DNA of 64,000 nt from contig MFIU01000002.1 in assembly GCA_001778985.1 (NCBI GenBank), forward strand, positions 57,826 through 121,825, written 5' to 3'. Of the stretch, positions 1 to 64,000 are shown in pieces (positions within the stretch are counted from its first letter, which is position 1; each line of letters begins with the position of its first letter). A program made the translations under genes and the position numbers. This stretch comes from Candidatus Giovannonibacteria bacterium RIFOXYD1_FULL_48_21. GTDB lineage: Bacteria > Patescibacteriota > Minisyncoccia > JACPKW01 > UBA11713. A model generated the notes under the pieces. That model had not been told where the DNA came from, did no database searches, and saw only the letters and a list, made by a program, of their open reading frames with translations.

Positions 1-262
1 TTAAACATTGGACCTCGGCCGCTAAAACCGGCACCGCCCAGATTCCGCTTGAGGGCGCGAAGGGATACTCGGATGAATTTTTGCATTCTTTCTTCGGCTG
101 GGCTCCGGGGTTTGACGAAAGGTTTTTAGTTTTTTTGTGGATGGAGCGGCCGCAGGGGGTTCGCTACGCCTCGCAGTCCCTCACCCCGGCTTGGGCCGAG
201 ATAATGCAATTTTTGCTGACCTACTACGAAGTCGGGCCGGACAGATAGGGTATAATAGAAAA

Positions 263-1549
263 ATGAGAGAATTTCTGAAAAAGCTCGTTATTTTTGTTTT
301 AACTTGGGAGGCAAAGCTGATTCTAAAAAAATATAAACCTAAAATCGTGGCCATAACCGGGTCGGTGGGGAAGACTTCGACCAAAGACGCGGTGGCGAAG
401 GTCTTGGAAGCAAAATTTCGCGTCCGGAAAAGCCAGAAAAGTTACAACTCCGAGCTCGGCGTGCCGCTCGCCATAATCGGCGCCCAGACGGGATGGAATT
501 CTGTTTTAAGATGGCTTTCTGCAATCTGGCAGGGAGTTGGAATCATCGTCCGACGGACGCCGTATCCGGAGATTTTAGTGCTCGAGGTCGGCGTTGACCG
601 GCCCGGCGACATTAAGGCGATTCGTTCCTGGCTCGAGCCGGACGTCGCAGTAGTAACCACGCTTGCTGACGTTCCGGTTCACATTGAATTTTTTAAAAGC
701 CCCGAAGAGCTTTTTGCGGAGAAAGCCGAGCTCGTTAAAAATCTAAGCCCGGAAAAATTCGTGCTCCTGAATTTCGACGACCTGGAAGTGATGAAAATGA
801 AAGATAAAACTCAAGCCAAAATTATAACTTTCGGATTTTCTGAAGGAAGCGAGTTTTGGGGTTACGAATATGAATTGATGTTCCGAGAGGGTACGCCGGA
901 GGGAATAAAGTTTAAAGTCAAAAACCAGAATCAAGAAGTTCCGGTAAAAATTTTAAACGCTTTCGGGAGACATCAGGTCTATCCAGCACTCGCGGCGATT
1001 GCCGCCGGGAAAATTTTTGACATCAAACTCGAAGACGCGGCCGAAACTCTTTCGCTTTACTCTCCGCCGCCCGGCCGGTTAAAACTTGTCAAAGGCATTA
1101 AAGATACTTTGATTCTTGATGATTCTTATAATTCTTCTCCGAAGGCTTTGCAGGCGGCATTGGAAGTTTTGGGAGAGATTGAGGCTCCGCGAAAAATCGC
1201 GGTTCTGGGCGATATGCTTGAACTTGGAAAACATACTATAACCGCGCATCGTGATTTGGGCAGACTCGCCGCGGCTCGAATAAATCTTTTGGTGACCGTT
1301 GGAGTGCGGGCGAAATTTTTCAGCGAAGGCGCGGCTAAGGCCGGCTTCAAAAAACGAGATATAAAAAGTTTTTCGAATTCCGATGAAGCCGGGGAGGGGC
1401 TTTTGAAAATAATAAAACCCGGCGACCTGATTTTAGTAAAAGGCTCGCAGGGAATCCGCATGGAAAAAATCGTGGAGAAAATTATGGCCGAGCCCGAGAA
1501 AAAATCCGAACTCTTGTGCCGCCAAGAACCGGAGTGGCAAAATCGCTAA
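263..1549 (+). CDS. murF: UDP-N-acetylmuramoyl-tripeptide--D-alanyl-D-alanine ligase (MurF)
   Basis: Mur ligase ATP-binding motif ITGSVGKTSTKD and C-terminal Mur ligase domain. The six-frame ORF 137..1549 starts at GTG. The ATG at 263 follows a TATAAT at 251-256 and is preferred as the start. Confidence 0.8.
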   Translation: MREFLKKLVIFVLTWEAKLILKKYKPKIVAITGSVGKTSTKDAVAKVLEAKFRVRKSQKSYNSELGVPLAIIGAQTGWNSVLRWLSAIWQGVGIIVRRTPYPEILVLEVGVDRPGDIKAIRSWLEPDVAVVTTLADVPVHIEFFKSPEELFAEKAELVKNLSPEKFVLLNFDDLEVMKMKDKTQAKIITFGFSEGSEFWGYEYELMFREGTPEGIKFKVKNQNQEVPVKILNAFGRHQVYPALAAIAAGKIFDIKLEDAAETLSLYSPPPGRLKLVKGIKDTLILDDSYNSSPKALQAALEVLGEIEAPRKIAVLGDMLELGKHTITAHRDLGRLAAARINLLVTVGVRAKFFSEGAAKAGFKKRDIKSFSNSDEAGEGLLKIIKPGDLILVKGSQGIRMEKIVEKIMAEPEKKSELLCRQEPEWQNR

Positions 1550-1690
1550 TTTTGTGCTAAATTTTCGCCATACGGCCCTATCGTTCCCGATTTACATTCA
1601 ATAGTAGATAAGGAAATCGAGGACTCTCGACTTTGTTCCGAAACAAAGTCGGAGCTAGGTCGGTCTAGTCCCGATTTTCTTGAAATTTTT

Positions 1691-1948
1691 ATGAAAAGGT
1701 ACTATATTTACATATTAGAATCCGCCGTTTCAAAGGAGTATTATGTAGGCACAACTTCAAATTTAGAACGGCGCATACGGCAACATAATTCTGGCAGAGT
1801 AAGAAGTACAAGACCAATGAGACCTTGGCACCTGAAATATCAAGAGAGCTATCCTAATATATCCTCTGCTCGAACCCGAGAAATGCAAATTAAAAGTTGG
1901 AAAAAACGATCAGCTATCGAAAAGCTTATACGTGGCGCATTCGTCTAG
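1691..1948 (+). CDS. GIY-YIG nuclease domain small protein (UPF0213/YhbQ-like)
   Basis: N-terminal YIYILES..YVGTT..LERRIRQHN matches the GIY-YIG motif. It is 85 aa. Its stop codon overlaps the 5' end of the tRNA. Confidence 0.7.
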   Translation: MKRYYIYILESAVSKEYYVGTTSNLERRIRQHNSGRVRSTRPMRPWHLKYQESYPNISSARTREMQIKSWKKRSAIEKLIRGAFV

Positions 1949-2006
1949 TGGATTAGGACGCACGGTTCTCATCCGTGTAACACGGGTTCGACTCCCGTAT
2001 GCGCCG
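1934..2006 (+). tRNA. tRNA-Glu (anticodon CTC), folded by hand
   Basis: 7-bp acceptor stem GGCGCAT/ATGCGCC. D stem GTCT/GGAC. Anticodon stem CACGG/CCGTG with loop TTCTCAT. T arm ACGGG-TTCGACT-CCCGT. Discriminator G. No encoded CCA. Confidence 0.55.
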
Positions 2007-2075
2007 CAAAATTTCTTAGAAAATCGAGGATCCTCGATTTGGCGATCAAATCGGAGATTTGAGCCAAATCGGGAG

Positions 2076-2128
2076 ACGCATGGTTCTCATCCATGAAACT
2101 CGGGTTCAAATCCCGATGGGGCCGCAAC
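2076..2128 (+). pseudogene. tRNA 3'-half-like fragment (anticodon arm + T arm + 3' acceptor strand; no 5' half)
   Basis: CATGG-TTCTCAT-CCATG anticodon arm has the same loop as the upstream tRNA-Glu. T arm is TCGGG-TTCAAAT-CCCGA. The 3' strand TGGGGCC has no complementary 5' acceptor or D stem upstream. Confidence 0.35.
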
Positions 2129-2151
2129 GCAAGGCGTGTTAAAATAAAACT

Positions 2152-3108
2152 ATGCTCGATTTTTTAGTTTTCATTGTTTCGTTTTTTATTTTGAGCTGGG
2201 CCGGAGGAAGTTTGGTGAAGTCCCTGACTTCGCTCGCGCGGCTCTTGAAAGTTTCCGAGTACTTGATGGCATTTTTTCTGGTAAGTTTCGCGACCTCGAT
2301 TCCGGAACTTTTCGTGGGCATCAGCTCGGCCTGGAAGGATATTCCGGCTTTTTCTCTGGGCAATGTTCTGGGCGCGAATATCATCAACGCGACCTTAATT
2401 TTAGGGCTGGTGGCGATTTTGGCGAACGGCATCAGCATCGAGCGGAAATTTTCCAGAAAAACTTTTCTGGCGGCTTTTGGCATGGGAATTCTGCCTTTAT
2501 TTTTCGCCTGGGACGGCGTTATCAGCCGTTTTGACGGCTTCCTGTCGCTCGCGGTATTTTTATTGTATCTGGTTTATATCTCCAGAGAGCGTGAATATTT
2601 TTCAGAAGTTTTTAATAACGCCTCCAGACTGCCCGCAGTTTTTATTAAAGATTTTTTTGCCGGCCTCGGCGCGTTCGTTTTGGCCCTGGCGGCTCTGCTT
2701 TTTAGCGCCTTCCTGCTGGTGAATACCGGCCAGAAAATAATCGGAATGTTTTCTATCTCGGCTTTCGTCTTCGGCGCTCTCTTGGTCGCGCTCGGCACCA
2801 CTTTGCCGGAGCTGATTTTCGGTCTCAAAGCCGTAAATCTGAAGCACGGCGCCATGGCTGTGGGAAATTCTTTGGGCTCAATCGTATTTAACGCTTCCTT
2901 TGTCGTAGGCGTTGTCAGCTTGATTCGGCCCATCGAAGTCGTCCGGGACGAAAATTTCATGCTCTCGGCCGCTTTCGTTTTCTTGGCTCTTCTCTTCTTT
3001 TCAGTTTTTACCTCCACCAAATCGCGCCTGGAGCGGGAGGAGGGAGTTTTTCTGGTGCTTCTATACCTGGTATTTTTCTTCAGCCAGTATTATCTTTTAA
3101 TCAAATGA
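2152..3108 (+). CDS. Ca2+/cation antiporter (CaCA family, YrbG-like)
   Basis: About 10 transmembrane helices. Two alpha-repeat motifs: GNVLGANIINATLILG and GNSLGSIVFNASFVVG. Confidence 0.75.
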   Translation: MLDFLVFIVSFFILSWAGGSLVKSLTSLARLLKVSEYLMAFFLVSFATSIPELFVGISSAWKDIPAFSLGNVLGANIINATLILGLVAILANGISIERKFSRKTFLAAFGMGILPLFFAWDGVISRFDGFLSLAVFLLYLVYISREREYFSEVFNNASRLPAVFIKDFFAGLGAFVLALAALLFSAFLLVNTGQKIIGMFSISAFVFGALLVALGTTLPELIFGLKAVNLKHGAMAVGNSLGSIVFNASFVVGVVSLIRPIEVVRDENFMLSAAFVFLALLFFSVFTSTKSRLEREEGVFLVLLYLVFFFSQYYLLIK

Positions 3109-4148
3109 CCACAGCGTTATTAATTCTGATCGGAGCGCTAATCGGAGGAATTGCGGCCTATTTTATTTTGTTGAGAAAACGCCCAGAGAGCGGCGAAGGG
3201 CTTTTAATGTTACAGAACCAGATGAATGAGCTAAAGAGAGAGCTCTCTGGGAAGCTAGACCTTAGTTTGGGACAATCAACGAACATTTTACAGAAGCAGC
3301 ATAGCGAATCGTTAAAAACCGCACGGGAACTAACCGAAAAACTTACAAAGCTGGATGAAACGAATAGACAAGTTGTTAATTTTGCAACGCAATTGGATAA
3401 ACTCCAGGACATCTTAAAAAATCCGAAGCAGAGGGGGGTATTCGGGGAATATTTTCTAGAAACGCTTTTAAAAAATGCATTCAACCCCAAAGATTACCAG
3501 ATGCAGTATAAGTTTAAAGATGGGGAGATAGTGGATGCGGTTTTATTTTTTGGAGACAAAATTATACCCATAGATTCGAAATTCTCGCTTGAGAATTATA
3601 ATAGGCTGGCCGAGGAATCGAATTCAGATTACCGTGCAGAACTCGAGGTCCAATTTAAAAATGATTTGAAAAAAAGGATCGATGAGACTTCCAAATATAT
3701 TCGCCCCATGGAAGGAACAACGGATTACGCATTTATGTTTATACCCGCAGAGGGCATTTACTATGACCTTTTGGTAAACAAGGTTGGTGCGGTTAAATCC
3801 AACACTCGCGATTTAATTGACTATGCTGTTAATGAGAAGAAAGTGCATATTGTCTCGCCAACCACATTTTATGTCACTCTGCAGGCAATGATTGTTGGTA
3901 TGCGCACATATCAGATTCAAGAATCAACAAAGGAAATATTGAAAAATATCGGCCAGTTAGAAAAGCATCTGCGTGCATTTGGAGAATATCATCTTAAAGT
4001 TGGCTCAAATTTAAATACGACCGTTAATTCGTATAACAGCGCATCTAAAGAGTTTACGAAAATTGATAAGGATATCGTGAAGTTAAATGGCGGGGGAATT
4101 GAGTTAGAATTGCCACTAATTAACAAATCCTTAACTGACGCCGATTGA
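3105..4148 (+). CDS. rmuC: DNA recombination protein RmuC
   Basis: N-terminal TM helix, coiled coil, and the conserved RmuC core GVFGEYFLETLLKNAF...DAVLFFGDKIIPIDSKFSLENY. Confidence 0.75.
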   Translation: MTTALLILIGALIGGIAAYFILLRKRPESGEGLLMLQNQMNELKRELSGKLDLSLGQSTNILQKQHSESLKTARELTEKLTKLDETNRQVVNFATQLDKLQDILKNPKQRGVFGEYFLETLLKNAFNPKDYQMQYKFKDGEIVDAVLFFGDKIIPIDSKFSLENYNRLAEESNSDYRAELEVQFKNDLKKRIDETSKYIRPMEGTTDYAFMFIPAEGIYYDLLVNKVGAVKSNTRDLIDYAVNEKKVHIVSPTTFYVTLQAMIVGMRTYQIQESTKEILKNIGQLEKHLRAFGEYHLKVGSNLNTTVNSYNSASKEFTKIDKDIVKLNGGGIELELPLINKSLTDAD

Positions 4149-4179
4149 CTTATAAACTCTTAAAATATATACTATTTCC

Positions 4180-4500
4180 ATGTCTAAATTCGCGGTAATC
4201 AAAACCGGCGGCAAGCAGTATTTGGTAGAGCCGGGGATGAAACTAAAAATCGAAAAACTCCCGCCGGGAAAAGACGAGACAATTGATTTTAATGAAGTCT
4301 TGCTCGTCGGAGAAGGGGAGAGTCTTGAGATTGGGAACCCTCTTGTAAGGAACGCGAAAGTCGCGGCCGAATGCATTCAAGAAGGCAAAGGTAAAAAAGT
4401 TATAGTGGCGCGCTACCACTCCAAAACCCGCTATTACAAGCGCCGCGGCCACCGCCAGCCCTTTACCGAGGTTTTGATAAAAGAGATAGTTGCGAAATAA
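4180..4500 (+). CDS. rplU: 50S ribosomal protein L21
   Basis: MSKFAVIKTGGKQYLVEPG is the L21 signature. 106 aa. Confidence 0.9.
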   Translation: MSKFAVIKTGGKQYLVEPGMKLKIEKLPPGKDETIDFNEVLLVGEGESLEIGNPLVRNAKVAAECIQEGKGKKVIVARYHSKTRYYKRRGHRQPFTEVLIKEIVAK

Positions 4501-4526
4501 AACTAGGTTTGCTAGAATGTGTTTGG

Positions 4527-4770
4527 CGTGGAAACGGTAGGGTCGCTAGGAAGCATTACGGGAGTTCGACTCTCTCGGCCGGTCCAAAAGTGAGGTCGGT
4601 TTGTGCAGGATAGGTGGGAGGCATTGAAGCGGAGGCGCTAGTTTCCAGGGAGCCAACCTTGAAATACCACCCTTGCCGATTGAACCCTCAGCCTCGGCCT
4701 TAAGCTCAAAACTGAGACTTGCGGATTCCATGCCTAACGCGGGGAGCGTCATCCGACCTCCCCGCGAAAT
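4527..4770 (+). ncRNA. 23S rRNA domain V-like fragment (H75-H79 / L1-stalk region), sense orientation, ending in a GC-rich hairpin
   Basis: Positions 4597-4672 read GGTCGGTTTGTGCAGGATAGGTGGGAGGCATTGAAG...GGAGCCAACCTTGAAATACCACCCTTG. They align at about 84% identity to E. coli 23S ~2105-2180 (GUGUAGGAUAGGUGGGAGGCUUUGAAG...GGAGCCGACCUUGAAAUACCACCCUU). The flanks show weaker H75/H79-like similarity. A hairpin GCGGGGAG..CTCCCCGC lies at 4739-4768. A possible TAGAAT -10 element is at 4512-4517. Confidence 0.5.
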
Positions 4771-4811
4771 TATTATAGTAACTCACGATCGTGACATATC
4801 ATAATCATTTC
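4768..4811. promoter_or_regulatory. Left copy of a duplicated operator/promoter module (palindrome TCACGATCGTGA + TATAAT-like box)
   Basis: Direct repeat, about 25/29 identical, with a copy at 5397-5440. Contains the perfect palindrome TCACGATCGTGA. On the minus strand the palindrome is followed by GTTAC-TATAAT. Confidence 0.45.
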
Positions 4812-4830
4812 ATTATATCTATTTCATTCG

Positions 4831-5388
4831 TCAGACTATATGGAAAGCTCGTTTAATTTTGTAATCATTGTCCAAGCTGGCCTCGGCGTATATCACAAAG
4901 GATTTTAAATTAAAGAAATGAATAACAAATTCAATCTCTTTTTTGCAATCGTACGGCCAAAGGAAAACGCTTTTTTGTAATTCGTAACATCCCAGCTCTT
5001 TTAACTTTCTTCTTAGGGCATCCCGGCTGCGTCTTTTAATTTCAGGGATATCAAAAAGTATCAGACGCCACTTACCATCCCAACGGCCCTGAACCGGAAG
5101 TTCCAGCTCAGAAAAATCTAATTTTTTAAGATACTCCCTACCCCTCGGCGTAATAAAAATTCTAACTTCATTCTTTGAAACTTGTTTATGTTCAATAAAA
5201 CCTCGTTTCTTAAGAGAACGAGAGAGGCGATAGATATGTTCGCGCTCTAGTTTTCGCCACTCTTTTGGCACAGATTTTAAAAGGCGGAAGTAGTGCCGGG
5301 GAGTAGGTGAGAGTCCTAAGGATACGCCCAGGGCCAACAACCAAAGAAATCTCTTCACCCAAATGTTTTTCGGCATCCGAATTTTCAT
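4831..5388 (-). CDS. PaaX-family transcriptional regulator (short form: wHTH + PaaX C-terminal Cas2-like domain)
   Basis: WDGKWRLILFDIPEIKRRSRDALRRKLKELGCYELQKSVFLWPY matches the PaaX core WDGxWxLxxYxIPExxRxxRDxLRRxLxxLGFGxLxxSVWISP. N-terminal winged-helix segment. Confidence 0.6.
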   Translation of the reverse strand: MKIRMPKNIWVKRFLWLLALGVSLGLSPTPRHYFRLLKSVPKEWRKLEREHIYRLSRSLKKRGFIEHKQVSKNEVRIFITPRGREYLKKLDFSELELPVQGRWDGKWRLILFDIPEIKRRSRDALRRKLKELGCYELQKSVFLWPYDCKKEIEFVIHFFNLKSFVIYAEASLDNDYKIKRAFHIV

Positions 5389-5396
5389 ATTTTTAA

Positions 5397-5440
5397 AAGA
5401 TTATATTACCTCACGATCGTATCATATAATAATCTTTTTT
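5397..5440. promoter_or_regulatory. Right copy of the operator/promoter module, immediately upstream of the paaX-like start
   Basis: Minus-strand reading is ACGATCGTGAGG-TAATATAAT-11nt-ATG. This fits an autoregulated promoter with a short or absent leader. Confidence 0.5.
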
Positions 5441-5451
5441 AGTAACCTTAA

Positions 5452-6060
5452 TTATTTTCTGTTTTCTAGGGCGTGCTTTAGGGTATCACGGTCGGAGTAT
5501 TCGAGTTCCGTGCCGGTGGAGAGGCCGCGGGCGAGATTCGTGATTTTTATTTTGCGTTTTTTGGCGAACCCTTCCAGCAGTTCTTCAATGAAGCGACGAG
5601 TCATGTCGCCCTCGGTGGTGGCCGAGAGTGCGAGAATCACCTCTTTAATCTCGTCGGAAATCTCCAGTTTGGTTTTGAGCTCTTTTAGACGGAGTTTTTC
5701 TTTTTTTTCGGGCTTCAGGGGGGAGAGTAGTCCGCCCAAGACGAAATATTTCCCTTCATAGATTTGGTTTTTCTCGAGATTTTCCAAGTCCGCGTCTTTT
5801 TCCACCACCAGCAATTTGGAATCATCCCGAGAGGAACTCTGGCAAATGCCGCAGAGGGTGGATTTTCCTGAAAAAATTCGGAAGCACTTGCCGCAGCGCG
5901 AAACTTCTTCGTTTAATTTTGAAATAAGCTCGGCGAAATCTTTAAGAAATTTCCGGTCTTCTTCCACCAAGGCGTAGACAAATCTCCGGGCTTGCCTGGG
6001 GCCAATCCCGGGCAAGCGCTCAAAATATTCCACCAGTTTGTGAATTATCGACTCGGACAT
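5452..6060 (-). CDS. recR: Recombination protein RecR
   Basis: HhH motif LPGIGPRQARR, C4 zinc finger CGKC...CGIC, and Toprim domain. Confidence 0.9.
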   Translation of the reverse strand: MSESIIHKLVEYFERLPGIGPRQARRFVYALVEEDRKFLKDFAELISKLNEEVSRCGKCFRIFSGKSTLCGICQSSSRDDSKLLVVEKDADLENLEKNQIYEGKYFVLGGLLSPLKPEKKEKLRLKELKTKLEISDEIKEVILALSATTEGDMTRRFIEELLEGFAKKRKIKITNLARGLSTGTELEYSDRDTLKHALENRK

Positions 6061-6064
6061 CGGT

Positions 6065-7447
6065 TTATTCTACCGCGAAATTTTCAAAACCGGCGCTTTC
6101 ATCCAGAGAAGTGAAAGTAACTTTGTCGGGGTTGAAATACAGGCTTACTTTGCCCAAGGGGCCGTTTCGGTGTTTGGCCACCATGATGTCCGCTTGGTTC
6201 GGCCTGGGAGAATTTTCTCGATAACGGTCTTCGCGATGGATTAAGAGCACGACATCCGCGTCTTGCTCGATTGAGCCGGATTCTCTCAAGTCCGAAAGCC
6301 GGGGGATGGGGGGGTGCCGAGATTCGACGGCGCGGGAAAGCTGGGAGACCGCCAAGACCGGCACGTTTAATTCGCGCGCCAAGGCCTTAAGGGAGCGGGA
6401 GATTTCGGTAATCTGTTGGACCATGCTCTCGGACGGGGTTCGCGGCTGCATCAGCTGAAGATAATCTATGACCAAAAGTCCCAAGTTGCCGTGGTCGGCC
6501 TGCAGGCGCCGCGCCATGGCCCGCATTTGTAAAATATTGTTTGAAGCCTCGTCATCGATATAGAGAGGCGCCTTGGAGAGATGGTCGAGCGCGTCCCGAA
6601 TTCTGGCAAAGTCATCAGAATTTTCCGCGAGTCGGCCGGTCCGCAGTTTCCATAGGTCCACATGGGCCTCGGAGGCGATGAAGCGGTCAACCAGCTGCTG
6701 GGTAGACATTTCTAGAGAAAATATTCCCACCGGAATATTTTTATGAATCGAAACGTGTCTGGCGATGTCCAGAGCCAGGGCGGTTTTTCCGAAAGAAGGC
6801 CTGGCGGCCAGAATAACGAGGTCTGATTTTTGCAGTCCGGCTAAAATATTATCGAGTTCTTTGAATCCGGTGGAAACTCCCCGCAGTTCGCCTTTATTTT
6901 TGTGTAGGTTGTCGATTCGCTCCCAAGCTTCTTCCAGGGCCTGACCCAGAGGCGTGAACTTTTGATGGAGCGAGCGCTGCGAGATAGAAAAAACTTTTTT
7001 CTCAGCTTCGTCCAAAAGAGAATCAATATCCTCGGATTCGCGGTAGCCCAGCTCCGCCAGGTCGCCCGAGACCTGAATCAAATCGCGAAGTACCCGTTTT
7101 TTTCTGACCAGCTCTGCATAGTGCTGGACGTTGGAGGCCGTGGGCACGGAATTGACGAGATCCGTTAAGTAGGCCACGCCGCCTATCTGCTCCAGGATAT
7201 TTTTTTCACCCAGCCTTGAAGAAATAGAAAGCATATCGATCGGTTCTCGGCGGTCAAAGAGGTCCAGAATCGCGGAAAAAATTGTCTGGTGCGCCGGACG
7301 ATAGAAATCCTCCGGCCGGATTATGTCGGCGACTTTATAAATCGCGCTGCCGTCCAGCAAAAGAGCCCCCAGAGTTGAAATTTCCGCTTCAACGTTTTGC
7401 GGCGGAATCCGGATGGTGCTGCCCAGGGGCGACTCAATATTGGCCAT
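6065..7447 (-). CDS. dnaB: Replicative DNA helicase DnaB
   Basis: N-terminal DnaB domain. Walker A ARPSFGKTALAL. RecA-like C-terminal domain. Confidence 0.9.
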   Translation of the reverse strand: MANIESPLGSTIRIPPQNVEAEISTLGALLLDGSAIYKVADIIRPEDFYRPAHQTIFSAILDLFDRREPIDMLSISSRLGEKNILEQIGGVAYLTDLVNSVPTASNVQHYAELVRKKRVLRDLIQVSGDLAELGYRESEDIDSLLDEAEKKVFSISQRSLHQKFTPLGQALEEAWERIDNLHKNKGELRGVSTGFKELDNILAGLQKSDLVILAARPSFGKTALALDIARHVSIHKNIPVGIFSLEMSTQQLVDRFIASEAHVDLWKLRTGRLAENSDDFARIRDALDHLSKAPLYIDDEASNNILQMRAMARRLQADHGNLGLLVIDYLQLMQPRTPSESMVQQITEISRSLKALARELNVPVLAVSQLSRAVESRHPPIPRLSDLRESGSIEQDADVVLLIHREDRYRENSPRPNQADIMVAKHRNGPLGKVSLYFNPDKVTFTSLDESAGFENFAVE

Positions 7448-7486
7448 ACCCTAAAGATAAAACTCCGTAGAGTTTGCAACAAGGAA

Positions 7487-8800
7487 TTATATCTTGATAA
7501 CCTGTGAACCTTCGGGCATATCTTGGACTTTGAAGCCAAGTTTCATAATTTCTTCCCTTATTCTATCAGCTTGACCCCATTTTTTCTCTCGGCGAAGGGC
7601 CTCTCTCTTTACAAGAAGCGCTTTGACTCGCGGCGGGACAGCTGATTTTTTTAAGTTTTTAAGCCCGAGACCCAAGACTTCGTCAGCACAGAGCAAATCT
7701 TCGTAGCTTTTAGCCTCTTTCCAAAGAAGGGCAAGGGCGCGCGGCATATTGAGGTCATCATTTAGCCGCGCTAAAAATTCTTTGCAGAAGGACCCGTCAG
7801 ATTTTTTCTTTCGCGCTTTGGCCTCCCGGGCGCGTTCCTGGAGTTTCAGGCGCGCTTGCCGTGCTCCTTCAAGCGCTTTCCAGGAAAACGAGAGGGGTGA
7901 ACGGTAGTGAGCGGTTAAGACGAGGTAGCGAAAGTCGAGCGGTTCGAATCCTTTTGTTTCCAGGTCCCGGAGGGTGAAAAGGTTGCCGAGGGATTTTGAC
8001 ATCTTTTTTTTCTCTATCAAAAGATGTTCTCCTTCGACAAAAAACCTCGCGAATTTTCTGCCGTAGGCGGCTTCGGACTGAGCGATTTCATTTTCATGAT
8101 GCGGAAAAATCAAATCAATTCCGCCGGCATGGATATCTATGGGCAGCCCAAGATATTTTATAGACATGGCCGAACATTCAATATGCCAGCCGGGGTGTCC
8201 GCCAACTGGAGGACTCTTTTTTTTCCATAACGCAAAATCTTCCGCCTGGTCTTTTGAATATTCGTCAACCGAGATTCTCGCGCCTGATTTTAACCCGCCT
8301 GCCGGACGGGCAGGTTCTTTTTGCTTGAGCCCGGAGAGTCGGCCGTATTTTTTAAACTTCGAGATATCGAAGTAGATTCCGTCCTCGGTTTCGTAAGCGT
8401 ATTTTTTCTTCAAAAGAAGGTTTATGATTTTTTTCATCTCCGAGATGTGTTCTGTGGCGCGAGGATATTTGAAGGCCGGCAAAATGTTAAGTCTTTTGAT
8501 ATCCCCAAAAAATCCTTTTTCGTAAAAACTCGTGAATTCTTTCAAACTTTTGCCGGCCTTTTTAGCTCCGCGGATGGTCTTATCGTCTATATCCGTGATA
8601 TTCATCACCAGTTTTACTTTATGGCCGTTTAATTCGAGCGTCCGACGCAAAATATCCTCAAAAATAAAAGTGCGCAGATTCCCGACATGAACGTAGTCGT
8701 AAACCGTTGGCCCGCAGGCGTAAAATTTAACCTCACCCTTGCGGGCGGGCCTGAAAATTTCTTTCTTTCTGGTGAAGGTGTTGAAAAGTCTCAATGACAT
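7487..8800 (-). CDS. cysS: Cysteine--tRNA ligase
   Basis: Class I HIGH motif (HVGN) and KMSKSLGN. Zinc-binding Cys residues. Confidence 0.9.
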   Translation of the reverse strand: MSLRLFNTFTRKKEIFRPARKGEVKFYACGPTVYDYVHVGNLRTFIFEDILRRTLELNGHKVKLVMNITDIDDKTIRGAKKAGKSLKEFTSFYEKGFFGDIKRLNILPAFKYPRATEHISEMKKIINLLLKKKYAYETEDGIYFDISKFKKYGRLSGLKQKEPARPAGGLKSGARISVDEYSKDQAEDFALWKKKSPPVGGHPGWHIECSAMSIKYLGLPIDIHAGGIDLIFPHHENEIAQSEAAYGRKFARFFVEGEHLLIEKKKMSKSLGNLFTLRDLETKGFEPLDFRYLVLTAHYRSPLSFSWKALEGARQARLKLQERAREAKARKKKSDGSFCKEFLARLNDDLNMPRALALLWKEAKSYEDLLCADEVLGLGLKNLKKSAVPPRVKALLVKREALRREKKWGQADRIREEIMKLGFKVQDMPEGSQVIKI

Positions 8801-8809
8801 TTAATCATT

Positions 8810-9664
8810 TTATGCTTGGGAGAAAATTTGAGCAACTACGATTGACGCCAGCACAATCAGGAAAGCAATAAATTTTTTATGGTTGAGTTTTTCTTTCAAG
8901 AGAAAGATCGCGGCAAAATACACCAAGAGCGGCTGGAGAGAGAAGAGCAGCATCGTATAGATGATGCCGGAACGCTGGTAGGAGAAGAAAAACAGAATCC
9001 AGGCCGCGGTGGTGAGGACATTTGTCAAAATTAAAAGGAGCACTGCCCGGTCCGGGATTTTTTGCATTTTCCCGGCGAAGAGGAAACCCATGATTGCCGC
9101 CAGGGCTCCGGAACGGAAAAGCTCCAGCGATATAGGGTGCCAGGCCGTAAGAAGCACCTTGGAGGCCGCCGCGCTTAGCGGAGCGATGGCGAGGGAAAAA
9201 ATTAAAAAAGGGCGAGTATCCTTTTTGATGAGAAAATGTCCTCCCTTCCAGTGGGACCAAATTATGGCAGTCGAGGCGGCCAGCGCCGGAATCAATACAA
9301 AAAAGTTCCGCTCATCAGTGAAAAAAATACCACTGAATATAACAACTGGAATCACGGACAAAAGCCCGATAGTTTCAAGTTCGTTGAGTTTATCTTGGTC
9401 CAGCGCCCGGTAAAATAAAATATTAGAGCCTACACTAAGTATTATCGACACGAGGAGCCACCAGAAAAGTCCGCCGTAGATGAGTTCGGAAGAGAAAGGC
9501 GGGCGAAAGATTAAAAAAATTATCAGAGTGATGAAAAAGACCAAAGGGAAACTCATCCCGGTGTAGGCCCTGAAATCAACCCGCCGGACCGAAAGAATGA
9601 CTTTATCCAGCGTAAAAGAAGCCGCCTGCAAAACCGCCGCGAGAATTGGCAAAAGGAAATTCAT
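8810..9664 (-). CDS. EamA/DMT-superfamily transporter (10 TM)
   Basis: Two tandem 5-TM EamA-like halves. The six-frame ORF extends to 9808 but overlaps the CorA-like gene. The internal Met start MNFLLPIL at 9664 is preferred. Confidence 0.5.
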   Translation of the reverse strand: MNFLLPILAAVLQAASFTLDKVILSVRRVDFRAYTGMSFPLVFFITLIIFLIFRPPFSSELIYGGLFWWLLVSIILSVGSNILFYRALDQDKLNELETIGLLSVIPVVIFSGIFFTDERNFFVLIPALAASTAIIWSHWKGGHFLIKKDTRPFLIFSLAIAPLSAAASKVLLTAWHPISLELFRSGALAAIMGFLFAGKMQKIPDRAVLLLILTNVLTTAAWILFFFSYQRSGIIYTMLLFSLQPLLVYFAAIFLLKEKLNHKKFIAFLIVLASIVVAQIFSQA

Positions 9665-9671
9665 AAGGAGA

Positions 9672-10586
9672 TTAAATCCAGCGCCGGTGCTTGAAGAAAA
9701 GGAGCATGGCGATGACGACCGCAGCCATAAGGCCGAGAATGACCCAGAAATCGTAACGGCTGCCCACGATGGGCCTGGCAACAGCGTCAATCGCGAAGAT
9801 GGAAGCAATCAAGGTGAGAGGGAAAGTGAGGAGAGCGAGCATGGTGAAGGCCTTGATGGTTTCGTTCGAGTGGCGAGATTGGAGGGCGTTATAAGTATCG
9901 TATAAGGCCTCCAGGGCGTCTTTGTCGTTTTCAGCCAAAGCCAGTAGCCGGCGGTAGTTTTGGGAAAGCTCTTTTACGTTTTTGGAAAACTCCGAACCGA
10001 AGATAGCGCGGGCAATGGGCGCGAATTCTTCGAGCAGGGTGCCGTGAGGCCGGAGTGCTCTTAGAAAATCTAAAATGTCCCGCCGCAAAAGCGAAATTTC
10101 TTCGATTAATTCTTTCTTCTCTTCCGAAAAAATCCGCTCCTCCACCCGGTCGATTTTTCTCTGGATATGGTCGAGTTCGGCGAGGAGATGGCGGTAGATT
10201 TCGTGCCAGAGCCGGTGGAGGAGTTTTTGAGCACTTTGGTCAAAAAGGTTCTGACGCAGATTCAAATTCAGTTCAGTTTTTCCAAAAAAATCCGCCAGGG
10301 GTTCAATCGGCTCGTAGTGGATTGTCAGAATAAATTTTCCGCCCACGGCCAAGTCCAGCTCCCGGGAGTGGTGATGCCCCCGGCGGTGGTCGTAGAGCGG
10401 CAGGTGGAATATAAGGTAAAGCTGTTCGCCCCAGCTTTCGGCTTTGGGGTGGAAGCTCGGACGGGCGAGTTCTTCGGAAACATGCTGGGGCAGGTTAAAT
10501 TCCTTGGTTAGCTTTGAAATTTCGTCCGGTGAAGGGCTTTGGACATCCACCCAGGCAATCCCGTTATAATCAATCCTTGAAAGCAT
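9672..10586 (-). CDS. CorA-like divalent cation transporter family protein
   Basis: Cytoplasmic alpha/beta domain plus two C-terminal TM helices. The GMN motif is not canonical (FAIDAV). Confidence 0.5.
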   Translation of the reverse strand: MLSRIDYNGIAWVDVQSPSPDEISKLTKEFNLPQHVSEELARPSFHPKAESWGEQLYLIFHLPLYDHRRGHHHSRELDLAVGGKFILTIHYEPIEPLADFFGKTELNLNLRQNLFDQSAQKLLHRLWHEIYRHLLAELDHIQRKIDRVEERIFSEEKKELIEEISLLRRDILDFLRALRPHGTLLEEFAPIARAIFGSEFSKNVKELSQNYRRLLALAENDKDALEALYDTYNALQSRHSNETIKAFTMLALLTFPLTLIASIFAIDAVARPIVGSRYDFWVILGLMAAVVIAMLLFFKHRRWI

Positions 10587-10622
10587 GCTCCTTTAATTTT
10601 AATATAGAAGGACCGCACTGTC

Positions 10623-11846
10623 ATGGAAATATCAGGAAAGAAAAAAGTTTTTTTTATTATTGCCGCGTTTTTGGCCATCGGCGCGGCTTTTGCCGGCGGC
10701 GCTTTTTTTGGATATAGCCAGCGGCCCGAAGTCGAAAAAATCCTGGGGATTTTGAATAAAGAGGAGCCGGCGGTCGGCCAGACGGTGGATTTTTCGCCTT
10801 TCTGGAAAGCCTGGCGGCTGGTGGAAGAGAAATATGCCGCGCCCGAGGAGATTCGCCGCCAGGAGATGGTTTGGGGCGCGATCCAAGGCTTGTTAAAGTC
10901 GCTGGACGACCCCTACACCGTCTTTTTTCCGCCGGAGGAGAAAAAACTTTTTGAATCCGAGGTGCGGGGCAACTTCGAGGGCGTTGGGATGGAAATCGCG
11001 GTTAAGAAGGGGATTTTGACCGTGGTCGCGCCCCTGAAAGGCACGCCGGCTTTTCGGGCCGGGATTAAAGCCGGAGACAAAATTTTAAAAATCGGCGATG
11101 AAGAAACCACGGACCTCAATGTCGAGGAAGCTGTTAAGCTTATCCGCGGCCCCAAGGGGACGACCGTTCGGCTGACCGTTCTCTCGGAGGGCGAAGATAA
11201 ATCCAAAGAGCTGGAAGTGGTTCGGGATACGATTCAGGTTCCGGTTTTGGAGACCGAAAAAATCGGGACGGATGTTTTCACGATAAAACTGCATAATTTT
11301 TCAGAGCGCTCGCCCTTTGAATTTCAGCAAGCTTTGAGAACTTTTGTTTTTTCCGGCGCGGACAAGCTGATAATCGATTTGCGCAACAACCCCGGCGGCT
11401 TTCTGGAAGCCTCGGTGGATATCGCTTCCTGGTTTTTAAAGACCGGGGAAGTTGTGCTTCGGGAAAGGTTTAGGGACGGCGAAGAGAGTCTGCACCGTTC
11501 CCGCGGCTACAATACTTTTCCAGAACTGCCGCTAGTGGTTTTGGTCAACGAAGGCTCGGCCTCGGCTTCGGAGATTTTGGCCGGAGCGCTACAGGACCAC
11601 GGAATCGCGAAAATAGTCGGCGCCCAGAGTTTCGGCAAGGGCTCGGTCCAGGAATTGCTCGAGGTCACGGACGAAACCTCGCTTAAAATCACCATCGCCC
11701 GCTGGCTCACTCCGAACGGGAGAGACATCACCAAAACCGGCATTACTCCGAACTTTGAGGTTAAATACACAGAAGAGGACGCCCAGCAAGGCCGCGATCC
11801 CCAGCTGGACAAGGCTTTAGAAGTTCTTAGAAATTGGCCCAAATAA
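10623..11846 (+). CDS. ctpA: C-terminal processing peptidase (S41, CtpA-like) with PDZ domain
   Basis: PDZ segment GIKAGDKILKIGDEET. S41 catalytic region LVVLVNEGSASASEILAGALQDHG. N-terminal TM or signal. Confidence 0.8.
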   Translation: MEISGKKKVFFIIAAFLAIGAAFAGGAFFGYSQRPEVEKILGILNKEEPAVGQTVDFSPFWKAWRLVEEKYAAPEEIRRQEMVWGAIQGLLKSLDDPYTVFFPPEEKKLFESEVRGNFEGVGMEIAVKKGILTVVAPLKGTPAFRAGIKAGDKILKIGDEETTDLNVEEAVKLIRGPKGTTVRLTVLSEGEDKSKELEVVRDTIQVPVLETEKIGTDVFTIKLHNFSERSPFEFQQALRTFVFSGADKLIIDLRNNPGGFLEASVDIASWFLKTGEVVLRERFRDGEESLHRSRGYNTFPELPLVVLVNEGSASASEILAGALQDHGIAKIVGAQSFGKGSVQELLEVTDETSLKITIARWLTPNGRDITKTGITPNFEVKYTEEDAQQGRDPQLDKALEVLRNWPK

Positions 11847-11847
11847 A

Positions 11848-12291
11848 ATGGCTCAGGTAATACTCTTGAAAGACGTCCCGCAGTTGGGGCAGAAAGGAGC
11901 GATTAAAGAAGTTAAGGATGGTTACTTTAGAAATTTTTTGATGCCGAGGCGGCTCGCTGAATTGGCTACTCCGGCGAGAACATCCAGCCTCCGGGCTGAC
12001 GAGGCCCAGCGAAAAGATAAAAAAGATAAGTTCGAAAAAGAAAGCCGGGATGAACTTTCCAGAATAGGGGAGAGGGCCCTGGTCTTTAAAGTTAAGACCA
12101 CGCCCAAAGGCAGCTTATATCGGGCTTTTTCAGAAAAGGAGATTTTAGAAAAACTTGAAACTGAAGGATTCAAGACCATCAAGGAATCGTGGATTAAATT
12201 AGAAAAACCCCTGAAGAAAACAGGGGAGTATGAAATTTTGATTCAAGCGCCTTTCGGCCCAGAAGCGAGATTGAAAATCGAAATTAAATGA
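11848..12291 (+). CDS. rplI: 50S ribosomal protein L9
   Basis: [31 protein letters not shown] is the L9 N-terminus. Confidence 0.85.
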
Positions 12292-12556
12292 CGCTGACTA
12301 TTTTAACTTGTCGAATTTTGCCGTCAAAGCGGGTTTTCCGTTTGGTGTAAAATTTAACCGCCCCAGCTTTGATAGCGTAGAGAGTCCAGTCCCGCCCGGC
12401 CCGAACGTTCTCGCCGGGAAAAAATTTTGTGCCGCGCTGGCGAATAATTACCGAGCCAGCTTTGGCTTGCTCGCCCTCAAAAAGTTTTACCCCGAGATAT
12501 TTGGGTCCCGAATCGCGGAGATTTGAAGTTGAACCAGTAGCCTTTGTATGTGCCAT
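12284..12556 (-). CDS. rpmA: 50S ribosomal protein L27
   Basis: [24 protein letters not shown]...[16 protein letters not shown] is the L27 signature. Confidence 0.9.
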
Positions 12557-12564
12557 AATAAAAT

Positions 12565-12930
12565 ATGCTAACTGATTTAGTTAAAAAAATCAACCCCGTT
12601 AGAAATAAAATTTCTAACGGGGTCAAGTCCGAGGAGATTATTCTGATTTTGGTCATAATTTTGACGGCTTTGAGTGGTTTTGCCCTGGGCAGAATTTCGG
12701 CGCTTGGCGAAGAAAAATTTCCAATTAAAATCGAATCCGGCGAACTTCCGGGAACCCAAGAGGGGAGTGTTATTAAATCTTTCGTCGGCTCCAAAAACGG
12801 CGCGGTTTATCATTATCCGTCCTGCCCCGGAGCCAAACAAATCAAAGAAGAAAACAGAATTTATTTTTCGTCGCGCGGCGAGGCCGAGAAAGCCGGCTAT
12901 CGGCCAGCCGCCAATTGCCCGGGGTTATGA
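12565..12930 (+). CDS. Membrane-anchored protein with Ada-like metal-binding motif ([10 protein letters not shown]...[13 protein letters not shown])
   Basis: Resembles the Ada N-terminal Zn-binding pattern Y..V.TTGI.CRPSC...F..EA..AG.RPC, but only part of the Cys set is kept. TM helix near the N-terminus. A palindromic hairpin element lies at codons 10-19. Confidence 0.4.
12594..12622. repeat. Hairpin element A: CCCCGTTAGAAAT-aaaa-TTTCTAACGGGG
   Basis: Perfect 12-13-bp inverted repeat with a 4-nt spacer. Member of the recurring stem family. Confidence 0.7.
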
Positions 12931-12986
12931 GGAGGGAAGTGGAGGTTTGAATTAGATACCATGTCGCACATCCTACATTTTGCGAA

Positions 12987-13508
12987 CTACTGCACTGCAC
13001 GGTGTATCCACTTCCATTCTTTGCCGTTACTTTTCAGTGGTTTCATGGATTCATGGATTTTTATAAGTTTTTCAATGTCCGCCGGAGACCAGCGGTTTGA
13101 AATAAAACCCCTTTTACCTCCCTGTATATTTATCTCTTTTCTTTTATTCCTACCTATAATTTGCAAGGCGTCTTTCCAAAGAAGAAAATCTTTCGACTTT
13201 TTACCAAAAAGTTGATGTTTCTCGAAGAAGGGCACGATAATTTTCTGTAAATTATCTATGCCAGCTACCGAGTACCTAGCTACCTGTTTATTCTTTGCAA
13301 AAGTTATCTTCCCACACCCCAAAGTGTCTTTTATAAGTTTCAATAAGTCCACATCATCACTCCGGAGGCTTATGACAAATTCTGCACTCCAGCGGAAATA
13401 TTCAGGCCGATTTTTTCTTTTTTTCTTGACTTCACGCTGAAATTTTAAAGCAAAACATCCCTCCCCATCCACAAAACCCGCTATATAATCACCGGGGAGT
13501 TCGCCCAC
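12987..13508 (-). CDS. LAGLIDADG homing endonuclease (single-motif, free-standing)
   Basis: YIAGFVDGEGCF is a LAGLIDADG motif. 173 aa. It sits in an AT-rich stretch with no room for a group I intron core around it. Confidence 0.8.
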   Translation of the reverse strand: MGELPGDYIAGFVDGEGCFALKFQREVKKKRKNRPEYFRWSAEFVISLRSDDVDLLKLIKDTLGCGKITFAKNKQVARYSVAGIDNLQKIIVPFFEKHQLFGKKSKDFLLWKDALQIIGRNKRKEINIQGGKRGFISNRWSPADIEKLIKIHESMKPLKSNGKEWKWIHRAVQ

Positions 13509-13515
13509 AGTATTA

Positions 13516-13764
13516 TTATTTTTTTAATTTTTCTAGACTACCCGCTAACGGCTCCCAGAGCAAATCTTTAAACGTCCCGAAAATAATCTTCACCGGCGCC
13601 AAAAGATAATTTTTCCAAACGAATTTAATTCCTCCGAAAACGTACGAGAAATTGTCCTTAAGGGTTTTATTGCTGAATAATTCCCCCAGCGAAACTCCTA
13701 AAAGGCTTATAATGACTACCAAAAGGGCTAAAATTATGAGTATCTGGATAAATCCACTTTGCAT
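13516..13764 (-). CDS. Small hydrophobic protein (1-2 TM), function unknown
   Basis: ORF only; hydrophobic N-terminus. Confidence 0.3.
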   Translation of the reverse strand: MQSGFIQILIILALLVVIISLLGVSLGELFSNKTLKDNFSYVFGGIKFVWKNYLLAPVKIIFGTFKDLLWEPLAGSLEKLKK

Positions 13765-13791
13765 AGTTGTGATAGTATTATAGCATAACTT

Positions 13792-14079
13792 ATGATGGCC
13801 GAGAAAGAAGAAACAAGGTTTATAACTATCAAGACCGCGGCCAAGATGCTGGGGGTCTCGCCTTTAACGCTCCGGAACTGGGATAAAAAGAAAAAAATGG
13901 TGGCTTTTCGCCATCCCATCAATAATTACCGGGTCTACAAGCTGACCGACCTTCAAGAATTTTTAAAAAGAATAGAAAATACTAATAAACCTAAAAAACT
14001 TAAAATAGAACTTCTCTCAGACGAGCCAGAATCCGAAACTCCCCCTCCCCTGTCCCCAGACGACATCCTAAAGATATAG
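13792..14079 (+). CDS. MerR/excisionase-type HTH DNA-binding protein
   Basis: IKTAAKMLGVSPLTLRNWDKK is an HTH_17 / Xis-like helix-turn-helix. Acidic Pro-rich tail. Confidence 0.55.
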   Translation: MMAEKEETRFITIKTAAKMLGVSPLTLRNWDKKKKMVAFRHPINNYRVYKLTDLQEFLKRIENTNKPKKLKIELLSDEPESETPPPLSPDDILKI

Positions 14080-14133
14080 AAAGTTTCTTAATTTCCGATA
14101 CAATATACTCATTCCATAACGATTTGTCGCCCA

Positions 14134-14207
14134 TGGCTGCGGGGCTAGGGATCGAACCTAGATCTCCGGGTCCAAAGCCCGGCGTGCGACCATTACACCA
14201 CCCCGCA
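14134..14207 (-). tRNA. tRNA-Gln (anticodon TTG), CCA encoded
   Basis: Reverse complement is TGCGGGGTGGTGTAATGGTCGCACGCCGGGCTTTGGACCCGGAGATCTAGGTTCGATCCCTAGCCCCGCAGCCA. U1:A72. Anticodon stem CCGGG/CCCGG with loop CTTTGGA. Discriminator G. Confidence 0.7.
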
Positions 14208-14882
14208 ATTTTTTGCGATCCCCATTATCCAGCCGTCGATCTTCCGATTCAAATTGGTACTGCGAGCTATCCTCACCCGGATTAAGCCGTGATAATTTTC
14301 ATCAATATTCTTTCGTTTGGTATTTGTTTTATTGTCCTTGAAATAGACGGTGCCAAAGCTATCTATAGGTTGATTTAAGATTTGAGACCAATATCTTTTT
14401 GCTTTTTCAACGTCATTACCTTTATGTATGTAAAGTTCAAATTTGATATCATTATTATTTACAGATAGTATCTTTCTTACGAATACTAAGAATAACCTTA
14501 TCATATTTGAGTCGGAATTGGTAAAAATCACCCCCTGACTGATGTTGTGTGCTTTTTGTTTCGACCCCTCGGCCCAATAGAGTGTAGCGCCAATTAAAAG
14601 CAGCTCTCTTTCAGAAATATCACCAACTTTCCTGCTAGCCTCGTTGTATATTACATTGGAAACCGATATACGCTTTTGTCTTTGCGATATCCAGCCTCGC
14701 TTCATAGATTCTAATTTTTTGGCAGTCAACCTTTGTTGTTGTTGTAAAGATAAACCAACTTCTCGTAGCCACAAAGACAAAGTAGAACGCGAGACCACCA
14801 CTTCTTTTAAAATTTCACTATATGACAACCCCTCTTTTCTGAGCTTTATAGCCTTCTCTTTTTCTCTCATTTTTGTAAACAT
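14193..14882 (-). CDS. HTH-domain protein with a possible degenerate single LAGLIDADG-like domain
   Basis: N-terminal HTH (LRKEGLSYSEILKEVVVSRSTLSLWLREV). LLLIGATLYWAEGSK resembles a LAGLIDADG helix with E in the acidic position. The 3' end overlaps the tRNA-Gln 5' end by about 15 nt. Confidence 0.4.
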   Translation of the reverse strand: MFTKMREKEKAIKLRKEGLSYSEILKEVVVSRSTLSLWLREVGLSLQQQQRLTAKKLESMKRGWISQRQKRISVSNVIYNEASRKVGDISERELLLIGATLYWAEGSKQKAHNISQGVIFTNSDSNMIRLFLVFVRKILSVNNNDIKFELYIHKGNDVEKAKRYWSQILNQPIDSFGTVYFKDNKTNTKRKNIDENYHGLIRVRIARSTNLNRKIDGWIMGIAKNCGVV

Positions 14883-14949
14883 AAATCAAACATACGATAT
14901 ACGTTTTATGATATCGAAATGTCGTTCGGATGTAAATCTTATGTAAATC

Positions 14950-16065
14950 TTAAGAGGCAGTTATTTTCAAGACGGCGAGTTCGAGGGGAAGTTGCGCCAG
15001 ATAGGCAACTTTCAAAAGCGGATAAGCGTTATTCAGATGATTTAAAATATTCTCAAAATCTTTTACTTGATATTTTTGGGCCAGTACCTGGAGCGAGGAA
15101 AGTTCAGAAGCAGGCAAGAAAGTTTTTAACTCTTTTTCATAATTAGAATCCAGTTTCAGATACAGCAGAAACCTGAAGTTTCTAATCAAAAGCTTGAGAA
15201 ACGCTCTCTGGTCCAAATTCTCTTCGCTCCCCTGATGAATAAGCTTTAGGGCTGTTTTAGCGTCTTTTTCCAAAAGAGCCGTAGTAATTTTTTCCAGAAG
15301 TTCCTGTTCCGGCACCCCGAAAATACCACGAAGTTCTTTGGCGCCAAGTTCTGAAGCGCTTGCGGCGAGGGCCTGATCCAACATGCTCTGGGCGTCCCGC
15401 AGCGAGCCTTCGGCCAAAATCGCGATGATATTCAAAACTTCACTCTCTACTTTTACTCCTTCTTTTTTGACTATCAATTCCAAGGCTTTCTGCAAGTCCT
15501 CCTCTCCTATTTTCCGAAATTCAAAATGCTGGGTCCTCGTTACAATCGTTTCCGGAACTTTGTCGAGTTCGGTGGTGGCCAGGATAAAAATCACATGCTC
15601 CGGCGGCTCCTCTAAGGTTTTTAAAAGGGCGTTGAAAGCTTCTTTGGTGAGCATATGCACCTCGTCGATGATATAGACTTTGTACTTGGTCTTGAACGGC
15701 AAAACCCGCACTCCGTCCCGAAGCGCGCGAATCTCATCAATGCCCCTGGAAGAAGCGGCGTCAATCTCTACCAAATCCAAGGTCTGGCCGGAAGCGAATT
15801 CCTCGCAGAACTCGCATTTATTGCAGGGAGACTGGAGGTTGGACCCCAGGTCTCTATCGAGGTCGGACCTCGATAAGCAGTTCACGGCTCTCGCGAAAAT
15901 GCGGGCCACCGTGGTTTTTCCGGTGCCGGCCGGGCCGGAGAAAAGATAGGCGTGGGAAATGCGGTTTTTTTCGAGCGCGGATTTCAAAACCGAAACGATG
16001 GCCTTCTGCCCCACCATTTCTTCGAAACTCTGCGGGCGATACTTCCGGTAAAGCACGGGGCTCAT
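14950..16065 (-). CDS. dnaX: DNA polymerase III subunit gamma/tau
   Basis: YRPQSFEEMVGQ...LFSGPAGTGKTT clamp-loader AAA+ motifs. Zn module with C..C..C..C. Confidence 0.9.
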   Translation of the reverse strand: MSPVLYRKYRPQSFEEMVGQKAIVSVLKSALEKNRISHAYLFSGPAGTGKTTVARIFARAVNCLSRSDLDRDLGSNLQSPCNKCEFCEEFASGQTLDLVEIDAASSRGIDEIRALRDGVRVLPFKTKYKVYIIDEVHMLTKEAFNALLKTLEEPPEHVIFILATTELDKVPETIVTRTQHFEFRKIGEEDLQKALELIVKKEGVKVESEVLNIIAILAEGSLRDAQSMLDQALAASASELGAKELRGIFGVPEQELLEKITTALLEKDAKTALKLIHQGSEENLDQRAFLKLLIRNFRFLLYLKLDSNYEKELKTFLPASELSSLQVLAQKYQVKDFENILNHLNNAYPLLKVAYLAQLPLELAVLKITAS

Positions 16066-16661
16066 TTTTTGGAGACGAAAACCACGAATTTATATCCGAC
16101 AAAGTTCCAAATCAAGCCGACGGCGTTCGCGAAAACTTTCGCGATATTGAGCCATTGGGCCGGAGTGAAAGCTCCCGGAAGGGGGATATAAGTCGTGAGA
16201 AGTACAACGATAAGACTGTTTAACAAGAGGCCGGACACGGTTACGAAAAGAAATTTCGGGAAATCGTTAAACAAAGTTTTTCCGCCCCGGTCCTCGAAAA
16301 CCCAGAGTTTGTTCCAGAGATAGCCGTTAATGACCGCGATCGCGAACCCCGGCACGTTTACCAGCCCGACCACGTTTCCGGCCGTAACTCCGGTCAGGCC
16401 GCTTACGATGTTCAAAACCGCGAAATCAATTGAAGCGCTAAGAAACCCGACGGTCGCGAATTTTCCAAATTGACGAAAAAAAGGGAAAAATCTCGCTAAA
16501 AAATATCCAAGTCTGACGCCGGCTGACCATAAAACCGCGATGCCGAATGGGAGGAAGAGATTTTTATATCCAAAGTCAATTTCCAAATACGCCAAAATAA
16601 CGAGCGTAAAAATTCCGGTAAGAAAACCGACTACGGCGCCGAGCAAAACATCACGCTTCAT
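16062..16661 (-). CDS. GtrA-family membrane protein
   Basis: FGKFATVGFLSASIDFAVLNIV...YLWNKLWVF is a GtrA-like pattern. 4-5 TM. Confidence 0.6.
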   Translation of the reverse strand: MKRDVLLGAVVGFLTGIFTLVILAYLEIDFGYKNLFLPFGIAVLWSAGVRLGYFLARFFPFFRQFGKFATVGFLSASIDFAVLNIVSGLTGVTAGNVVGLVNVPGFAIAVINGYLWNKLWVFEDRGGKTLFNDFPKFLFVTVSGLLLNSLIVVLLTTYIPLPGAFTPAQWLNIAKVFANAVGLIWNFVGYKFVVFVSKK

Positions 16662-16689
16662 ATCCGCTATAATATAATATAATCATTAT

Positions 16690-18222
16690 ATGGGCAAAAA
16701 AACCTGGCTTATCCTTGCCATTATAATCGCGCTTGCGGTTTTTTTAAGATTTTTTGATCTCGCTCGCGTTCCGCCCGGGCTCTATCCGGACGAGGCCATG
16801 AACGGCAATAACGCCCTGGAGGCCTTGGCCAATAAGGATTGGAAGGTTTTTTATCCTGAAAATAACGGCCGGGAAGGTCTTTTTATCAATCTTCAATCCT
16901 TGTCCTTGGCTGTCTTTGGAAATAAACCTTGGGCGCTAAGGCTTGTTTCCGCCGTCTTCGGCACGTTCACGGTCTTGGGCCTTTTCTTTTTGTCGAAAGC
17001 ACTTTTCGAAAATCACCAAATCGCTCTTCTCGCCTCTTTTTTTCTGGCCGCGAGTTTCTGGCACATTAATTTTTCCAGAATCGGCTTTCGCGCCATTATG
17101 GCGCCTTTTTTCCTGGTCTGGGGTCTTTACTTCTTTTTCAAATTTTTCAAGGACCAGGGCTCAAGCGCCGCGCAGACGCTCGCGGCGGCTTTCGGCGGAT
17201 TTTTATTCGGCCTCGGGGCGCATAGCTATATCGCGTATCGAATCACTCCCCTACTGCTCCTCACTCCGCTCATCTATCGAAGTCCGACTTCCACAGGAAG
17301 TCGGACTTCCTGCTTCCCCTGCCTCGCGGCTTTATTTTTATTTTTCGCTTTTTTGGCTTTTGCCCCGCTCGGGCTTTATTTCGCCGAAAACCCAGCCGAT
17401 TTTTTCGGACGCACGAACCAGATTTCAATCTTCTCCGAGTCGGCGCCGCTCAAAGCTTTAAGCGTGAATATCGTAAAAACTTTAGGGATGTTTTGGTTTT
17501 ACGGAGACGGCAATTGGCGCCACAATTTTTCCGGCTCTCCCCAGCTTTCCCTGCCGGTAGGGATTTTCTTTTTTATCGGCCTTTGGCTCGCGCTGAAGAA
17601 TCTGCGCTCTTTTAACTCCGTCTTTCTTTTATCATGGTTAATTATCGCTCTTTTGCCGGTTATTATCTCCGCCGAGGGCTTGCCGCACGCGCTCCGCGCC
17701 ATTATGGCTATTGGCCCAGTTATGATTTTGGCCGGCTGGGGCGGAATTTATATTTTCGAAAAAATCAAGAATTGGCGTCCGGCCCGCGTCCTCTTCGCGG
17801 CGATTTTGCTTTTTATCGCCTTCGAGAGTTTTGACAAATATTTTCTAAATTGGGCTCCAGCCCCCCAGGTTTACTTCGCTTTTGCCGCTGATTCTGTCGA
17901 GCTTGGCGAAGATTTGAACGCTCTGCCGAAAGAGCTTCCAAAATACGTGGTGGTGAACGCGGTCGGAGTCGAAGTGCGGGGCATTCCCATGCCGGCTCAG
18001 ACAATAATGTTCATAACCGATACTTTTCGGCCGGGACGCCAGCAGGAGAAAAATATTTTCTATCTTCGGCGCGAAGGAATTCCCTATGAAGAACTTCGCG
18101 CGAGGGAGCATTTGGCGATAGCCCTGCTCGAGTTCGAGCCGGCTCTTCGCGCTGAAATTCAGAAAAACATTCCCGGGCTAAAATCGCGGACCGTGGGCCG
18201 GAGCGTCTTTATGATAAAATAA
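16690..18222 (+). CDS. GT-C fold glycosyltransferase (ArnT/PMT-like, GT39/GT83)
   Basis: N-terminal region with FLRFFDLARVPPGLYPDEAMNGNNA (the DE motif of the ArnT/PMT family). Multi-TM. Confidence 0.7.
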   Translation: MGKKTWLILAIIIALAVFLRFFDLARVPPGLYPDEAMNGNNALEALANKDWKVFYPENNGREGLFINLQSLSLAVFGNKPWALRLVSAVFGTFTVLGLFFLSKALFENHQIALLASFFLAASFWHINFSRIGFRAIMAPFFLVWGLYFFFKFFKDQGSSAAQTLAAAFGGFLFGLGAHSYIAYRITPLLLLTPLIYRSPTSTGSRTSCFPCLAALFLFFAFLAFAPLGLYFAENPADFFGRTNQISIFSESAPLKALSVNIVKTLGMFWFYGDGNWRHNFSGSPQLSLPVGIFFFIGLWLALKNLRSFNSVFLLSWLIIALLPVIISAEGLPHALRAIMAIGPVMILAGWGGIYIFEKIKNWRPARVLFAAILLFIAFESFDKYFLNWAPAPQVYFAFAADSVELGEDLNALPKELPKYVVVNAVGVEVRGIPMPAQTIMFITDTFRPGRQQEKNIFYLRREGIPYEELRAREHLAIALLEFEPALRAEIQKNIPGLKSRTVGRSVFMIK

Positions 18223-18226
18223 TTTT

Positions 18227-20053
18227 ATGGCCTTTTCTCAAAATCTCCCCAACGTCCTCGCCTACCTGATGCTGGGAGCGATGTTTTTAGTCTTATTTCT
18301 CTCCGCTTTTAACGATTCCGCGACCATGGATGAGCTGGCGCATATTCCCGCGGCTTACTCTTATGTGACTTTGAAAGATATGCGTCTGAACCCCGAGCAT
18401 CCTCCCCTGATTAAAGACCTCGCTGGGTTGGGAATTCTGTTTCTGCGTCCTAATTTTCCGACAAACATTTCTTCCTGGCAAGACGACGTCAACGGCCAGT
18501 GGACCCAAGGCGCGATATTTTTGTACGAATCCGGCAATAATCCCGATAAAATTTTGCTTTTCGGAAGGTTTCCAATCATGCTCTTGGCGCTTCTTTTTGG
18601 CTGGCTTTTATACCGCTGGACCGGATCGCTCTACGGCAGCCGCGTGGCGCTCTTAAGTTTGTTTTTCTACGCCCTCTCCCCCACTTTTCTCGCTCACTCC
18701 CGATATGTGACCACGGATCTCGCCGCGGCTTTTGGATTTTTCATCGGGTTTGCCACTTTTTTCAGATTTCTGGAACGCCAAAATTTTAAGAGGCTCGCGC
18801 TCGCCGGCCTCGCTTTTGGGACGGCCCTGCTTCTGAAATTTTCGCTTTTTTTGCTGGTACCACTCTACGGCCTCTTGGCCATCCTGTGGGTTTTTCTCCA
18901 GGAGCGGGAAAATTTTGATTTGAAATCTTATCTGAAAGCTTTTGGGGTTTTATTCCTGAAATTAATCTTCATCGGTCTTATCGGCCTGGCTTTAATCTGG
19001 CTGGTTTACGCCTGGCATGTCGCCAACTATCCGGTCGGGCGCCAATTGAGCGATTCCCAGTTTCTTTTGAGCTCTTTCGGGTTTCGGCCCATAGTGAATT
19101 TTGACCTCTGGCTGGTCAGAAGCGAAATTTTCCGTCCGCTGGGGCAGTATCTTTTGGGCCTCTTGATGGTGGTTCAGCGCTCCGCCGGCGGCAACACCAC
19201 TTATTACCTTGGTGAAGTTTCGGCCGCGGGTTGGCGTTCTTACTTTCCAGTGGCTTATCTTTTGAAAGAAACCATCGCCTTCCATCTTTTAACGCTCCTG
19301 GCTCTCTTTCTGGCCTTGCATAAAATTAAAAGCGCCGGCGAAAAGAGTTTCGACGCTGTCTTTTCCTGGACGAAAGATAATTTTGTGCTCGCCTCAAGCC
19401 TCATCTTCATCGCTTTCTACTGGCTTTACTCCATTCGAAGCCCTTTGAATATCGGTGTCAGGCATATTTTGCCGACTTTTCCTTTTATCTATCTTTTGGT
19501 CGCCAGAGAAATCGCGGCTTGGCTTTACCGCCCAACCCTGGAGGAGCCGCGAAATCTTGGGGATTGGCTTCGTTCGCTTTATCGAAGTTTTATTGAGCCC
19601 ATTCCAAGATTTATTCTGGTCGCGCTTTTAATGTTCTGGATGATTATTTCAACCTCGATAACTTTTCCGTTTTATCTTTCCTATTACAACGAATTTGTCG
19701 GCATCGAGAACGGCTGGCGCTATATCGTGGATTCCAACTACGACTGGGGACAGGATTTAAAACGCCTGAGCGATTTGGCGGAAAAAGAAAATATCAATAA
19801 AATCTATCTCGATTATTTCGGCGGCGGCTCCCCGCGTTACTATCTGAGGGAAAGATTTGAGCCCTGGAATTCGGCCAAAGGCCCGCCGCCCTCGGGCTCC
19901 TATTTCGCGCTTTCAGCAACTTTTCTTCAGGGGGCAAGAGGAAAGCCCGCGAGCGGCTTTGTGATAAGGCCGGAAGACACCTACTCCTGGCTTCGCGGCC
20001 TCGAGCCCCTCCGCCGCGCCGGCCTCTCGATTTTTATATATAAGATTCCTTAG
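18227..20053 (+). CDS. Second GT-C-like membrane glycosyltransferase
   Basis: MDELAHIPAAYSY...NPEHPPL resembles the PMT/ArnT catalytic loop. 12 or more TM helices. Confidence 0.5.
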   Translation: MAFSQNLPNVLAYLMLGAMFLVLFLSAFNDSATMDELAHIPAAYSYVTLKDMRLNPEHPPLIKDLAGLGILFLRPNFPTNISSWQDDVNGQWTQGAIFLYESGNNPDKILLFGRFPIMLLALLFGWLLYRWTGSLYGSRVALLSLFFYALSPTFLAHSRYVTTDLAAAFGFFIGFATFFRFLERQNFKRLALAGLAFGTALLLKFSLFLLVPLYGLLAILWVFLQERENFDLKSYLKAFGVLFLKLIFIGLIGLALIWLVYAWHVANYPVGRQLSDSQFLLSSFGFRPIVNFDLWLVRSEIFRPLGQYLLGLLMVVQRSAGGNTTYYLGEVSAAGWRSYFPVAYLLKETIAFHLLTLLALFLALHKIKSAGEKSFDAVFSWTKDNFVLASSLIFIAFYWLYSIRSPLNIGVRHILPTFPFIYLLVAREIAAWLYRPTLEEPRNLGDWLRSLYRSFIEPIPRFILVALLMFWMIISTSITFPFYLSYYNEFVGIENGWRYIVDSNYDWGQDLKRLSDLAEKENINKIYLDYFGGGSPRYYLRERFEPWNSAKGPPPSGSYFALSATFLQGARGKPASGFVIRPEDTYSWLRGLEPLRRAGLSIFIYKIP

Positions 20054-20833
20054 CTATTTATAGCGATAAAAAACTTTGTCAGGAAAACGGAGGTCGACGT
20101 ATTCGAGCTTCGCGCGCGATTCTTTTATTTCAGAATTTAGAGCTAGGGCGAGATTTTCCAGAGCTCGGTCAACATCGGTTTCCTCATCAGTTGTTATATA
20201 CCAGCCGCTTTTTAAATGCAGACGAAAGGTGTTTCCGGAGATTTTTATCTCGATGGCGCTGACTTCCTCCTTGGCGCGACGCGGCAATCTTTCGACTAGC
20301 GCCGCTAATTTTTGAAATTGAGCGGAGGACATAATATTTTTACCGATAAATTCTTCATTCCTTTCGTCAATTATTTTAAGCACAGCTGTGCCGGAGAAAG
20401 CCGGCGCCGCCCCGAAAGCGAAGCCTTCGGCGTCCAAAAAAAGACAAGATTTTTTCGCGTCCTTTTGACACCAGACTGCCCAAGTTTCCCGCTCCTTGAG
20501 AAAAATTTTAAGAGTGGAAGGAAATTCCCGCTCCATCAGAAATTCTCTGAGGCGGGGCTTAGCTTTCAGCAGAATTTCTACTTTTTCCTTCGGGAAAAGA
20601 ATAAAATTATCCTTTGGAAAAACATAAAAATATTTCTGCGAGAGAATCTGCTCTATTTCTTCCCGAAGAATTTTAGTTTCGGCTGGAGACAGACCTTCGA
20701 TTACAATCGAGGAAAGCCGCAATGAGGGGATATAAAAAGCGGCAATGACCAGGCCTCCGGCCGCGACCAGGCCCAGCAAAATCAAAATTCCTTTAAGAAA
20801 AATCTGTTGCCGTTTCCTTCTAGGCAATAACAT
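20054..20833 (-). CDS. ftsQ: Cell division protein FtsQ/DivIB-like (POTRA)
   Basis: N-terminal TM followed by a POTRA-like region (SIVIEGLS...). Size and topology fit. Confidence 0.6.
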   Translation of the reverse strand: MLLPRRKRQQIFLKGILILLGLVAAGGLVIAAFYIPSLRLSSIVIEGLSPAETKILREEIEQILSQKYFYVFPKDNFILFPKEKVEILLKAKPRLREFLMEREFPSTLKIFLKERETWAVWCQKDAKKSCLFLDAEGFAFGAAPAFSGTAVLKIIDERNEEFIGKNIMSSAQFQKLAALVERLPRRAKEEVSAIEIKISGNTFRLHLKSGWYITTDEETDVDRALENLALALNSEIKESRAKLEYVDLRFPDKVFYRYK

Positions 20834-22103
20834 CTTTCCCTATGTATTTTCGGAGCGCTTCGGGAATTTCGACGGAACCGTCTTCTTTTTGATGGTTTTC
20901 CAAGAGAGACTGCAGGATGCGCGGCGTCGCGATGGCGGTGTTGTTCAGGGAATGCGCGAAGCGAATTTTGCCGTCTTGGGATTTGTAGCGAATTTTTAGG
21001 CGCCTAGTTTGAAAATCGTGCACCATCGAAGAGGAGTGAGTTTCTCTGTATCTTTTTTCCGAAGGAATCCAAGCCTCAATATCGTACATTTTTACAAAGC
21101 CAAAAGGCAGGTCACCGGCGCAACTCGCGACAACTCGATACGGCAGTCCGAGCGCTTGAACCATCTCTTCGGAATAGCGCGTGAGCTCTTCGTGCCACCT
21201 AACCGATTCTTGGTGCTCGGCCTTGCATAAAACAATCTGCTCCACCTTCATGAATTCATGGAGCCGATAGAGGCCTTTGGTATCTTTGCCGTATGACCCC
21301 GCTTCCCGGCGGTAGCACGGAGAGAAGGCCGCGTATTTTTTGGGGAGCTCGTCTTCGGATAAAATCTCGCCCTCGTGATAACCCATCATCGGGACCTCGG
21401 CTGAAGGTGCCAGGAATAAGCCGTCTTCCGTAGCGTAAATGTCTTCCCGAAATTGCGGAAGTTTCCCCGTTTTCACAAAAATATTTTCTTTTACGAGGGC
21501 TGGCGCGATAAACGGGGTAAAGCCCTTCTGGAGCATATAGTCGAGCGCGAAGCGCCAAAGCGCGAACGACAACAGCGCGCCGTCGTTTTTCAAAAAATAT
21601 CCCCGAAAACCCGAAACCTTGGCTCCGCGCTCGGTATCGGCGAGTCCAAGTTTCTGCATCAGGGTAAAGTGGTCCTTGATTTTGAAGGAAAATATTGGAA
21701 TTTTGTCTCTCCCGACGTTCCAGTCGGGACCCCGACCCTCTGGCGTCGGGGCCCAGCGCCGGATTTCCACGTTGTCCTCTTCTGATTTTCCCTCCGGAAC
21801 GGTCGGGTCTGGAATATTGGGGACTTGAAGCATGAGTTCTTCAAATTCCTCTTCCGTTTTTTTCAGCTCCGCTTCTTTTTTCTGAAGTTTTTCCTTCAAG
21901 AGCCGAAGGCTCGCGAGCTGAGCTTCGTCAAAACTCACCGATCCCTTATTTTGCTCGGCTCTTAGATTCTCGACTTCCTGCAAAAGTCCGCGGCGCGCTT
22001 CGTCCGCTTCCAAAAGACGTCCCAAATTAAAATCGTAACGCCGCTTGGCTATGGCCGCCCGGACAATCTCCTCATTCTCGCGGATGAATTTTATGTCGAG
22101 CAT
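20820..22103 (-). CDS. serS: Serine--tRNA ligase
   Basis: N-terminal coiled-coil arm and class II core motifs. 427 aa. Confidence 0.9.
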   Translation of the reverse strand: MLDIKFIRENEEIVRAAIAKRRYDFNLGRLLEADEARRGLLQEVENLRAEQNKGSVSFDEAQLASLRLLKEKLQKKEAELKKTEEEFEELMLQVPNIPDPTVPEGKSEEDNVEIRRWAPTPEGRGPDWNVGRDKIPIFSFKIKDHFTLMQKLGLADTERGAKVSGFRGYFLKNDGALLSFALWRFALDYMLQKGFTPFIAPALVKENIFVKTGKLPQFREDIYATEDGLFLAPSAEVPMMGYHEGEILSEDELPKKYAAFSPCYRREAGSYGKDTKGLYRLHEFMKVEQIVLCKAEHQESVRWHEELTRYSEEMVQALGLPYRVVASCAGDLPFGFVKMYDIEAWIPSEKRYRETHSSSMVHDFQTRRLKIRYKSQDGKIRFAHSLNNTAIATPRILQSLLENHQKEDGSVEIPEALRKYIGKDVIA

Positions 22104-22133
22104 TCCCCTATTTTAATAGAGGAAGCCTAAAAT

Positions 22134-22517
22134 TCAAAACTTGGAGTACCTCGCGCTCAAAACCGAACTTCGGCTGGTCCAGAAATTCAGAGTTTCGCGA
22201 ATCAAGCGGCGTCCGAAGAACGCGGCCAAGAGCGCGGCGGAAACCATGATGAGGAAGGAATCAAACTCGGTTTCGCGAAGGGCCACCCAGAAGTAGTTGG
22301 CAAGTCCCAGGAACTCCAGTTTCGCCAGTTGCCCCAAAGTATTGCCGGCGATGATGCCTAGATGCACGCTCGAGAGCTCTTTGACGAGAATAAACCCGGA
22401 GACCGCGAGGACGAGTCCGGCGGGTATAAAAACCCGTTTCAAAAACCAAGCCCAATACACGCGCCCCATCAGGCGGTTTTTAAGCGCTATTAATTCTTGT
22501 TCGGTCCAATTAATCAT
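22134..22517 (-). CDS. Putative anti-sigma factor / membrane protein downstream of the ECF sigma gene
   Basis: Operon position directly after the sigma factor. 3 TM helices. No recognisable motif. Confidence 0.35.
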   Translation of the reverse strand: MINWTEQELIALKNRLMGRVYWAWFLKRVFIPAGLVLAVSGFILVKELSSVHLGIIAGNTLGQLAKLEFLGLANYFWVALRETEFDSFLIMVSAALLAAFFGRRLIRETLNFWTSRSSVLSARYSKF

Positions 22518-22522
22518 GCAAG

Positions 22523-23107
22523 TTAATTATTTAAATTTCTAAAAAGTTCCCGGGCGCGAAAGAGCCGCATCTTCAGCGCCGGAATGGTAATGTTTTTTTT
22601 CTCTGAAATCTGGTCGTAGGAGAGGCCTTCGAGGTAATGAAGTTCCAGAAGTTCCCGGAAGTCGTTCGGCATCTTGGCTAAAATTTCTTTGACAAAAATT
22701 TCGGCGTCAAGGTTATCCTGAAAATCTTTTGAGCCCAAAGTTTCGTAAAGGAAGGTGTCCAGGTAAGTCACTTGGCCCATCCGCTTTTTTAAGTTTCTGT
22801 AACGGGTTAGGGCAGTGTTGAAGACGATTTTGTAGGCCCAGCTTTTGAATTTGGAATTCGGACCCTCCTGAAGCTGGTCGGCGTGCCGGTAAATTTTTAG
22901 GAACGCCTCCTGAACCACGTCCTCGGCTTCTTCCTTGGAGTTGAGGATTCGGCCGGCAAAACGCAGAAAGGCCGCCTGGTACCTATCAACCAAAATTGAG
23001 AAAAGGTCAGGGTATTCCTGGGAAGCAACCAAAAGCGCCTCATCTTTCGCCTGGTTGAGTGCCTCGGCTCCCCCTTCCATTAGGCTCCTGTAGGCGCGCT
23101 TTTTCAT
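22523..23107 (-). CDS. ECF-type RNA polymerase sigma factor
   Basis: Region 2 (VVQEAFLKIYRH) and region 4 (LSYDQISEKKNITIPALKMRLFRARE). Confidence 0.8.
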   Translation of the reverse strand: MKKRAYRSLMEGGAEALNQAKDEALLVASQEYPDLFSILVDRYQAAFLRFAGRILNSKEEAEDVVQEAFLKIYRHADQLQEGPNSKFKSWAYKIVFNTALTRYRNLKKRMGQVTYLDTFLYETLGSKDFQDNLDAEIFVKEILAKMPNDFRELLELHYLEGLSYDQISEKKNITIPALKMRLFRARELFRNLNN

Positions 23108-23234
23108 TACTTGCCATTATAGCTTACTCATTAAATAAAACCAGTCTTGAAACCAAAAGGTTTCCGTGGAGGTTTTAATGGTTGGAGTACAAAAGGTCGC
23201 CGTATTATTTATAGGTTTTATATCAAGAACGCGC

Positions 23235-23261
23235 GAAAGGCCCGCCTGAGGCGGGCCTTTC
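23235..23261. terminator. GC-rich hairpin GAAAGGCCCGCC-TGAG-GCGGGCCTTTC (bidirectional terminator candidate)
   Basis: 11-bp perfect stem with a 4-nt loop. Lies between convergent or adjacent transcription units. Confidence 0.45.
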
Positions 23262-23291
23262 GGTTTGCGGCAAAAAATTTATAATATAGAT

Positions 23292-23492
23292 ATGGCCAAA
23301 GACGCTCCAAAAATGAGGGGGTATCGTTCCCGGGACAAGTTAAGCGGAAGATTGAGGAAGAAGCGTTCCGACACCAAAATCGCCACCATCCAGAAAGCCT
23401 ATCACAGGAAATTGACCAGAAAAGCCGGCTTGCAGCTGGGAACATTTCTTTCGCGCCGGCACAAAAAATCACTGAAACGACTTCTGAAATAG
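23292..23492 (+). CDS. Small very basic protein (66 aa), possibly leaderless
   Basis: ATG at 23292 lies 10 nt after a TATAAT at 23277-23282. K/R-rich sequence. ORF support only. Confidence 0.3.
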   Translation: MAKDAPKMRGYRSRDKLSGRLRKKRSDTKIATIQKAYHRKLTRKAGLQLGTFLSRRHKKSLKRLLK

Positions 23493-23789
23493 TCGGCGTA
23501 TCCGCTCGGCTTCAGTTTCCACAACTTCGCCTTCGTACTCGCCGCTATGCGCGGAGGAACCGGCATAGCTCGGTTTTTTCTGGTCGAGATGAAGATTCAC
23601 CAAAAGATTTATCCCCTCTTCTTTGACGTAACAATGAAAACGCGGATAGTCCCGGCCCATCAAGCTTTTCGCGAAATTCCATTCACCTTGGGCACTCCGT
23701 TCAATAGGCGCGTATCCGCAATCGCGCATAAATGCGAGCGTATTTTTCCTAAAATTTTCGAGTTTTAATTTCATGTTTACACCGAGCAA
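23469..23789 (-). CDS. Hypothetical protein
   Basis: ORF with a protein-like composition. No recognisable motif. Confidence 0.35.
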   Translation of the reverse strand: MLGVNMKLKLENFRKNTLAFMRDCGYAPIERSAQGEWNFAKSLMGRDYPRFHCYVKEEGINLLVNLHLDQKKPSYAGSSAHSGEYEGEVVETEAERIRRLFQKSFQ

Positions 23790-23856
23790 GTGGTGTTTGT
23801 TTGAAAAAGTCAGAACCCATTTTGCGGAGAACCCTGGCGGGCTTTTTTTCTAAATA

Positions 23857-26685
23857 TTATTGTTTAAGAATATCTCCCAATCGCCTTATGGCCTCGCCGT
23901 AGCGCGCCCAATCGCCATCCCTTTGCGCTCGGAGCGCCTCTTCATACGCACCGGCCGCTCTTCGTATGCGTTCCTGAATATCTTGAGCAGGTGCCGCTTG
24001 CGGCTTTACTCTTATTCCACCGCTCATCGACTCTGAAGACTCTTCAGAGTCTGAACGACCAAAGATTCTCATTAACCCCTCCTCCAGCGTCTCTTCCATG
24101 GCAATTTTATTTTCATACGCCACAACCACCCGTTTTAACTCCGGAATTTTTCCGGTTTGGGCCTTGAGATAGAGCGGGCGCACATACAAAAGCGATTCTT
24201 CAATCGGAATAACCAAAAGCGGACCTTGAATTACTTGCGACCCACCTTGACTCCAAAGCGAGATCTGCTGGCTAATCTCGGAGTCTTGGTTAATTCTGCC
24301 TATAATCTGTTTAGGTCCGAACACGAGCTTATCTTTAGGAAAACGATAGACTAATAATTTACCGTAGCTTTCCCCATCGTTACGGGCGACCATCCAAGAG
24401 GACAGATTGTCTTTTGCGCGGGGAGTAAAAGGCAACATCAAAACATATTCCTCTTTTTTCCCTACCTCGCCGGCAGGCGAGTCTCCCGGCAACTTCATAA
24501 TAATATGCCGTGGTTGCATCGGCGGAATTGCGCCTGCGCGGGACGCTCCCTCTCCTTCTATCGCAATGGCTGGAATCTCCCACTGGTCTTCTTTGTTGTA
24601 AAAAATCTGCGGATCATCCATGTGGTAGACTGAATACGCGGCAGTCTGCAGGGTGAAGATATCTTCGGGATAGCGCAAATGGGGAACCAGACTCTCTGGC
24701 ATCTCCGAAAGCGGCCGGAATGTTCCAGGGAAAATTGCGGCATATGTTTTTAAAATCGGGTCATTTGCGTCCGCTTGGTAGAAGACAACACTGCCATTGT
24801 ACGCATCAACCACTACCTTGACCGAGTTTCTGATGTAGTTTATATTTCCGCCGTTTAACCGCACAGGTTCCGAGTAAGGATAACGGTCACTCGTGGTATA
24901 AGCATCGGCAATCCAATACACCTTGCCATCGGCAATGACAATATATGGGTCTCTATCAAGGGTCAAAAACGGCGCGATCTTGGCGACCCTTCCGACAATA
25001 GTACGGTAATACAAAATACGGCTCTCGCTGGTTATGTCGTTAGACAAAAGCAGTTTGAGTGACTGAAATTTTACCGCGTAAAAGACGCGCCTTAAAAACG
25101 AGTTTATCTCCACTCCGCCCACGCCCTCGTATGTTGCGTAGACATTTTCTTCGCCCTTGGGGTAGTCAAACTCGCGGGACTTTGTTTTGGTAATGACATA
25201 GTCGTTTGAAAGTTCGCCGAAATAGATTTCCGGGCGCGAAATTTCAAGCTCTTTCACTTCCGCCTTTGGCGGCAAATCCTTAACGAACAAAACCGGCAAA
25301 CCTTCGGGAGTAACTTGATTCACCGGTCCGGCTGCCACACCGTATCCATGCGTAAATGTCAGCCGTTCATTAATCCAGTTTTTATTCGGGAGACTCTCCG
25401 AAGCCAACTCCCGTGGAGAGAGCATGATCTGGCGAATCTCTCCGTCTATGATATAGCGATCGTTATCAACTTCGGCAAATTCGTAATAGGTTCTGATTTC
25501 TTGTATCTGGGAAAAAGTTGATAAAAGGGGTTTTCTGTCCCAAAGCCGCACATTTTTGATCGTGAGATTATTGTTCGCGATATCAGACGCGGTGAGCGGC
25601 TTATCTCCGGAGATTTCTCGTTCCTCAATTTTATCAAGCGCAAACCCCTGCCGGGTAGCGGCAATATTATGCTTAATAAACGGCGTTTCCTTCACGAGTT
25701 CATTGGGAGCAACTACGAGCTTTTGGACAAGGGACGGGATCACTGCCCCGGCGAATCCCATGACAATATACAAAGAAACTGCTCCGACAAGTGGCGCCAA
25801 CTTTCCTTTCCACGCCCAAAAGACGGCTAAAACTGCCCCAACGAGAGCGGTAGCCATTGAGACCCACAGCATAAATATTCTCACGGTTGCGTCTGTGTAG
25901 GTCGCGCCAAACACTAAACCGCTTTGACTCGTCAAGAGCGCAAAGCGGGAAAGATAGACTCCGGCGGCAATGGTTGAGAGAAAAATGACGAGCAGGATAC
26001 CAAGATGAATTCTTGCCCCGTTAGAAGTAAAGAGGCGACTGCCGATGCGTAAGCGCATCGGACTTCTAACGGGGCGAGCCGCGCTTTCTGTCTGCTCGGG
26101 TAGATTTCCAAAATGAAGACTGCCTCGCAAAAAATATATGACTGCGGAACCGACAAGCGATAACAGAACAAGAAATTTTATCATCCCCAATCCCATCTGA
26201 AAAACAGGAAGGGTAAATAGATAAAAGCCGATGTCTTTACTGAAGATAGGATCTACTGTGCCAAATGGCGCGCCTGAAATAAATTTTAAGACCTCCTGCC
26301 AATTGCCAGCGGCTACGAGTCCGAAAAAAAATGCAATGACCGCGCTCAACACAATAACAACTTTTTTAACCGTGCGAGCTTCAACATTCACCACCTGCTG
26401 ACCGGTTAATGCCGCCGGTAAAACCGCGGTCCAAGAGATTTTTGAGCGGAGCGCCAAAAAGAAGCTGGCGAGTAAAAAAACCGCGGCAAAAATTCCCGCT
26501 GACGAAAATAACGCTATTTTAGCAACCAGAGATTTAATAAAGATTTGAGTGTGCCCAACCTCGGAAAACCACCACCAATCAGTAACAAAACCGACAATAC
26601 CTGAAAAAAGTATAAAAATAACAAAAATTCCAATAAAGAAAATTCGCGTGAGATACTTTGGGATAGTAGTCATAATATCGGTCAA
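23857..26685 (-). CDS. UPF0182 family large membrane protein
   Basis: N-terminal FVTDWWWFSEVGH plus a 7-TM block, then a roughly 700-aa soluble region. Typical UPF0182 architecture. Confidence 0.75.
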   Translation of the reverse strand: MTDIMTTIPKYLTRIFFIGIFVIFILFSGIVGFVTDWWWFSEVGHTQIFIKSLVAKIALFSSAGIFAAVFLLASFFLALRSKISWTAVLPAALTGQQVVNVEARTVKKVVIVLSAVIAFFFGLVAAGNWQEVLKFISGAPFGTVDPIFSKDIGFYLFTLPVFQMGLGMIKFLVLLSLVGSAVIYFLRGSLHFGNLPEQTESAARPVRSPMRLRIGSRLFTSNGARIHLGILLVIFLSTIAAGVYLSRFALLTSQSGLVFGATYTDATVRIFMLWVSMATALVGAVLAVFWAWKGKLAPLVGAVSLYIVMGFAGAVIPSLVQKLVVAPNELVKETPFIKHNIAATRQGFALDKIEEREISGDKPLTASDIANNNLTIKNVRLWDRKPLLSTFSQIQEIRTYYEFAEVDNDRYIIDGEIRQIMLSPRELASESLPNKNWINERLTFTHGYGVAAGPVNQVTPEGLPVLFVKDLPPKAEVKELEISRPEIYFGELSNDYVITKTKSREFDYPKGEENVYATYEGVGGVEINSFLRRVFYAVKFQSLKLLLSNDITSESRILYYRTIVGRVAKIAPFLTLDRDPYIVIADGKVYWIADAYTTSDRYPYSEPVRLNGGNINYIRNSVKVVVDAYNGSVVFYQADANDPILKTYAAIFPGTFRPLSEMPESLVPHLRYPEDIFTLQTAAYSVYHMDDPQIFYNKEDQWEIPAIAIEGEGASRAGAIPPMQPRHIIMKLPGDSPAGEVGKKEEYVLMLPFTPRAKDNLSSWMVARNDGESYGKLLVYRFPKDKLVFGPKQIIGRINQDSEISQQISLWSQGGSQVIQGPLLVIPIEESLLYVRPLYLKAQTGKIPELKRVVVAYENKIAMEETLEEGLMRIFGRSDSEESSESMSGGIRVKPQAAPAQDIQERIRRAAGAYEEALRAQRDGDWARYGEAIRRLGDILKQ

Positions 26686-26760
26686 TTATAGCAATATTTT
26701 TTTGATAGAGCAAAGAAAATTACGCCGGCTGTTTTTAACGTAGCAATCATATATTTGCCA

Positions 26761-27633
26761 TCACTCTTTTATATGTTTCTCAAAAAAATATTTTACCCGT
26801 TCGTCAAAATCCGCAGGAAGCTCTCCGTGAAGTCCTGTTTCCGGGAAATAAAATTCAGCTTGTTTATTATGTATAAGCGCGTCTCTCAAAAGTTCAGCGT
26901 GGCGAAACGGTATTTGCTCATCCGTTTTGGTATGGATTATCAGAATCGGCGTTGAAAGATTTTTTGCCGCCTCTTTGGGCGAGAAAGCGCTATCAACGCC
27001 CCATAATAACTTTGCCCAAAATTTCATCAGCGGCACAAGCGCTTCGCGAATAAGCGGGAGACGGCCATACGCGTCTTTGCCCAAGAGAATCAAGTCAGCA
27101 TATGACGCGTAGGAAGCCACCGCGGCAATTCTGGGGTCCTTCTCGGCCTGCAAAATTGCCGCAGCGCCCCCAAATGAAAATCCAAGGACACCGACTTTTT
27201 TGAATCCTCGCGATTCAAGAAAATCAATCGCAGCCTCCAGGTCAAGACGCTCGTTAGTCCCGAGAGTTGTGAACGAACCGCCCGATTTCCCAAAATAGCG
27301 GAAATCAAGCAAAAAAATATTGAAATCCAATTGGAGGGAGCTTGCAATAAAAAGCATGTCCCCTTTTTCCGCGGGGTAGCCGTGCAAAAGAATGATTGCA
27401 GGCGCGGGCTTGCCCCTTGAAGTCTTGACGGAAGAGGAGATAAACCATCCAGCAATTGATATGTTGTCCTTCGTTGTAAGCGCAATTTCTTCAAAAACCA
27501 AGTTAAAATTTTTGGGAGTAAACCCGCTTTCAATGCGGGACGGGTGAGTCACAAGCCACGCGCTCCAGAGACTTATGCCGATGAAACTTGCGACAAAAAT
27601 GGAAATATATAAAATGATTTTTTTAGGAATCAC
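26761..27633 (-). CDS. Alpha/beta-hydrolase (membrane-anchored esterase/peptidase-like)
   Basis: GFSFGG nucleophile elbow and HG oxyanion motif (ILLHGYP). N-terminal TM. Confidence 0.65.
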   Translation of the reverse strand: MIPKKIILYISIFVASFIGISLWSAWLVTHPSRIESGFTPKNFNLVFEEIALTTKDNISIAGWFISSSVKTSRGKPAPAIILLHGYPAEKGDMLFIASSLQLDFNIFLLDFRYFGKSGGSFTTLGTNERLDLEAAIDFLESRGFKKVGVLGFSFGGAAAILQAEKDPRIAAVASYASYADLILLGKDAYGRLPLIREALVPLMKFWAKLLWGVDSAFSPKEAAKNLSTPILIIHTKTDEQIPFRHAELLRDALIHNKQAEFYFPETGLHGELPADFDERVKYFFEKHIKE

Positions 27634-27641
27634 GGCGTTTT

Positions 27642-28049
27642 TTACCTTTTTCTTTTCTTTGTTTCCAGCGTGCGGATTTCTTGTTCATCAAGACCCAGAT
27701 GATGGCCGACTTCGTGCCACACTACCTCATAGATCAATTTTTTCAACTTCTTTTCATCGCGACCGGCTAATTCTTCTATCGGTTGCTGAAAGATAGTGAT
27801 TTTGTCTGGCAGGACGCCGAAATAATTCACGCCCCGTTTTGTTTTCGGAACACCTTCGTAGAGGCCGAGCAACACTTCATTCATTTGAATGCCGATCTCC
27901 TTGGCGTTCTTGTTTTGCCCTGAGCTTGCCGAAGGGCGGCGCGCTTCTCTCTCCACGGTAAACGCGACATTATCCATTGCTTTTCGTCCGTGTTCCGGCA
28001 ATGCCGAGATAACTTCGCGGATTAATTGTTCAAAGTTGTTTTTCTTCAT
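27642..28049 (-). CDS. Zincin-like metallopeptidase family protein (HEVGHHLG motif)
   Basis: HExxHH Zn-binding motif near the C-terminus. About 135 aa, like DUF1025/Zincin_1-type proteins. Confidence 0.5.
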   Translation of the reverse strand: MKKNNFEQLIREVISALPEHGRKAMDNVAFTVEREARRPSASSGQNKNAKEIGIQMNEVLLGLYEGVPKTKRGVNYFGVLPDKITIFQQPIEELAGRDEKKLKKLIYEVVWHEVGHHLGLDEQEIRTLETKKRKR

Positions 28050-30733
28050 GCTGATAGTAACTCTTTCCTCCGATAAAAGAATTTTCTTATTTCCTCAACA
28101 AGAACGATAGAGGCGGCAATCGGAATAATAATAAGCCACTCCGAGAGCTCAAGCGGCATGGTGCGCAAAAACTTCTGCATGAGCGGGTTATAAATTACCA
28201 AAAGTTGCAATGAGATAATGATAAGCGTTGCCCCCACCAAGAATTTATTGGAAAAAGGATTCATCTGGAAAATGGATTTTGATTCATGCCGGCAGTTCCA
28301 GGCATTGAACCAGTGAAACATCGCCAAGGTGGTAAGCGTCATTGTCCAGGCTTTGGTCATATCACTTTTGAAGTAACCTTCAAAAATGAAAAGGGCGCCC
28401 AACATCATCGGTATTGCCATAAAAATAACGCGCTTGACCATAAGTTTGTCAATAAGGTATTTTTTAGGCCGCTCAAAGTTGCCGCGCAGCAATCCCTCTT
28501 CTTTTGGCTCCATGGCCAGCGCCACATCAAGGAAACCGTCGGTGACAAAATTGAGCCAAATGATCTGCGCGGGCAAAAGCGGCAAGGGAAACCCCAGAAA
28601 AAGCGAACCGATTATAGTTAGTGTTTGCCCCCAACTTCCCGCAAAAAGATACAGGATCACTTTTTTAATTGTTTTATAAATACTTCTGCCTTCTTCCACA
28701 GCTGATACGATACTCCCGAAGTTATCATCCAAAAGCACGATATCCGAGGCCTCTTTTGCCACCTCGGTGCCAATATGCCCCATGGCCACGCCAAGGTCGG
28801 CGGCGACAAGCGAGGGGGCGTCGTTGACGCCGTCTCCGGTCATTGCAACAATTTCCCCGCGCGCCTTGTACGCCTTGATGATTCTCAATTTGTGTTCCGG
28901 TGTTACTCGCGCAAATACCGAAGTTTTGGCCAATTTCTCGGAAAGCTCGGCATCGGAAAAAGCGTCAATATCTTGCCCTGTAAGAATGGTATCCCCGTCT
29001 CGATAAATGCCGGCTTCTTTGGCGATTGCTTGCGCCGTAACTTTATGATCCCCCGTGATCATCACCACTCGAATACCGGCGGAAGCCGCTTTTTGCATAG
29101 CTTCCGCCACCTCGAGCCGAAGCGCGTCTTTCATACCGAAAAATCCCACAAAGGTAAGCGATTTTATCTCTTCGGGCGCAAGTATTTCCGGCGCGTCGCT
29201 GGTTTCAGCTAACGCGACAACCCTCAACCCTTCCAGCGACATAGAAAGAAAAACAGATTCTAATTCTCGTTTCCCTTCTTTTGATAAATGATGACTTTTA
29301 CCGCCATGCCATATCTTCTGCGAAAGACCGAGAATTATCTCCGGCGCGCCGACAACAGCTAAAAACTTTTGGCCGTCAAGTCGGTGAATCGTCGCGTGAT
29401 ACTTAAGTTTGTAATCAAACGGAATTTCGCTAACAAGCGGTGACTCCCGCTCTAAATCATCTTTGTGAAAGCCGAGTTTACTGGAAAGTACCAATATCGC
29501 GGCTTCGGTCGGGTCGCCGGCAACGCGCCAAATTTTTTCTTCTTCCGAAAAAAGCACGCGGGCATTGGCGCAAAAAGCGGCTATTTTCCCAGCGAAAAGA
29601 AGCTCCGGATGATTAACCGAATCAATCACATTTCCGTTTAATTGAATTTCTCCCTTCGGTTCATAGCCGACGCCTCCAACTTCAAAAAATTTTCCGTCTA
29701 CATATACTTTCTGGATTACCATTTCATTTTTGGTGACGGTACCCGTCTTATCCACGGCAATTATTCGGGCTTGCCCCAATGCTTCCACTGCCTGAAGCTT
29801 TTTTACCAAGGCATTACGCTTTGACATCCTCCATACTCCCGTTGCTAAAACGAGCGTCATCACAATCGGAAGTCCTTCGGGAATAATTGAGACCGAAAGC
29901 GAAACCACCGTCGTGAACATTTCTTTTATCGATTTTCCCGAAACAATGCCAAGCAAAAACAACAAAGTGCTAATACTTGCAACGGCGATAATAATAAGCC
30001 GTGAAAGATAACGAATATTAGTCTTGAGGGGAATTTCGGTATCAATCGCCGCAATCTCTTTAGAAATTTTTCCAATTACCGTCTCAATGCCCGTTGCTAC
30101 CACGATTGCTTTGCCGTTTCCCGCAAGAATATGCGTGCCCTTGAAAACCATGTTTTTCTGCTCCGCAGTTGGCAGGTCACCCTTCTCCAGAGTGTCGGCA
30201 ATTTTATGTACCGGCTCCGATTCACCCGTAAGAGCCGCCTCGTCAATTTTGAGATTTGTAGCCGCGATGATTCGGGCGTCCGCCGGCGCCTTCTCGCCTT
30301 CCTGCAAAATAATGATGTCACCATGCGACACTTCGCTGTCGGAGATAATGAGTTCTTTGCCTTCGCGGAGCACGGTCGCTTTTGTCTCCACGAATTTCTT
30401 GAGTGCCCGAAGTGTGTTTTGCGCCTTGCCTTCTTGGATCGTCCCAACAATGGCGTTGAAGAGAAGCACGGCAAGAATGATTGATCCGTCTATTGTTTCT
30501 CCCATCGCAAAAACAACCATGCTCGCCGCAAGAAGAATGTAAATCAGCGGACTTTGGAATTGGCGCAGAAAAATAACGAGAAGGCTGTCGACTTTCCCTT
30601 CGGGAAGTTTATTGAGGCCGTATTTCTTGAGGCGCCCCGTTGCTTCTTCTGTCGTTAAGCCATGCTCACGCGAATGAAGCGCATCAAGAATTTCGGGAAT
30701 TGCTTTGGTATGCCATGAAAGTTGCTGCATCAT
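28046..30733 (-). CDS. P-type ATPase, Ca2+/cation-transporting (P2-type)
   Basis: DKTGTVT phosphorylation site, MITGDHKVTA, VAMTGDGVNDAPSL, TGES. 10 TM helices. Confidence 0.9.
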   Translation of the reverse strand: MMQQLSWHTKAIPEILDALHSREHGLTTEEATGRLKKYGLNKLPEGKVDSLLVIFLRQFQSPLIYILLAASMVVFAMGETIDGSIILAVLLFNAIVGTIQEGKAQNTLRALKKFVETKATVLREGKELIISDSEVSHGDIIILQEGEKAPADARIIAATNLKIDEAALTGESEPVHKIADTLEKGDLPTAEQKNMVFKGTHILAGNGKAIVVATGIETVIGKISKEIAAIDTEIPLKTNIRYLSRLIIIAVASISTLLFLLGIVSGKSIKEMFTTVVSLSVSIIPEGLPIVMTLVLATGVWRMSKRNALVKKLQAVEALGQARIIAVDKTGTVTKNEMVIQKVYVDGKFFEVGGVGYEPKGEIQLNGNVIDSVNHPELLFAGKIAAFCANARVLFSEEEKIWRVAGDPTEAAILVLSSKLGFHKDDLERESPLVSEIPFDYKLKYHATIHRLDGQKFLAVVGAPEIILGLSQKIWHGGKSHHLSKEGKRELESVFLSMSLEGLRVVALAETSDAPEILAPEEIKSLTFVGFFGMKDALRLEVAEAMQKAASAGIRVVMITGDHKVTAQAIAKEAGIYRDGDTILTGQDIDAFSDAELSEKLAKTSVFARVTPEHKLRIIKAYKARGEIVAMTGDGVNDAPSLVAADLGVAMGHIGTEVAKEASDIVLLDDNFGSIVSAVEEGRSIYKTIKKVILYLFAGSWGQTLTIIGSLFLGFPLPLLPAQIIWLNFVTDGFLDVALAMEPKEEGLLRGNFERPKKYLIDKLMVKRVIFMAIPMMLGALFIFEGYFKSDMTKAWTMTLTTLAMFHWFNAWNCRHESKSIFQMNPFSNKFLVGATLIIISLQLLVIYNPLMQKFLRTMPLELSEWLIIIPIAASIVLVEEIRKFFYRRKELLSA

Positions 30734-30737
30734 AGGA

Positions 30738-30830
30738 TTATTTAATCAAGTCATCAACACCCACGCCTAACGCTTTAGCGATTTTAGAAAGGGTTTCAAT
30801 GGTCGGATTTGTATTTACTCCCCAAGCGGG
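30738..30830 (-). pseudogene. Remnant of an XRE-family HTH gene (helix 3 and C-terminus only)
   Basis: Minus-strand translation ...NTNPTIETLSKIAKALGVGVDDLIK* matches the HTH_3 recognition-helix region. The N-terminal half is missing. It directly abuts the tRNA-Ala 3' end. Confidence 0.35.
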
Positions 30831-30874
30831 GGCGTGGCGGTCTCCGGCACGGCGGCGGGGCGGCTAATCGTCTT

Positions 30875-30951
30875 TGGTGGACCCGAGCGGCTTCGAACCG
30901 CTAACCTCCCGAGTGCAAATCGGGTGCTCTAGCCAATTGAGCTACGGGCCC
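30875..30951 (-). tRNA. tRNA-Ala (anticodon TGC), CCA encoded
   Basis: Reverse complement is GGGCCCGTAGCTCAATTGGCTAGAGCACCCGATTTGCACTCGGGAGGTTAGCGGTTCGAAGCCGCTCGGGTCCACCA. G3:U70 identity pair. Anticodon loop TTTGCAC. Confidence 0.75.
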
Positions 30952-30975
30952 CGTTAGAAAATCATCTAACCAGTT
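30949..30975. repeat. Hairpin element B: CCCCGTTAGAAAA with a degenerate partner (tcatCTAACcag), overlapping the tRNA-Ala 5' end
   Basis: Left arm is intact; right arm is degenerate. Confidence 0.4.
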
Positions 30976-31394
30976 TACTGGACGATTATTTTTCCGCGGA
31001 GCGTTGGATTCAGATGGTCGTGCATGGGACACTCTTTCTTTTCGTTGAAAGTGAAAGAGTAGCTCTCGCCTGGCTCCACCGCTTCTAAGGAGTCAAAGCC
31101 CGGGCAGAGCTGATGAGCAGGGTGAACCCCTGATGCCGGCCGATGATTTTTAGTGTCTTTGTTCACGAATTTGACCGTATCCCCTGCTTTTATAGTTACT
31201 TCGGCAGGAGAAAATCCAGAAGCGCTCATCTCTATTACCGTTTCGCTCGCCCCGGACGAAGGAGCTGGCGCTGGCGTTGGGAGCGGCCTCGGGGGCGGTA
31301 TAATAGTCGAGGCGGCTTGATACTGCGCGGAGTAAAAATACCATCCTAATCCCGCCAAAATTAAAACAACTACGATTAGACCTAAAATTTTCAC
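30975..31394 (-). CDS. Secreted cupredoxin-like (blue-copper-fold) protein with non-canonical ligand set
   Basis: N-terminal TM or signal and a Pro-rich linker. C-terminal YSFTF..ECPMHDH...GKIIV resembles a cupredoxin C-terminal loop (C-x2-H). Confidence 0.4.
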   Translation of the reverse strand: MKILGLIVVVLILAGLGWYFYSAQYQAASTIIPPPRPLPTPAPAPSSGASETVIEMSASGFSPAEVTIKAGDTVKFVNKDTKNHRPASGVHPAHQLCPGFDSLEAVEPGESYSFTFNEKKECPMHDHLNPTLRGKIIVQ

Positions 31395-31502
31395 CCCGTT
31401 AGAAATTTAACCAATAAACTTTTCCCATGATCAAGAAAGCCAAAGGAGAGTTCGCTCTCGAAAAATATTCCAATAACAATCTTCGCTGAATTTCTAACGG
31501 GG
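31394..31502. repeat. Hairpin element C: CCCCGTTAGAAAT ... (82-nt loop) ... AATTTCTAACGGGG
   Basis: 13-bp perfect stem with an approximately 82-nt loop of unique sequence. Lies between two minus-strand genes. Confidence 0.65.
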
Positions 31503-31503
31503 T

Positions 31504-32226
31504 TCATATCAATAATGTTACCACGCTCATAATAAAGTTTCCAGCCAGGAGGCCCAGAATTAAAGGGTCTTGTTCAAAGAAAACAGAAATCAAGATAGTC
31601 GCCAGAGCCACCACTATTCCATAGATAATTTTATTGCGCCTTCCCGAAAAATTGGAGCTGACGTGTTCTATCAGCATCACGCTCGTGAAAAATAATAAAG
31701 TTCCGTCAAGAATTTTTGATATGCCGAAAAATAGGCCGTAAGGAATCAGAAAAGAGAGCGCTGTTTCCCAGCGCCGGAGATACCAGACAATATAAAGCCC
31801 GAGCGCGAGCAAAATGAAGAGCACTACCCCGCCAGACGCGAGCGACGGGGCCCACCAGGAAACCGCGCTAAACCCTCCTAAACTCGCCACTGCCAGAGCG
31901 GAGGCGGCCGGATTGAAAATATGCCGCCGCGGCCCGATTCTGACAAGCTGTTTTAGGGCCACGGCGATAAGCGGCAGTAAAATAATTAATTTCCATGAGG
32001 GGTTTGGCGGGCCGACGAGCGCCACGATAAAGCCGGAAATTACAGAGGCCAAAGGGAAATACCAAGCGCCGTCCCGAAAATAAGTCCATAAAACGTCGAA
32101 GAGTGCGTACAAGGAGGCGAGCAAAATTCCATTCAAGAGATAGGTCCACTCCCCCGCTTCGAAAGCTCCCCAGGCGAGAAGCGCTCCGAGGTAGACAAAC
32201 ATGAAATAGTAGATGCTGATTCTCAT
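31504..32226 (-). CDS. Integral membrane protein (about 7 TM), function unknown
   Basis: Hydrophobic throughout. HIFNPAA motif. No confident family. Confidence 0.4.
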   Translation of the reverse strand: MRISIYYFMFVYLGALLAWGAFEAGEWTYLLNGILLASLYALFDVLWTYFRDGAWYFPLASVISGFIVALVGPPNPSWKLIILLPLIAVALKQLVRIGPRRHIFNPAASALAVASLGGFSAVSWWAPSLASGGVVLFILLALGLYIVWYLRRWETALSFLIPYGLFFGISKILDGTLLFFTSVMLIEHVSSNFSGRRNKIIYGIVVALATILISVFFEQDPLILGLLAGNFIMSVVTLLI

Positions 32227-33200
32227 GTTTTCCCGAGCGCCAGAGTCGCGAGATGGTCCAAAAGTTTCGGAAACGAAAGCCCAATCGCCTCTGACGCTTT
32301 CGGAAAAAGCGATTCGGATGTTAATCCTGGCAAAGTATTGGTTTCCAGAATAAAAACGCCGCTCCGTCCTCTGGCGGAAGAGACGATAAAATCCGAACGC
32401 GAATAATGCCTCAAGCCCAGACTTTGGTGCGCCAAAACCGCCATCTCTTGAATTTTTCCGGAAATTTCTTTTTCAAAGCGGGCCGGACAGATTTCTTTAG
32501 TCTCGCCGTTGTATTTAACTTCGTAATCAAAGAATCTTTCGGCCGGCGGAATTATCTCCACTACCGGCAAAGCGTAATATTTTTTTCCTCGGAAATTTTC
32601 CAAAACGCCGCAGGTGGCTTCCCTACCCTTGACGTATTCTTCCGCGAGGGCCTTGTCGCTGTACACAAACGCTTCGCTAAGCGCCCCGATAAGTTCCGGA
32701 ATATTTTGAGCGATGCTTACCCCAACCGAAGAACCGCGGTCCGCGGGCTTGACGACCCACGGAGAGAAAAACGCTTCTCGAACTTCCAGCGCTTTTTCGC
32801 CGAGATTATCTTTTTTTCCGAGAGCCATCCCTCTTGGAATTTTAAGCCCGGCTTTTTGGAAAATTTCCCGAGCCAGAGTTTTTCGCATGGCGAGCGCCGA
32901 AGCCACAACGCCCGAGCCGGTGTACGGAATAGAATGCGTCTCCAAAAATTGTTGGACCTTCCCATCCTCGCCGTATTCGCCGTGCAGGGCGTTAAAAATC
33001 AAATCCAACTTTCTGAAAATTTTTTCAGGACTCAAGGGAAAGCCGTTAAAGTGCCAAACTCCGTCCCGCGACAGGAGAATATCATGCGTTTGATATTTAT
33101 CAGGCGGCAGATATTTCAAAACGTTCTCGCCGGTCAAAAGCGAGATTTCGTATTCCGCGCTGGGCCCTCCCCTTAGAACCCCGACCCTGATTTTAGCCAT
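32223..33200 (-). CDS. ddl: D-alanine--D-alanine ligase
   Basis: ATP-grasp fold. N-terminal MAKIRVGVLRGGPSAEYEISL. C-terminal ETNTLPGLT. Confidence 0.9.
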   Translation of the reverse strand: MAKIRVGVLRGGPSAEYEISLLTGENVLKYLPPDKYQTHDILLSRDGVWHFNGFPLSPEKIFRKLDLIFNALHGEYGEDGKVQQFLETHSIPYTGSGVVASALAMRKTLAREIFQKAGLKIPRGMALGKKDNLGEKALEVREAFFSPWVVKPADRGSSVGVSIAQNIPELIGALSEAFVYSDKALAEEYVKGREATCGVLENFRGKKYYALPVVEIIPPAERFFDYEVKYNGETKEICPARFEKEISGKIQEMAVLAHQSLGLRHYSRSDFIVSSARGRSGVFILETNTLPGLTSESLFPKASEAIGLSFPKLLDHLATLALGKT

Positions 33201-33279
33201 CTTTCTATTTTAAAACGAAATGTGGAAAACTGCATTTGACGGCGCTTGAAACCGGGCTTATCTTTAAAAAACAGTCCTT

Positions 33280-33495
33280 GAACAGCTAGATGCAGTTTGT
33301 AGATTACTAACGTAGGTTGGGGAAGCAGGTGTAAATCCTGCGCAGTGCCGCTACGGTGATTCGTTCTTCGAACGATAAGTCCGATGGCCAACCCTGCATT
33401 GTTTATCTTTTATCACCCTCGAGCAAGGGAAAGCCGTATTTTTAGCGTTTATCCATCTTCAAAACCCGCTCGAGGCGGGAATTTTTATTTTTTAA
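33280..33495 (+). promoter_or_regulatory. Cobalamin (AdoCbl) riboswitch with intrinsic terminator expression platform
   Basis: Core GGGAAGCAGGUGUAAAUCCUGCGCAGUGCCGCUACGGUGA matches the Cbl riboswitch consensus GGGAAgccGGUGaaAaUCCggCaCgGuCCCGCCACUGUaa. B12-box-like AAGUCCGAUGGCC (E. coli btuB has AAGCCCGAAGACC). Terminator CCCGCTCGAGGCGGG + AATTTTTATTTTTT at 33465-33493, just upstream of the 33509 start. Confidence 0.65.
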
Positions 33496-33508
33496 TAGTT
33501 TTAATAGC

Positions 33509-35092
33509 GTGAATAACATAAATAAAAAATTACTCCGGCTGTTTGTTCTTTTGTCGCTCGGCGCGCTGGCGTTCCTGCAGCTGAATTTAGCCCGGGGAGA
33601 CGTTAATTCCGCCTTGGTTTACCTCAAAACCAAAAGTCCGAATCCGTGGATAACTATGGCGCTGGTAGCCGCCGGAGAGAGTCCGGATGTTGATTATCTG
33701 AAATCGACTACCGGCGCCAGCGCCACCGATTACGAAGCCCCTATTTTGGCCTTGGCCGCAGCCGGAAAGAATGCACGGACATTTCCTGACACGGATTTGG
33801 TCGCGGCACTCAAGGCTTTTCACGCCGGAGGGCAAATCGGTAGCGCCTCAACTTTGAATGATGATATCTTCGGGGTTCTTGCTCTCCTTGCCTCTGGAGA
33901 ACCGGCGAGCGACTCGGCCGTAACGGATGCAAAAAACACCATCCTCAACAACCAGAATGCTAACGGCGGCTGGCCGTTTGCGGTAGGCGGCAATCCTGAC
34001 ACCAACATGACTGCGATGGCCATAATGGCCTTGATTTCGGCCGGAGTAGACAAAACTGATTCGCATATAGTAAACGCGGTTAATTACCTAAAATCGGCCC
34101 AGAATGACGACGGCGGGTTTCCTTATGATCCGGTAAGCCCGTGGGGAACAAACTCGGACGCGTCTTCGGATGCCTGGATTATCTCGGCGATAAGTAGCGT
34201 TGGTGAGGACCCGGATGGTTCAAGTTGGAGCAAAAACGGCAATAGCCCGGTTGACCATCTAATGTCTTTACAGGCCGATGGCGGATACTTTGAGTACCAA
34301 GAAGGCACGGGAGAGGATTCCTTTAGTCCAGTAACCACTTCTTACGCGGTAATTGCTTTAACGGGAAAGTATTATCCAGTGGGAGCAACTTCTTTTCCTG
34401 CAGTCCCGAATGTAGACTATAAAATCGAAGGAAGCACCGGGACGATTTGTGAAGGGAGCGTGAATGCTCCGAACGCGCTCAATTTAGTTGTGATTATCGC
34501 CCCAACTTGCGGCTTCACTTACGAGATAGTGGATACTTCTTTCGGGCCTTATCTGAAGAGAATAAACGACGATGAGGCGCACGACTTAGTCGGCTGGCTT
34601 TACGCGGTTAATTTCGTTCTGCCGAACATCGGTGCGGCCGACTATGACCTGGAAAACGGCGACTACGTTATCTGGCACTTCGGCAACTTTAACTGGCAGC
34701 CGGGCGGGGCCGAACTTAATTTGAGCGCCAATGTTCTCCCGGGAACGGGAGACGGAGGAGGAGGAGACGGCGGCTCCATATCTTTTACCGTTAACGTTTT
34801 GGGAGGAGGAAACAATTTGGGCTTTGGAGACATTGTTCCGGGAGCCCTGAAGTCGCAGGATATAGTGATTGTCAATAACGGTAATGGTTCTATCTACATA
34901 GAAAGCGCCGTAAGCGGAAATGAAGTATTCAGGGACTTCTTAAACATTGACGGGATTTCCTGGAGAAATTTCAGCCTTAACTTATCCGAGGGTGAAAGCG
35001 ACGAATCCGAAGTCAATCTGCAAGTGCCTTCTTCTTACTCCAAACCCGGTTCTAAAACTGGCAAGCTTATATTCTGGGCAACGGCAAACTAA
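33509..35092 (+). CDS. Secreted transcobalamin/intrinsic-factor-like protein: alpha/alpha-toroid repeats + DUF4430 (TC-like beta) domain + C-terminal beta-sandwich
   Basis: Signal peptide. Three QxxxGG(W/F/Y) toroid repeats (NQNANGGWPF, AQNDDGGFPY, LQADGGYFEY). DUF4430-like segment GWLYAVNFV...GAADYDLENGDYVIWHF. Gly-rich linker. Ig-like tail. Confidence 0.55.
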   Translation: MNNINKKLLRLFVLLSLGALAFLQLNLARGDVNSALVYLKTKSPNPWITMALVAAGESPDVDYLKSTTGASATDYEAPILALAAAGKNARTFPDTDLVAALKAFHAGGQIGSASTLNDDIFGVLALLASGEPASDSAVTDAKNTILNNQNANGGWPFAVGGNPDTNMTAMAIMALISAGVDKTDSHIVNAVNYLKSAQNDDGGFPYDPVSPWGTNSDASSDAWIISAISSVGEDPDGSSWSKNGNSPVDHLMSLQADGGYFEYQEGTGEDSFSPVTTSYAVIALTGKYYPVGATSFPAVPNVDYKIEGSTGTICEGSVNAPNALNLVVIIAPTCGFTYEIVDTSFGPYLKRINDDEAHDLVGWLYAVNFVLPNIGAADYDLENGDYVIWHFGNFNWQPGGAELNLSANVLPGTGDGGGGDGGSISFTVNVLGGGNNLGFGDIVPGALKSQDIVIVNNGNGSIYIESAVSGNEVFRDFLNIDGISWRNFSLNLSEGESDESEVNLQVPSSYSKPGSKTGKLIFWATAN

Positions 35093-35634
35093 TGAAGAAA
35101 CTGGGACTTATAACATTTTTAGGAATAATACTCGTCGCTTCCGCTCCGGCAGTGCCGGAGGCGGGGGCGGTGGGGCTTTCCGTTTATCCTAAGGAACTTC
35201 GAGTTTCGGCGATGGTGGGCGAGACAGCCAATTATAAGCTAAATGTTAAAAATCCTTCGGGAGAAGTTTCGCTTTTTGAGGTTTACCCGGATGACTTGGG
35301 AGCGATTGTAAAGGTTTCGCCGTCTAGTTTTATTCTGGAATCCGAAGAATCAAGAGAGGTGAGCGTGCGGGTTACGGCTCGCGGTGAGGGAGTGTTTAAA
35401 ACCAATATCTCGGTTGTCGCTACGCCGGTTGCCTCTGCGTCATTCAATGCCGGGAGCGGAGTGAAAATCCCCGTGGAGATTTCTGTCGGTCTGCCGAACT
35501 CGTGGCTCGCATCAATCATTGCCAGTTTGCCGCTTTCTACAACTAGTAGAACTTTAGGAGTGATTCTTTTGGGACTGATACTCATAGCCGGTTTTTTCGT
35601 AATAAGATATGGCGTCAAGCAAATTAAAATTTAG
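35092..35634 (+). CDS. Surface beta-sandwich (Ig-like) protein with C-terminal TM anchor
   Basis: Signal peptide, beta-rich domain, C-terminal hydrophobic helix followed by basic residues. Confidence 0.4.
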   Translation: MKKLGLITFLGIILVASAPAVPEAGAVGLSVYPKELRVSAMVGETANYKLNVKNPSGEVSLFEVYPDDLGAIVKVSPSSFILESEESREVSVRVTARGEGVFKTNISVVATPVASASFNAGSGVKIPVEISVGLPNSWLASIIASLPLSTTSRTLGVILLGLILIAGFFVIRYGVKQIKI

Positions 35635-36046
35635 TCTGATAGCGGTTGGTGTTTTGGCTCTGGCTCTCGCGGGCTTATCGTTTTTTGTAGACGGGCCGCA
35701 AGTCACTCAAGCGCCAGTACAAAGCGAACAAACCGTATCGCAAGCGTCTTTCGAAATAGATTTTGGCGACGGGAGGACAGAAGCGATTGAGATTGAAGTT
35801 GATGGAACAAAAAATCTATTCCAAGTTATGAAAGAGGTTTTGACCGAACAGGAAATTGAGTTCTCCTATGAAAGTTACTCCGGCTTGGGAGAGTTAATAA
35901 CTAAAATTGGGGACAAGAAGAACGGAGAGGGCGGCAATTACTGGCAGTTTTGGATAAACGGCAATTATTCCATGGTCGGCGCCTCTTCGTATATAGTAAA
36001 ACCCGCTGATATAATTGAATGGAAATTTACAGATGAACAGCAATAA
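35609..36046 (+). CDS. DUF4430 (transcobalamin-like beta domain) protein, membrane- or secretion-targeted
   Basis: GGNYWQFWINGNYSMVGASSYIVKPADIIEWKF matches the DUF4430 signature. N-terminal TM or signal. Confidence 0.6.
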   Translation: MASSKLKFSLIAVGVLALALAGLSFFVDGPQVTQAPVQSEQTVSQASFEIDFGDGRTEAIEIEVDGTKNLFQVMKEVLTEQEIEFSYESYSGLGELITKIGDKKNGEGGNYWQFWINGNYSMVGASSYIVKPADIIEWKFTDEQQ

Positions 36047-36581
36047 AGATAAATTTATTTTAGTTTTGATAGTTATTATTGCGGCGGTAAGTGTCATACT
36101 GCGCTTGCTGCCGCATATGCCGAACTTCGCGCCCATCGGCGCCTTGGCACTATTTGCTGGGCTGTACTCTACGCGTAAGTTGTGGTTTCTCATTCCTCTC
36201 GCGGTGATGTTCATAAGCGATATTTTCATAGGTTTTTATGACTGGCAGATTATGTCTGCTGTCTACTTGAGTTTTTTGGCTTATGCGGTGATTGGCAGAG
36301 TCGTCAAAAATAACAAGTCTGTTTTTACGGTCGCGGGCGGAACATTCGCCGGAGCGTTACTTTTTTATGTTACAACCAACTTCGCCGTTTGGGCTTTTTC
36401 GGGAATGTATCCTCATACACTCCAAGGGTTAATCTTATGCTACGAAATGGCGCTGCCATTCTTTAGAAATACTTTATTAGGGGACTTATTCTATGTGGGA
36501 GCGTTCGTTGGCGCTTACGAATTGGCTTATAAACTTTTAGCTTCACAAATGCGCTTAGCCTTGAAGGCTCAAATTAATTAA
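36015..36581 (+). CDS. Six-TM small membrane protein, putative ECF-S-component-like / BtuM-CbrT-like transporter
   Basis: About 185 aa and 6 predicted TM helices. Last gene of the riboswitch-led cluster. The ATG at 36033 is a possible true start. Confidence 0.35.
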   Translation: MNGNLQMNSNKDKFILVLIVIIAAVSVILRLLPHMPNFAPIGALALFAGLYSTRKLWFLIPLAVMFISDIFIGFYDWQIMSAVYLSFLAYAVIGRVVKNNKSVFTVAGGTFAGALLFYVTTNFAVWAFSGMYPHTLQGLILCYEMALPFFRNTLLGDLFYVGAFVGAYELAYKLLASQMRLALKAQIN

Positions 36582-36602
36582 CCCACACTCTTAGGCGTTT
36601 GA

Positions 36603-37349
36603 ATGGAAAAAATACAAAAAGCTATATTTTGTTGGAGTGGAGGGAAAGACTCTTCGTATTGCTTGTACAAAGTTTTAACGGAAAAATTATTCGATGTGAA
36701 GTATCTGCTTACTACCATCAATGGTAAATTTAAAAGAATTTCAATGCACGGAGTGAGGGAAGAATTATTAGATAATCAAGCCGAATCAATCGGCATTCCG
36801 CTCTTGAAAGTAAGAGTAACCGAAGGCACAAATGACGAGTACGAAAAACAAATGGAAACAGTTTTGCTAAAAGTAAAATCGGAAGGAATCAACAATGTAA
36901 TCTTTGGTGATATCTTTTTGGAAGGTTTAAGAATATACCGTGAAAATAATTTAGCAAAGGTGGGAATGAAAGGAATTTTTCCAATATGGAAAGTAAGCAC
37001 AACAAATCTCTTAAATGATTTTATCAACCGACAATTCAACGCTGTGATATGTTGCGCCAATGACGGATATCTTGGAGAAGAATGGATAGGAAGGGAAATA
37101 GACAAATCATTTATAGAACAATTACCTGCTACTGTCGATCCTTGCGGAGAAAACGGAGAGTACCACACGTTTTGTTATGATGGACCTCTGTTCAAAAAGA
37201 AAATCAGTTTTACGGTGGGTGAAAAAGTTTATAGAGCACTGGAAATAAAAACAGACGATGTTTGCACTCTGCCATTAAATGTGACAACAAAGGGATTTTG
37301 GTTTTGCGATTTATTATCTAAACCGACCAGTGGACGAGGGAGGATTTGA
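36603..37349 (+). CDS. PP-loop ATP pyrophosphatase, Dph6/MJ0570 (DUF71) family
   Basis: CWSGGKDS PP-loop and the GENGEYHTF motif typical of the diphthine-ammonia ligase-like family. Confidence 0.7.
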   Translation: MEKIQKAIFCWSGGKDSSYCLYKVLTEKLFDVKYLLTTINGKFKRISMHGVREELLDNQAESIGIPLLKVRVTEGTNDEYEKQMETVLLKVKSEGINNVIFGDIFLEGLRIYRENNLAKVGMKGIFPIWKVSTTNLLNDFINRQFNAVICCANDGYLGEEWIGREIDKSFIEQLPATVDPCGENGEYHTFCYDGPLFKKKISFTVGEKVYRALEIKTDDVCTLPLNVTTKGFWFCDLLSKPTSGRGRI

Positions 37350-37405
37350 ACCTCCGACCCCGTCATTATCAGTGACGTGCTCTAACCAGGCTGAGCTACT
37401 CGTCC
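37331..37405 (-). tRNA. tRNA-Ile (anticodon GAT)
   Basis: Reverse complement is GGACGAGTAGCTCAGCCTGGTTAGAGCACGTCACTGATAATGACGGGGTCGGAGGTTCAAATCCTCCCTCGTCCA. Anticodon loop CTGATAA. Lies 3' of the 16S, as in rrn spacers. Confidence 0.7.
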
Positions 37406-37450
37406 AATAGAAAAAGCACCTCTGCAAAAGTTACTTTTTAAAAAACGGCG

Positions 37451-37633
37451 TTATTTGTTTTTCGCGGCGAAATCTTTCGAAACCACTCGCCAGGCCTCGT
37501 GCGGCCCGGAGGGAGCCTTGGTGACGGCGAAAAACCGGCCGCTCTTCTCCCGGATGGTATACTCGCTGGCCATGAACGGCTGTCTGGTTTTCACATCCAG
37601 AAATTTCAATTCTTCCTTGTCGCCTTTTGGCAT
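37451..37633 (-). CDS. Small ORF (60 aa) within the 16S-tRNA-Ile spacer
   Basis: ORF only. No ribosome-binding site. Confidence 0.2.
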   Translation of the reverse strand: MPKGDKEELKFLDVKTRQPFMASEYTIREKSGRFFAVTKAPSGPHEAWRVVSKDFAAKNK

Positions 37634-37766
37634 AGTTTAAAAATTCTTTATATGCCCTGCCTGCTGGCAGGCAGATTCGACCTTCTTTATAAGTTTAAGC
37701 TAAATTCTCTCTTTTGTCCCGTTCAGCCGAGATTTTAGCCTGCCTGCCGGCAGGCAGGGCTCCTCG

Positions 37767-37830
37767 CCCCGTTAGAAATCCGAAAACCTTCGAATTCCTC
37801 TCAGGGCTCGCCCCGTGATTTCTAACGGGG
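37767..37830. repeat. Hairpin element D: CCCCGTTAGAAAT ... (38-nt loop) ... ATTTCTAACGGGG in the 16S 3' spacer
   Basis: 13-bp stem. The loop contains a partial extra copy (CTCGCCCCGTGA). The CTGCCTG-CYGG-CAGGCAG hairpins at 37655-37675 and 37740-37760 lie upstream, not adjacent. Confidence 0.65.
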
Positions 37831-37883
37831 CTCGGCCAACACCTTAATCAATCAAGTTTCGACCTAGACTTATAGTCTTAAAT

Positions 37884-39375
<1,492 letters not shown>

Positions 39376-39551
39376 GAATTTGAACGGGACAAAAGAGAAA
39401 ATTTCTTTTGTTTATTGTGTGTTCTAGATTTTTAATGTTCTGGCAAAATAAACCCGCGATGAGCTTCGCCTAAAAACCCATCGCGGATTTACTTCTTAAT
39501 TTTCAAGTTGTTTAAGCTGTCGTATACCTCATATTAATCCGCCCTACCTAC

Positions 39552-39581
39552 TTGTCAAGTATCTAAATTATAAAGTATAAT
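39552..39581 (+). promoter_or_regulatory. Sigma70-like promoter: TTGTCA, 18-nt spacer, TATAAT
   Basis: The -35/-10 spacing is 18 nt. GGGAGG ribosome-binding site and ATG (39607) lie downstream. The product ORF is doubtful. Confidence 0.35.
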
Positions 39582-39706
39582 CAAGGAAAACACAAGGGAG
39601 GAGAAAATGAAGCGTTTAAAATTTGCGGCTTTAATCGTACTCTGGCTGATACTCCTTATTGGCTACAAACTGATTATTGACTATCGCGGCCGTGAACCAG
39701 CTCCCC

Positions 39707-40369
39707 TCATAAGGGAGCTCTTCTTTTATGGCGTTCCCGCCACGCTTCAACTTTTTTATGATTTCCGGAGAGTAAAATTTTCGGGACGGAATATTTTTTT
39801 CCTTGCCAGTTTAAAATTTCCGGACGGGTATAGGCCGGAACGCCCACGCCGTAGCGTTTTTCTTCCAGCGATTCGGCCCTGCCTAAAACGCCGGGAACAT
39901 GCCGCGAAACCGCGTCCACCACAATCATCGCCGGAAGTTCGCCCCCAGTCAAAACATATGGACCGGCGGAGACTTCTTCTGCTTTAAGAGTTTTCCGAAC
40001 CCGTTCATCAATCCCCTCATAGCGCCCGGATATTAAAATTATGTTTTTGCATTTTTTAGACCAGTCGTAGGCCATTTTTTGCGTGAACTGCTTGCCCTTG
40101 GCCGAGAGCAGAATAATTTTTGCTTTCGGACCTGATTTCATTTTTTGGACTGCTCGCAAAATAGGCTCCGCTTGTAGCACCATCCCCGCTCCCCCGCCGT
40201 AGGGCTTGTCATCAACTTTTTTGTGTTTATCCTTCGTAAAATCCCGCAGATTCCAGGTTTTAATCTGGATTTTCTTTTTTTCTATCGCACGCTTAATAAT
40301 CGACTCCGAAAAATAGGAATCAAAGATATGCGGAAATATTGTAATTATATCAAACCTAATCCTTGACAT
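39707..40369 (-). CDS. trmD: tRNA (guanine37-N1)-methyltransferase
   Basis: SPOUT fold. C-terminal LLSGNHKKVEAWR matches TrmD (E. coli LLSGNHAEIRRWR). Confidence 0.85.
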   Translation of the reverse strand: MSRIRFDIITIFPHIFDSYFSESIIKRAIEKKKIQIKTWNLRDFTKDKHKKVDDKPYGGGAGMVLQAEPILRAVQKMKSGPKAKIILLSAKGKQFTQKMAYDWSKKCKNIILISGRYEGIDERVRKTLKAEEVSAGPYVLTGGELPAMIVVDAVSRHVPGVLGRAESLEEKRYGVGVPAYTRPEILNWQGKKYSVPKILLSGNHKKVEAWRERHKRRAPL

Positions 40370-40413
40370 ATTTTAGATTATAGGACGGCCTTTTGTTTTT
40401 AGTTATCAAATTG

Positions 40414-41145
40414 ACAAAACTGGCAAACATTCAATGTTCGCCATAATCTAATAAATACCCTTTTTCTAATTTTTCTTTGATGGGAGTATCCTCCACAAAA
40501 TTTCTATATTCATACCCATTTTCAAACTGCTCAAGTATAATCGGATTGCTCAAAAGTTGACCCCACCTATTTTCTTTAACAAAATCCTGAAAACTAGACC
40601 ACGGATATTCAATCTCTTTCCCTCTCCATTTCGCAAGTTCCCGTGGATTAAGGTGAATATAGGCCGAAAGATAATTTAGATATTCATTTTTATCTATGTG
40701 AATTGATTGAAATCGTCCGCCAAACAAATGACCGCTACGGCCATGACGCAAATTAAAGTACTTGGTATAAGCATCGGCCAGGCGCTGCATAAATTTCGAA
40801 ATACCGCCTTCTTGCGTTTCTTTCAAAATAAAGTGGAAATGATTGAGCATGAGGCAGAAGCAAATTAACTCAATTTTCCTATCTTTCAAAGTATCTTGAA
40901 AAAAATCAATGTCAAACCTTCGATGTTTGGCAAAAGGGACTAGACGAGAAATATGAGAATGAAATACGTCACCTTGAAACGCCATAAGCAAAGTTATAAA
41001 GCGCCATCTGTCTGCATCATCAATAAAGATTAAGCGTTTCTCAACACCGCGGTTATAAACGTGATAATATTCTCCTTCTCCTATGCGCCGGCTCATATGT
41101 TTATATTAATACACAACTGGCAAACATTGAATGTTTGCCAGTTTA
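40414..41145. mobile_element. IS200/IS605-family-like element 1 (HuH-Y1 transposase flanked by subterminal palindromes)
   Basis: Near-palindrome GGCAAACATTCAATGTTCGCC at 40423-40443 and perfect palindrome GGCAAACATTGAATGTTTGCC at 41119-41139. Both are preceded by AACTGG and sit in the same orientation. Confidence 0.6.
40431..41096 (-). CDS. tnpA: IS200-like HuH tyrosine (Y1) transposase / RAYT-like protein
   Basis: HuH motif LMLNHFHFIL. Tyr in SAYIHLNPRE. N-terminal GEYYHVYNRG. Paralog at 46059..46715. Confidence 0.65.
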   Translation of the reverse strand: MSRRIGEGEYYHVYNRGVEKRLIFIDDADRWRFITLLMAFQGDVFHSHISRLVPFAKHRRFDIDFFQDTLKDRKIELICFCLMLNHFHFILKETQEGGISKFMQRLADAYTKYFNLRHGRSGHLFGGRFQSIHIDKNEYLNYLSAYIHLNPRELAKWRGKEIEYPWSSFQDFVKENRWGQLLSNPIILEQFENGYEYRNFVEDTPIKEKLEKGYLLDYGEH

Positions 41146-41157
41146 GCAACGTCGAAA

Positions 41158-41192
41158 CAAAAACCGCCCTGAGCTTGTCGAACGGGCGGTTT
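41158..41192 (-). terminator. Rho-independent terminator after the rpsP-KH unit
   Basis: AAAACCGCCC...GGGCGGTTTT hairpin. Minus-strand reading is followed by TTTTTGTTTCG. Confidence 0.5.
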
Positions 41193-41214
41193 TCGCGAAA
41201 GAATCCAATTTAGA

Positions 41215-41538
41215 TTACAATTTCAAGTCTTCCATGACTTGGTCCATACCGCTGGCGCCCCCGCTCCTCGGAGGGCGAGTGCTTCCTTCCGGCTCTTCAA
41301 TCTTGAGGTTCACGCGGGCGTGGTTTTTCATTCCCACGACCCGAAGAAGAGTACGGATGGCCTTCGCGGTATTTCCGCTCCGTCCGATTATCTTTCCCAT
41401 GTCAGCCGGATTGAGTTTGAGGGTAAGTAAAACTCCCATCTCATCAACCGCGCGGGAAACTTTCACGTCAGACGGATTATCAACCAGGGACTTCACGGTA
41501 AATTCGAGAAATTCCTGATCTCCGTATTTTTCAGCCAT
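41215..41538 (-). CDS. KH-domain RNA-binding protein (UPF0109 / YlqC-like)
   Basis: KIIGRSGNTAKAIRTL is the KH GxxG loop. Conserved position after rpsP. Confidence 0.75.
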   Translation of the reverse strand: MAEKYGDQEFLEFTVKSLVDNPSDVKVSRAVDEMGVLLTLKLNPADMGKIIGRSGNTAKAIRTLLRVVGMKNHARVNLKIEEPEGSTRPPRSGGASGMDQVMEDLKL

Positions 41539-41614
41539 TTCTTAAAATTTCTTTAAAATACACCTATAAAATCGACCGGTATATTTTTGAAGTATAGCGG
41601 ATTTAGGAAAGATG

Positions 41615-41926
41615 TCAAGCGGCAGAAACTGGAGCGGCAACACTCTCGGCCGGAGTCTTCGGCTTCTTGGATACATCTATCGTTGAACCTGAAAATATTC
41701 CTTTTTTCACCAAAAGATTATGGACCGTATCCGAGGTTTTGGCGCCTTTCGAAAGCCAATACTGAATACGTTCCGCCTTCAACTGCGGCTCGCCTTTGCG
41801 GGCATCATATGAGCCGACAATCTCAACAAACTTCCCGCTCTTGGTGGAGTTTCTGGAATCCGTAACCACGACTCGAAACGACGGGTCGTTCTTCCTCCCT
41901 ACGCGCTGAAGTCGAATCATCAACAT
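41615..41926 (-). CDS. rpsP: 30S ribosomal protein S16
   Basis: MLMIRLQRVGRKNDPSFRVVVTDSR is the S16 signature. Confidence 0.9.
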   Translation of the reverse strand: MLMIRLQRVGRKNDPSFRVVVTDSRNSTKSGKFVEIVGSYDARKGEPQLKAERIQYWLSKGAKTSDTVHNLLVKKGIFSGSTIDVSKKPKTPAESVAAPVSAA

Positions 41927-41958
41927 GGTTTCTAGGTTACTAAATCTGCTTTAAAAAA

Positions 41959-44151
41959 TCAACTCACCAGCGCCCCCGCTTCTTCAAACTTAATAGATAA
42001 TAATTTTGAAACTCCGTCCGAACCCATGGTGACGCCGTAGAGAATGCCAGCGTATTTCATGGTGGTGCGGTTATGGGTTATGACGATAAGCTGGGTGGTT
42101 TTGGACAAGTCTTCCAGCATTTTGGCGTAACGCTGGGAATTTGCTTCGTCGAGCGCGGCGTCGGTTTCATCCAAAACCAAAAAAGGCGGCGGATGCACCG
42201 CGGACACGGCGAATAGAAGCGCGATAGAAGTCAGCGCCCGCTCCCCTCCAGAGAGCATCTCAAGAGATTTTATTCGCTTTCGCGGCAGATCCACGCTGAT
42301 GTCTATACCTTCTTCAACTTCCTCAACTTCGCCGCTCTCCTCGCTTTCATCACTCTCTTTTCTATGCGTCTTCTCAATCACTTTCAAGCTCGCTTTCCCG
42401 CCTCCGAACATAGTATGAAAGAATTTTTGGAACTCTTCATTTATTTTCGAAACCCCGGACTTGAAATCATGCTTCAATCTATCTTCCAGTTCTTTCATAA
42501 CTTCCCGAAGTTTTTCTCTCGACTCAGTCAGGTCGGAAAGCTCTTTGTCCAAAAATTCATCCCGGGAAGAAATCTCCCGATATTCCTTAAGAACCGCCGG
42601 GTCGATGCCGCCCGCCTCCTCCAGCTTGATTTTTATCCGCTCGAGCTTCTTTCTAAAATCCTCTAGCTCCTCCGGCGAGGAAAATGGCTCACCCTTCGCG
42701 ATTTCGCCGCCGGTATAGGCCCTAGCCTCCTCCAGCTCCCGCCCGTATTCGTCCCTGAGAAGCTTTACTTTCTCCTCCTCAAGTTCAATTGAACGCAGGG
42801 CGTCCTTAAGTTTCCCTGCCTCAAGCTCCAGGTGATAAAATCGTTTTTCGTCCTTTCGGGTTTCCTCGGCTTCCTTCCTCGCTCGCGAAGCCTCCCGCTC
42901 ATACTCCTCGGAAAGTTCCCTGCCCTCTTTCTGCAATCTCTCAATTTTTAATTTGAGTTCCGAAAGCCCCTTCTTATTATCTTCCAGGCTGAACTCTCCT
43001 GTCTTCTTTTGCCCGGGCAGATTTTGCAAAAATTCAAACACGCTTTTCTTTATATCCCCCAGTATCGCCAAAATTTTCTCCAAGGCGTTTTCTTTCAAGG
43101 CTTGGTCAACGCGCTGGGTAAGGGCGCTAAGAATCTTCTCCACGTCTTTTTTAGGAACAACCTCCTCAACCGCTCTGTTTGACCCTCGCTCCTGGACCGC
43201 GATAACGCCCTCCAGGCGCCCCAATTCCCGAAGTGAGGCCATCTCGTCCTCGCGCGCTTTTTTAAGTTTTTCCTCGAGCAATTTATTCCGCCCCGGCTCT
43301 TTTGCCTCCTTTTTCTCTTCGCGCTCGATGCGTTCCCGCACCGAGGCGATTTCCGATTCTATTTTTTTGAGCTCCGAGGCGGGCCCGTGCTTTCTCTCCC
43401 CAACTTCGCGCCCTCTTTGGTCTATCATCGCCAGTTTTCGCGAAAGGTAAATTTGGAATTCGGATTTCAATTTTTCACGGAGCTCGGATGCTACCTTAAA
43501 TTTTTCCGCCTGCGATTTTAAAAATTTCAAATGCGGCTGAATTTCTTTCCTCAAAGCTTCCACCTGCTGGATGTTTTCGCTGGCGCGCTCGAGTTTTCGT
43601 CCCGCCTCCATTCTCCTCAAATGAAAAATCTTGAGACCCAAGGCGTCTTCAATCATTTCCCTCCGCTCGGAGGGGGAAGAATATAAAATTCGGTCGGCCT
43701 CGCCTTGCCCGATGATGTGATGCTGGGAAGAGCCGAAGCCGACTTTGGCCAGAAGTTCCACGATATCCTTCAACCGGACCTCTGAACCGTTTATTAAGTA
43801 ATCGTTTAAACCATCGCGGTAAACCCTCCGTCCGATAGAGACTTCCTCAAATCCGCCTGCGCGGGCAGGTTCCAGAGGAAACTCCCGGCCGGCGTTGTCG
43901 AAAACCAGAACCGCCGAAGCCTTGGGCATTCTGGAGACATTGCTTGAACCGGCAAAAATTAAATCCTCGCCCCTTTTTCCCCGAAGCGATTTTATAGATT
44001 GCTCCCCCAGAACCCAGCGAATCGCGTCAGCCACGTTGGATTTGCCGGAGCCATTGGGGCCGACCACGGCCGAAATAGGTACCGGAAATTCCAAAAGCGT
44101 ATTCTTGGCGAAAGACTTGAAACCAGAAAGCTCCAAACGTTTCAACTGCAT
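41959..44151 (-). CDS. smc: SMC-family chromosome segregation ATPase (short, 730 aa)
   Basis: N-terminal Walker A (VVGPNGSGKSNVADAIRWVLGE). C-terminal signature/Walker B (LSGGERALTSIALLF...LVLDETDAALD). Long coiled coil. Confidence 0.8.
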   Translation of the reverse strand: MQLKRLELSGFKSFAKNTLLEFPVPISAVVGPNGSGKSNVADAIRWVLGEQSIKSLRGKRGEDLIFAGSSNVSRMPKASAVLVFDNAGREFPLEPARAGGFEEVSIGRRVYRDGLNDYLINGSEVRLKDIVELLAKVGFGSSQHHIIGQGEADRILYSSPSERREMIEDALGLKIFHLRRMEAGRKLERASENIQQVEALRKEIQPHLKFLKSQAEKFKVASELREKLKSEFQIYLSRKLAMIDQRGREVGERKHGPASELKKIESEIASVRERIEREEKKEAKEPGRNKLLEEKLKKAREDEMASLRELGRLEGVIAVQERGSNRAVEEVVPKKDVEKILSALTQRVDQALKENALEKILAILGDIKKSVFEFLQNLPGQKKTGEFSLEDNKKGLSELKLKIERLQKEGRELSEEYEREASRARKEAEETRKDEKRFYHLELEAGKLKDALRSIELEEEKVKLLRDEYGRELEEARAYTGGEIAKGEPFSSPEELEDFRKKLERIKIKLEEAGGIDPAVLKEYREISSRDEFLDKELSDLTESREKLREVMKELEDRLKHDFKSGVSKINEEFQKFFHTMFGGGKASLKVIEKTHRKESDESEESGEVEEVEEGIDISVDLPRKRIKSLEMLSGGERALTSIALLFAVSAVHPPPFLVLDETDAALDEANSQRYAKMLEDLSKTTQLIVITHNRTTMKYAGILYGVTMGSDGVSKLLSIKFEEAGALVS

Positions 44152-44155
44152 CGCT

Positions 44156-44848
44156 TTAGTTCCAGCCCTTTAGTTTTAAGGCGGCCTCGGCGGCGCGCCT
44201 CTCCCCTTCTTGTTTGGAAGCGCCTTCGCCTTCGGCCACTAAATTTTTACCGAGATAAACCCCGACGATAAAATGTTTGTTGTGGTCCGGCCCCCATTCT
44301 TTCAGCACTTCGTAACTTGGGGTAAGGCCCGCTGTTTCCTGGGCTTTTTCCTGAAAGAGGCTCTTGGGGTCGCGGAAAAGTTTTTTGGAAATAACTTCTC
44401 CAGTCTTGGTCAGGACGTGTTTTTCAATAAATTTCTCGGCCGCCAGGTAACCCCGGTCGAGATAAATGGCGCCGATTAGAGCTTCAAAAGTATTGGCTAA
44501 AATATACTGCCGGGCTCGTCCCAAATCTTTGGCCTCTCCCCGCGACAATAAAAGATAATCGTTAAGCCCCATGTCTTGGGCGATTTCGGAAAGCATGTTG
44601 GCGTTCACCAAAGCGGCCCGCAGGCTCGTCAGCTCGCCTTCAGGTTTTTCCGGAAATTTCAAAAAAAGATATTCGGTGACTATCAATTCCAAAACCGCGT
44701 CCCCTAAAAACTCCAGGCGCTCGTTATGCTCGATTCCCCAGGCCGGATTTTCGTTCAAGTAAGAACGATGGGTGAAGGCTTCCTTAAGCCGGGTCTGATT
44801 TTTGAATTCTACGCCGATTTGATTTTCTAATTTCGAAAAATTGGTCAT
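44156..44848 (-). CDS. rnc: Ribonuclease III
   Basis: ERLEFLGDAVLEL RNase III signature and a C-terminal dsRBD. Confidence 0.9.
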   Translation of the reverse strand: MTNFSKLENQIGVEFKNQTRLKEAFTHRSYLNENPAWGIEHNERLEFLGDAVLELIVTEYLFLKFPEKPEGELTSLRAALVNANMLSEIAQDMGLNDYLLLSRGEAKDLGRARQYILANTFEALIGAIYLDRGYLAAEKFIEKHVLTKTGEVISKKLFRDPKSLFQEKAQETAGLTPSYEVLKEWGPDHNKHFIVGVYLGKNLVAEGEGASKQEGERRAAEAALKLKGWN

Positions 44849-45735
44849 GGTTTGATAAGCTTCAAAGCTTTAGTGAGCAGAGGTTTTATATCCGGATAAG
44901 TTTTTAGGCCCTCAAAATCTTCGGGCGCGAACCAGGCCGCGCCGTCCAAACCGCCGGAAGGAGCGAGTTTAAGTTCTTCATCCCTGGTTTCGCCTAAAAA
45001 ATAAATAACCCGGCGTCTCACCGGACCTTTTTCAGGGTCATTCGCCAGATATTCGGTCCGGCCCAACTCTGCTCCGAGCTCCAAACTCTCGATACCGAAT
45101 TCTTCTTTCACTTTCCGTTGCGCGGCCTGGAGGGCGTCTTCCCCAGGTTCCGGACTACCTTTGGACAAGGTCCAGTAGCCAAAGACGTCATGAACCAAAG
45201 CAAAAAGAATTTTTTTACCTTCTTTCCGAAAGACTACCGCGCCCGCTTTCTCTTCTATCGGCAGGTCCTCGAGGTTGGCCGGAATTTTTTTTCGGGAAGT
45301 TTCGTCCTTGCCCGGCTCGCCAATCTCGCGATAGACCGTGCCCAAAACTCCGTTTATGAATTTTCCGGACGAATCGGAACCAAAGGTTTTGGCGAGCTCA
45401 ATCGCTTCATTGATGGCCACCTTGGGCGGAACCTCCCGACGATTGCCGAACAAAAGTTCGTAAAGCCCCAGACGCAAAACGTTCCGGTCCACGAGCGCGA
45501 CCTGCTCCAAGGGCCATTCCGGAGCGGCCTTCTCAATAATCGAGTCAATTTTTTCTCGATTCTTAAGAACGCCCTCCACGAGCTCTTTCACGAAAGTTTG
45601 ATCCTCGAGCCCCGGCGCGAATTCCTTCACGTTGTGCCCCACAATCTTTCCAACCTCGCCGTCTTTCTTTCCCCCAAAATCCCATTCAAACAAAGACTGC
45701 ATTGCGAGGGAGCGGGCCAAATGCCTATTCGCCAT
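44845..45735 (-). CDS. nusB: NusB-NUDIX hydrolase fusion protein
   Basis: Residues 1-145 are NusB-like (ARSLAMQSLFEWDF...). The C-terminal half carries a Nudix box (GSPEPGEDALQAAQRKVKEEFGI). Confidence 0.7.
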   Translation of the reverse strand: MANRHLARSLAMQSLFEWDFGGKKDGEVGKIVGHNVKEFAPGLEDQTFVKELVEGVLKNREKIDSIIEKAAPEWPLEQVALVDRNVLRLGLYELLFGNRREVPPKVAINEAIELAKTFGSDSSGKFINGVLGTVYREIGEPGKDETSRKKIPANLEDLPIEEKAGAVVFRKEGKKILFALVHDVFGYWTLSKGSPEPGEDALQAAQRKVKEEFGIESLELGAELGRTEYLANDPEKGPVRRRVIYFLGETRDEELKLAPSGGLDGAAWFAPEDFEGLKTYPDIKPLLTKALKLIKP

Positions 45736-45760
45736 ATTTTAAATTTTTTAAATATTAGAA

Positions 45761-46033
45761 CTATTTTTCCGCGGCCTGTTGCAGTTCTTTCTCCTTTTTC
45801 TTGCGCTCCTTCTTGTCGAGCTTGGCCAGAACGTCAATCACCTGCCGCTCGCCGTAGTAGCCGCAGTTTAAACAGACGGCGTGCGGCTGTTTTTGAGCCC
45901 CGCAATGGGCGCACTTCGAAACCGCGCTCGCCTCCAACCCATGATGAGAGCGCCTCATATTGCGGTGCGATTTCGTATGTCTCATCCGAACTACCATAGA
46001 ATACACCCTACCACTCAAACGAATTTTTTGCAA
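45761..46033 (-). CDS. rpmF: 50S ribosomal protein L32
   Basis: Basic N-terminus (RHTKSHRNMRRSH) and a C..C...C..C zinc ribbon. Confidence 0.8.
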   Translation of the reverse strand: MQKIRLSGRVYSMVVRMRHTKSHRNMRRSHHGLEASAVSKCAHCGAQKQPHAVCLNCGYYGERQVIDVLAKLDKKERKKKEKELQQAAEK

Positions 46034-46039
46034 AAGCTC

Positions 46040-46772
46040 TTACGAAAATGTTGAACATTCAATGTTCAACAGCTAAGGCTCCTTCGAGCTTTTTTAAAGG
46101 CGTTTTCACGACGAATTCACGATATTCGTTGCCAGTATCGAATTGCCCAAGAATAATTTCTGGATTTAAAAAATTGCCCCATCTGTTTTCGTCAATATAA
46201 TCTCGGAAACTTGACCATGAATAGTTCACTTCATTGTCCCGCCATTTTTTCAATTCTCTTGGGTTAGCGTGGAGGTAAGCTGAAAGATGTCTAAGATAAT
46301 TATTGGTATCAATATGCCTCCGGTGAAATCTTCCGCCAAATAGATGCCCGCTCCGATCATAACGGGTGTTAAAATATTTAGTATAAGAATTGGCCAGACG
46401 TTGCATATATTTTGAAATACCTCCCTCTTTTACCTCTTGGGCAATCAAATGAAAGTGATTCGGCATTAAGCAAAAAGCTATAAGTCTAACATGTCGGTTT
46501 TTTAGAATCTCGCCAAACACCTCGTCATTAAATTTTTGATTCTGAACTAGTTTGACTATCCGCTTCATTGGGTTCAATATCTCCTCGCCCTGAAAACCGA
46601 TAAGCAAAGTCATAAATCGCCAACGGTCTCTGTCATCAAGAAATAGGGAGCGTTTTTCAACTCCCCGATTATAGATGTGGTAATATTCACCGACCCCAAG
46701 CCCACTCCATTTCATATAAATCCATTGTAGCGCCAAAATGTTGAACATTCAATGTTCAAATGTTCAACAAGT
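46040..46772. mobile_element. IS200/IS605-family-like element 2
   Basis: Perfect palindrome TGTTGAACATTCAATGTTCAACA at 46048-46070. A related copy at 46738-46770 flanks the transposase gene. Confidence 0.6.
46059..46715 (-). CDS. tnpA: IS200-like HuH Y1 transposase paralog
   Basis: CLMPNHFHLIA HuH motif. SAYLHANPRE Tyr motif. About 55% identical to 40431..41096. Start trimmed to the Met at MKWSGLG. Confidence 0.65.
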   Translation of the reverse strand: MKWSGLGVGEYYHIYNRGVEKRSLFLDDRDRWRFMTLLIGFQGEEILNPMKRIVKLVQNQKFNDEVFGEILKNRHVRLIAFCLMPNHFHLIAQEVKEGGISKYMQRLANSYTKYFNTRYDRSGHLFGGRFHRRHIDTNNYLRHLSAYLHANPRELKKWRDNEVNYSWSSFRDYIDENRWGNFLNPEIILGQFDTGNEYREFVVKTPLKKLEGALAVEH

Positions 46773-47342
46773 TCAGATAAATTTTGTACAGAAACTGCGG
46801 CGGTGGATGGCGGAAAGACCGTGCTTTCGAAGTAGGCGGCGGTGCAGTTTGGTGCCGTAGCCTTTGTGGATTTCGAAAGAATATTTCGGGAATTTTTTGG
46901 CGAGCCTAATCATTTTCCGGTCGCGCGTGACTTTGGCGATGACCGAAGCCGCCGCTATTATGGGAATCTTTTCATCCCCCTTGATTATAGTTTTCTGCGG
47001 ATATTCCGGCGGAGCGTAAAGCGAGCCGTCCAGCAAAAGCATTTTGGGCTTAACGGAAAGTCGAGACAAAAGTCGCCGGATGCCTATTTTAACGGCGCGC
47101 GAAATACCGCGCCGGTCAATAATCCCCTCGCCCACCGAGGTTACGCCGTATTCTAAGTGCGGGTGTTCTCTCAAATGCCGAAACCACTCTTCGCGTTTTT
47201 TTAAGGTAAGTTTTTTGGAATCCTTGATGGCCTTAAAATTTTTTTTATAAATCTTCAAAGGACAAGCCACATAGGCCAGAGTGACCGGCCCGGCCAAAGG
47301 CCCCCGTCCGGCTTCATCGATTCCAACAAGATAACGCCGCAT
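46773..47342 (-). CDS. rnhB: Ribonuclease HII
   Basis: GIDEAGRGPLAGPV catalytic motif. Confidence 0.85.
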   Translation of the reverse strand: MRRYLVGIDEAGRGPLAGPVTLAYVACPLKIYKKNFKAIKDSKKLTLKKREEWFRHLREHPHLEYGVTSVGEGIIDRRGISRAVKIGIRRLLSRLSVKPKMLLLDGSLYAPPEYPQKTIIKGDEKIPIIAAASVIAKVTRDRKMIRLAKKFPKYSFEIHKGYGTKLHRRLLRKHGLSAIHRRSFCTKFI

Positions 47343-47424
47343 GAATTTATTTTATGCAATTTGTTCAAATAAAAAAGGGCCACTTGGTTGAGTGTCCAAG
47401 TGACCCGAAGAACTTCACGCGACC

Positions 47425-47817
47425 TCACTCGCCGCAACAGGCCTGTTTTGGGAAAAATCTCGTTAGACAATCATCAACCAGCTTTCTAATCTGAGGCTTA
47501 CTGCCATTATTCGAAACAAGCCCCTTTAGATCCGAGAGAAAATCCAGGGGAATCAGATCGCCGGTCTTGCAGAAGCGCAAGATAATCCTAAGACCCTTAA
47601 TGGCCCTCTTGTTGCCTTTCGTAAAAATAGGGGCCCAGGCGCGCTCGAAAAAATATTCTCGCCGCGATTGAAGATCGCCGTTGTCAAATTTCGAGACTAA
47701 CGGGCCGTAGAGAAGCATCAAGAATGCGCGAAAAGCCCCCAAGTCTCCTTTATCAATCGCCGCCCAGGCCGGCTTTTGTTCCGGAATAACCTGTAAAAGA
47801 ACTGCTTCAAATTTCAT
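47425..47817 (-). CDS. Hypothetical protein
   Basis: ORF with protein-like composition. No motif. Confidence 0.3.
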   Translation of the reverse strand: MKFEAVLLQVIPEQKPAWAAIDKGDLGAFRAFLMLLYGPLVSKFDNGDLQSRREYFFERAWAPIFTKGNKRAIKGLRIILRFCKTGDLIPLDFLSDLKGLVSNNGSKPQIRKLVDDCLTRFFPKQACCGE

Positions 47818-47877
47818 AAAACCTCCCTCTCTCCTTCTAGTGAATTTTCAGCCAGAGTCTAGCATACAGCAAAGATT

Positions 47878-50800
47878 TTGTCTAGAATTAAATTATCTAT
47901 GAGCTTTGTGCATCTGCATACCCACTCGCACTATTCGCTCCTGGACGGACTGACCAAAATCAAAGATTTGGTGAAAGAAGCCGCCCGCTTGGAAATGCCG
48001 GCTTTGGCGCTAACCGACCACGGCAACCTCTACGGAGCCATTGAATTTTATAAACAAGCCAAGAATGAAGGCGTTAAGCCCATCATCGGGGTGGAAGCGT
48101 ACGTGGCTTCGCGCTCTCTTCACGACAGAGAGCCGGGCGTGGACGAACGGCGTTACCACTTAACTCTGCTGGCTGAAAATGAGGAGGGCTATCACAATCT
48201 AATCGAGCTTGTCACCGTTTCGCATCTGGAAGGTTTTTATTATAAGCCGCGAGTGGATAAAGAGCTTTTGCGAAAACATGCCAGGGGCGTAATCGCGCTC
48301 TCTGGCTGCTTCAGCGGCGAGATTCCCCGGACTCTTTTCAGAAATGATTTCCCGGCGGCGGAAAAACTTGTCGAAGAGTATAAAGAAATTTTCGGCAAAG
48401 ATAATTTCTTCATCGAAACTTCCCATCATCCCGGGATTCCCAATCACGACGAAATTCAAAAGGCGCTCCGGGAACTTAGCGCCAAAACTAAAACTCCGCT
48501 CGTCGCCACCCAGGACTCGCATTACCTCAAGCCCGACGATGCTTCGGCTCAAGATATTCTGCTGGCGGTGCAGACCAACACCAAACTTGACGACGAAGAC
48601 CGGCTCACGATGAAGGCGGATGATTTTTCGTTTCGTCCTCCCCTCGAGATGCGAGAATTTTTCAAGGATTGGCCCGGTGCCGCGGAAAACACCCTGGAGA
48701 TCGCGAAGCGCGTCAATCTTACCATTCCCATGGGCATACTGCAGCTGCCGTATTTCGAAGTGCCGAGCGGATTTACTCCGGAAAGTTATCTTGAAAAACT
48801 TTGCCTGGAACGTCTCGAAAAACGCTATCCCAACCCGAGTCCGGATACGAAAAAAAGGCTGGAGTATGAGCTGGGAGTTATTAAAAAGACCGGTTTTTCA
48901 ACTTACTTTTTGATTGTTCAGGACTTGGTCAATTGGGCGAAGAGGGCGGAAATTGTAGTCGGTCCGGGCAGAGGTTCGGCCGCCGGCTCTCTGGCTTCCT
49001 ATGTTCTCGGCATAACCAATGTAGACCCGATAAAATACAATCTCTTTTTTGAACGCTTCATGAATCCCGACAGAATCTCGCCTCCTGATTTTGACCTTGA
49101 CTTCGCGGACACGAGGCGCAACGAAGTTTTGGAATACGTTCAGCAAAAATACGGGCGGGATAAAGTCGCGCAGATAATAACTTTCGGCACCATGGCCGCC
49201 CGCGCCGCCATCCGCGACGCTGGGCGCGCGTTGGGAATGAGCTACGGCTTTTGCGACCAGCTCGCGAAACTGATTCCATTCAATCCTACTCAAGGAATGA
49301 AAGAGGGGTGGCTCGAACATTGCTTGAAAGAAATTGAGGAGCTGAAAACCAGGTATCAAAGCGACCCGGAAGCAAAACGTCTTCTGGACGCGGCGCTAAA
49401 ACTGGAAGGAGTGGCGCGGCACGCTTCGGTCCACGCTTGCGGAGTCGTGATGACCAAAGAACCCTTGAAGAATATCGTGCCTCTGCAGTACGCGACTTCG
49501 CAGGGCGAGGCCGGCAGCAAAGAAGAAGTAATCGTAACCCAATATGAGATGCGCGCCGTTGAAGATTTGGGCCTTTTGAAGGTTGATTTTCTGGGACTAA
49601 AAAACTTAACTATCATAGAAAATACCCTGAAACTGGTGAAGGAGCGCCACGGCGTTGAGCTGGATTTGCCAGAAATCGAACCCAACGACTCTAAAGTTTT
49701 TAAGACATTGGAGGAAGGAAAAACCGTGGGTGTATTTCAGCTGGAAGGACAAGGCATGACTCGCTACCTGAAAGAACTTCGGCCGACAAACCTTGAAGAC
49801 ATTATCGCCATGATTTCTCTTTATCGGCCCGGCCCGATGGAACTTATCCCTTCTTACATAAAAAGAAAGCACGGCCGCGAGCAAGTTACTTATCTCCATC
49901 CCAAACTCGAGCCGATTTTAAAAAACACATACGGAATCGCGGTCTATCAGGAGCAAATGATGCAGATTGCCAGGGACCTGGCCGGCTTCACTCTGGCGGA
50001 AGCCGACACCCTGCGAAAAGCCATCGGCAAAAAAATCAAGAGTCTTCTGGCCGAACAAAAAGAGAAATTCGTCAGCCGCATGATTGCCAATAAAGTCGAA
50101 AAATCAATCGCCCGAAAACTCGGCGAACTTTTGGAGCCATTCGCCCGCTACGGCTTTAACCGCTCCCACGCCGCCTCTTACGCCCGGGTGGCTTTCGAAA
50201 CCGCTTATCTCAAAACCTACTGGCCGCTGGAGTTCATGGCCAGCTTAATGAATTCAGACGAGAAAGACATCGACCGGTTGAGTTTTCTGATGAAAGAGGC
50301 AAAAGAGCTCGAAATCGAAGTTAAGCCTCCGGAACTCAACACTTCTTACGACGGCTTCGCGCCCGAAGAATCTCCAAGCGGGCCGGCAATCCGCTTCGGC
50401 CTTCGCGCCATAAAAAACGTAGGTTCGAACGTGGTGCGGGCGATAATCAAAGAGCGAAGCGAAAACGGCATCTTCACGAACTTGGAGGACTTTTTGGGGC
50501 GGATTCCCTATCTAGATTTAAATAAAAAGTCTCTGGAGGCTTTGATTAAATCTGGAGCCACGGACTACCTGGGCGAGCGCGCGGCGCTCCTCGACAATAT
50601 TGAACTTTTGCTCCGGCACCATCGCGAGTCCAATAAACAGAGAAATGGCGCCCAAGATTCTCTTTTCGGAGAATCAGCTTCCGGGTTCCAGCCGAGCCTC
50701 GCCATGAAAGAAGTTCCTCCGGCGAGCCCGGAAGAAAAGCTGGGTTGGGAAAAAGAGCTTCTGGGTCTTTTCATATCCGGCCATCCCCTGGAGAAATTTC

Positions 50801-51162
50801 GCGAAGTGCTCTCGCGGCAGAAATTAAACATCAAGCTCATAAAATCCTTCAAAGCCGGCAGCCCCGTGATTGTCGGTGGGATAATCGAAGAATTCAAAAA
50901 AGTTCTGACTCGCAACAACCAACCCATGCTTTTTTTGAAGCTCGCGGATTTTACCGACAGCATCGAGGCCGTTGTTTTCCCCCGGCTCTTATCGGCGAAC
51001 GGGGGCGTTTTCCAGCCGGACGCCTGCGTGGTGCTGAAAGGAAGTATTTCCATCCGTGGCGGCAACCCCTCCATCATCTGCGACGAAGCCCGAAAATTGG
51101 GAGAAAAAACTAGCCCCGTTAGAAGTTCTAGCGAGGCAACTCTAGATGCCGAAATTGCATAA
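47878..51162 (+). CDS. dnaE: DNA polymerase III alpha subunit
   Basis: PHP domain HLHTHSHYSLLDG, polymerase core, OB fold. 1094 aa. Confidence 0.95.
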   Translation: MSRIKLSMSFVHLHTHSHYSLLDGLTKIKDLVKEAARLEMPALALTDHGNLYGAIEFYKQAKNEGVKPIIGVEAYVASRSLHDREPGVDERRYHLTLLAENEEGYHNLIELVTVSHLEGFYYKPRVDKELLRKHARGVIALSGCFSGEIPRTLFRNDFPAAEKLVEEYKEIFGKDNFFIETSHHPGIPNHDEIQKALRELSAKTKTPLVATQDSHYLKPDDASAQDILLAVQTNTKLDDEDRLTMKADDFSFRPPLEMREFFKDWPGAAENTLEIAKRVNLTIPMGILQLPYFEVPSGFTPESYLEKLCLERLEKRYPNPSPDTKKRLEYELGVIKKTGFSTYFLIVQDLVNWAKRAEIVVGPGRGSAAGSLASYVLGITNVDPIKYNLFFERFMNPDRISPPDFDLDFADTRRNEVLEYVQQKYGRDKVAQIITFGTMAARAAIRDAGRALGMSYGFCDQLAKLIPFNPTQGMKEGWLEHCLKEIEELKTRYQSDPEAKRLLDAALKLEGVARHASVHACGVVMTKEPLKNIVPLQYATSQGEAGSKEEVIVTQYEMRAVEDLGLLKVDFLGLKNLTIIENTLKLVKERHGVELDLPEIEPNDSKVFKTLEEGKTVGVFQLEGQGMTRYLKELRPTNLEDIIAMISLYRPGPMELIPSYIKRKHGREQVTYLHPKLEPILKNTYGIAVYQEQMMQIARDLAGFTLAEADTLRKAIGKKIKSLLAEQKEKFVSRMIANKVEKSIARKLGELLEPFARYGFNRSHAASYARVAFETAYLKTYWPLEFMASLMNSDEKDIDRLSFLMKEAKELEIEVKPPELNTSYDGFAPEESPSGPAIRFGLRAIKNVGSNVVRAIIKERSENGIFTNLEDFLGRIPYLDLNKKSLEALIKSGATDYLGERAALLDNIELLLRHHRESNKQRNGAQDSLFGESASGFQPSLAMKEVPPASPEEKLGWEKELLGLFISGHPLEKFREVLSRQKLNIKLIKSFKAGSPVIVGGIIEEFKKVLTRNNQPMLFLKLADFTDSIEAVVFPRLLSANGGVFQPDACVVLKGSISIRGGNPSIICDEARKLGEKTSPVRSSSEATLDAEIA

Positions 51163-51184
51163 AACATGAAAACTTCTAACGGGG
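51114..51184. repeat. Hairpin element E: CCCCGTTAGAAGTT ... (43 nt) ... AACTTCTAACGGGG spanning the dnaE stop and thrS start
   Basis: 14-bp stem with a compensatory variant (GAAGTT/AACTTC). The loop contains the dnaE TAA and the thrS ATG. Confidence 0.65.
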
Positions 51185-52392
51185 TGAAGAAACAAAAGAA
51201 GCCCCAGTCTCCTGAAAAATCAAAACCAAAGGACCACCGCGAGCTCGGCCGGGAGCTGGATTTGTTTTCTTTCCACGAGGTTTCGCCCGGCGCGCCCTTT
51301 TGGCACTACAAAGGAATGCTCATTGTAAAGGCGCTGGAAAAATTCATCCGGGAACTCCAGGACAAACACGGCTATGAAGAAATTTCTACGCCGATAATGG
51401 TCAAAAAAGAGCTTTTTGAAAAATCCGGTCATTGGGAATTTTTTAAGGATGACATGTTTTATTTCAAAGCGGGAACTGAAACGTACGCCTTGAAACCCAT
51501 GAACTGTCCTGAAAGCGCCCTGGTTTATCAAACCCGCACCAGAAGCTATCGCGACCTGCCGCTCCGGCTCGCGGAGATTGGGCGTTTGCATAGAAATGAA
51601 CTCTCGGGAGTTTTAGGAGGACTTTTGCGCGTCAGGCAAATCACAATGGATGATGCTCACATCTACTGCCGTTTTGACCAGATAAAATCAGAACTTGTGA
51701 GCGTTTTAAAAATGACGGAGGAATTTTACAAGCGCCTGGGCCTTCCGGTCGTATATGGACTCGCCACCCGTCCTAAAAAGGCGATGGGCAGCGTAAAAAC
51801 GTGGAAAGAGGCGGAAAAACTTCTGGGCGAGGCGCTGGAAGAGCTCGGGCTTAAATATCAAACCTTGAAAGGCGAGGGCGCTTTCTACGGACCAAAAATA
51901 CATTTTGATATTAAAGATTCTCTCGACCGCACCTGGACTATCGCCACCGCCCAACTGGATTTTCAAATTCCGGAACGCTTTCAACTTGAATATATTGACG
52001 CCGACGGACAGGCCAAACGTCCGGTCATAATCCATCGCGCGATTTTTGGCTCATTTGAACGCTTTATCGGAATTCTTCTGGAACACTTTAAGGGCGCGCT
52101 TCCCTTCTGGCTCTCGCCGGTGCAAGTCGCGGTGCTGGCCATCAACGACCAAGTCACAGATTATTCCAAAAAAGTTTTCGAGGCCTTAAAAAACAAAAAT
52201 GTCCGCGCGGAATTGGACCTGCGAAACGAATCCGTCGGCAAGAAAATTCGGGAAGCTGAACTGCAAAAAATTCCCTATCTTCTGATAATCGGTGAAAAAG
52301 AAGCCGCCTCCGAAAAAGTTGCCGTCCGCGAACGGGGCAAGGGAGATATCGGCCAGAAAACTCTTGAAGAATTTTGGGAAATCATAAAATAA
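51166..52392 (+). CDS. thrS: Threonine--tRNA ligase, short form (catalytic + anticodon-binding domains only)
   Basis: Starts at DHRELGRELDLF (the start of the catalytic domain in full-length ThrS). Class II motifs. No TGS or editing domain. Confidence 0.85.
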   Translation: MKTSNGVKKQKKPQSPEKSKPKDHRELGRELDLFSFHEVSPGAPFWHYKGMLIVKALEKFIRELQDKHGYEEISTPIMVKKELFEKSGHWEFFKDDMFYFKAGTETYALKPMNCPESALVYQTRTRSYRDLPLRLAEIGRLHRNELSGVLGGLLRVRQITMDDAHIYCRFDQIKSELVSVLKMTEEFYKRLGLPVVYGLATRPKKAMGSVKTWKEAEKLLGEALEELGLKYQTLKGEGAFYGPKIHFDIKDSLDRTWTIATAQLDFQIPERFQLEYIDADGQAKRPVIIHRAIFGSFERFIGILLEHFKGALPFWLSPVQVAVLAINDQVTDYSKKVFEALKNKNVRAELDLRNESVGKKIREAELQKIPYLLIIGEKEAASEKVAVRERGKGDIGQKTLEEFWEIIK

Positions 52393-52443
52393 AGCGCCGA
52401 ACATTACTGCAAGGCGCCTTATCTCTGCCGGAGAAAATTTTCC

Positions 52444-52719
52444 TTAGTTTAAATTTGCCGTGCGCTTCATCTTCTCGATACTTTTCAGGCCGTTTCCTTC
52501 TAGCAGCACGCCGCTTACCAATCCGACTAGGAAAACTTGTTCTCCATAACGATGGTCAAAAACAGTTACTTTGAATACTCGTTTGCGTATGCCATCTTCA
52601 AAAACGCTGGTCTGATGAATTTTTACGTCCTGGCCTGCGCGCCGAAAATTTTCAAAAATCCTCATGGCAATCTCCACCGGCTTATCATCAACTTGTAAAC
52701 GATCTAAATGATCAAACAT
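52444..52719 (-). CDS. Hypothetical protein
   Basis: ORF only. Confidence 0.25.
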   Translation of the reverse strand: MFDHLDRLQVDDKPVEIAMRIFENFRRAGQDVKIHQTSVFEDGIRKRVFKVTVFDHRYGEQVFLVGLVSGVLLEGNGLKSIEKMKRTANLN

Positions 52720-52776
52720 AAGAAATCCCTCCCTTCGTCAGATCTATCAATTTCATTAAAACCAATAAAAATTAAA

Positions 52777-53607
52777 ATGTCAAAAAGCAAGTTAATCATA
52801 ATAGTTGGGCTAACTGCGTCTGGCAAATCGGAATACGCGGCAAAGCTCGCGAAGAAAATCGGCGGGGAGATTGTTTCGGCCGACTCAAGGCAAGTTTACA
52901 AAGGGCTCGATATCGGCACGGCCAAGATTAAAGGCCAGTGGTGCACGGATATCGCCGACACAAAGAAAACAACCACGGTAGTCGAATGGAAAAGATGCGC
53001 CGAGGATGCAATCGATACGATATATCGTATCGGTAAAACTCCTATTATTGTTGGCGGCACTATGTTTTATATCAAAGCATTGGCGGACGGACTGATTTTG
53101 CCGCAAGTTCCGCCGAATCCAAAGCTCCGGAAAAAACTGGAGAAAAAGTCCGCGACTGAACTTTTTGAAATCCTAAAAAAGAAAGATGCCCAGCGCTCAA
53201 AAATCATCGAGCCTAAAAACAAACGCCGTTTAATCCGGGCATTGGAAATTGTTGCCGCCCTAGGCCAAGTCCCGAAACTAAAGAAGCGCCGAAAATATGA
53301 CGCGCTTTTTCTGGGCCTCAAGCGAACGCCCGCCGAGCTCAAAAGACGGATTGAAAAACGGATTTCCCGGATGTTAAAACGAGGGCTCGTGAAGGAAGTT
53401 CAAAAACTTCGCGCGGCTCGCCTCCCCTGGAAACGAATCTATGAATTCGGCTTTGAATATAAATATCCCGCGCTCTATCTTCAGAAAAAAATCTCCAGAA
53501 ACGAGATGAAAGAAATGCTTCTGAAAGAAACGTTGGATTACGCCCGCCGCCAGATGGTCTGGTTTAAAAAAGATAAAAGAATCAGATGGATTTCGAGGCC
53601 TTGTTGA
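52777..53607 (+). CDS. miaA: tRNA dimethylallyltransferase
   Basis: P-loop IIIVGLTASGKS and DSRQVYKGLDIGTAK. Confidence 0.85.
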   Translation: MSKSKLIIIVGLTASGKSEYAAKLAKKIGGEIVSADSRQVYKGLDIGTAKIKGQWCTDIADTKKTTTVVEWKRCAEDAIDTIYRIGKTPIIVGGTMFYIKALADGLILPQVPPNPKLRKKLEKKSATELFEILKKKDAQRSKIIEPKNKRRLIRALEIVAALGQVPKLKKRRKYDALFLGLKRTPAELKRRIEKRISRMLKRGLVKEVQKLRAARLPWKRIYEFGFEYKYPALYLQKKISRNEMKEMLLKETLDYARRQMVWFKKDKRIRWISRPC

Positions 53608-53919
53608 AACAAGGCCTCGTTGGATGATTTCCGCCGTGGAAAACTAAACTACGAAAACTTCGAGCTGGTTATCCTCATAGAGCAGAACCTTATCTCGCCG
53701 GATGTCAACTATTCCGTAGCCTGCTTCGCAGACGACAATGTTGTCATCTCGAATCCCGATTACTGGGAATTCGGACCCTTTTGTGATATGGAAAGTAAAA
53801 TCTAGATGCGGATTAAACTCCTTCGCTTCCTCTTCTGAAATGAAACCAACGACTAGAGCTCTCATAAATCCTCCCTCCGATGAACTTCTATCGAGATATT
53901 AGCAAGGCAGGCTAAAAAG

Positions 53920-55419
53920 TCAAGCTTGCCTCAATATTTTTTCAAAAAGCTCTTTGAGGATGCCGGGGCTTGCTCCTATTTTTTTTGCTTTCGCTTCGCG
54001 CATGGCTTGGCCGATTAGAAACTGGAGAGAGGCCTCTTTCCCCTTTTTATAATCCTCTACGGCTTTTTGATTTCGCGCGATGATATTTTTTACTATTCCT
54101 TCAAGCGCGTTCGCGTCAGACGAAATTAAAAATCCTTCTTTTTCGGCAATGTCAGACGGGTCTTCGCCGGTTTCAATCATAATTCGCAAAATGTCCTTGG
54201 CCCCGCGAGAAGATATCTCTCCCCCGGCGGCCATTTTCATAAGCTCTCCAAAATTCTCCGGCGTAATTCTCATCTCCTCTATGGGAAGTTCTTTTTCTTT
54301 GAGCAGACCCAAGAGATCCGAGGTAATATAATTCGCTGAAAGTTCGATAAGTTTTTTCGGCTCGATTTTCTCGCTCCAGCGCTCGACCTCTGAAACCGCG
54401 GCTTCGAAAAATTCAGAAAGTTTCCGGTCGCGGGTAAAAACTTCGAGCTTCTCGCCATCCAAGCCGTATTCTTTTCTAAAACGAACTCTTTTTTGACCTG
54501 GAAGTTCCGGAAGTTCGTCTTTCAAAATCTCGGGATTGAATTCCGCGACTTCGGAGAGTTTCAAGGGCGGCAAATCCGGCTCCGGAAAATAACGATAGTC
54601 ATGCGCCTCTTCCTTGGAACGCTGGGAAACGGTAATTTCTTTAACATCGTTCCAGCCGCGGGTTTCCTGCTTGACTTTCTCCCCTTTTCCCAGAAGCTTC
54701 GACTGGCGTTCAATTTCAAACTCAATCGCGCGTTCCACGTTTCGAAACGAATTGATATTTTTTATCTCAACTTTAGTTCCTAACTTGGCGGTTAAACCGC
54801 CAAGTGGCGGTTTAACCGCTTCTGCGATTGAAATATTAGCTTCTACCCTCATCTGACCTTTTTCCATGTCCGCGTCTGAAATTCCTAAATAGCGCAAGAT
54901 AAGCTGCAGTTCCTCGGCAAATTCTCGAGCTTCTTTAGCTGAAGATATATCGGGCTCGGTAACGAGTTCCATCAACGGCACCCCGGAGCGGTTGAAATCA
55001 ATGAGCGTCGCTTTATTTTTATCGTCGTGAACCGAACGCGCGGCGTCTTCTTCCAAGTGAACCCGAGTGATTCTAATTTTTTTACCAGAAAACGGAAGTT
55101 CTAAAATTCCTTCTTTCACTAAGGGATTTTTGTACTGCGAGATCTGATACCCCTTTGGCAAATCCGGATAAAAATAGTTTTTGCGGTCAAAGCGCGACTC
55201 GTCCGCGAGTTTGGCGCCCAGCGCCGCGCCCAGCCGCAAGACGTGCTTTATGGCTTCCTTGTTAGCGACCGGAAGCGTCCCGGGATGACCTAAACATATT
55301 GGGCAGATATTGGTGTTAGGGTGTTTTTCTAAAGGGTCGTTCAAACACCCGCAAAACATTTTCGTTTTGGTTTTCAGCTCCACATGGACTTCAAGTCCGA
55401 TAGTCGCTTGATACGCCAT
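53920..55419 (-). CDS. gatB: Asp-tRNA(Asn)/Glu-tRNA(Gln) amidotransferase subunit B
   Basis: MAYQATIGLEVHVELKTKTKMFCGC is the GatB N-terminus. Full length. Confidence 0.9.
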   Translation of the reverse strand: MAYQATIGLEVHVELKTKTKMFCGCLNDPLEKHPNTNICPICLGHPGTLPVANKEAIKHVLRLGAALGAKLADESRFDRKNYFYPDLPKGYQISQYKNPLVKEGILELPFSGKKIRITRVHLEEDAARSVHDDKNKATLIDFNRSGVPLMELVTEPDISSAKEAREFAEELQLILRYLGISDADMEKGQMRVEANISIAEAVKPPLGGLTAKLGTKVEIKNINSFRNVERAIEFEIERQSKLLGKGEKVKQETRGWNDVKEITVSQRSKEEAHDYRYFPEPDLPPLKLSEVAEFNPEILKDELPELPGQKRVRFRKEYGLDGEKLEVFTRDRKLSEFFEAAVSEVERWSEKIEPKKLIELSANYITSDLLGLLKEKELPIEEMRITPENFGELMKMAAGGEISSRGAKDILRIMIETGEDPSDIAEKEGFLISSDANALEGIVKNIIARNQKAVEDYKKGKEASLQFLIGQAMREAKAKKIGASPGILKELFEKILRQA

Positions 55420-55444
55420 AAAAAATATGATAACCTAATTTTCT

Positions 55445-56017
55445 ATGCTTTCCTACACAGACTTAACCCCCGGGACGCAATTTATTCTCGATGGGGAGCC
55501 GTACGAGGTCTTGGAATATCAATTTGTCCGGATGCAGCAGAGAAAACCTTCGGTTCAAACCAAGATAAAAAATTTAATCTCGGGAAAAATTGTTTCGAAA
55601 ACTTTCCAACCTTCGGATTCTCTCAAGGAAGCCGAGATTGAAAAGGAGGAACTCTCATTCATCTACGCGCACCGCGGCGAATACGTTTTTCAACAAGAAA
55701 AAGAGCGACTCACTCTCGCCGAGAACGTCATCGGCGAGGAAGCAAAATATTTAAAAGCTGGCCTCGCTGTAACCGCCTATAGATTCAATGGCAGAATCAT
55801 AAACATTAAGCTTCCTGTAAAAGTGGATTACGTCGTTAAAGAAGCCCCGCCCGGTTTCAAGGGTGACACTGCCACCGGCGGCAATAAAAGCGTCACGCTG
55901 GAAAACGGACTTCAAATCAACGTTCCTCTTTTCATAGAAGCCGGCGACACGGTCCGGGTAAACACCGAAAGCGGTGAGTATACGGAGAGGATTTCCAAAG
56001 CGCGTCAAGCCCGTTAG
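55445..56017 (+). CDS. efp: Elongation factor P
   Basis: KPSVQTKIKNLISGKI... EF-P fold, 190 aa. Confidence 0.9.
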   Translation: MLSYTDLTPGTQFILDGEPYEVLEYQFVRMQQRKPSVQTKIKNLISGKIVSKTFQPSDSLKEAEIEKEELSFIYAHRGEYVFQQEKERLTLAENVIGEEAKYLKAGLAVTAYRFNGRIINIKLPVKVDYVVKEAPPGFKGDTATGGNKSVTLENGLQINVPLFIEAGDTVRVNTESGEYTERISKARQAR

Positions 56018-56077
56018 AAATAAGCCGCCCCAGGGCGACTGCTGCCCTGCTTTCAGCATGGTGGATTTCTAACGGGC
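56009..56077. repeat. Hairpin element F: GCCCGTTAGAAAT ... (43 nt) ... ATTTCTAACGGGC after efp
   Basis: 13-bp stem with a compensatory G/C change at the stem end. Lies between convergent efp and a DUF2905 gene. Confidence 0.65.
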
Positions 56078-56302
56078 TCAAAAAAGCGTAAGTATCAAAA
56101 ACGCCAACCCTGACAAAACCGAGCTCACCAAAAGACCCGTGGTCACCGGAAAATAAAAACGAAGGTTTTCGCGTTCAATCGTAAAATCGCCGGGAAGCCT
56201 CCCCAAAGGAAGCGTTTTGTTTGAAACAATGACCACAAGCCCGACTATCACCAAGAGGAGCCCCAAAGCGATTATTAATTTTCCAACTCCGTTCATTTTC
56301 AA
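56078..56302 (-). CDS. DUF2905-family small membrane protein
   Basis: LGRLPGDFTIERENLRFYFPVTT matches the DUF2905 pattern. 2 TM. Confidence 0.6.
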   Translation of the reverse strand: MKMNGVGKLIIALGLLLVIVGLVVIVSNKTLPLGRLPGDFTIERENLRFYFPVTTGLLVSSVLSGLAFLILTLF

Positions 56303-56574
56303 TAAAGAATGGTGAAATCTTTAAAATCCTCCGAAAGCGCCGCGGTGCCGATTTCAAACCTGTCCACCCGGGCGAAAATCGGGCCGCGCTTGGCCCATTC
56401 AAAAAGCTCCCGCACCTTCTCTCTTTCACCTCGCGCGACAATTTCCAGCGAACCGTCCTCAAGATTCTTGACGTATCCCGTTAAGCCCGAGGCGTGGGCG
56501 CGGCGCCGGGCCGAGTCGCGAAACAAAACCCGCTGAACCCGTCCGAAAACCCGCATTTTTTGGTATTCCGGCAT
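56299..56574 (-). CDS. acyP: Acylphosphatase
   Basis: VFGRVQRVLFR...GLTGYVKNLEDGSLEIVARG signature. Confidence 0.8.
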   Translation of the reverse strand: MPEYQKMRVFGRVQRVLFRDSARRRAHASGLTGYVKNLEDGSLEIVARGEREKVRELFEWAKRGPIFARVDRFEIGTAALSEDFKDFTILY

Positions 56575-56634
56575 ATCTTTACTATAAAATCTTTTCCTAT
56601 ATACTAAAAGGACGTTCTTGAATATTTTGTTTCA

Positions 56635-57324
56635 ATGAAATTACAACATGTGGCGATTATCCCGGACGGCAACCGGAGATGGGCCAAGCTTCACGGACTT
56701 AAGGCTTATCAAGGGCATCGGAAAGGCATGGACGAAACTCTGGAAAAGATACTCGGCGAAGCGCGGAAAATGAATATATCCTACATCACTGCCTGGGCGG
56801 CATCCCGAGATAACGTGCTGAAAAGAAGCAAGGCCGAGGTAAGTTTTCTTTACAGGCTTTTCGAAGAAAAATTTAAAAAATATCTGGCCGACAAAGAAAT
56901 TCACGAAAATCAGGTGAATATTAAAGTCATTGGAGAGTGGAAAGACTTTTTCCCGAAATCGCTCCAAGGGGCGATTTTCAACCTTGAAGAAGCAACGAAA
57001 GATTACTCAAAGCTTTTCCTGACTATTCTGATGGCCTATGACGGCAAGCGCGAGATGGCCGAAGCCTTTCGGAAAGCGCAGGCGAGCGGAGAGCAGATAG
57101 ACGAGGGAAACCTGAAAAATTATCTTTGGACAAAAAACCTTCCGCCCGTAGACTTGGTGATACGAACCGGCGGCAATCCACACTGGTCAGCTGGTTTTTT
57201 AATGTGGCATACGTCCGATTCGGAATTTTATTTCACCGAAACCCTGTGGCCGGCTTTTTCTGTGGCGGAATTTAGGAAAGCAATCAGCGAGTACGAAAGC
57301 CGCCCCCGAAATTTGGGCGCTTGA
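56635..57324 (+). CDS. uppS: Undecaprenyl-diphosphate synthase (isoprenyl transferase)
   Basis: HVAIIPDGNRRWA and cis-prenyltransferase fold. Confidence 0.9.
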   Translation: MKLQHVAIIPDGNRRWAKLHGLKAYQGHRKGMDETLEKILGEARKMNISYITAWAASRDNVLKRSKAEVSFLYRLFEEKFKKYLADKEIHENQVNIKVIGEWKDFFPKSLQGAIFNLEEATKDYSKLFLTILMAYDGKREMAEAFRKAQASGEQIDEGNLKNYLWTKNLPPVDLVIRTGGNPHWSAGFLMWHTSDSEFYFTETLWPAFSVAEFRKAISEYESRPRNLGA

Positions 57325-57384
57325 TTTTCAACGGCAACTTCGTAATAATTACCGCAAAAGAAGCTTAACAAAGGAGATAAGAAG

Positions 57385-57570
57385 ATGAAAAAGAAAAGCA
57401 GAAGTAGGAGGTCTTTTGAAATCCGCGGGATTCGGCCCGATGGCGCGAGAGAGTTGGGCTTTGGTGAAGGCACTCCGGAAGAAATCGCGAAATATCACCG
57501 TGAGCGTTTGAAAAATAACCCGGGCTCGATTTTTATTGCCCGAATGGTTGACAGAAAAAAGAAAGCGTGA
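57385..57570 (+). CDS. Small basic protein (61 aa)
   Basis: AAAGGAG ribosome-binding site 7 nt upstream. ORF only. Confidence 0.4.
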   Translation: MKKKSRSRRSFEIRGIRPDGARELGFGEGTPEEIAKYHRERLKNNPGSIFIARMVDRKKKA

Positions 57571-57603
57571 TAAAATAGCGCCAAACTTAAAAGGAGGTGG
57601 GGG

Positions 57604-57774
57604 ATGAGAAAAAACAGGAAGAAAAACGAAAAATTCGAGCTGGTCGTCCAGCTCGCTATAGTCATCTTTCTTTCTCTGATAATACTTTCCGTCCTGTGGT
57701 GGGACGGAAATAGAAAGACGGCGATCGCAGAAAAGGTAGCTAGCCAACAGCACATTGTAGTTTTTGTGAAATAA
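57604..57774 (+). CDS. Small single-TM protein (56 aa)
   Basis: Strong AAAGGAGGTGGGGG ribosome-binding site. Hydrophobic core. Not in the ORF track (under 60 aa). Confidence 0.4.
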   Translation: MRKNRKKNEKFELVVQLAIVIFLSLIILSVLWWDGNRKTAIAEKVASQQHIVVFVK

Positions 57775-57799
57775 CCGGGATAGGTCCCTGCCTATCCGA

Positions 57800-57837
57800 A
57801 AAGAGCCCCTCGTGGAGAAAACTCCCGGGGGCTCTTT
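57800..57837. terminator. Bidirectional terminator hairpin AAAGAGCCCC...GGGGCTCTTT
   Basis: 10-bp stem. T-rich sequence on both strands. Lies between convergent small genes and pepA. Confidence 0.5.
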
Positions 57838-57841
57838 ATTT

Positions 57842-59359
57842 CTAAAACTCTTCCAAAAGCCGGACCAAAAGACGAACCGGGGCGCCAGCCGCGCCTTTGG
57901 CCAAGTACTCCCCTTCTATGGTGGTCATCCGCGGCGCGATATCCAAATGCACCCAGGGATACCCTTTGGCCCACTGCCACAGAAAAACCGCGGCGGTAAT
58001 GGCGCCTCCGTATTTTGTCTTTCCGATATTGGCCCAATCGCCAAAAGTTCCCTTAATTTCTTCCTCATAATCCGCGGTCAGCGGCAAAGGCCAGACCGCG
58101 TCTCCAGTCTCGTTTCCCAGCTTTCTAAATCTCTCTTCCAGTTTTTTATCCGAAGTAAATAGTCCGGTCCAGCGCTGGCCCAAAGCCGCCATCGCCGCGC
58201 CTGTCAAAGTCGCGATATCCACCACCAGAGCCGGTTCATATTTTTTCGCGTACGTCAGAGCGTCCGCTAAAATTATCCGGCCCTCCGCGTCTGTATTCAA
58301 AACCTCGATGGTTTTGCCGGACATGGTGCGCAAAACGTCGCCCGGATGGTAACTCGAGCCGGAAGGCATATTTTCCACCGCCGGAACCAAGCCCACGATA
58401 TTCTTTTTCAGCTTTAATCGCGCGGCCGCGCGGATAGTATGAATAACCGCCGAACCTCCGGACATATCCATATGCATCTCATAAATCGCCTGCTCTGGTT
58501 TTAAATTAAGCCCGCCGGTGTCAAAGGTAACTCCCTTGCCTACTAGCACAATTGGCTTTTGATTTTTCGGGCCTTTTAGATATTCCATAACGATAAACCT
58601 CGGCCGCTCGTCAGAGCCTTTGGAAACGCCAAGAATCCCGCCCATTTTAAGGGCTTTTATTTTTTTCTCATCAAAAATCGAAACTTTAATGCCGGTGCCT
58701 TTCGCGTCTCTGCGGGCGTGTTGGGCCAAAATCCGCGGAGTCATGTCGCCCCCGGGCGTGTTGGCCAGACGCCGAGCCGCGTTAACTTCCTCTCCGACAA
58801 TCGTCCCGCGCCTAAAGCCCTCGGCGATATTTTTATCCGGCCTTGCCGCAATCGCCTGAATTTCATCAATAAAGTTAAATCCGTCTTTGGGCGGAGTTTT
58901 ATATTTCACGAATTCGAAATTAGCCATCTGGGCGTTGGCCGCGACCGCTTCGTAAAAATCTTGAGTTTTTTTCGCGTCCGTCCAGGGAGCTACCCAGAAC
59001 GCGAACTTTTTTATTTTTTCTTTTTTCGCCGTCTGAATCGCGATTCTGGTCGCCAGCGCCGCCTTTTGGGTGGAAAATTCGCTTTTCTTCGAAACTCCGA
59101 CCGTTAAAATCTTGCGTTCGGTTTTGGGTAAAATGAAAAGTTTAACTTCTTTCTCTTTTGGATTTACGCTTTTTCTTATTTTTTTGAGATAGTCTTTTTC
59201 CTCTTCGCTCAAAAATTTAAAAAGGGAGTAACCCGCAATATAGTCCCCTTCAAACATAAAAAACACCAAAGGAATCGTTTTCGGTTGGGGCTCGCGGAGA
59301 AGCTTAAATTTGACAGGCATGATAGTGAAGAAGATAACAGAAACCTTGACGAAAAGCAA
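57842..59359 (-). CDS. pepA: Leucyl aminopeptidase (M17)
   Basis: NTDAEGR motif and M17 catalytic domain. Confidence 0.9.
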   Translation of the reverse strand: MLFVKVSVIFFTIMPVKFKLLREPQPKTIPLVFFMFEGDYIAGYSLFKFLSEEEKDYLKKIRKSVNPKEKEVKLFILPKTERKILTVGVSKKSEFSTQKAALATRIAIQTAKKEKIKKFAFWVAPWTDAKKTQDFYEAVAANAQMANFEFVKYKTPPKDGFNFIDEIQAIAARPDKNIAEGFRRGTIVGEEVNAARRLANTPGGDMTPRILAQHARRDAKGTGIKVSIFDEKKIKALKMGGILGVSKGSDERPRFIVMEYLKGPKNQKPIVLVGKGVTFDTGGLNLKPEQAIYEMHMDMSGGSAVIHTIRAAARLKLKKNIVGLVPAVENMPSGSSYHPGDVLRTMSGKTIEVLNTDAEGRIILADALTYAKKYEPALVVDIATLTGAAMAALGQRWTGLFTSDKKLEERFRKLGNETGDAVWPLPLTADYEEEIKGTFGDWANIGKTKYGGAITAAVFLWQWAKGYPWVHLDIAPRMTTIEGEYLAKGAAGAPVRLLVRLLEEF

Positions 59360-59448
59360 AGATATTTGCTATACCAGTAAAGAAATTCTAGGAGTTCCGA
59401 ACATAGGCAAGGACCTTAAAAATCCTTAACAAAAGGGAGGAGATTATC

Positions 59449-60273
59449 ATGAGACGGCTGAAAGCACTATATTTATTACCCGTGGTTTTCCTTAGCGCCT
59501 GCGCGGCGCGAATGGAAGTTCTAACGGCGACGACCGAAAGCGGTACCGTCCTCGGACATTATGCTTTTTACCGTACCGATAACAAGGGCGGTATAGAGGC
59601 GGCAGGCCGAGACATATACGACAAGGATGGTAAACTCGTGGATACAAAGTTCGCCAGTGGCCCAACTGTACTTTATGGGACGACCGCCGGTAGTGCACCC
59701 GCTGTCGCGGGGGCAACCGGTTTCGCGCTCGGTATGAAATTTTTGCGGCCTACCGAGATCAACGAGACAACCAGCACCAACGTAAGCGGGGTGTCCTCGA
59801 GCGATCAAAGCCAAGGGCAACAGATGCAACAGCAGCAAAAACAGAAAGGCGGGGACGCAACTGCAAGCCCCACCGTGAGCTCCACGGCAAGTCCGGTCAT
59901 TAGTCCGACAGTGAGTCAGACCAACAGCCCGACTATTAGCCCGAGCGTCTCGGCCTCAACCGGCCCGATAAGTAACACGGCAAAAGGCGGTGCCGGAGGT
60001 CAAGGCGGTTTTGGATATGGGGTCGGAGGTCAAGGTGGCCAAGGCGGTTTTGGATACGGAGCGGGAGGAAGCTCTTTTTCCGGTGCAAGTGCAACTGCAA
60101 ACCCAACCATCGTCAACAAACCCACCACAAGTGTTGGCGTTGGGATAGGCATCGGCATTGACAACAAAAATGTCAACAAAGCCGAAAGCACGAACGTCAA
60201 CAAAAACGATAACTATAACAAGAACCAAACAAGCATAACCCAACCACAGCCGAAAAAGTGCGGCTGGTGCTGA
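59449..60273 (+). CDS. Lipoprotein with Ser/Thr/Pro-rich and Gly-rich (GGQGGFGYG) low-complexity repeats
   Basis: Lipobox LSAC. Repeats SPT(I/V)S and GGQGGFGYG. C-terminal CGWC. Confidence 0.5.
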   Translation: MRRLKALYLLPVVFLSACAARMEVLTATTESGTVLGHYAFYRTDNKGGIEAAGRDIYDKDGKLVDTKFASGPTVLYGTTAGSAPAVAGATGFALGMKFLRPTEINETTSTNVSGVSSSDQSQGQQMQQQQKQKGGDATASPTVSSTASPVISPTVSQTNSPTISPSVSASTGPISNTAKGGAGGQGGFGYGVGGQGGQGGFGYGAGGSSFSGASATANPTIVNKPTTSVGVGIGIGIDNKNVNKAESTNVNKNDNYNKNQTSITQPQPKKCGWC

Positions 60274-60293
60274 ACAACACAGAAGGAGGAAAT

Positions 60294-61073
60294 ATGCAGA
60301 AGATAGCGGTACTGTTGGCGCTCGCGTTCGGGATTTTATTCCCAGCGCTGAGCCAAGCCTACGTGGTCGCGCCAAAGGTCGGCGTGGTCATGGTGGAAAT
60401 CAAGCGCGGCGACACTTTCTCGGGGGTATGCTCCGACTTGTCAAAGAAAGGTCTCCTGCCAGAGAAATTCGGGGCCGTAAGGTGTAAAAACTCGGCCCTC
60501 GCGCGAAACGGCCTGACCGAAGAAAGCGCGCGATACATCCAGCCCGGGGATCTTTACTTTTTCCCGTATCTGCCGCTCGCGAAATATGAGGGAAAAGTTC
60601 GACAAGAAATCGCCGCCTCTCTTCTTCCGCTCCTCAATAAAGCAGAGAGGGGAACAAAAGTAGTCGGACAAAGGCTGAAGGCGGCCGAACAAGAAAGAGA
60701 TAAAGCGCTCGACCAGCTTCGCGAGTGGAAAATCGGGGCCTTCCTGGGCATGGGGATGCTCACTATTTTCGCAGTATTAATCTTTTTCTTAACGCGCGGT
60801 TTTTTCCGGGTGAAGATTAACAACCTAAAAAGCTGGCAACTTGGGGAGAAAGTAACCTATACTCTCCCCGGCACAAAAAAGACCGTTAGCTTCAAGGTTG
60901 TGGGGAGCGGCTTCAAACAAGACGACGGCCGGGAAGTCCCCTTCTTGCGTCTCCAAAGCTCGCTCGCTCCTGATGTTGTGGTGGACTCGTACCCCGCCAA
61001 CAACGTCTATCGGCACATGCGAAAGCATTTGGAGCCAAGCATCATTGAGTTCGAGCAGAGAACCGTAAACTAA
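60294..61073 (+). CDS. LysM-like domain membrane protein
   Basis: Signal or TM, LysM-like segment (VVMVEIKRGDTFSGVCSDL...IQPGDLYFFP), central TM. Confidence 0.45.
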   Translation: MQKIAVLLALAFGILFPALSQAYVVAPKVGVVMVEIKRGDTFSGVCSDLSKKGLLPEKFGAVRCKNSALARNGLTEESARYIQPGDLYFFPYLPLAKYEGKVRQEIAASLLPLLNKAERGTKVVGQRLKAAEQERDKALDQLREWKIGAFLGMGMLTIFAVLIFFLTRGFFRVKINNLKSWQLGEKVTYTLPGTKKTVSFKVVGSGFKQDDGREVPFLRLQSSLAPDVVVDSYPANNVYRHMRKHLEPSIIEFEQRTVN

Positions 61074-61198
61074 CTCAAACCAGCTCTTTACCGATTTACC
61101 GATTTTGCGTCTGTCCGAGAGTATTTTACTCATAAGACAGCGCCAAGTCTACGGTGAGGAGGAAACTCCATAAGCGTAGAGAGATCGGATGAATCGAA

Positions 61199-61240
61199 AA
61201 AGCCCCTTCCGCCAAAACGGACGGGGCTTTTTAATTTTGC
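61199..61240. terminator. Intrinsic terminator between the convergent LysM-like gene and the SipW operon
   Basis: AAGCCCC...GGGGCTT hairpin + TTTTAATTTT. Confidence 0.5.
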
Positions 61241-61249
61241 TAACGTAGA

Positions 61250-62224
61250 CTAACTCGCCTCTTCGGGATTGTCAGCAGGAGGTGCTGTGTCCTCCGAAGC
61301 CGGAGGCGAATCCTCAATCGTATTTTCTCCGCTTTCACCGCTTTCACCCGCCGTAGCCTCTGGCGAAGGCCGGGCGCTAGCGGAATTTCCTCCGGTATCA
61401 GCTTCAACTTCAACATTATTTTCAACCACCGCCTCGCTCTGATTTTCAACAACGGTGTCAGTCTGAACTTCTGTTATTTCAGTATTAACGATATTCTCCA
61501 CCTCGGATTGGGCGCAGGCGTCTCCGGTGATAATTATTCCGCCGCTGGAATATCCCCCGAAGTCTGGGAAGTCAGGAAAATCCGGAAAGTCTGGAAAATC
61601 TGGAAAATCAAAATCATCGCATTCCTTGGGCGGTTCTTTGCAGGTCGAAACCTTCTTGGCGTTGTTGGTTTTCTTGACGCGGTCTTTCATATCCTCGAGC
61701 TCCTGGTCCGTAACCGAGTTGGAGTCATTCGCCTCCTGCGTCAAAAGCTGGTCCGCTTCGTCAGCGAGCTCATTAATCCGAATATCTTCTCCGGGCACCA
61801 AAGCGTTCCCCACCCCGAAATGCGCGATATTGAATTTTAACGCCAAAAGTTCGCGCGCGAGCTTGTCATACATCGTATCGTTATTGTTCAAAATCTCCTC
61901 GGCCTCATCGGGAGTCTCTACCCAGACCGGCCCCACGCTCTGCGGCAAATCCCACAAGTCTTCGTGGTTCTTCCAAAATCCTCTAGAGCGTATCTCAAAT
62001 TTGTCACAGCCCTCGATTTGCGCCGTGACGTTTATGACGTGCGCCTCAAAAGCGAAAATCAAAGGCAGGGAGGCGAGCGTCAAAACCAGGCCAGTCAAAG
62101 CGATTCCGAAAATAGAACGCTTTTTAAAAGTAGAAAATAACCCGAACTTCTTAACCCTGGCTCGGGGTCTTTGCCTGACGGTTCTTTTCTTTATTTGCTT
62201 CGGTCTTATGTCTACTATTAACAT
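61250..62224 (-). CDS. SipW-cognate secreted protein (TasA/camelysin-like class), acidic, with DFP x6 repeat
   Basis: The signal peptide ends ...LPLIFAFEAHVINVTAQIE, shared with the paralog at 63215..63919. DFPDFPDFPDFPDFPDF repeat. Acidic C-terminal tail. Confidence 0.5.
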   Translation of the reverse strand: MLIVDIRPKQIKKRTVRQRPRARVKKFGLFSTFKKRSIFGIALTGLVLTLASLPLIFAFEAHVINVTAQIEGCDKFEIRSRGFWKNHEDLWDLPQSVGPVWVETPDEAEEILNNNDTMYDKLARELLALKFNIAHFGVGNALVPGEDIRINELADEADQLLTQEANDSNSVTDQELEDMKDRVKKTNNAKKVSTCKEPPKECDDFDFPDFPDFPDFPDFPDFGGYSSGGIIITGDACAQSEVENIVNTEITEVQTDTVVENQSEAVVENNVEVEADTGGNSASARPSPEATAGESGESGENTIEDSPPASEDTAPPADNPEEAS

Positions 62225-62225
62225 G

Positions 62226-62678
62226 CTAATTTTTAATGTTTGCGCTTATCACTGAAATAAAACCGAGGTACGGAATCCGAATATATGTATCTCCGACTTT
62301 GTACGCCTTACCGATAATGTCTTCATATCTGACCGCTTCGTCATCCTTAAAATTCGCGTCGCCCTTGGTGGTTAAAGTTTTTTCGGAGAGCTTCACGATT
62401 CTATGTATTGTGAATCCCTGCCTGCCGTCAGGCATGGCCTTTGGATTTGACCAGACCACGATATCTCCCACGCTTAATTCTTCTTTGCTCTTAACTCCCT
62501 TGATTAAAATTAAATCCCCTTCCTTCAGAATCGGCCACATTGAGCCGGACGTTATCGAGGCCATGGGATATGGCGTACCCAGCCACTTTGAGAGCCCGAC
62601 CGGAAGCCCCCAAAATATCAGCGCGACAATGGCCGCATAGATTACTATATCCAAAAGTATCTTCAGAAATTTCTTCAT
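62226..62678 (-). CDS. sipW: Signal peptidase I, archaeal/eukaryotic type (SipW/Sec11-like)
   Basis: Catalytic Ser in ITSGSMWPILKEGDLILI. His in GFTIHRIV. No bacterial P-type GDNRxxSxDSR box. 150 aa. Confidence 0.7.
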   Translation of the reverse strand: MKKFLKILLDIVIYAAIVALIFWGLPVGLSKWLGTPYPMASITSGSMWPILKEGDLILIKGVKSKEELSVGDIVVWSNPKAMPDGRQGFTIHRIVKLSEKTLTTKGDANFKDDEAVRYEDIIGKAYKVGDTYIRIPYLGFISVISANIKN

Positions 62679-62681
62679 ATC

Positions 62682-63128
62682 CTATCCGCTTTTCCATGTT
62701 GGTACGCGAAATATAAAAACTCTTCCAGTATATTTCGCGCCTATTTCAGCCGAAGCCGGCATATAGACCGTGAACTCTATCCGGTCGGCCGTTTTGGGGG
62801 CGAGGACGAAATAATTTTTATTAAGGTCCATCAGCTCGGAAATTTTTCCGACCCTGACCACGGCAATCCACATGCCGACCGGCGTTTGGTTTTCAATGTC
62901 CACTCTTCGGATAGCCGATGTCCCGCGGGACAGGTCTCCAAAATCCAATCTCTCGGTCGTGGGATTCACTCCCACTCTGCCCTCGCCTTCAATCACCAAA
63001 ACCTGCGCCGAATATTTGTTGGCATCGAGCGCGATGTAGAAGACGGCGAGAAAAATAATAATAAGAACAACGGCGAGGATTTTCTCACCCTTGGTCATCC
63101 TCCGCCAAAAACTTTTGTCTTCTTCCAT
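62682..63128 (-). CDS. TM-anchored beta-sandwich protein of the SipW operon
   Basis: N-terminal TM and a beta-rich extracytoplasmic domain. Confidence 0.4.
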   Translation of the reverse strand: MEEDKSFWRRMTKGEKILAVVLIIIFLAVFYIALDANKYSAQVLVIEGEGRVGVNPTTERLDFGDLSRGTSAIRRVDIENQTPVGMWIAVVRVGKISELMDLNKNYFVLAPKTADRIEFTVYMPASAEIGAKYTGRVFIFRVPTWKSG

Positions 63129-63214
63129 ATGTATGTTTCCCCTATCGGCTTATTAATCGCCGAATCCTCCGGCCCGTCACAAGCGAGCCAGAGAGATTCG
63201 AAGATCAATCGCTG

Positions 63215-63919
63215 TTATCGGGGTATGTCACTGAAACGGCTAACACGGTTAACTTCGACCCAGAGATCACAGCCGAAGAGTTCGCTTTCCAAAGCAGGAT
63301 CAAGCTCATACTCATCAGGTATTTCCTCGTCTTGGGCGCAATTTCCAATAAAACACGGTACATGAAGATCGATTGTCCAACTGTCCTCAATATCGTCTTC
63401 GGACTTCGCCAAGACTCCAAATACATCGAAGAAACTTGCCACAGAAGGCGTCCAAGCTGGTGTCGAGGTAGGTCCGTGGAAAGCGGCCAAATTCCCATCG
63501 TTATCAGGACTCTTGTCATCCTCTTTCGAAAGGTAAGGACATAGTATCGGCAACATTTCGAACTCCTCATCTTCGCAAACGAATATAGTACGCCCGGGGT
63601 TCTGTGGATCTGGTACTTCTGTCACGCGGCCAAAACCCTCTTCGCCATCAAAGCATTTAGGTTTCTGGCGAATATGATATTCGATGTCATCCGCATCAGG
63701 CTCCTCAAAGAAGGAACGGCTCATCGCGATTGTGGCAGTAGCCAGGCGAACCTCCTCAGGGAATACCGTACCAAATGCTATCTCGAGAGGACTTACCGAC
63801 AGAGCGTTCTCAATTGTTGCCGTTACGTTAATCACATGCGCCTCGAAGGCCGCGAAGAGAGGGAGCATCGCTACCGCTGTTCCTGCGGCGGCGATTCCTA
63901 AGATTATTTTCTTTTTCAT
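63215..63919 (-). CDS. SipW-cognate secreted protein paralog (acidic)
   Basis: The signal peptide ends ...LPLFAAFEAHVINVTATIEN. Acidic, Cys-containing mature region. Confidence 0.5.
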   Translation of the reverse strand: MKKKIILGIAAAGTAVAMLPLFAAFEAHVINVTATIENALSVSPLEIAFGTVFPEEVRLATATIAMSRSFFEEPDADDIEYHIRQKPKCFDGEEGFGRVTEVPDPQNPGRTIFVCEDEEFEMLPILCPYLSKEDDKSPDNDGNLAAFHGPTSTPAWTPSVASFFDVFGVLAKSEDDIEDSWTIDLHVPCFIGNCAQDEEIPDEYELDPALESELFGCDLWVEVNRVSRFSDIPR

Positions 63920-64000
63920 AGATTAATTTTTAATTATCGCCAATAATTATCGACCAATAATATTTATTTTTTATTTGATGAAAGCTATTGGCGGCGAACC

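Follow-up and report, generated by a model that had tools for sequence, protein, structure and literature searches.

tRNA leaves the E site of the ribosome escorted by the mobile L1 stalk, an arm of 23S rRNA domain V formed by helices H76, H77 and H78. The head of the stalk is an established docking module for the tRNA elbow, and its motif class, two interdigitated T-loops, recurs in the apex of T-box Stem I and in the S-domain of RNase P (PMC3664808). The latter RNAs have the motif but not the sequence in common with the stalk, and make a second tRNA contact through the specifier codon or the CCA-binding site. An isolated double T-loop module lacking a second contact binds tRNA weakly. Off-ribosome copies of the H77/H78 region occur in the uL1-binding mRNA operators (the leader of the L11-L1 operon and the L1 operon mRNA of Methanococcus), which are short partial mimics located in the 5′ untranslated region of an operon encoding uL1 and act in cis on translation. 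To our knowledge, regulatory RNAs imitating rRNA have so far been limited to such short partial mimics inside the leaders of ribosomal-protein mRNAs. In enterobacteria, the sRNAs DapZ and MicL derive from 3′ untranslated regions and have a promoter inside the last part of the preceding gene; they work together with Hfq through short seed pairing. Finally, an rRNA domain may be produced as a separate small transcript encoded far from other rRNA genes, as in the Chlamydomonas mitoribosome (PMC8660880), in which the pieces pair with their neighbours and are indispensable.

The locus described here is located in a 64,000-nt stretch of DNA analysed as a whole (the window) and consists of an RNA element of about 250 nt (approximately 4525-4775, plus strand) lying directly 3′ of rplU. 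The element has the helices of the 23S L1 stalk, the same order of closing helix, stalk and second hairpin, and 85% identity to E. coli over 68 nt. It differs from the ribosomal stalk in being a predicted stand-alone RNA with its own promoter and terminator, in having no 23S similarity beyond H76-H78 and an insert of 45-170 nt that separates stalk and closing helix, and in being present in few species only. The element shares with the uL1 operators the H77/H78 region, but it contains a complete stalk head and is located 3′ of rplU, away from rplA, in a class reported to lack rplA. Like the T-box and RNase P modules, it belongs to the double T-loop motif class; in contrast to them, its sequence is ribosomal, no conserved second tRNA contact was found in it, and Rfam returned no T-box or RNase P match. 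By analogy with T-box leaders, a free RNA carrying the stalk head could stack on the tRNA elbow. The predicted signals are arranged as in DapZ and MicL, with the −35 box in the last rplU codons, the −10 box just past the stop codon and a terminator shared with the mRNA, although the element is large and structured, and what is conserved in it is a folded rRNA domain instead of a short seed. As in fragmented rRNAs, an rRNA domain would form a separate small transcript far from other rRNA genes, but the element is self-closing and has been lost in sister species.

Results

An L1-stalk domain in the 3′ untranslated region of rplU

Searching the window with cmscan at the gathering threshold returned a plus-strand match to the bacterial LSU rRNA family (RF02541; gathering score of 50, model length of 2925 positions), which covered model positions 2127-2214 (57.8 bits, E = 1.5e-14) and had the pairing of H76, H77 and H78 intact. 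Positions 4607-4674 were identical to E. coli 23S rRNA at 58 of 68 nucleotides (85%), and at 47 of 49 outside the variable H78. A covariance model of the RNA element matched E. coli 23S rRNA at model positions 33-100 only, and neither Rfam nor this model gave a significant 23S sequence match for the flanks of the H76-H78 core. The topology of the element is nonetheless that of the H75/H76/H79 three-way junction of 23S rRNA. An earlier note, made from the sequence alone, had proposed a sense-strand similarity to 23S rRNA, which these results confirm and delimit to H76-H78, and a weaker H75- and H79-like similarity of the flanks, which holds for the topology but not for the sequence. No further LSU match was detected by cmscan anywhere in the 64 kb, and no contiguous LSU gene surrounds the element, which is flanked by rplU and a gene encoding a PaaX-like regulator. 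As the earlier note had also stated, the only other rRNA gene in the window is a 16S gene on the opposite strand (37883-39376), with no 23S gene. A permissive E-value Rfam search restricted to positions 4100-5500 listed chance snoRNA-like matches only, without the LSU match.

Homologous elements were found in three further Giovannonibacteria species (L099, L109 and L107), giving four full-length species variants with the window, and a form deleted for the stalk arm was found in L094. The features of the window are collected in Table 1.

Table 1. Positions of the genes, signals and RNA structures at the rplU locus, numbered from the first nucleotide of the window.
Feature	Position	Strand	Evidence
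rplU (bL21)	4180-4500	+	Pfam Ribosomal_L21p, E = 3.5e-33; NCBIfam L21
Predicted promoter	4490-4518	+	Promoter scan: TTGCGA 4490-4495, 17-nt spacer, TAGAAT 4513-4518
P1, 5′ strand GGCGUGGAAAC	4525-4535	+	Minimum-free-energy folds, all five species
Insert of variable length (about 45 nt in the window, as many as about 170 nt in L099)	4536-4578	+	Alignment
Conserved block CCGGUCCAAAAGU	4579-4591	+	P2 5′ strand made up of UCC and AAGU; partner 4717-4725
L1-stalk domain (H76/H77/H78 of 23S domain V)	4594-4681	+	RF02541, 57.8 bits
P3 hairpin (H79 position)	4687-4716	+	RNAalifold outer stem
ACUUGCGGA (P2, 3′ strand), then UUCCAUGCC (P1, 3′ strand)	4717-4734	+	Alignment, RNAalifold
Intrinsic-terminator-like hairpin and U-rich tail	4739-4775	+	Hairpin GCGGGGAG...CUCCCCGC at 4739-4765
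44-nt palindrome, putative operator of the PaaX-like regulator	4767-4810		Repeat family D1, palindrome I1
PaaX-like regulator (winged helix and Cas2-like domain)	4831-5388	−	Pfam PaaX_M, E = 3.7e-21
Second palindrome copy, directly upstream of the PaaX-like gene	5395-5438		82% identical to the 4767-4810 copy

The element occupies the 3′ untranslated region of rplU. The predicted −35 box lies inside the last rplU codons and the −10 box is of the extended type (TGcTAGAAT, with an upstream TG); the latter had been noticed earlier as a possible −10 element on the rplU strand, and was recovered by the promoter scan and found at the same position in the four other species. The 5′ strand of P1 begins 30-31 nt past the rplU stop codon in every one of the five species, pairs with positions 4726-4734 so as to close the whole RNA, and occupies the position of H75. 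The variable insert contains a T-arm-like hairpin (GGGAG-UUCGACU-CUCUC, 4560-4574), with a counterpart in L109 (AAGGG-UUCAAUU-CCCUU), which is missing from L099 and L107 and is not a conserved feature. A T-arm-like hairpin followed by CCA had raised the possibility of a tRNA or tmRNA, including a permuted tmRNA; this was rejected since ARAGORN detected nothing at 4500-4800 and the hairpin is not shared by all species. RNase P, 6S and Y-RNA-like RNAs were likewise rejected in the absence of an Rfam match, and the conserved blocks did not fit the conserved regions of RNase P.

Block CCGGUCCAAAAGU is invariant in the window, L109 and L099 save for one G/A position, and its portion CCRGUCCA is also present in L107. 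All RNAalifold pairs of P2 are invariant, so that this helix is predicted and not proven. A different P2 helix, GGCCGG/UCGGCC, present in the minimum-free-energy fold of the window, is not kept in L109 and L099, and the RNAalifold version of P2 and P3 was preferred. The outer stem of P3 (CUCAGC/ACUGAG in the window) pairs at five of six positions, the sixth being a C·A mismatch; it reads CUUGGC/GCUAAG in L109 and CUCGGA/UCCGAG in L099, with three pairs altered on both sides. The adjoining ACUUGCGGA and UUCCAUGCC are invariant in the window, L109, L099 and L094, and the latter is also found in L107. The strong terminal hairpin pointed out previously (GCGGGGAG...CTCCCCGC) is followed by a U-rich tail in the five species and is the first terminator-like structure past rplU, none being present between the rplU stop codon and the element. 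One of its pairs is altered on both sides. The tail is better in the other species than in the window, where it reads GAAAUUAUUAU and the hairpin fails a strict terminator scan. GenBank has a hypothetical protein annotated on the antisense strand of the element.

Conservation of the element among Giovannonibacteria

The four full-length species have in common a predicted extended −10 promoter (without the TG in L107), the closing stems, the L1-stalk arm, the second hairpin and a predicted terminator. The −10 box (TA[AG]NNT) is found at the same position in L099, L109, L107 and L094, and is preceded by TG in all of these but L107. The upstream hexamer is TTGCRA except in L094 (TTGATA); the element-less L095 has GTCGCA at this place. 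Nucleotide identity to the window was 75-81% for the core of the element, compared to 70-78% for rplU and 67-69% for the PaaX-like gene. Since an unconstrained spacer would not remain alignable at about 70% coding identity, this conservation speaks for constraint on the element.

RNAalifold analysis of three sequences revealed that 9 of the 61 predicted pairs were altered on both sides. Pair counts on an alignment with L107 and L094 looked strong as well, but the rows of these two are partly forced by the model and were set aside. When the Rfam structure was imposed on a structure-blind alignment, 87% of the cells paired, versus 32-47% with a slid partner, and five double changes were observed. 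P2 and H77 never vary among the species variants and are uninformative with respect to covariation. In all four full-length species, the sense strand folds better than the antisense strand by 9-31 kcal/mol, and the stems contain many G-U pairs.

The element was found in few species. Beyond the element itself, our covariance model had no match in the window, nor did it recognise any of 80 rplU loci from other bacteria, among them six other Giovannonibacteria in addition to Kerfeld-, Nealson-, Specht- and Saccharibacteria; these 80 loci were also devoid of LSU fragments. The pattern of the conserved 3′ block had no match in viral contigs, and a single one, the L109 locus, in metagenome contigs. 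The element is absent from L095-type genomes and its arm has been lost in L094, indicating that it is dispensable over evolutionary time.

The stalk head compared to genuine 23S rRNA

When H78 is excluded, 46-47 of 49 positions of the stalk head in the window, L109 and L099 are identical to E. coli 23S rRNA. A genuine 23S rRNA from the same sample has 43 of 49 positions in common with E. coli, and 42-43 of 49 with the RNAs. The element has kept the canonical H77 (GGC/GCC), whereas H77 of a co-occurring CPR 23S rRNA has drifted to GUU/GAC. Three of the four full-length species retain AGGAUAGG(Y)GGGAGGC and UGAAAUACC, loop sequences that are universally conserved; the two T-loop sequences are near-identical to those of E. 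coli in the window, L109 and L099, and altered in L107. In the latter species, GGAUAGGU has given way to another sequence and AACCUU is lacking, so that part of the universally conserved loops is lost. Thus, selection in L107 does not act on the full canonical stalk head. None of the four full-length variants, not even the diverged L107, has lost the H77/H78-like stem and its internal loop (GGGAGGC...GGAGCC).

Status of uL1 and candidate ligands

Giovannonibacteria are, we assume from GTDB, members of the class Paceibacteria. This class has been reported to lack rplA (PMC12641178), as has the OD1-L1 group for rpL1 (PMC5220378), and absence of the anti-Shine-Dalgarno (anti-SD) sequence overlaps with the uL1-less group (PMC9297842). 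The 16S rRNA gene of the window has no anti-SD sequence, SD-like motifs are limited to 2 of 27 genes, and neither rplK nor rplA was found among the window ORFs scanned against Pfam. Going by the class literature and by such indirect signs, uL1 would be absent from the host organism. A literature search for Giovannonibacteria in combination with L1 yielded nothing usable. Given the reported loss of uL1 from the class, the tRNA elbow or another stalk-binding protein is a likelier ligand of the element than uL1.

Discussion

A candidate mimic of the L1 stalk

The explanation that we favour, with a probability of roughly 55%, is that the element is a lineage-specific structured sRNA in the 3′ untranslated region of rplU that mimics the L1 stalk and acts as a decoy titrating a stalk ligand. 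Transcription is predicted to start from the extended −10 promoter overlapping the rplU stop codon, in addition to read-through from rplU, and to end at the terminal hairpin and U-tract. The ends of the RNA would pair with each other, first in P1 and then in P2, enclosing a three-way junction with a near-consensus copy of the L1 stalk as one arm and the variable hairpin P3 as the other, a layout that corresponds to H75/H76/H79 of 23S domain V apart from the additional variable insert. The element may have originated from an ancient duplicate of this 23S segment in which sequence constraint persisted for the stalk head alone. When free of the ribosome, the RNA would display the surface of the L1 stalk, and thereby bind and titrate its ligand, most likely deacylated tRNA, whose elbow is the universal RNA partner of the stalk, or a stalk-binding protein, uL1 being the less likely candidate. 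An sRNA or 3′ untranslated region mimicking the L1 stalk had been among the options of the earlier note and is the one that the evidence supports; its suggestion of a decoy for L1 itself is doubtful because rplA is reported to be absent (PMC12641178) and the anti-SD sequence is missing (PMC9297842).

A more specific proposal, which we regard as speculative and unlikely to hold, is that the free-standing stalk copy works in trans on translation in this uL1-less class, either as an ‘off-ribosome E-site arm’ that captures deacylated or E-site tRNAs by their elbows, or by docking a protein that has replaced uL1. If so, the element would define a new class of riboregulators derived from an exapted rRNA domain, and the contrast between its canonical H77 and the drifted H77 of 23S rRNA would reflect a ligand that reads the RNA and not the ribosome.

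Alternative explanations

The element could instead act in cis, as a fold within the rplU mRNA that stabilises the bL21 message or mediates its feedback regulation without any function in trans; a ribosomal or assembly protein that recognises the L1-stalk region might bind it. Since no terminator precedes the element, every rplU transcript must carry it, and its fixed distance to the rplU stop codon is also in agreement with this explanation. However, the conserved extended −10 box located just ahead of the first paired base suggests a separate transcript, and most Giovannonibacteria express rplU without the element. In addition, we know of no evidence that bL21 binds the L1 stalk. A purely cis-acting role is considered unlikely.

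The RNA might also be a partner (antitoxin, decoy or cofactor) of the PaaX-like protein, with the palindromes providing common regulation, including antisense transcription. The neighbour is a PaaX-like regulator, as the earlier note had recognised, its gene is convergent with the element, and the 44-nt palindrome is duplicated. The RNA was found only in genomes with a PaaX-like gene between rplU and recR, the palindrome contains a consensus-level minus-strand promoter according to the promoter scan, and some proteins with a Cas2 fold are RNases, VapD and certain Cas2 proteins for example. The predicted structure of the protein (AlphaFold2, mean pLDDT of 83) nevertheless has the DNA-binding repressor PaaX as best PDB match (8a39, E = 3.9e-5), and PADLOC identified no defence system in it, only weak Cas2 domain matches (E = 4e-6 and worse). 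The position of the RNA is fixed relative to rplU, and not to the PaaX-like gene. Moreover, the PaaX-like cassette with both palindromes is present without the RNA in L095-97 and in an unrelated genomic context in L103 and L111. The regulator and its palindromes are a cassette separate from the RNA, and the palindrome at 4767-4810 adjoins the element and is probably not part of it. The view that regulator and operators make a functional RNA plausible, put forward in the earlier note, is thus not sustained, and a partnership with the PaaX-like protein appears improbable.

A neutral origin would account for the patchy distribution and for the lineage with a deletion derivative, the element being either the remnant of a decayed rRNA operon or a functionless piece of captured rRNA. 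This proposal is at odds with the retention of position, promoter, closing stems, stalk head, fold and terminator in genomes whose coding genes are only 67-78% identical, as well as with the compensatory changes in stems and the strand-specific fold. We give it little credit.

A further option, that the ribosome obtains its L1 stalk in trans from a split rRNA gene, is compatible with the sense orientation, the full H75/H76-78/H79 topology, the near-consensus stalk head and a window with a 16S but no 23S gene; rRNA genes of CPR bacteria are also known to be unusual (PMC9297842). However, the 5′ and 3′ ends of the element pair mutually in five species, leaving no strand free for the rest of 23S rRNA. 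The arm is deleted in L094, the element is absent from L095, and the head is non-canonical in L107. The 23S genes of Paceibacteria have been reported to keep H78 (PMC12641178). Finally, a contiguous 23S rRNA with its own, different L1 stalk was found scaffolded into the locus in the same sample, which argues against both a split rRNA and a recent copy. A fragmented or scrambled rRNA gene, also listed in the earlier note, is very unlikely on these grounds.

This scaffold (L011) is itself an assembly chimera, in which the locus was mis-joined to the genuine 23S rRNA through a 23-nt stretch of identity liable to confuse assemblers. The corresponding 23S type recurs on contigs of up to 5.4 kb, found through their antisense ORFs, and was not found in viral contigs. 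A separate search with the antisense ORF of the element led to P0039, which lies antisense to a genuine 23S rRNA from soil. As an explanation for the element, a chimera of the rplU locus and a 23S gene has a negligible probability, as the locus is 100% identical, with uninterrupted junctions, in ten other, independent assemblies (ENA, Logan, NCBI, JGI), and diverged orthologous loci have the same arrangement.

Significance

The identity to real 23S genes that produced the mis-scaffold and the annotation of the antisense strand as a hypothetical protein call for caution in the assembly and annotation of such loci. With respect to biology, a whole ribosomal arm, the mobile L1 stalk, has been kept as a predicted independent and conserved transcript in groundwater CPR bacteria whose ribosomes are reported to lack the protein partner of the stalk. 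If expressed, the element would be a natural case of exaptation of an rRNA domain into an sRNA, and would provide a handle on uL1-less ribosomes and on what still recognises their stalk.

A 23S rRNA fragment downstream from rplU

Scanning of the whole window against Rfam at the gathering threshold detected, downstream from rplU, a match to the LSU model RF02541 (57.8 bits, E = 1.5e-14). The alignment contained H76, H77, and H78 in nested arrangement with nearly every pair standard, and positions 4607-4674 were identical to E. coli 23S rRNA at 58 of 68 nucleotides (47 of 49 without the variable H78). The fragment of domain V reported in the earlier note is thus real. The scan additionally returned a complete 16S gene, four tRNAs, and one AdoCbl riboswitch, with no 23S elsewhere in the 64-kb window, in agreement with the previous description of the 16S on the opposite strand as the only rRNA gene. 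The strong hairpin at the end of the fragment, the possible TAGAAT -10 element on the rplU strand, and the adjacent PaaX-like regulator, all noticed earlier, were also located, as was a palindrome present in two copies (see table). The antisense protein A2757_02030 is probably no real gene; most likely the complement of the structured RNA was annotated as coding. Its 'homologues' (P0037 and P0038) are frame-broken.

Features of the window
Feature	Position	Strand	Basis or remark
RmuC-family gene	3105-4148	+	upstream of rplU
rplU	4180-4500	+	gene upstream of the element
Promoter-like TTGCGA-17-TAGAAT, TG ahead of -10 box	4490-4518	+ (rplU strand)	promoter scan
68-aa ORF, A2757_02030	4546-4752	-	GenBank hypothetical protein, antisense to structured RNA
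LSU match	4594-4681	+	RF02541 positions 2127-2214
P3, additional predicted hairpin	4687-4716		RNAalifold on A3
Hairpin GCGGGGAG...CTCCCCGC	4739-4765	+	
44-nt palindrome, two copies	4767-4810 and 5395-5438		
Promoter-like site within palindrome	4797-4769	-	consensus match only
PaaX-like gene	4831-5388	-	domain search (PaaX central Cas2-like domain)
tRNA-Ala	30875-30951	-	
AdoCbl (B12) riboswitch	33295-33436	+	57.3 bits
527-aa protein	33509-35092		downstream from riboswitch
tRNA-Ile	37330-37405	-	
16S rRNA	37883-39376	-	3' end at 37883-37910
IS200-like Y1 transposase ORF	40431-41096	-	221 aa
NusB-NUDIX ORF	44845-45735	-	296 aa
IS200-like Y1 transposase ORF	46059-46748	-	229 aa

Assembly and distribution among relatives

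Loci were retrieved by look-ups with the exact bL21 and PaaX-like proteins, giving independent assemblies from ENA, Logan, and two GenBank MAGs, and from many samples. Positions 4401-4900 were 100% identical in ten independent assemblies, and likewise in the JGI contig L110. The element is not an assembly artefact, and the chimera considered earlier is contradicted by this identity. The sole exception among the retrieved assemblies was L011 (ENA ERZ28563557 scaffold_14958), in which the rplU-proximal element, up to ...ACCACCCTTGCCG, is followed by ten Ns and by 115 nt of 23S rRNA (L011 positions 1279-1393), which run from ...GGAAGGACGAAAAGACCCCGTGAACCTTTACTG... through H74/H75 into the L1 stalk and rejoin the element at the common CAACCTTGAAATACCACCCTTGC. 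The piece was spliced in via a common 23-nt stretch: L011 is a mis-scaffold, the scaffolder having been misled by stalk sequence common to the element and 23S.

The nearest bL21 genes in species-representative genomes belong to Candidatus Giovannonibacteria (62-69% identity). In three of these loci (L013, L015, and L018), rplU is directly followed by recR, dnaB, and cysS on the other strand, and neither a PaaX-like gene nor an LSU fragment was found. PaaX-like homologues (57-65% identity) came from uncultured relatives with the PaaX-like gene between recR and rplU. The spacer separating rplU from the PaaX-like gene contained the element in the L099 group (434 nt), a diverged element in the L107 group (316 nt), a shortened element in L094 (218 nt), no element in L095-97 (96 nt), and unrelated sequence in L093 (347 nt). 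The element was also present in L109, recovered through a DNA pattern scan. It therefore appears to be confined to a small subclade, within which it was both retained and lost. The comparison set comprised four full-length variants and one deletion form, from contigs reachable in this analysis.

Ends and predicted fold of the putative small RNA

The first conserved block, GGCRURGAA, begins 30-31 nt past the rplU stop codon in all five species. A TA[AG]NNT box is position-conserved in the five (TAGAAT, TAGGCT, TAAGCT, TAAGTT, and TAGTCT), preceded by TG in four, and TTGCRA lies 17 nt upstream from it, within the final rplU codons; GTCGCA replaces TTGCRA in the element-less species. The 3' end carries a G+C-rich hairpin in every species and, after it, a U-rich tract.

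In minimum-free-energy folds of each sequence, the 5' block pairs with UUCCAUGCC close to the 3' end (P1). The three most similar sequences were aligned with MAFFT without reference to structure (A3), and from this alignment RNAalifold predicted P2 (UCC..AAGU with ACUU..GGA), the stalk arm H76-H77-H78, P3, and the terminator hairpin. The order P1/P2 - stalk - P3 - P2/P1 is that of H75 - H76-78 - H79 - H75 in 23S rRNA, but the sequence match is limited to the stalk. The earlier description of the fragment as 'H75-H79' thus holds as topology and not as sequence, since both the Rfam model and our own covariance model (R1) match real 23S across the stalk alone. P1 and P2 are separated by a variable insert, whose length ranges from about 45 to 170 nt. 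It carries a hairpin with a canonical T-loop in the window (GGGAG-UUCGACU-CUCUC) and in L109 (AAGGG-UUCAAUU-CCCUU), which is missing in L099 and L107. ARAGORN detected no tRNA or tmRNA at the element.

Evidence for selection on the structure, and probable strand

Identity of the core to the window was 81% for L109 and 75% for L099, whereas rplU DNA and the PaaX-like gene reached 70-78% and 67-69%, respectively. At such divergence, a neutral spacer would no longer be alignable. In A3, nine of the 61 predicted pairs still pair after two-sided changes. H78 is wholly rewritten (GGAGGC/GUUUCC, GUCUUGCU/GGUGAGAU, and UUUGCU/GGCAAG), H76 shows one switch from U-A to C-G, three pairs are changed in P3, and one in the terminator. 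As an independent test, pairs of the Rfam H76-78 structure, which was not derived from these sequences, were counted on the MAFFT alignment: 87% of the cells pair, versus 32-47% with the partner slid by 1-3 columns, and five pairs are changed on both sides, a number that 3 of 500 shuffles attained. Larger counts came from the model-fitted alignment (A4), but they are inflated, the model having partly forced the L107 and L094 rows, and were not used.

The stems are rich in G-U pairs. The sense strand was predicted to fold more stably than the antisense strand by 9-31 kcal/mol (four of four species). Together with the orientation of the predicted promoter and terminator, this bias places the putative functional molecule on the plus strand.

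The PaaX-like neighbor

The predicted structure of the 185-aa PaaX-like protein (mean pLDDT of 83) has PaaX of E. coli W as its top match among solved structures, and over the C-terminal half it matches Cas2 proteins. Defense-system models gave weak Cas2 domain matches and nothing beyond. The palindrome (core CACGATCGTG in the window, ACGCTATAGCGT in relatives) is present on both sides of the PaaX-like gene in each species examined, including RNA-less L095 and L103, where the context differs. In L095, L094, L098, and L103 it spans 36-44 bp (GATTA...ACGCTATAGCGT...TAATC). This distribution is suggestive of autoregulation through two operators or of a mobile cassette. The duplicated putative 'operator' is therefore a property of the regulator cassette, and the argument for function that the earlier note drew from the regulator and its duplicated operator/promoter is not supported. 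Conservation of the minus-strand promoter-like site was not evident. The distance of the element is fixed relative to rplU, not to the PaaX-like gene, and we treat the adjacency of the two as unexplained rather than functional. L110 (positions 260-1707; JGI 3300025015) represents a strain variant whose RNA is identical to that of the window, but beside this RNA it carries a D12-class DNA methyltransferase together with a PaaX_M protein that has DUF6996 in place of its N-terminus; from these sequences, recombination is active on the regulator side of the locus.

Relationship to a co-occurring 23S rRNA

Through the mis-scaffold, L011 captured part of a 23S from the same sample as the element. 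When this piece is translated in antisense, ORFs with 82-87% identity to the product are found on contigs of up to 5.4 kb; they reach into conserved upstream 23S sequence, so the L011 type is a genuine contiguous 23S. This 23S carries an L1 stalk of its own, in which H77 is GUU/GAC and H78 differs. Without H78, it matches E. coli at 43 of 49 positions and the small RNAs at 42-43, versus 46-47 for the small RNAs and E. coli. If this 23S is from the window's organism or a close relative, the stalk of the ribosome would be independent of the small RNA. If it is resident or near-resident, the small RNA would be neither a recent copy nor a gene-conversion product of 23S, and its stalk head would have stayed nearer the universal consensus than that of the 23S.

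Other features of the window

The rRNA operon is broken up (30875-39376, minus strand): 6.4 kb of protein-coding genes separate the 16S and tRNA-Ile from tRNA-Ala, and the 64-kb window contains no 23S or 5S gene after the 16S. A TAnAAT-like box lies 6-12 nt ahead of the ATG in many genes, suggesting widespread leaderless or near-leaderless mRNAs. The 527-aa protein downstream from the riboswitch combines prenyltransferase/terpene-cyclase-like repeats with a DUF4430 domain and may serve in B12 binding or uptake. The Y1 transposase ORFs, whose N-terminal 60-70 residues are outside the Y1_Tnp match, lie a few kb on each side of the smc/rnc/nusB block. In the 296-aa ORF, a NusB domain is joined to a NUDIX hydrolase domain. 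The RmuC-family gene, syntenic in all Giovannonibacteria loci examined, gave a moderate PADLOC match to RTasRmuC of DRT systems (E = 2e-17), with no reverse transcriptase nearby.

Possible ligand and function

Two partners are established for the L1 stalk, the uL1 protein and the tRNA elbow. Giovannonibacteria are presumably members of the Paceibacteria in GTDB. In this CPR class, H78 is reported to be retained and rplA to be missing (PMC12641178), the 'OD1-L1' Parcubacteria owe their name to missing L1 (PMC5220378), and uL1-less lineages are largely those without the anti-Shine-Dalgarno motif (PMC9297842). The 16S of the window ends with ...GGAGUUUCUCCUAA, without CCUCC, and 2 of the 27 genes checked have a Shine-Dalgarno-like motif. 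uL1 is probably absent from the organism, which weakens the classical reading as an L1 operator or decoy; of the mimicry proposed earlier, an off-ribosome stalk decoy or platform is favored.

Among double T-loop elbow-docking motifs, which T-box leaders and RNase P share, that of the stalk head is the founding member (PMC3664808), so that tRNA could dock on a free stalk. Against docking, the loops are altered in the L107 copy, which retains GGGAGGC...GGAGCC. In other bacteria, the latter sequence is the protein-binding part of the stalk. T-boxes and RNase P, moreover, require a second tRNA contact; no conserved one was found in the small RNA, a difference that also counts against docking.

We found no published description of a free-standing L1-stalk RNA and no Rfam family for one. 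Imitation of rRNA by regulatory RNA is familiar in principle from ribosomal-protein leaders, and there is a modest chance that the small RNA is more unusual than these. It would present an L1-stalk surface off the ribosome, as a decoy or platform, for a putative ligand that may be the tRNA elbow or a further stalk-binding protein.

Follow-up and report, generated by a model that had tools for sequence, protein, structure and literature searches.

A wHTH-Cas2-like gene at the recR/rplU junction

The analysis covered 64,000 nt of contig MFIU01000002.1 (GCA_001778985.1) from Candidatus Giovannonibacteria bacterium RIFOXYD1_FULL_48_21, an ultra-small groundwater organism; this whole stretch is referred to as the window. 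Its minus strand carries, at positions 4831 to 5388, a gene for a protein of 185 amino acids, which was characterized by means of Pfam, an AlphaFold2 model, Foldseek, and alignment. The upstream side of the gene is flanked by recR (5452 to 6060, minus strand; Pfam RecR domains, synteny) and the downstream side by the convergent rplU gene for ribosomal protein L21 (4180 to 4500, plus strand; Pfam Ribosomal_L21p 3.5e-33, synteny), both of which are treated as context only. With dnaB and rmuC, these genes are the neighbors in the window, and no paa catabolic genes are found nearby. A GC-rich hairpin, GCGGGGAG...CTCCCCGC (4739 to 4765, plus strand), adjoins the downstream palindrome described below and is a neighbor outside the cassette, namely, the terminator-like 3' end of a plus-strand structured RNA/rplU 3' region. 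A T-run follows this hairpin in relatives, and its G-U pairs in L015 are kept on the plus strand only; a three-sequence alignment of the neighboring structured RNA was too gapped to inform. The Rfam search gave no match to the palindromes, its sole match being the 23S-like sequence next door.

In its N-terminal half, the protein has a winged helix-turn-helix (wHTH) domain (approximately residues 9 to 80), followed in the C-terminal half by a ferredoxin domain of the Cas2-like type (approximately residues 104 to 181) with an invariant FDIPE/QKS motif; the AlphaFold2 monomer model (pLDDT 78) displays both the wHTH and the ferredoxin domain. Pfam assigned residues 101 to 172 to PaaX_M (PF20803; 3.7e-21) and also reported Cas2 (9.6e-4). 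The top match of Foldseek among solved structures was PaaX of E. coli W (8a39; 147 aligned columns, E 4e-4), with Cas2 structures from rank 2 down. The NCBIfam model for cas2 (TIGR01573) scored 25 bits at a cutoff of 24.5, covering residues 107 to 142 only, and D113 within FDIPE, which corresponds to the Asp in the catalytic motif of Cas2, does not vary across the family alignment. A previous interpretation of the same DNA, hereafter the sequence-only reading, had assigned the gene to the PaaX family. This assignment holds with respect to the wHTH and PaaX_M; it does not hold for the NCBIfam PaaX equivalog (TIGR02277/COG3327), which was failed with 24 bits versus a cutoff of 264.55, or for PaaX_C, to which the protein has no Pfam match, and the family consensus likewise stops at about 185 amino acids. 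The protein is a winged-helix/Cas2-like fusion that resembles the first two domains of PaaX and is no true PaaX. The existing annotation is thereby corrected, as the protein belongs neither with the CRISPR proteins nor with the regulators of phenylacetate genes. In public databases it is annotated as "CRISPR-associated endonuclease Cas2," a label that is misleading because of the wHTH fusion and because no cas1 gene is found among the annotated neighbors.

Two matching palindromes enclose the gene

A repeat search revealed a direct repeat of 44 nt on both sides of the gene (4767 to 4810 and 5395 to 5438), with 36 of 44 positions being identical (82%). Each copy represents an imperfect palindrome of about 46 bp centered on ACGATCGT, in which the arms are 79% complementary for the left copy (4766 to 4789 with 4788 to 4811) and 76% complementary for the right copy (5395 to 5419 with 5414 to 5438). 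The upstream palindrome, putative operator 1 (5395 to 5438), lies between the recR stop at 5452 and the gene start at 5388, with its center between 5416 and 5417 and the perfect 8-mer palindrome ACGATCGT (5413 to 5420) as its core. The downstream palindrome, putative operator 2 (4766 to 4811), starts 20 nt past the stop codon, with its center between 4788 and 4789 and the perfect 12-mer palindrome TCACGATCGTGA (4783 to 4794) as its core. The center-to-center distance is 628 bp, the median in the family being 634 bp (range 596 to 762 bp). The sequence-only reading had described both copies and their palindromic nature correctly, its coordinates being right within 1 to 2 nt, and the high identity of the repeat core was borne out, the recount giving 24/29 rather than 25/29. 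It was right about the repeat but not about a solely direct orientation: because each copy is a palindrome, the copies are as much inverted as direct repeats, and across the family the direct alignment was better in 26 loci and the inverted one in 21, i.e., there is no preference.

A degenerate 28-nt pattern fitting both copies has two matches in the window and none in 100 shuffles, and the 11-mer CTCACGATCGT occurs in the 64 kb at these two sites only. A search of the 64-kb window for a regulon yielded no further sites, and no copies of the palindrome were found there beyond the two flanking the gene. The sequence was invariant across 10 contigs of the same species, and the comparison was therefore not informative. 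Both palindromes are among the least perfect ones of the family, with asymmetric positions 5 to 8 and 11 to 12.

The upstream palindrome overlaps a conserved -10 box

In both copies, a TATAAT motif on the minus strand begins 11 nt from the palindrome center. In putative operator 1, this -10 box (5400 to 5405, minus strand) is located within the gene-proximal arm and ends 11 nt from the ATG (5388 to 5386), exactly the spacing given by the sequence-only reading; therefore, the mRNA is predicted to be leaderless or nearly so. The proposal that the right copy serves as the promoter of the gene was corroborated: in 5/5 orthologues, a perfect TATAAT is found within reach of the palindrome, which it overlaps, at +8 or +11 from the upstream center, and the ATG follows after another 5 to 12 nt. 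The overlap of the upstream palindrome with a conserved -10 box would imply autorepression.

Orthologues and empty sites

The unit is present at the recR/rplU junction in the window and in four related loci (L011, L012, L015, and L017), and all five orthologues possess homologous palindromes both upstream and downstream. Where the window has ACGATCGT in both copies, the orthologues, which share 57 to 65% identity, have GCTATAGC in both copies, while the distal TGATTA/TAATCA arms are kept. This covariation supports the view that both copies may act as sites for one coevolving factor. In two syntenic relatives (L099 and L101), the recR/rplU junction lacks the gene and both palindromes, and in two others (L100 and L102), it is occupied by other genes. 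The comparison with empty sites proposed earlier thus revealed related genomes without the gene and without both palindromes, and no duplication was left behind. All 24 contigs encoding this exact protein share one context.

A metagenome scan with the window-type operator returned 34 stretches, which were mostly unrelated. One of them (L117, identical to L137; Ca. Tyrphobacter sp.) contains a seemingly genuine solo site that matches the downstream copy of the window at 36/44 positions in a hand alignment; an open reading frame (ORF) of 117 amino acids ends 36 nt before this site, and the start codon of uvrB follows about 110 nt after it. The window itself has no uvrB.

Family-wide pairing of gene and palindromes

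The palindrome-gene-palindrome arrangement is found throughout the family in Patescibacteria. The family comprises approximately 4,000 clusters at 50% identity (E<=1e-10), with several copies per tiny genome, and 85 loci were examined out of these several thousand sequence clusters. Palindromes were found upstream in 64/85 and downstream in 71/85 loci. At 75 of 84 loci, the repeat shared by the upstream and downstream flanks surpasses the 95th percentile of the controls from mismatched loci; at 70 of these 84, it exceeds the control maximum. The identity between copies amounts to 33.2/44 within a locus versus 18.7/44 between loci. Sites of this kind are largely confined to the flanks of the gene: four comparable sites were detected outside the gene flanks in 427 kb, scanning 818 kb for foreign consensus sites gave 0 matches, and scanning 57 loci for sites of their own type gave a single extra one beyond the flanks. 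The downstream palindrome lies at a median of 31 nt past the stop codon, and the pair encloses one gene only. At one locus (L077), palindromes of this type also enclose a neighboring gene, which was judged by eye to be pilin-like on account of the N-terminal motif. Apart from the recR/rplU/rmuC junction in 6 to 8 loci, clustering and reading of translations by eye disclosed no functional theme among the family neighbors. As far as the translations could be read by eye, the neighbors resemble diverse housekeeping genes.

The palindromes combine a common center with private arms. Among 120 palindromes found without a core requirement, 107 have the center C[GT][AG][TC][AC]G. The family thus shares its center, in the form of CGATCG, CTATAG, or CTATCG, whereas the arms are specific for each gene. 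Both center types were seen within single loci (L071, L088, and L098). Positions 1 to 4 and 9 to 17 stand out by high symmetry and high identity between the copies, both of which dip at positions 5 to 8 and end at position 21; beyond ±21 nt, copy-to-copy identity is at background (approximately 0.3). This constraint profile suits protein contacts more than a plain stem.

The protein displays a similar division, with a mean pairwise identity of 54% for the Cas2-like half and 37% for the wHTH half, so that the conserved domain parallels the conserved center. In comparisons between close relatives, the arms are more alike where the HTH domains are more alike (partial r 0.42, reached in 0 of 2,000 permutations); when the orthologue group of the window is excluded, the correlation for close pairs is not significant (Spearman 0.14), and a global Mantel test of wHTH versus arms was null. 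In the same-genome paralogues L036 and L043, the Cas2 halves are 92% identical, helix 2 is 47% identical, and the arms have diverged.

An autoregulated cassette as the favored interpretation

Taken at face value, the arrangement looks like a self-contained, self-regulating cassette, and the literature searched yielded no description of the wHTH-Cas2-like family or of a palindrome-gene-palindrome architecture. We assign a probability of roughly 0.55 to the interpretation that the unit is autoregulated, with the palindromes as putative operators for the encoded dimer. Specifically, the 185-residue product would dimerize by means of the conserved Cas2-like domain, in the manner of PaaX and Cas2, and the dimer would bind double-stranded DNA at each palindrome of about 42 bp, placing the Cas2-like core over the family-wide center, which reads RC(G/T)A-T(C/A)GY with the symmetry axis in its middle, while the two variable winged-helix domains would read the gene-specific arms approximately 9 to 20 bp on either side. 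As the upstream arm constitutes the -10 box of the presumably leaderless promoter, binding is proposed to repress transcription of the gene itself. The downstream palindrome may be a second operator for the same protein that has, in addition, the character of a weak bidirectional terminator (hairpin, A/T tracts). Both sites together might insulate the gene from its neighbors, and their bridging into a repression loop of about 630 bp is conceivable. In favor of this interpretation are the family-wide pairing of gene and palindromes, the common center with private arms, the covariation of both copies, the constraint profile, the position of the -10 box, the resemblance to PaaX in architecture and operator geometry, the parallel between conserved domain and conserved center, the agreement of arm and HTH identity among close relatives, the bracketed gene in L077, and the terminator-like features detailed below. 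Against it stand the null global test of wHTH versus arms, the dependence of the close-pair correlation on the orthologue group of the window, and the imperfect palindromes of the window, whose RNA hairpins are weak and which a terminator scan did not list. Moreover, no cellular output is obvious for a protein with sites around its own gene only, so that the model must be missing something. Gene conversion between two nearby hairpins would be another way to keep the copies alike.

According to an unlikely alternative, the palindromes are bidirectional intrinsic terminators that act as RNA hairpins, insulate the gene, and are kept alike by gene conversion, the protein being nonbinding or RNA-binding. 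The Cas2 fold is indeed an RNA-binding/RNase fold, which is counted in favor of this view. T-tracts (at least 5 of 8) are present on each side in 56 to 67% of the sites versus 25% at control positions, the median hairpin free energies in the family range from -16 to -18 kcal/mol, and G:T mismatches outnumber A:C mismatches in the downstream copies (57 versus 26, composition predicting a ratio of 1.22). In addition, solo palindromes occur after genes or at convergent junctions, as in L117 and, between convergent ORFs, in L116 and L127. However, a terminator needs no particular loop, yet the center hexamer is common to nearly all sites (the 107/120 given above); its two sides need not match each other, yet the arms agree within each locus and vary from one locus to the next; and the weakest constraint is seen at positions 5 to 8, although a stem would depend on them. 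These genomes also contain ordinary terminators that are GC-rich (L100 and L102, and 4739 to 4765 in the window). The hairpins of the window are weak, with -9.3 and -11.1 kcal/mol and short T-runs as read from the sequence, and neither palindrome was listed in a terminator scan of the window. Moreover, with the -10 box at its 3' edge, the upstream hairpin lies outside the gene's own mRNA.

Quite unlikely, in our estimation, is a mobile or selfish cassette whose ends are the palindromes and whose Cas2-like nuclease/wHTH protein recognizes them and cuts or synapses them at the conserved center. It would account for the presence or absence of the whole unit at a conserved junction, for the several paralogues per genome that are scattered among unrelated housekeeping genes, for the fact that the sites flank essentially the protein's own gene only, and for the invariance of the catalytic-motif residue D113; inverted arms around a fixed center also formally resemble recombination sites. 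The sequence-only reading had likewise considered att-like ends of a small inserted cassette. This was half right: syntenic relatives lack the unit as a whole, but att ends or a target-site duplication were rejected, since the similarity stops sharply at ±21 nt with no extension of the repeat, and the empty sites keep no copy of the palindrome. No recombinase or transposase is present near the unit, the wHTH-Cas2-like gene being its sole gene. Signs of recent mobility are likewise missing: the 24 contigs show one context, near-identical copies in different contexts were not seen (the closest paralogue pair is 77% identical), and a single relative was found in 2.9 million viral contigs. The divergence of the orthologues (57 to 65% identity) matches that of the flanking housekeeping genes (61 to 65%), and the genomes that carry the unit form a paraphyletic group, as would be expected from ancient vertical inheritance accompanied by losses. 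We regard it as similarly improbable that the units form an unrecognized class of autonomous Patescibacteria cassette in which the Cas2-like nuclease, with the wHTH setting its specificity, recognizes its own two palindromes by their private arms and universal CGATCG/CTATAG center and acts on them enzymatically (cutting, synapsis, excision, or copying), or a one-protein addiction/defense module; the "operators" would then be the ends or targets of a selfish element.

Very unlikely is the proposal of the sequence-only reading that the downstream copy is a second regulated promoter, from which a minus-strand transcript would cross the GC hairpin and be antisense both to the 3' end of rplU and to the 23S-like RNA. 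The left copy in the window has a perfect minus-strand TATAAT, a consensus scan lists ATGTCA-17-AATAAT at this copy (9/12 matches), and the palindrome would put it under control of the same protein. However, this -10 box is perfect in the window only, the other four orthologues having shifted 5/6 variants or none within the arms, whereas the upstream box is perfect in all five. The same bias is evident throughout the family, with 47 -10-like boxes at 20 to 40 nt from the center for the upstream copy in sense orientation versus 24, 20, and 17 for the other combinations of copy and strand. L012 keeps the downstream palindrome though the structured RNA is absent, and the palindrome is also kept at 19/57 loci with other convergent neighbors. 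The 68-amino-acid ORF on the minus strand at this position is antisense to rRNA-like sequence and has no Pfam match in the public annotation. The -10 box is conserved in the upstream copy only, and the data do not support a second promoter for an antisense RNA; the left copy resembles a -10 box because the putative operator arm happens to read TATAAT in the lineage of the window. Finally, although the arms are AT-rich and short two-copy repeats commonly arise by chance, chance similarity in AT-rich intergenic DNA is ruled out for practical purposes by the shuffles (0 matches in 100 for the shared 28-mer pattern), by the family-wide recurrence relative to controls, and by the covariation among orthologues.

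Significance and comparison with known systems

The Patescibacteria (CPR) represent a large share of bacterial diversity, and gene regulation in them is almost uncharted. The present data define a putative promoter/operator architecture for organisms that are mostly beyond culture and concern a family that is routinely misannotated as "Cas2" or "PaaX." The matched palindrome pairs constitute a ready set of candidate protein/DNA specificity pairs, which might be exploited for deriving a recognition code or as orthogonal repressor/operator parts. It is puzzling that the main target of each of these putative regulators seems to be its own gene. Should the downstream site loop or form a protein-reinforced terminator, it would represent a compact type of insulation without a described precedent in model bacteria.

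Several known systems share individual features with the unit. Integron attC sites have conserved ends (R''/R' GTTRRRY) and a variable center, which is the opposite of the conserved center and variable arms of the palindromes described here, in which GTTRRRY ends were not seen. Bidirectional intrinsic terminators similarly consist of an A-tract, a hairpin, and a T-tract just past stop codons; the palindromes differ from them by long AT-rich stems, a conserved center, matched sides, and relaxed positions 5 to 8. The flanking of a gene on both sides by lineage-specific palindromic repeats is reminiscent of REP elements around RAYT (TnpA-REP) genes. REPs, however, occur as tens to hundreds of scattered copies, and the RAYT protein is an HUH Y1 transposase, whereas here two copies are found per gene and essentially none elsewhere (two in 64 kb), and the protein has no transposase fold. 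With Cas2 and VapD-type Cas2-like toxins, the protein shares the ferredoxin-like fold and the Asp at the end of strand 1, and within Cas1-Cas2 complexes the Cas2 dimer is aligned with the DNA duplex. In contrast to Cas2, it is fused to a wHTH domain and has no cas1 among its annotated neighbors.

PaaX is the phenylacetyl-CoA-responsive repressor of paa genes in E. coli and Pseudomonas, with a full length of about 300 amino acids. Both PaaX and the 185-residue protein possess an N-terminal winged helix followed by a Cas2-like dimerization domain, and the autoregulation known for PaaX is proposed likewise for the wHTH-Cas2-like gene. To our knowledge, the motifs FDIPE and QKSVF, which the wHTH-Cas2-like protein keeps, are absent from E. 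coli PaaX. The E. coli PaaX operator is TGATTC(N27)GAATCA, approximately 40 bp with two distal inverted half-sites (PMC9493321). In sequence, the palindromes of the window's orthologue group resemble this operator, having TGATTA/GATTAT and TAATCA/ATAATC 24 to 26 bp apart. The differences concern the protein, which is missing the effector domain PaaX_C (185 amino acids versus 305 residues in the 8a39 chain), the palindrome with its conserved 8-bp center and a second, downstream site as the rule, and the genomic setting, with several paralogues per genome that each have private arms and no paa genes nearby.

Repressors known to loop DNA between paired operators include lambda CI at OL/OR, LacI, GalR, and DeoR, and in the case of lambda, the gene of the repressor itself lies between both operator regions. 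The unit resembles these systems in having two putative operators of the same type a few hundred base pairs apart (628 bp in the window); we know of no oligomerization beyond the dimer for the wHTH-Cas2-like protein. It is distinguished from them by the position of the second site right after the stop codon, such that the pair encloses a single gene.

Locus organization and the palindrome pair

The 185-residue protein is encoded on the minus strand at 4831-5388, between palindromes at 4766-4811 and 5395-5438. On the rplU side, rmuC (3105-4148) and rplU (4180-4500), both on the plus strand, are followed on that strand by a structured RNA region, partly 23S-like, that ends in a GC hairpin at 4739-4765; on the other side lie recR (5452-6060) and dnaB (6065-7447), both on the minus strand. 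Two Candidatus Giovannonibacteria assemblies (GCA_003510385.1 and GCA_001778975.1), as well as many metagenome contigs, contain an identical protein in identical gene order.

A repeat search of the window aligned 4767-4810 with 5395-5438 as a 44-nt repeat of 82% identity, each copy alone being an imperfect palindrome of ~46 bp. A 28-nt pattern fitting both copies matched twice in the window and never in 100 shuffles; the core 11-mer had no further occurrence in the 64 kb, and a whole-window scan with the locus's own consensus site returned the two copies and no third place. The repeat described in the sequence-only reading thus exists, but it is not a direct one, since each copy is palindromic and the pair is one symmetric site present twice. 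The window also has other short zero-loop palindromes, for instance GCGGTTAAACCGCCAAGTGGCGGTTTAACCGC, centred at 54803, and those at 53606, 53022, 37748, and 2030; their sequences are unrelated to those flanking the gene.

The protein and its family

Pfam assigned only the PaaX central Cas2-like domain (PF20803, 3.7e-21) and a weak Cas2 match to the protein, and the NCBIfam cas2 score was 25 bits (cut-off, 24.5). The AlphaFold2 model (pLDDT 78) features an N-terminal winged helix, composed of helices 9-26, 30-44, and 49-61 and a β-hairpin at 65-79, and a C-terminal ferredoxin-like domain (107-181). By sequence, the N-terminal half resembles winged helices of the MarR/PadR/AspA type. The top match among solved structures was E. 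coli W PaaX (8a39), which spans both domains, followed by many Cas2 proteins. The protein is a fusion of a winged helix-turn-helix (wHTH) and a Cas2-like domain, corresponding to the two N-terminal domains of PaaX.

The family comprises 4,020 clusters (50% identity, E ≤ 1e-10), or 1,051 at 1e-30, with at least 576 matches in GTDB species genomes, several per genome. Almost all of the 80 retrieved family loci are labeled Patescibacteria or CPR lineages, and 2.9 million viral contigs yielded one relative only. Paralogues in one genome (e.g., the pairs L036/L043, L073/L091, and L022/L036 of the retrieved loci) share 53 to 77% identity, more than with the rest of the family; this closeness points to putative lineage-specific expansions.

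Family-wide pairing of gene and palindromes

Orthologues with 57 to 65% identity occupy the same place and orientation in five further loci (dnaB-recR-gene, convergent with rplU-rmuC), every one with a palindrome upstream and downstream. The centre is GCTATAGC in both copies in the orthologues and ACGATCGT in both copies in the window; the distal arms, (A)ATGATTA...TAATC(A/T)TT, are kept in the orthologues. As unconstrained intergenic DNA would be randomized at such divergence, the two copies have been kept matched while drifting from the orthologous sites, the pattern expected of one co-evolving recognition factor.

Upstream and downstream flanks of each gene were compared for 80 more distant loci (33 to 44% identity) and the orthologues, with the upstream flank of one locus paired with the downstream flank of another as control. 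The repeat common to both flanks exceeded the control 95th percentile in 75 of 84 loci and the control maximum in 70. The shared element is the palindrome, centred at a median of 46 nt 5′ of the start codon and 31 nt 3′ of the stop codon, with a family median of 634 bp from centre to centre. Among 120 palindromes, detected without any sequence requirement, 107 carry the centre hexamer C[GT][AG][TC][AC]G (CGATCG, 57; CTATAG, 26; CTATCG, 11). The arms hold almost no family-wide information (0.1 to 0.6 bit) and match at 33.2 of 44 positions within a locus versus 18.7 of 44 between loci. Family-type sites numbered 135 in the gene flanks versus 4, two of them convincing, in 427 kb of surrounding DNA, and a scan with foreign consensus sites gave no matches in 818 kb. 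The finding in the window is real and is one instance of a family-wide architecture, more general than could be known from this locus; our literature search found no description of it.

The best-supported mechanism is autorepression, in which a PaaX-like long operator would overlap the gene's own promoter and its duplicate downstream of the gene would serve as a second operator that also insulates. That the protein binds these sites, that a loop forms, and that the Cas2-like domain has any enzymatic activity are inferences.

Promoter and terminator-like features

A perfect TATAAT overlaps the upstream copy in all five orthologues, offset from the centre by +8 or +11 and followed 5 to 12 nt on by the in-frame ATG, which bears out the proposal that this copy sits on the gene's promoter. 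The spacing implies leaderless or nearly leaderless mRNAs, with the predicted operator lying over the -10 box. Across the family, -10-like hexamers 20 to 40 nt 3′ of the centre numbered 47 for the upstream copy in sense orientation versus 24, 20, and 17 for the other combinations of copy and strand. The downstream copy had been proposed as a second promoter, driving an antisense RNA. That proposal fares poorly: among the orthologues, the perfect TATAAT in this copy is confined to the window, and the family-wide enrichment is confined to the upstream/sense combination. The -10 box there is probably a by-product of the arm sequence in the window's lineage and not a conserved feature. For the window locus alone a second promoter is conceivable, a consensus scan listing the downstream copy as a 9/12 promoter-like match.

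Several features of the palindromes are terminator-like. Borders of family sites are rich in A on the 5′ side and in T on the 3′ side, and T-tracts (at least 5 of 8) lie past the hairpin on each strand at 56 to 67% of sites versus 25% of control positions. Folded as RNA, the hairpins have a family median of -16 to -18 kcal/mol; on the sense strand of downstream copies, 57 G:T versus 26 A:C mismatches were counted, where composition predicts 1.22:1. The window's own hairpins are weak (-9.3 and -11.1 kcal/mol), and a terminator scan of the window called neither copy. Termination alone does not explain the loop sequence common to the family or the match between the gene's two sides. In our reading, the terminator-like features would serve secondarily to insulate the unit, on top of a putative protein-binding site.

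History of the unit

Related Giovannonibacteria keep cysS-dnaB-recR convergent with rplU-rmuC and have neither the gene nor its palindromes. At this junction, recR and rplU abut with zero intergenic bases in one locus (L099), whereas others hold a 94-nt spacer with no palindrome (L101), a HAD hydrolase gene (L100), or an ORF for a hydrophobic protein of 124 residues (L102); together with the window group, these mark the convergent recR/rplU junction as a hot spot at which genes have been gained and lost in a single candidate lineage. In a neighbour-joining tree of RecR, L21, and RmuC (681 columns, computed without support values), the window is the earliest ingroup branch and the empty-site genomes are nested among unit-bearing ones. 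The divergence of the regulator (57 to 65%) equals that of the flanking housekeeping proteins (61 to 65%). The simplest history would be an old resident unit, cleanly lost in some lineages. This history, the single genomic context of the protein, and the lack of any detected repeat extension or duplication beyond the palindromes argue against recent mobility; with empty sites free of palindromes as well, the suggestion of att-like cassette ends or a target-site duplication can be set aside.

Sites beyond the standard pair

The usual number of sites per unit is two; additional copies lie upstream in L049 and L055. Locus L077 (2860-4220) carries four palindromes of its own type, centred at about 2887, 3574, 3649, and 4192. 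Between the last two, on the opposite strand, lies an adjacent gene that is type IV pilin-like by eye from its N-terminal motif. As this gene lies outside the family, bracketing may be the family protein's way with a target gene.

When metagenomes were scanned for the window-type operator, one solo site was convincing, at 1700-1845 of L117, a contig identical to L137 (GCA_035532135.1, Ca. Tyrphobacter sp.). By hand alignment, its palindrome is identical to the window's downstream copy at 36 of 44 positions; it lies 36 nt past a small ORF encoding 117 residues. The uvrB start codon is about 110 nt downstream of the site, and inspection by eye showed a good promoter, TTGCTT-17-TATAAT, in the interval. 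In L058, a family gene directly precedes uvrB and another palindrome lies 3′ of it. The solo site may be a rare trans target or a remnant. On metagenome contigs L116 (2135) and L127 (2457), good palindromes with AT-rich arms and a CGATCG centre lie alone where ORFs converge, and the retrieved stretches of 6 to 14 kb showed no family gene; a paralogue encoded elsewhere could use them as trans sites, or they could reflect a general terminator style. Similar palindromes occur in L120, L121, and L128. Apart from the recR/rplU/rmuC junction, unit neighbours look like unrelated housekeeping genes in translations read by eye, and trans targets seem rare.

Neighbouring RNA features

Plus-strand sequence 4520-4765, adjoining the downstream palindrome, is a structured RNA or rplU 3′ region whose multi-branch fold (-102.8 kcal/mol, z = -2.1) is closed by a long-range helix of GGCGUGGAA with UUCCAUGCC and has a terminator hairpin at its end. 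Within the fold, 88 nt (4594-4681) mimic the 23S L1 stalk almost perfectly (Rfam LSU positions 2127-2214, 57.8 bits), and the loop of a hairpin at 4560-4576 resembles a tRNA T-loop; beyond the rRNA piece, the region matched no Rfam family. The scaffold is kept in L015, where the 23S-like insert is lacking, and in L016 to L018, which have that insert, an extra one, and GGCGGG/CCGCCC in place of GGUGGG/CCACCC; neither L012 nor the empty sites have the scaffold. An ORF encoding 68 residues on the minus strand (4546-4752), called as a gene in public assemblies (e.g., L001, 6637-6843), is antisense to the rRNA-like RNA, has no Pfam match on record, and is probably a spurious call.

Elsewhere in the window, an rRNA operon on the minus strand (30875-39376) is apparently broken up: the 16S gene (37883-39376) and tRNA-Ile (37330-37405) lie about 6.4 kb from tRNA-Ala (30875-30951), an AdoCbl riboswitch (33295-33436) occupies the opposite strand between the two tRNAs, and no 23S gene is present in the 64 kb.

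Proposed site recognition and comparison with PaaX

Within-site symmetry and copy-to-copy identity follow one common profile with distance from the centre, very high at positions 1 to 4, lower at 5 to 8 (0.67 to 0.75), high at 9 to 17 (0.81 to 0.87), and at background after 21. A stem would need positions 5 to 8 equally; for a dimer in contact with the centre and a distal half-site on each side, they would not be needed. The copies show no orientation preference (direct, 26 loci; inverted, 21), which is what a symmetric dimer bound to duplex DNA would give.

The Cas2-like half is more conserved than the wHTH half (54 versus 37% mean pairwise identity), in parallel with the sites, where the centre is conserved and the arms vary. 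A global test for covariation between wHTH and arms was null; among close relatives, arm identity correlated with identity of the HTH helices 30-62 (partial r = 0.42, 0/2000 permutations, rest of the protein controlled), a signal that comes mostly from one orthologue group. In paralogues L036/L043 and L073/L091, the Cas2 half is 90 to 92% and helix 2 40 to 47% identical, and the arms have diverged. Palindrome arms of same-genome paralogues are mostly near background identity, with the exception of L031/L040, which have arms in common and differ in their centres (CGATCG versus CTATAG).

The E. coli PaaX operator is TGATTC(N27)GAATCA (PMC9493321). The arms in the window's orthologue group, TGATTA/GATTAT...TAATCA/ATAATC, are spaced 24 to 26 bp and resemble this geometry. 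The label of PaaX-family regulator holds as a structural analogy but not as family membership: unlike PaaX, the window protein has no effector domain and no accompanying paa genes, and its NCBIfam PaaX score is 24 bits against a cut-off of 264.55.

Follow-up and report, generated by a model that had tools for sequence, protein, structure and literature searches.

A dispersed family of short hairpin elements in a Giovannonibacteria genome, with ends shared across phyla, probably represents a MITE-like transposon

Hairpin elements of the window and their neighbours

The window, meaning the whole 64-kb stretch of DNA that was analysed, contains seven copies of a short hairpin element, six of them full and one short and degenerate, which amounts to about one copy per 9 kb. 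The copies and the genes around them are as follows (TSD, target-site duplication).

12565-12930 (+), ORF with an Ada Zn-binding domain (Pfam match)
12594-12622, copy 1, 29 nt, CCCCGTTAGAAAT-AAA-ATTTCTAACGGGG; 12590-12626 with the TSD (TCAA at 12590-12593 and 12623-12626)
23857-26685 (-), UPF0182 gene
26016-26074, copy 2, arms 26017-26026 and 26064-26073; 26012-26078 with flanks
30875-30951 (-), tRNA-Ala
30949-30975, degenerate short copy, CCCCGTTAGAAAATCATCTAACCAG, adjoining the 5' end of tRNA-Ala
30975-31394 (-), cupredoxin gene
31394-31502, copy 4, 109 nt; 31390-31506 with the TSD (TTCA, or TGAA on the - strand, at 31390-31393 and 31503-31506)
31504-32226 (-), RnfD-like gene
37330-37405 (-), tRNA-Ile
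37767-37830, copy 5; 37763-37834 with the TSD (CTCG on both sides)
37883-39376 (-), 16S rRNA
40431-41096 (-) and 46059-46748 (-), Y1-like genes (both PF01797)
47878-51162 (+), dnaE
51114-51184, copy 6; 51110-51188 with flanks (tetramers CTAG and TGAA, different)
56009-56077, copy 7, termini G...C and not C...G; 56005-56081 with the TSD (TCAA on both sides)
56015-56017, efp stop codon (TAG), within the left arm of copy 7

The dispersed palindromic repeat family described in the original prediction is borne out, and all six hairpins listed there are present where it placed them, but one full copy (26016-26074) had been missed and the true total is seven. The elements are 24-140 nt long and have no ORF of their own; their ends read Y-CCCGTTAGA-RRY and its mirror, and the arms in the window form six pairs and one single. 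The 10-mer CCCGTTAGAA occurs 13 times exactly in the window and 18 times with at most one mismatch, against 4.97 expected, and 18 matches were reached in none of 100 shuffles. The arm CCCCGTTAGAAAT is not self-complementary and lacks GTAG. Of 139 elements drawn from 120 genome loci and the window, 94% have complementary terminal bases (82 with C..G, 46 with T..A), and arm positions 11-12 are paired in most elements. Folding energies predicted for the six full copies range from -20.6 to -38.9 kcal/mol (z -4.6 to -7.6). Whole loops cannot be aligned, as had been noted, but the claim that they share no sequence does not extend to a GGCGACTGC-like motif common to three of them (26.0, 51.1 and 56.0 kb).

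Many copies do lie at gene boundaries, as originally proposed, but two depart from this pattern. Copy 1 (-20.6 kcal/mol, z = -7.6) lies in frame in the N-terminal part of its ORF, which reads I N [P V R N K I S N G] V K across the element, and copy 2, with a CCCG..CGGG span of 57 nt, is an in-frame insertion (PVRSPMRLRIGSRLFTSNG) inside the UPF0182 gene. The tetramers flanking copy 2 are not identical (CTTG and CGAG), which suggests an old or reworked insertion. The copy at 30949-30975 folds weakly (-9.8 kcal/mol, z = -1.7) and is a truncated or degenerate short form; a relative (L157) has no insert at the counterpart of this site and reads AAACTGG-ACT-GGGCC there. Copy 5 occupies the spacer between 16S rRNA and tRNA-Ile, and copy 6 the junction between dnaE and a class II aminoacyl-tRNA synthetase gene, previously read as thrS. 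The loop of copy 6 holds the dnaE stop codon and an ATG, with a GTG start adjoining the right arm, and a degenerate arm in its interior, TTCTAGCGAG, points to a composite or nested structure. Three other assemblies with the same encoded EF-P carry copy 7 unchanged.

Target-site duplication and empty sites

A perfect 4-bp direct repeat, overlooked in the original prediction, flanks four of the six full window copies (TCAA, TTCA, CTCG and TCAA), the copies at 26.0 and 51.1 kb being those without matching flanks. The same holds statistically for the 139 elements, in which the left-flank positions -5 to -2 equal the right-flank positions +2 to +5 in 82, 69, 74 and 74% of cases, and in which the flanking 6-mers agree at five or six of six positions in 65 elements, against 7.9 expected from shuffles. 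The duplicated 4 bp are mostly TNNA, with an insertion preference of R|YNNR|Y, and the fully palindromic TTAA serves as the duplication in only 3 of the 139. Locus L154 carries nested copies, each with a duplication of its own.

Two pairs of filled and empty sites show the insertion directly. In the UPF0182 gene, the empty site in P0023 reads GTT GCA AGT TTG and the filled site in P0034 reads GTT GCA AG[C CCC GTT AGA ... TCT AAC GGG ACA AG]T TTG, a gain of 54 nt in which CAAG is duplicated and the remaining flanks are identical. The second pair is provided by copy 4, which lies between the RnfD-like and cupredoxin genes: in two relatives with empty sites (L157 and L158) these genes still overlap by ATGA (...A TGAA AACTTTAGG), and in the window the filled site reads ...A TGAA [C CCCG...CGGG G] TGAA AATTTTAGG. 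The insertion split the stop/start overlap, yet the TGA stop was retained by the left copy of the duplication and a new GTG start was formed from the terminal G of the element and TG. The UPF0182 site also behaves in a way that is odd for a simple one-off insertion, given that close lineages carry different interiors in opposite orientation and that the element is 55/57 identical between genes 80% identical overall.

Positions relative to genes and distribution across phyla

Of 131 elements whose positions were tallied, 36 adjoin an RTG start that opens an ORF of 80 codons or more, and 14 supply an upstream ORF with its TAG stop. About 25 (~19%) are in-frame insertions within long ORFs; the reading frame is CCC GTT AGA in nearly all of them and gives PVR...SNG. 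Element length is divisible by three in 76 of 140 cases.

Among the matches listed, at least eight phyla are represented and the elements occupy more than 120 loci, compared with about 17 chance matches estimated by hand; the hosts include Patescibacteria, Omnitrophota, Planctomycetota, Desulfobacterota, Nitrospirota and others, and the earlier suggestion that the family may be lineage-specific has to be abandoned. Size classes of 27, 51, 57, 63-66 and 75-78 nt can be distinguished, of which 51 nt is found mainly in Omnitrophota, 57 nt is typical of Planctomycetota and ~76 nt of Patescibacteria. Subfamilies with conserved interiors and lengths recur across genomes, and several copies may share one 8-kb locus (L027, L154 and others). 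No family in Rfam and no paper in the literature was found to match the element.

Search for the moving enzyme

No conventional transposase was found near ~170 copies, and neither a DDE transposase nor an integrase is encoded in the window. Pairs of arms 0.6-4 kb apart, as an autonomous element would show, were absent from ~1 Mb of loci, and no protein family other than housekeeping genes recurs beside the elements. A jackhmmer search with four IS1380/piggyBac-family transposases detected no IS1380-like protein among 2432 ORFs in 1.15 Mb around the elements, and neither the window nor ~1.15 Mb of loci yielded an autonomous relative or a transposase with such ends.

Origin of the elements

The hairpins could be imagined as host-selected RNA structures for processing, stability, termination or translation control that either arose in place or are maintained there. 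They fold strongly, many lie at gene boundaries, in the 16S-tRNA spacer or at a tRNA 5' end, genes ~80% identical to each other retain intact arms at an orthologous position, and some arm variants change in concert (GTTACA/TGTAAC, GTTAAA/TTTAAC), which selection for pairing would also explain. However, the copies are insertions with target duplications and known empty sites, they occur in either orientation relative to genes, about a fifth of them sit in frame inside ORFs, and a 13-mer identical in at least eight phyla is unexpected for a signal of structure only. A terminator scan of 50000-57000 (copies 6 and 7) did not call the element stems; no T-run follows these two copies (51.1 and 56.0 kb), and the flanks of all copies are likewise not T-runs. 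Rfam, again, offers no matching family. The original prediction had favoured such an RNA hairpin as the origin and had read the compensatory changes as selection on the hairpin itself, but with these duplications, two filled/empty pairs, 25 of 131 elements in frame and no T-run, this origin is very improbable. The paired differences mark subfamilies in which both ends are copies of one sequence, and in orthologous copies the arms decay without compensation (P0041 versus P0010, the arm mutations in P0041 being uncompensated). That the elements are attC-like (integron) or dif-like sites of a tyrosine recombinase, or else DNA-uptake sequences in pairs, is hardly credible. The arms do contain GTTAGAA/TTCTAAC, resembling the integron core sites GTTRRRY/RYYYAAC, attC sites likewise combine conserved stems with variable centres, many of the host phyla are known integron carriers, and inverted pairs are also seen among the uptake sequences of Neisseria. 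Nevertheless, as the original prediction had correctly noted and as is seen directly in the sequence, the core order is inverted (GTTAGAA...TTCTAAC here, RYYYAAC...GTTRRRY in attC), the copies are single and scattered among housekeeping genes and form no arrays, and the window has no integrase. Tyrosine recombinases make no target duplication, against the duplication found here, and uptake sequences occur mostly singly, whereas nearly all arms here are paired. The target duplication and the dispersed single copies thus largely refute this reading.

The elements might instead be of REP/REPIN type, that is, single-stranded DNA hairpins cut and rejoined by a Y1 (HUH, IS200/RAYT-type) enzyme of the kind common in CPR. 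The two Y1-like genes of the window are 58% identical and have the HUH and Tyr motifs, the family is very common in CPR (4788 matches), the palindromes flanking these genes equal the element's short form, with its 13-14-bp stem and 3-nt loop, in size and shape, and the concerted arm variants mentioned above would also fit. These genes, however, are flanked by different palindromes (CTGGCAAACATT.AATGTTTGCCAG at the first and GTTGAACATTGAATGTTCAAC at the second), as is the Y1 gene in L060 (TACAAGGTTCAACCTTGTA). In a metagenome-wide scan, the GEYYH motif was preceded at 20-50 nt by a CCCGTTAGA arm at only one distinct locus, a coincidental one where the other side of the gene carries another palindrome, and a Y1 gene is present in only 1 of ~135 loci. 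HUH elements (IS200/IS605) insert without target duplication, but a 4-bp duplication is evident here both statistically and at two empty sites. REP sequences are extragenic imperfect palindromes with a 5' GTAG, but the arm here is not palindromic, has no GTAG, and belongs to elements of which 25 of 131 are intragenic. The REP-like character originally proposed does not hold in the strict REP/RAYT sense, and we regard this explanation as improbable.

The hairpins are probably copies of a non-autonomous, MITE-like DNA transposon. Each copy has a terminal inverted repeat of 13-14 bp on either side (5'-Y CCCGTTAGA R RY ... mirror-3') with ~0-140 nt of filler in between, and insertion duplicates 4 bp of the target. 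The ends would be bound and cut by a transposase acting in trans, probably of the DDE type with 4-bp staggered cuts, encoded outside the window and either conserved or horizontally shared across phyla, as the identity of the ends from Patescibacteria to Planctomycetota suggests. An RNA or single-stranded DNA hairpin would form because the two ends are inverted copies, and the hairpin would be unnecessary to explain the conservation of the ends. The earlier idea of a recognition site for a dedicated nuclease or recombinase holds in the broad sense, the arms being best read as transposon ends and thus as sites of a DNA enzyme. In these compact genomes the surviving copies are those at harmless sites: between genes, precisely at start codons or ATGA overlaps, at gene ends and in tolerant protein loops. 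At ATGA overlaps the duplicated TGAA and the terminal purine of the element restore a stop as well as an RTG start. The TAG of the arm serves as stop at gene ends, and within proteins PVR...SNG is the sole frame open across both arms. Some copies may have been co-opted, for example in separating overlapping genes or adding peptide loops. No element known to be mobilised by a DDE transposase is as short as the smallest copies (24-30 bp), which may be dead deletion products.

It is also conceivable, if rather unlikely, that the mobile form of the element is a folded single-stranded hairpin and that the enzyme responsible belongs to a class with no link so far to transposition of the target-duplicating kind; this could be an unrecognised and widely shared host or episomal enzyme. 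The points behind this mode of movement are the minimal size, the identical ends in at least eight phyla, the concerted arms, the lack of a conventional transposase near the copies, and a site that stays fixed while interior and orientation turn over.

Few known genomes are as small and streamlined as those of CPR/Patescibacteria, and the window still holds copies in the 16S-tRNA spacer, at the dnaE/synthetase junction, at the end of efp and in a conserved membrane protein. If the MITE-like interpretation is true, the elements would represent an annotation hazard in thousands of MAGs, where N-termini may be falsely extended, starts and stops displaced and PVR...SNG peptides inserted, as well as a source of protein-loop variation comparable to the palindromic elements of Rickettsia. 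They would also be markers of horizontal exchange between phyla that occur together in groundwater and sediment, and would point to a conserved transposition enzyme yet to be discovered.

Comparison with known systems

With integron attC sites the elements share short inverted core sites (TCTAAC/GTTAGA-like), a variable centre and a folded single strand, but they differ in the opposite core order, the lack of arrays and of an integrase, and the presence of a target duplication. REP/REPIN sequences are likewise dispersed inverted pairs of a short conserved sequence around a variable spacer, able to form a hairpin, and Y1 genes occur in the window; unlike them, the elements have arms that are not palindromes and lack GTAG, they duplicate the target and are commonly intragenic, and the Y1 genes are accompanied by other palindromes.

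The piggyBac terminal inverted repeat is 13 bp long (CCCTAGAAAGATA). Its ends begin with CCC and its target is TTAA, with the variants TAAA and TCAA (PMC10813416). The elements resemble the IS1380/piggyBac group in their CC(C) termini and in a duplication of 4 bp, within the 4-5 bp of that group and of T..A type, but TTAA is rare among them (3/139) and the 1.15 Mb around them encode no IS1380-like transposase. IS1678, in a plasmid record, has an end beginning CCTG... and a 5-bp duplication (GATAG), and the ends of IS1678 and ISEcp1 can be aligned with those of the elements no further than CC. This likeness may be taken as a lead only.

Rickettsia palindromic elements (RPEs) are inserted repeatedly in frame in unrelated protein genes and are translated (PMC10969869). 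The 25 of 131 in-frame palindromes described here, read as PVR...SNG, are similar in this respect. RPEs, which are restricted to Rickettsia, are ~100-150 bp long and fall into families of conserved sequence, whereas the present elements, compared by description, are smaller, defined by their ends only and found across phyla. A relation at the sequence level would not be expected.

Bacterial MITEs, such as Correia/NEMIS in Neisseria, RUP in pneumococcus and the QMITEs of Coxiella, are short, have terminal inverted repeats and target duplications, occur in many copies and insert at gene boundaries, sometimes giving in-frame fusions (PMC10969869). The elements differ from these MITEs in having ends of only 13-14 bp, sizes down to 24-30 bp and interiors largely unrelated within a genome, and in that these ends recur in eight phyla or more, with no parent insertion sequence found. 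They agree with them in being short and non-coding, in their terminal inverted repeats, in a target duplication accompanied by empty sites, and in dispersed copies that lie at gene boundaries and in frame within genes.

Copies in the window

The hairpin family, which the original prediction counted as six copies, consists of palindromic repeats with two 13-14-bp inverted arms around a variable interior. All six copies are present where they had been placed, and a seventh, full copy, which lies within an ORF of the UPF0182 family, had been overlooked. The copies are the following:

12594-12622, copy 1, full
26016-26074, copy 2, full, the overlooked seventh, within UPF0182 ORF 23857-26685 (minus strand)
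30949-30975, copy 3, truncated short form
31394-31502, copy 4, full
37767-37830, copy 5, full
51114-51184, copy 6, full
56009-56077, copy 7, full

The sequence CCCGTTAGAA has 13 exact matches in the 64 kb, and allowing at most one mismatch gives 18 matches against 4.97 expected, a number attained in 0 of 100 shuffles. Folded as RNA, the full copies reach -20.6 to -38.9 kcal/mol (six copies, z -4.6 to -7.6), and the truncated copy reaches -9.8 kcal/mol (z = -1.7). The window belongs to a CPR bacterium, and its UPF0182 protein shows 100% identity to one named for Candidatus Giovannonibacteria bacterium RIFOXYD1_FULL_48_21. The genes flanking the window copies are ordinary housekeeping genes. No Rfam family covers the hairpins, either in the window at the gathering threshold or in six loci at E <= 1, and no description of the element was found in Rfam or the searchable literature, where matches to the arm sequence were primers or unrelated papers.

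Anatomy and target duplication

The anatomy of the element was derived from about 140 copies (139-156 depending on the measure). The conserved arm reads Y-CCCGTTAGA-R-R-Y, and 85 of 156 elements have a stem exactly two pairs longer than the 10-mer, these two pairs being variable between elements and matched between the arms of one element (AT/AT 58, GT/AC 26, GC/GC 12, AG/CT 9, AC/GT 8). The base directly outside CCCG and its counterpart at the other end are complementary in 94% of elements (C..G 82, T..A 46). Past the termini the flanks are direct, not inverted, repeats: the left positions -5 to -2 are identical to the right positions +2 to +5 in 82, 69, 74 and 74% of elements, and five or six of the six positions of the flanking 6-mers agree in 65 of 139 elements, compared with 7.9 in shuffled pairings. 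The duplicated tetramer is mostly TNNA (TAAA/TTTA 31, TGAA/TTCA 28, TCAA/TTGA 14), with CNNG in about 20%, and fully palindromic tetramers are rare; perfect 4-bp repeats flank four of the six full window copies (TCAA, TTCA, CTCG, TCAA). Inverted termini enclosed by direct-repeat flanks are the signature of a terminal-inverted-repeat (TIR) element with a 4-bp target-site duplication. The elements also nest, as in locus L154, where each has its own duplication (TTAA outer, TAAA inner), which accounts for the partial internal arms present in many loops.

Filled and empty sites

Two pairs of filled and empty sites are direct evidence of insertion. An empty UPF0182 ortholog reads GTT GCA AGT TTG, and a filled one, otherwise identical around the site, reads GTT GCA AG[C CCC GTT AGA GAC ... 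GTC TCT AAC GGG ACA AG]T TTG, so that 54 nt are gained, CAAG is duplicated and the frame is retained. In two relatives with an empty site, RnfD-like and cupredoxin genes share an ATGA overlap, ...A TGAA AACTTTAGG, and the window carries copy 31394-31502 there, read on the minus strand as ...A TGAA [C CCCGTTAGAAAT ... ATTTCTAACGGG G] TGAA AATTTTAGG. The left TGAA still supplies the TGA stop of the upstream gene, and the terminal G of the element together with TG forms the GTG start of the downstream gene. The idea of native host sequence in the loops finds no support in the empty sites.

The UPF0182 site was further compared between the window gene (23857-26685) and loci L141, L146, L147 and L148. 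Here, two pairs of close relatives each have one interior of type A and one of type B, the two types having the motif AGAGGCG.CTGC in common in opposite orientation. The element at this site is 55/57 identical, with genes 80% identical overall and 68-77% over the adjacent 300 nt, and the 27 nt upstream of it are identical in the window gene and orthologs P0010 and P0050 except for one base in P0010. The pattern would be accounted for if the element had repeatedly left and re-entered a hot spot, if flipping had taken place between the inverted ends, or if co-occurring lineages had exchanged short recombination tracts.

Where copies survive

Positions were tallied for 131 elements with sufficient flank. 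In 36 of them the element abuts an RTG start that opens a frame of 80 codons or more; it lies inside a long ORF in 25, supplies a TAG stop to the upstream ORF in 14 and plays both stop and start roles in five; in the window, the stop of efp is the TAG of an element arm. Element length is divisible by three in 76 of 140 cases, and intragenic copies are nearly always in the only frame without a stop in the two arms, CCC GTT AGA ... TCT AAC GGG, translated as PVR...SNG. The 12.6-kb copy translates as I-N-[PVRNKISNG]-V-K, and the 26.0-kb copy inserts PVRSPMRLRIGSRLFTSNG into a variable loop of UPF0182. The sequence A|TGAA|Y makes a favourable target and is also frequent at starts and overlaps. We read the position pattern as survivorship in compact genomes combined with an R|YNNR|Y target preference, without claiming targeting of gene starts as such.

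Two functional ideas were discarded. The common GTTTAC flank might encode the GFT of pilin signals, but intragenic copies use another frame, and delivery of promoters by the interiors is contradicted by TATAAT-like boxes in 25 of 40 on the reverse strand versus 21 of 40 on the forward strand. In L005, L009, L046, L059, L107 and other loci, a TATAAT-like box frequently stops 6-9 nt short of the original start codon, in 13 of 40 with one mismatch permitted, a weak signal in AT-rich DNA; leaderless transcripts in CPR genes with element-bearing starts would fit such boxes, if weakly.

Distribution across phyla

The pattern CCCGTTAGAA-N30-60-TTCTAACGGG was scanned for in one genome per species (596 Gb), giving at least 120 matching stretches against about 17 by chance, as estimated by hand.

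Loci by group, counted by record title among the matches listed
Patescibacteria, many classes: about 53
Planctomycetota (Pirellulales, Phycisphaerae, an anammox genome): about 35
Omnitrophota: about 10
Desulfobacterota / 'delta': 6
Nitrospirota / Thermodesulfovibrionia: 3
WOR-3, KSB1, Ratteibacteria: 1 each
Gammaproteobacteria MAGs: 2

The family had been thought possibly lineage-specific, and this did not hold, the same arms occurring in many phyla among the matches listed. Binning errors in MAGs can be excluded as the cause of this spread because several non-CPR MAGs have two or three element-bearing contigs each and because size classes track phylum: among the matches listed, 51-nt elements are from Omnitrophota in 7 of 11 cases, 57-nt elements from Planctomycetota in 9 of 10, and those of about 76 nt mostly from Patescibacteria. 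Viral contigs have few copies (5 and 12 matches only), and viral carriage was rejected, several of these matches being ordinary terminators with A/T-run flanks.

Selection on the hairpin

The stem changes that had been taken as compensatory, and hence as an argument for selection on the hairpin, are mostly differences between subfamilies, in each of which one sequence makes up both ends. Arm pairing decays in orthologous copies: P0041 departs from P0010 by G-to-A in the left arm and by right-arm changes that leave pairing unrestored. Some variants show joint arm changes (GTTACA/TGTAAC, GTTAAA/TTTAAC), and a small variant set with perfect target-site duplications has five changed-but-paired positions versus five broken pairs. 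Because of the changed-but-paired positions the co-variation of the two ends is real, and it is equally explained by a common recognition protein, by one arm templating the other or by selection on pairing. A role as an intrinsic terminator, also proposed originally, was set aside, as no T-run follows 3' of the two copies scanned (51.1 and 56.0 kb).

Candidate enzymes

Two Y1 (IS200/RAYT-like) transposase genes that share 58% identity lie in the window, and therefore the REP/RAYT idea, in which a Y1 transposase moves the elements, was put to the test:

40431-41096 (region 40420-41143), minus strand, Y1 gene 1, 221 aa, HUH and Tyr motifs
46059-46748 (region 46040-46775), minus strand, Y1 gene 2, 229 aa, HUH and Tyr motifs

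However, each gene has its own palindrome on both sides, AACTGGCAAACATT-C-AATGTTTGCCAGTT for gene 1 and GTTGAACATTGAATGTTCAAC for gene 2, instead of the CCCGTTAGA arm, and a Y1 homolog in locus L060 has a third kind. A metagenome-wide scan for the CCCGTTAGA arm directly upstream of the GEYYH motif of the Y1 family yielded just one distinct locus, which has a different palindrome at the gene's other side. HUH enzymes are not known to duplicate their target. The outcome for a Y1 enzyme was thus negative. The Y1 family itself gave 4788 matches, with CPR names wherever the source was named and often on 1-3-kb contigs. The downstream palindrome of the window genes overlaps the stop codon; around the L060 gene (3543-4265), the palindrome TACAAGGTTCAACCTTGT occurs upstream, downstream and once within the gene, in frame (LQGSTLL).

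The CC(C) termini and 4-bp T..A duplication of the element recall features of piggyBac/IS1380 (PMC10813416). ISEcp1, IS1678, ISKpn23 and an IS1380 member from Lactiplantibacillus have only CC in common with the element ends. The lead was abandoned, since the ends match in CC only and no homolog adjoins the elements: the 1.15 Mb surrounding some 170 elements yielded neither an IS1380-like protein nor any recurrent non-housekeeping protein, and clustering of 1090 neighbouring ORFs returned housekeeping families only (dnaX, polA, leuS, fusA and dnaA among them). Autonomous copies were also sought, and the loci held no arm pair 0.6-4 kb apart enclosing a gene-sized interval, apparent solo arms being elements with an indel or arms at contig ends. 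After these negative Y1, IS1380 and arm-pair results, we therefore regard the hairpin family as most likely a non-autonomous TIR element; a putative transposase, probably of DDE type with a 4-bp stagger, would move it in trans.

Other features of the window

A second palindromic repeat (GCCCTGCCTGCCGGCAGGCAGGGC-like) lies at 37654-37674 and 37740-37760, beside copy 5, between 16S and tRNA-Ile; the motif also occurs in L074 (4002-4016, inside the loop of another element), L115 and L140. Several UPF0182 orthologs seem to carry it, translated as LPAGQAGL, in the same variable loop. The rRNA layout (37330-39376) is unusual, with tRNA-Ile about 480 nt after 16S and a spacer containing two repeat elements and what looks by eye like an open frame some 60 codons long (about 37632-37450, minus strand). 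The window has no 23S gene. Additional features are:

4594-4681, 88-nt match to 23S positions 2127-2214 (57.8 bits), directly downstream of rplU
4831-5388, minus strand, 185-aa protein with PaaX-type central Cas2-like domain (NCBIfam cas2, 25.0 against a cut-off of 24.5 bits); no CRISPR array seen nearby
12987-13508, minus strand, LAGLIDADG homing-endonuclease ORF, 173 aa, free-standing, outside rRNA genes, about 360 nt from copy 1
30875-30951, tRNA-Ala, preceded by about 6.4 kb of protein genes
33295-33436, plus strand, AdoCbl riboswitch (57.3 bits), upstream of a squalene-cyclase-like, DUF4430 and DUF6580 operon, which probably serves cobalamin uptake or binding

Comparison with known systems

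The element belongs with none of REP/RAYT, attC sites and intrinsic terminators. Its very small size, its ends conserved across phyla and the lack of a partner enzyme near the copies are unusual, and a more novel mechanism may be at work. In its mechanism the element is like a MITE, showing every defining feature of one save an identified parent element, and within genes it behaves like the Rickettsia palindromic elements.
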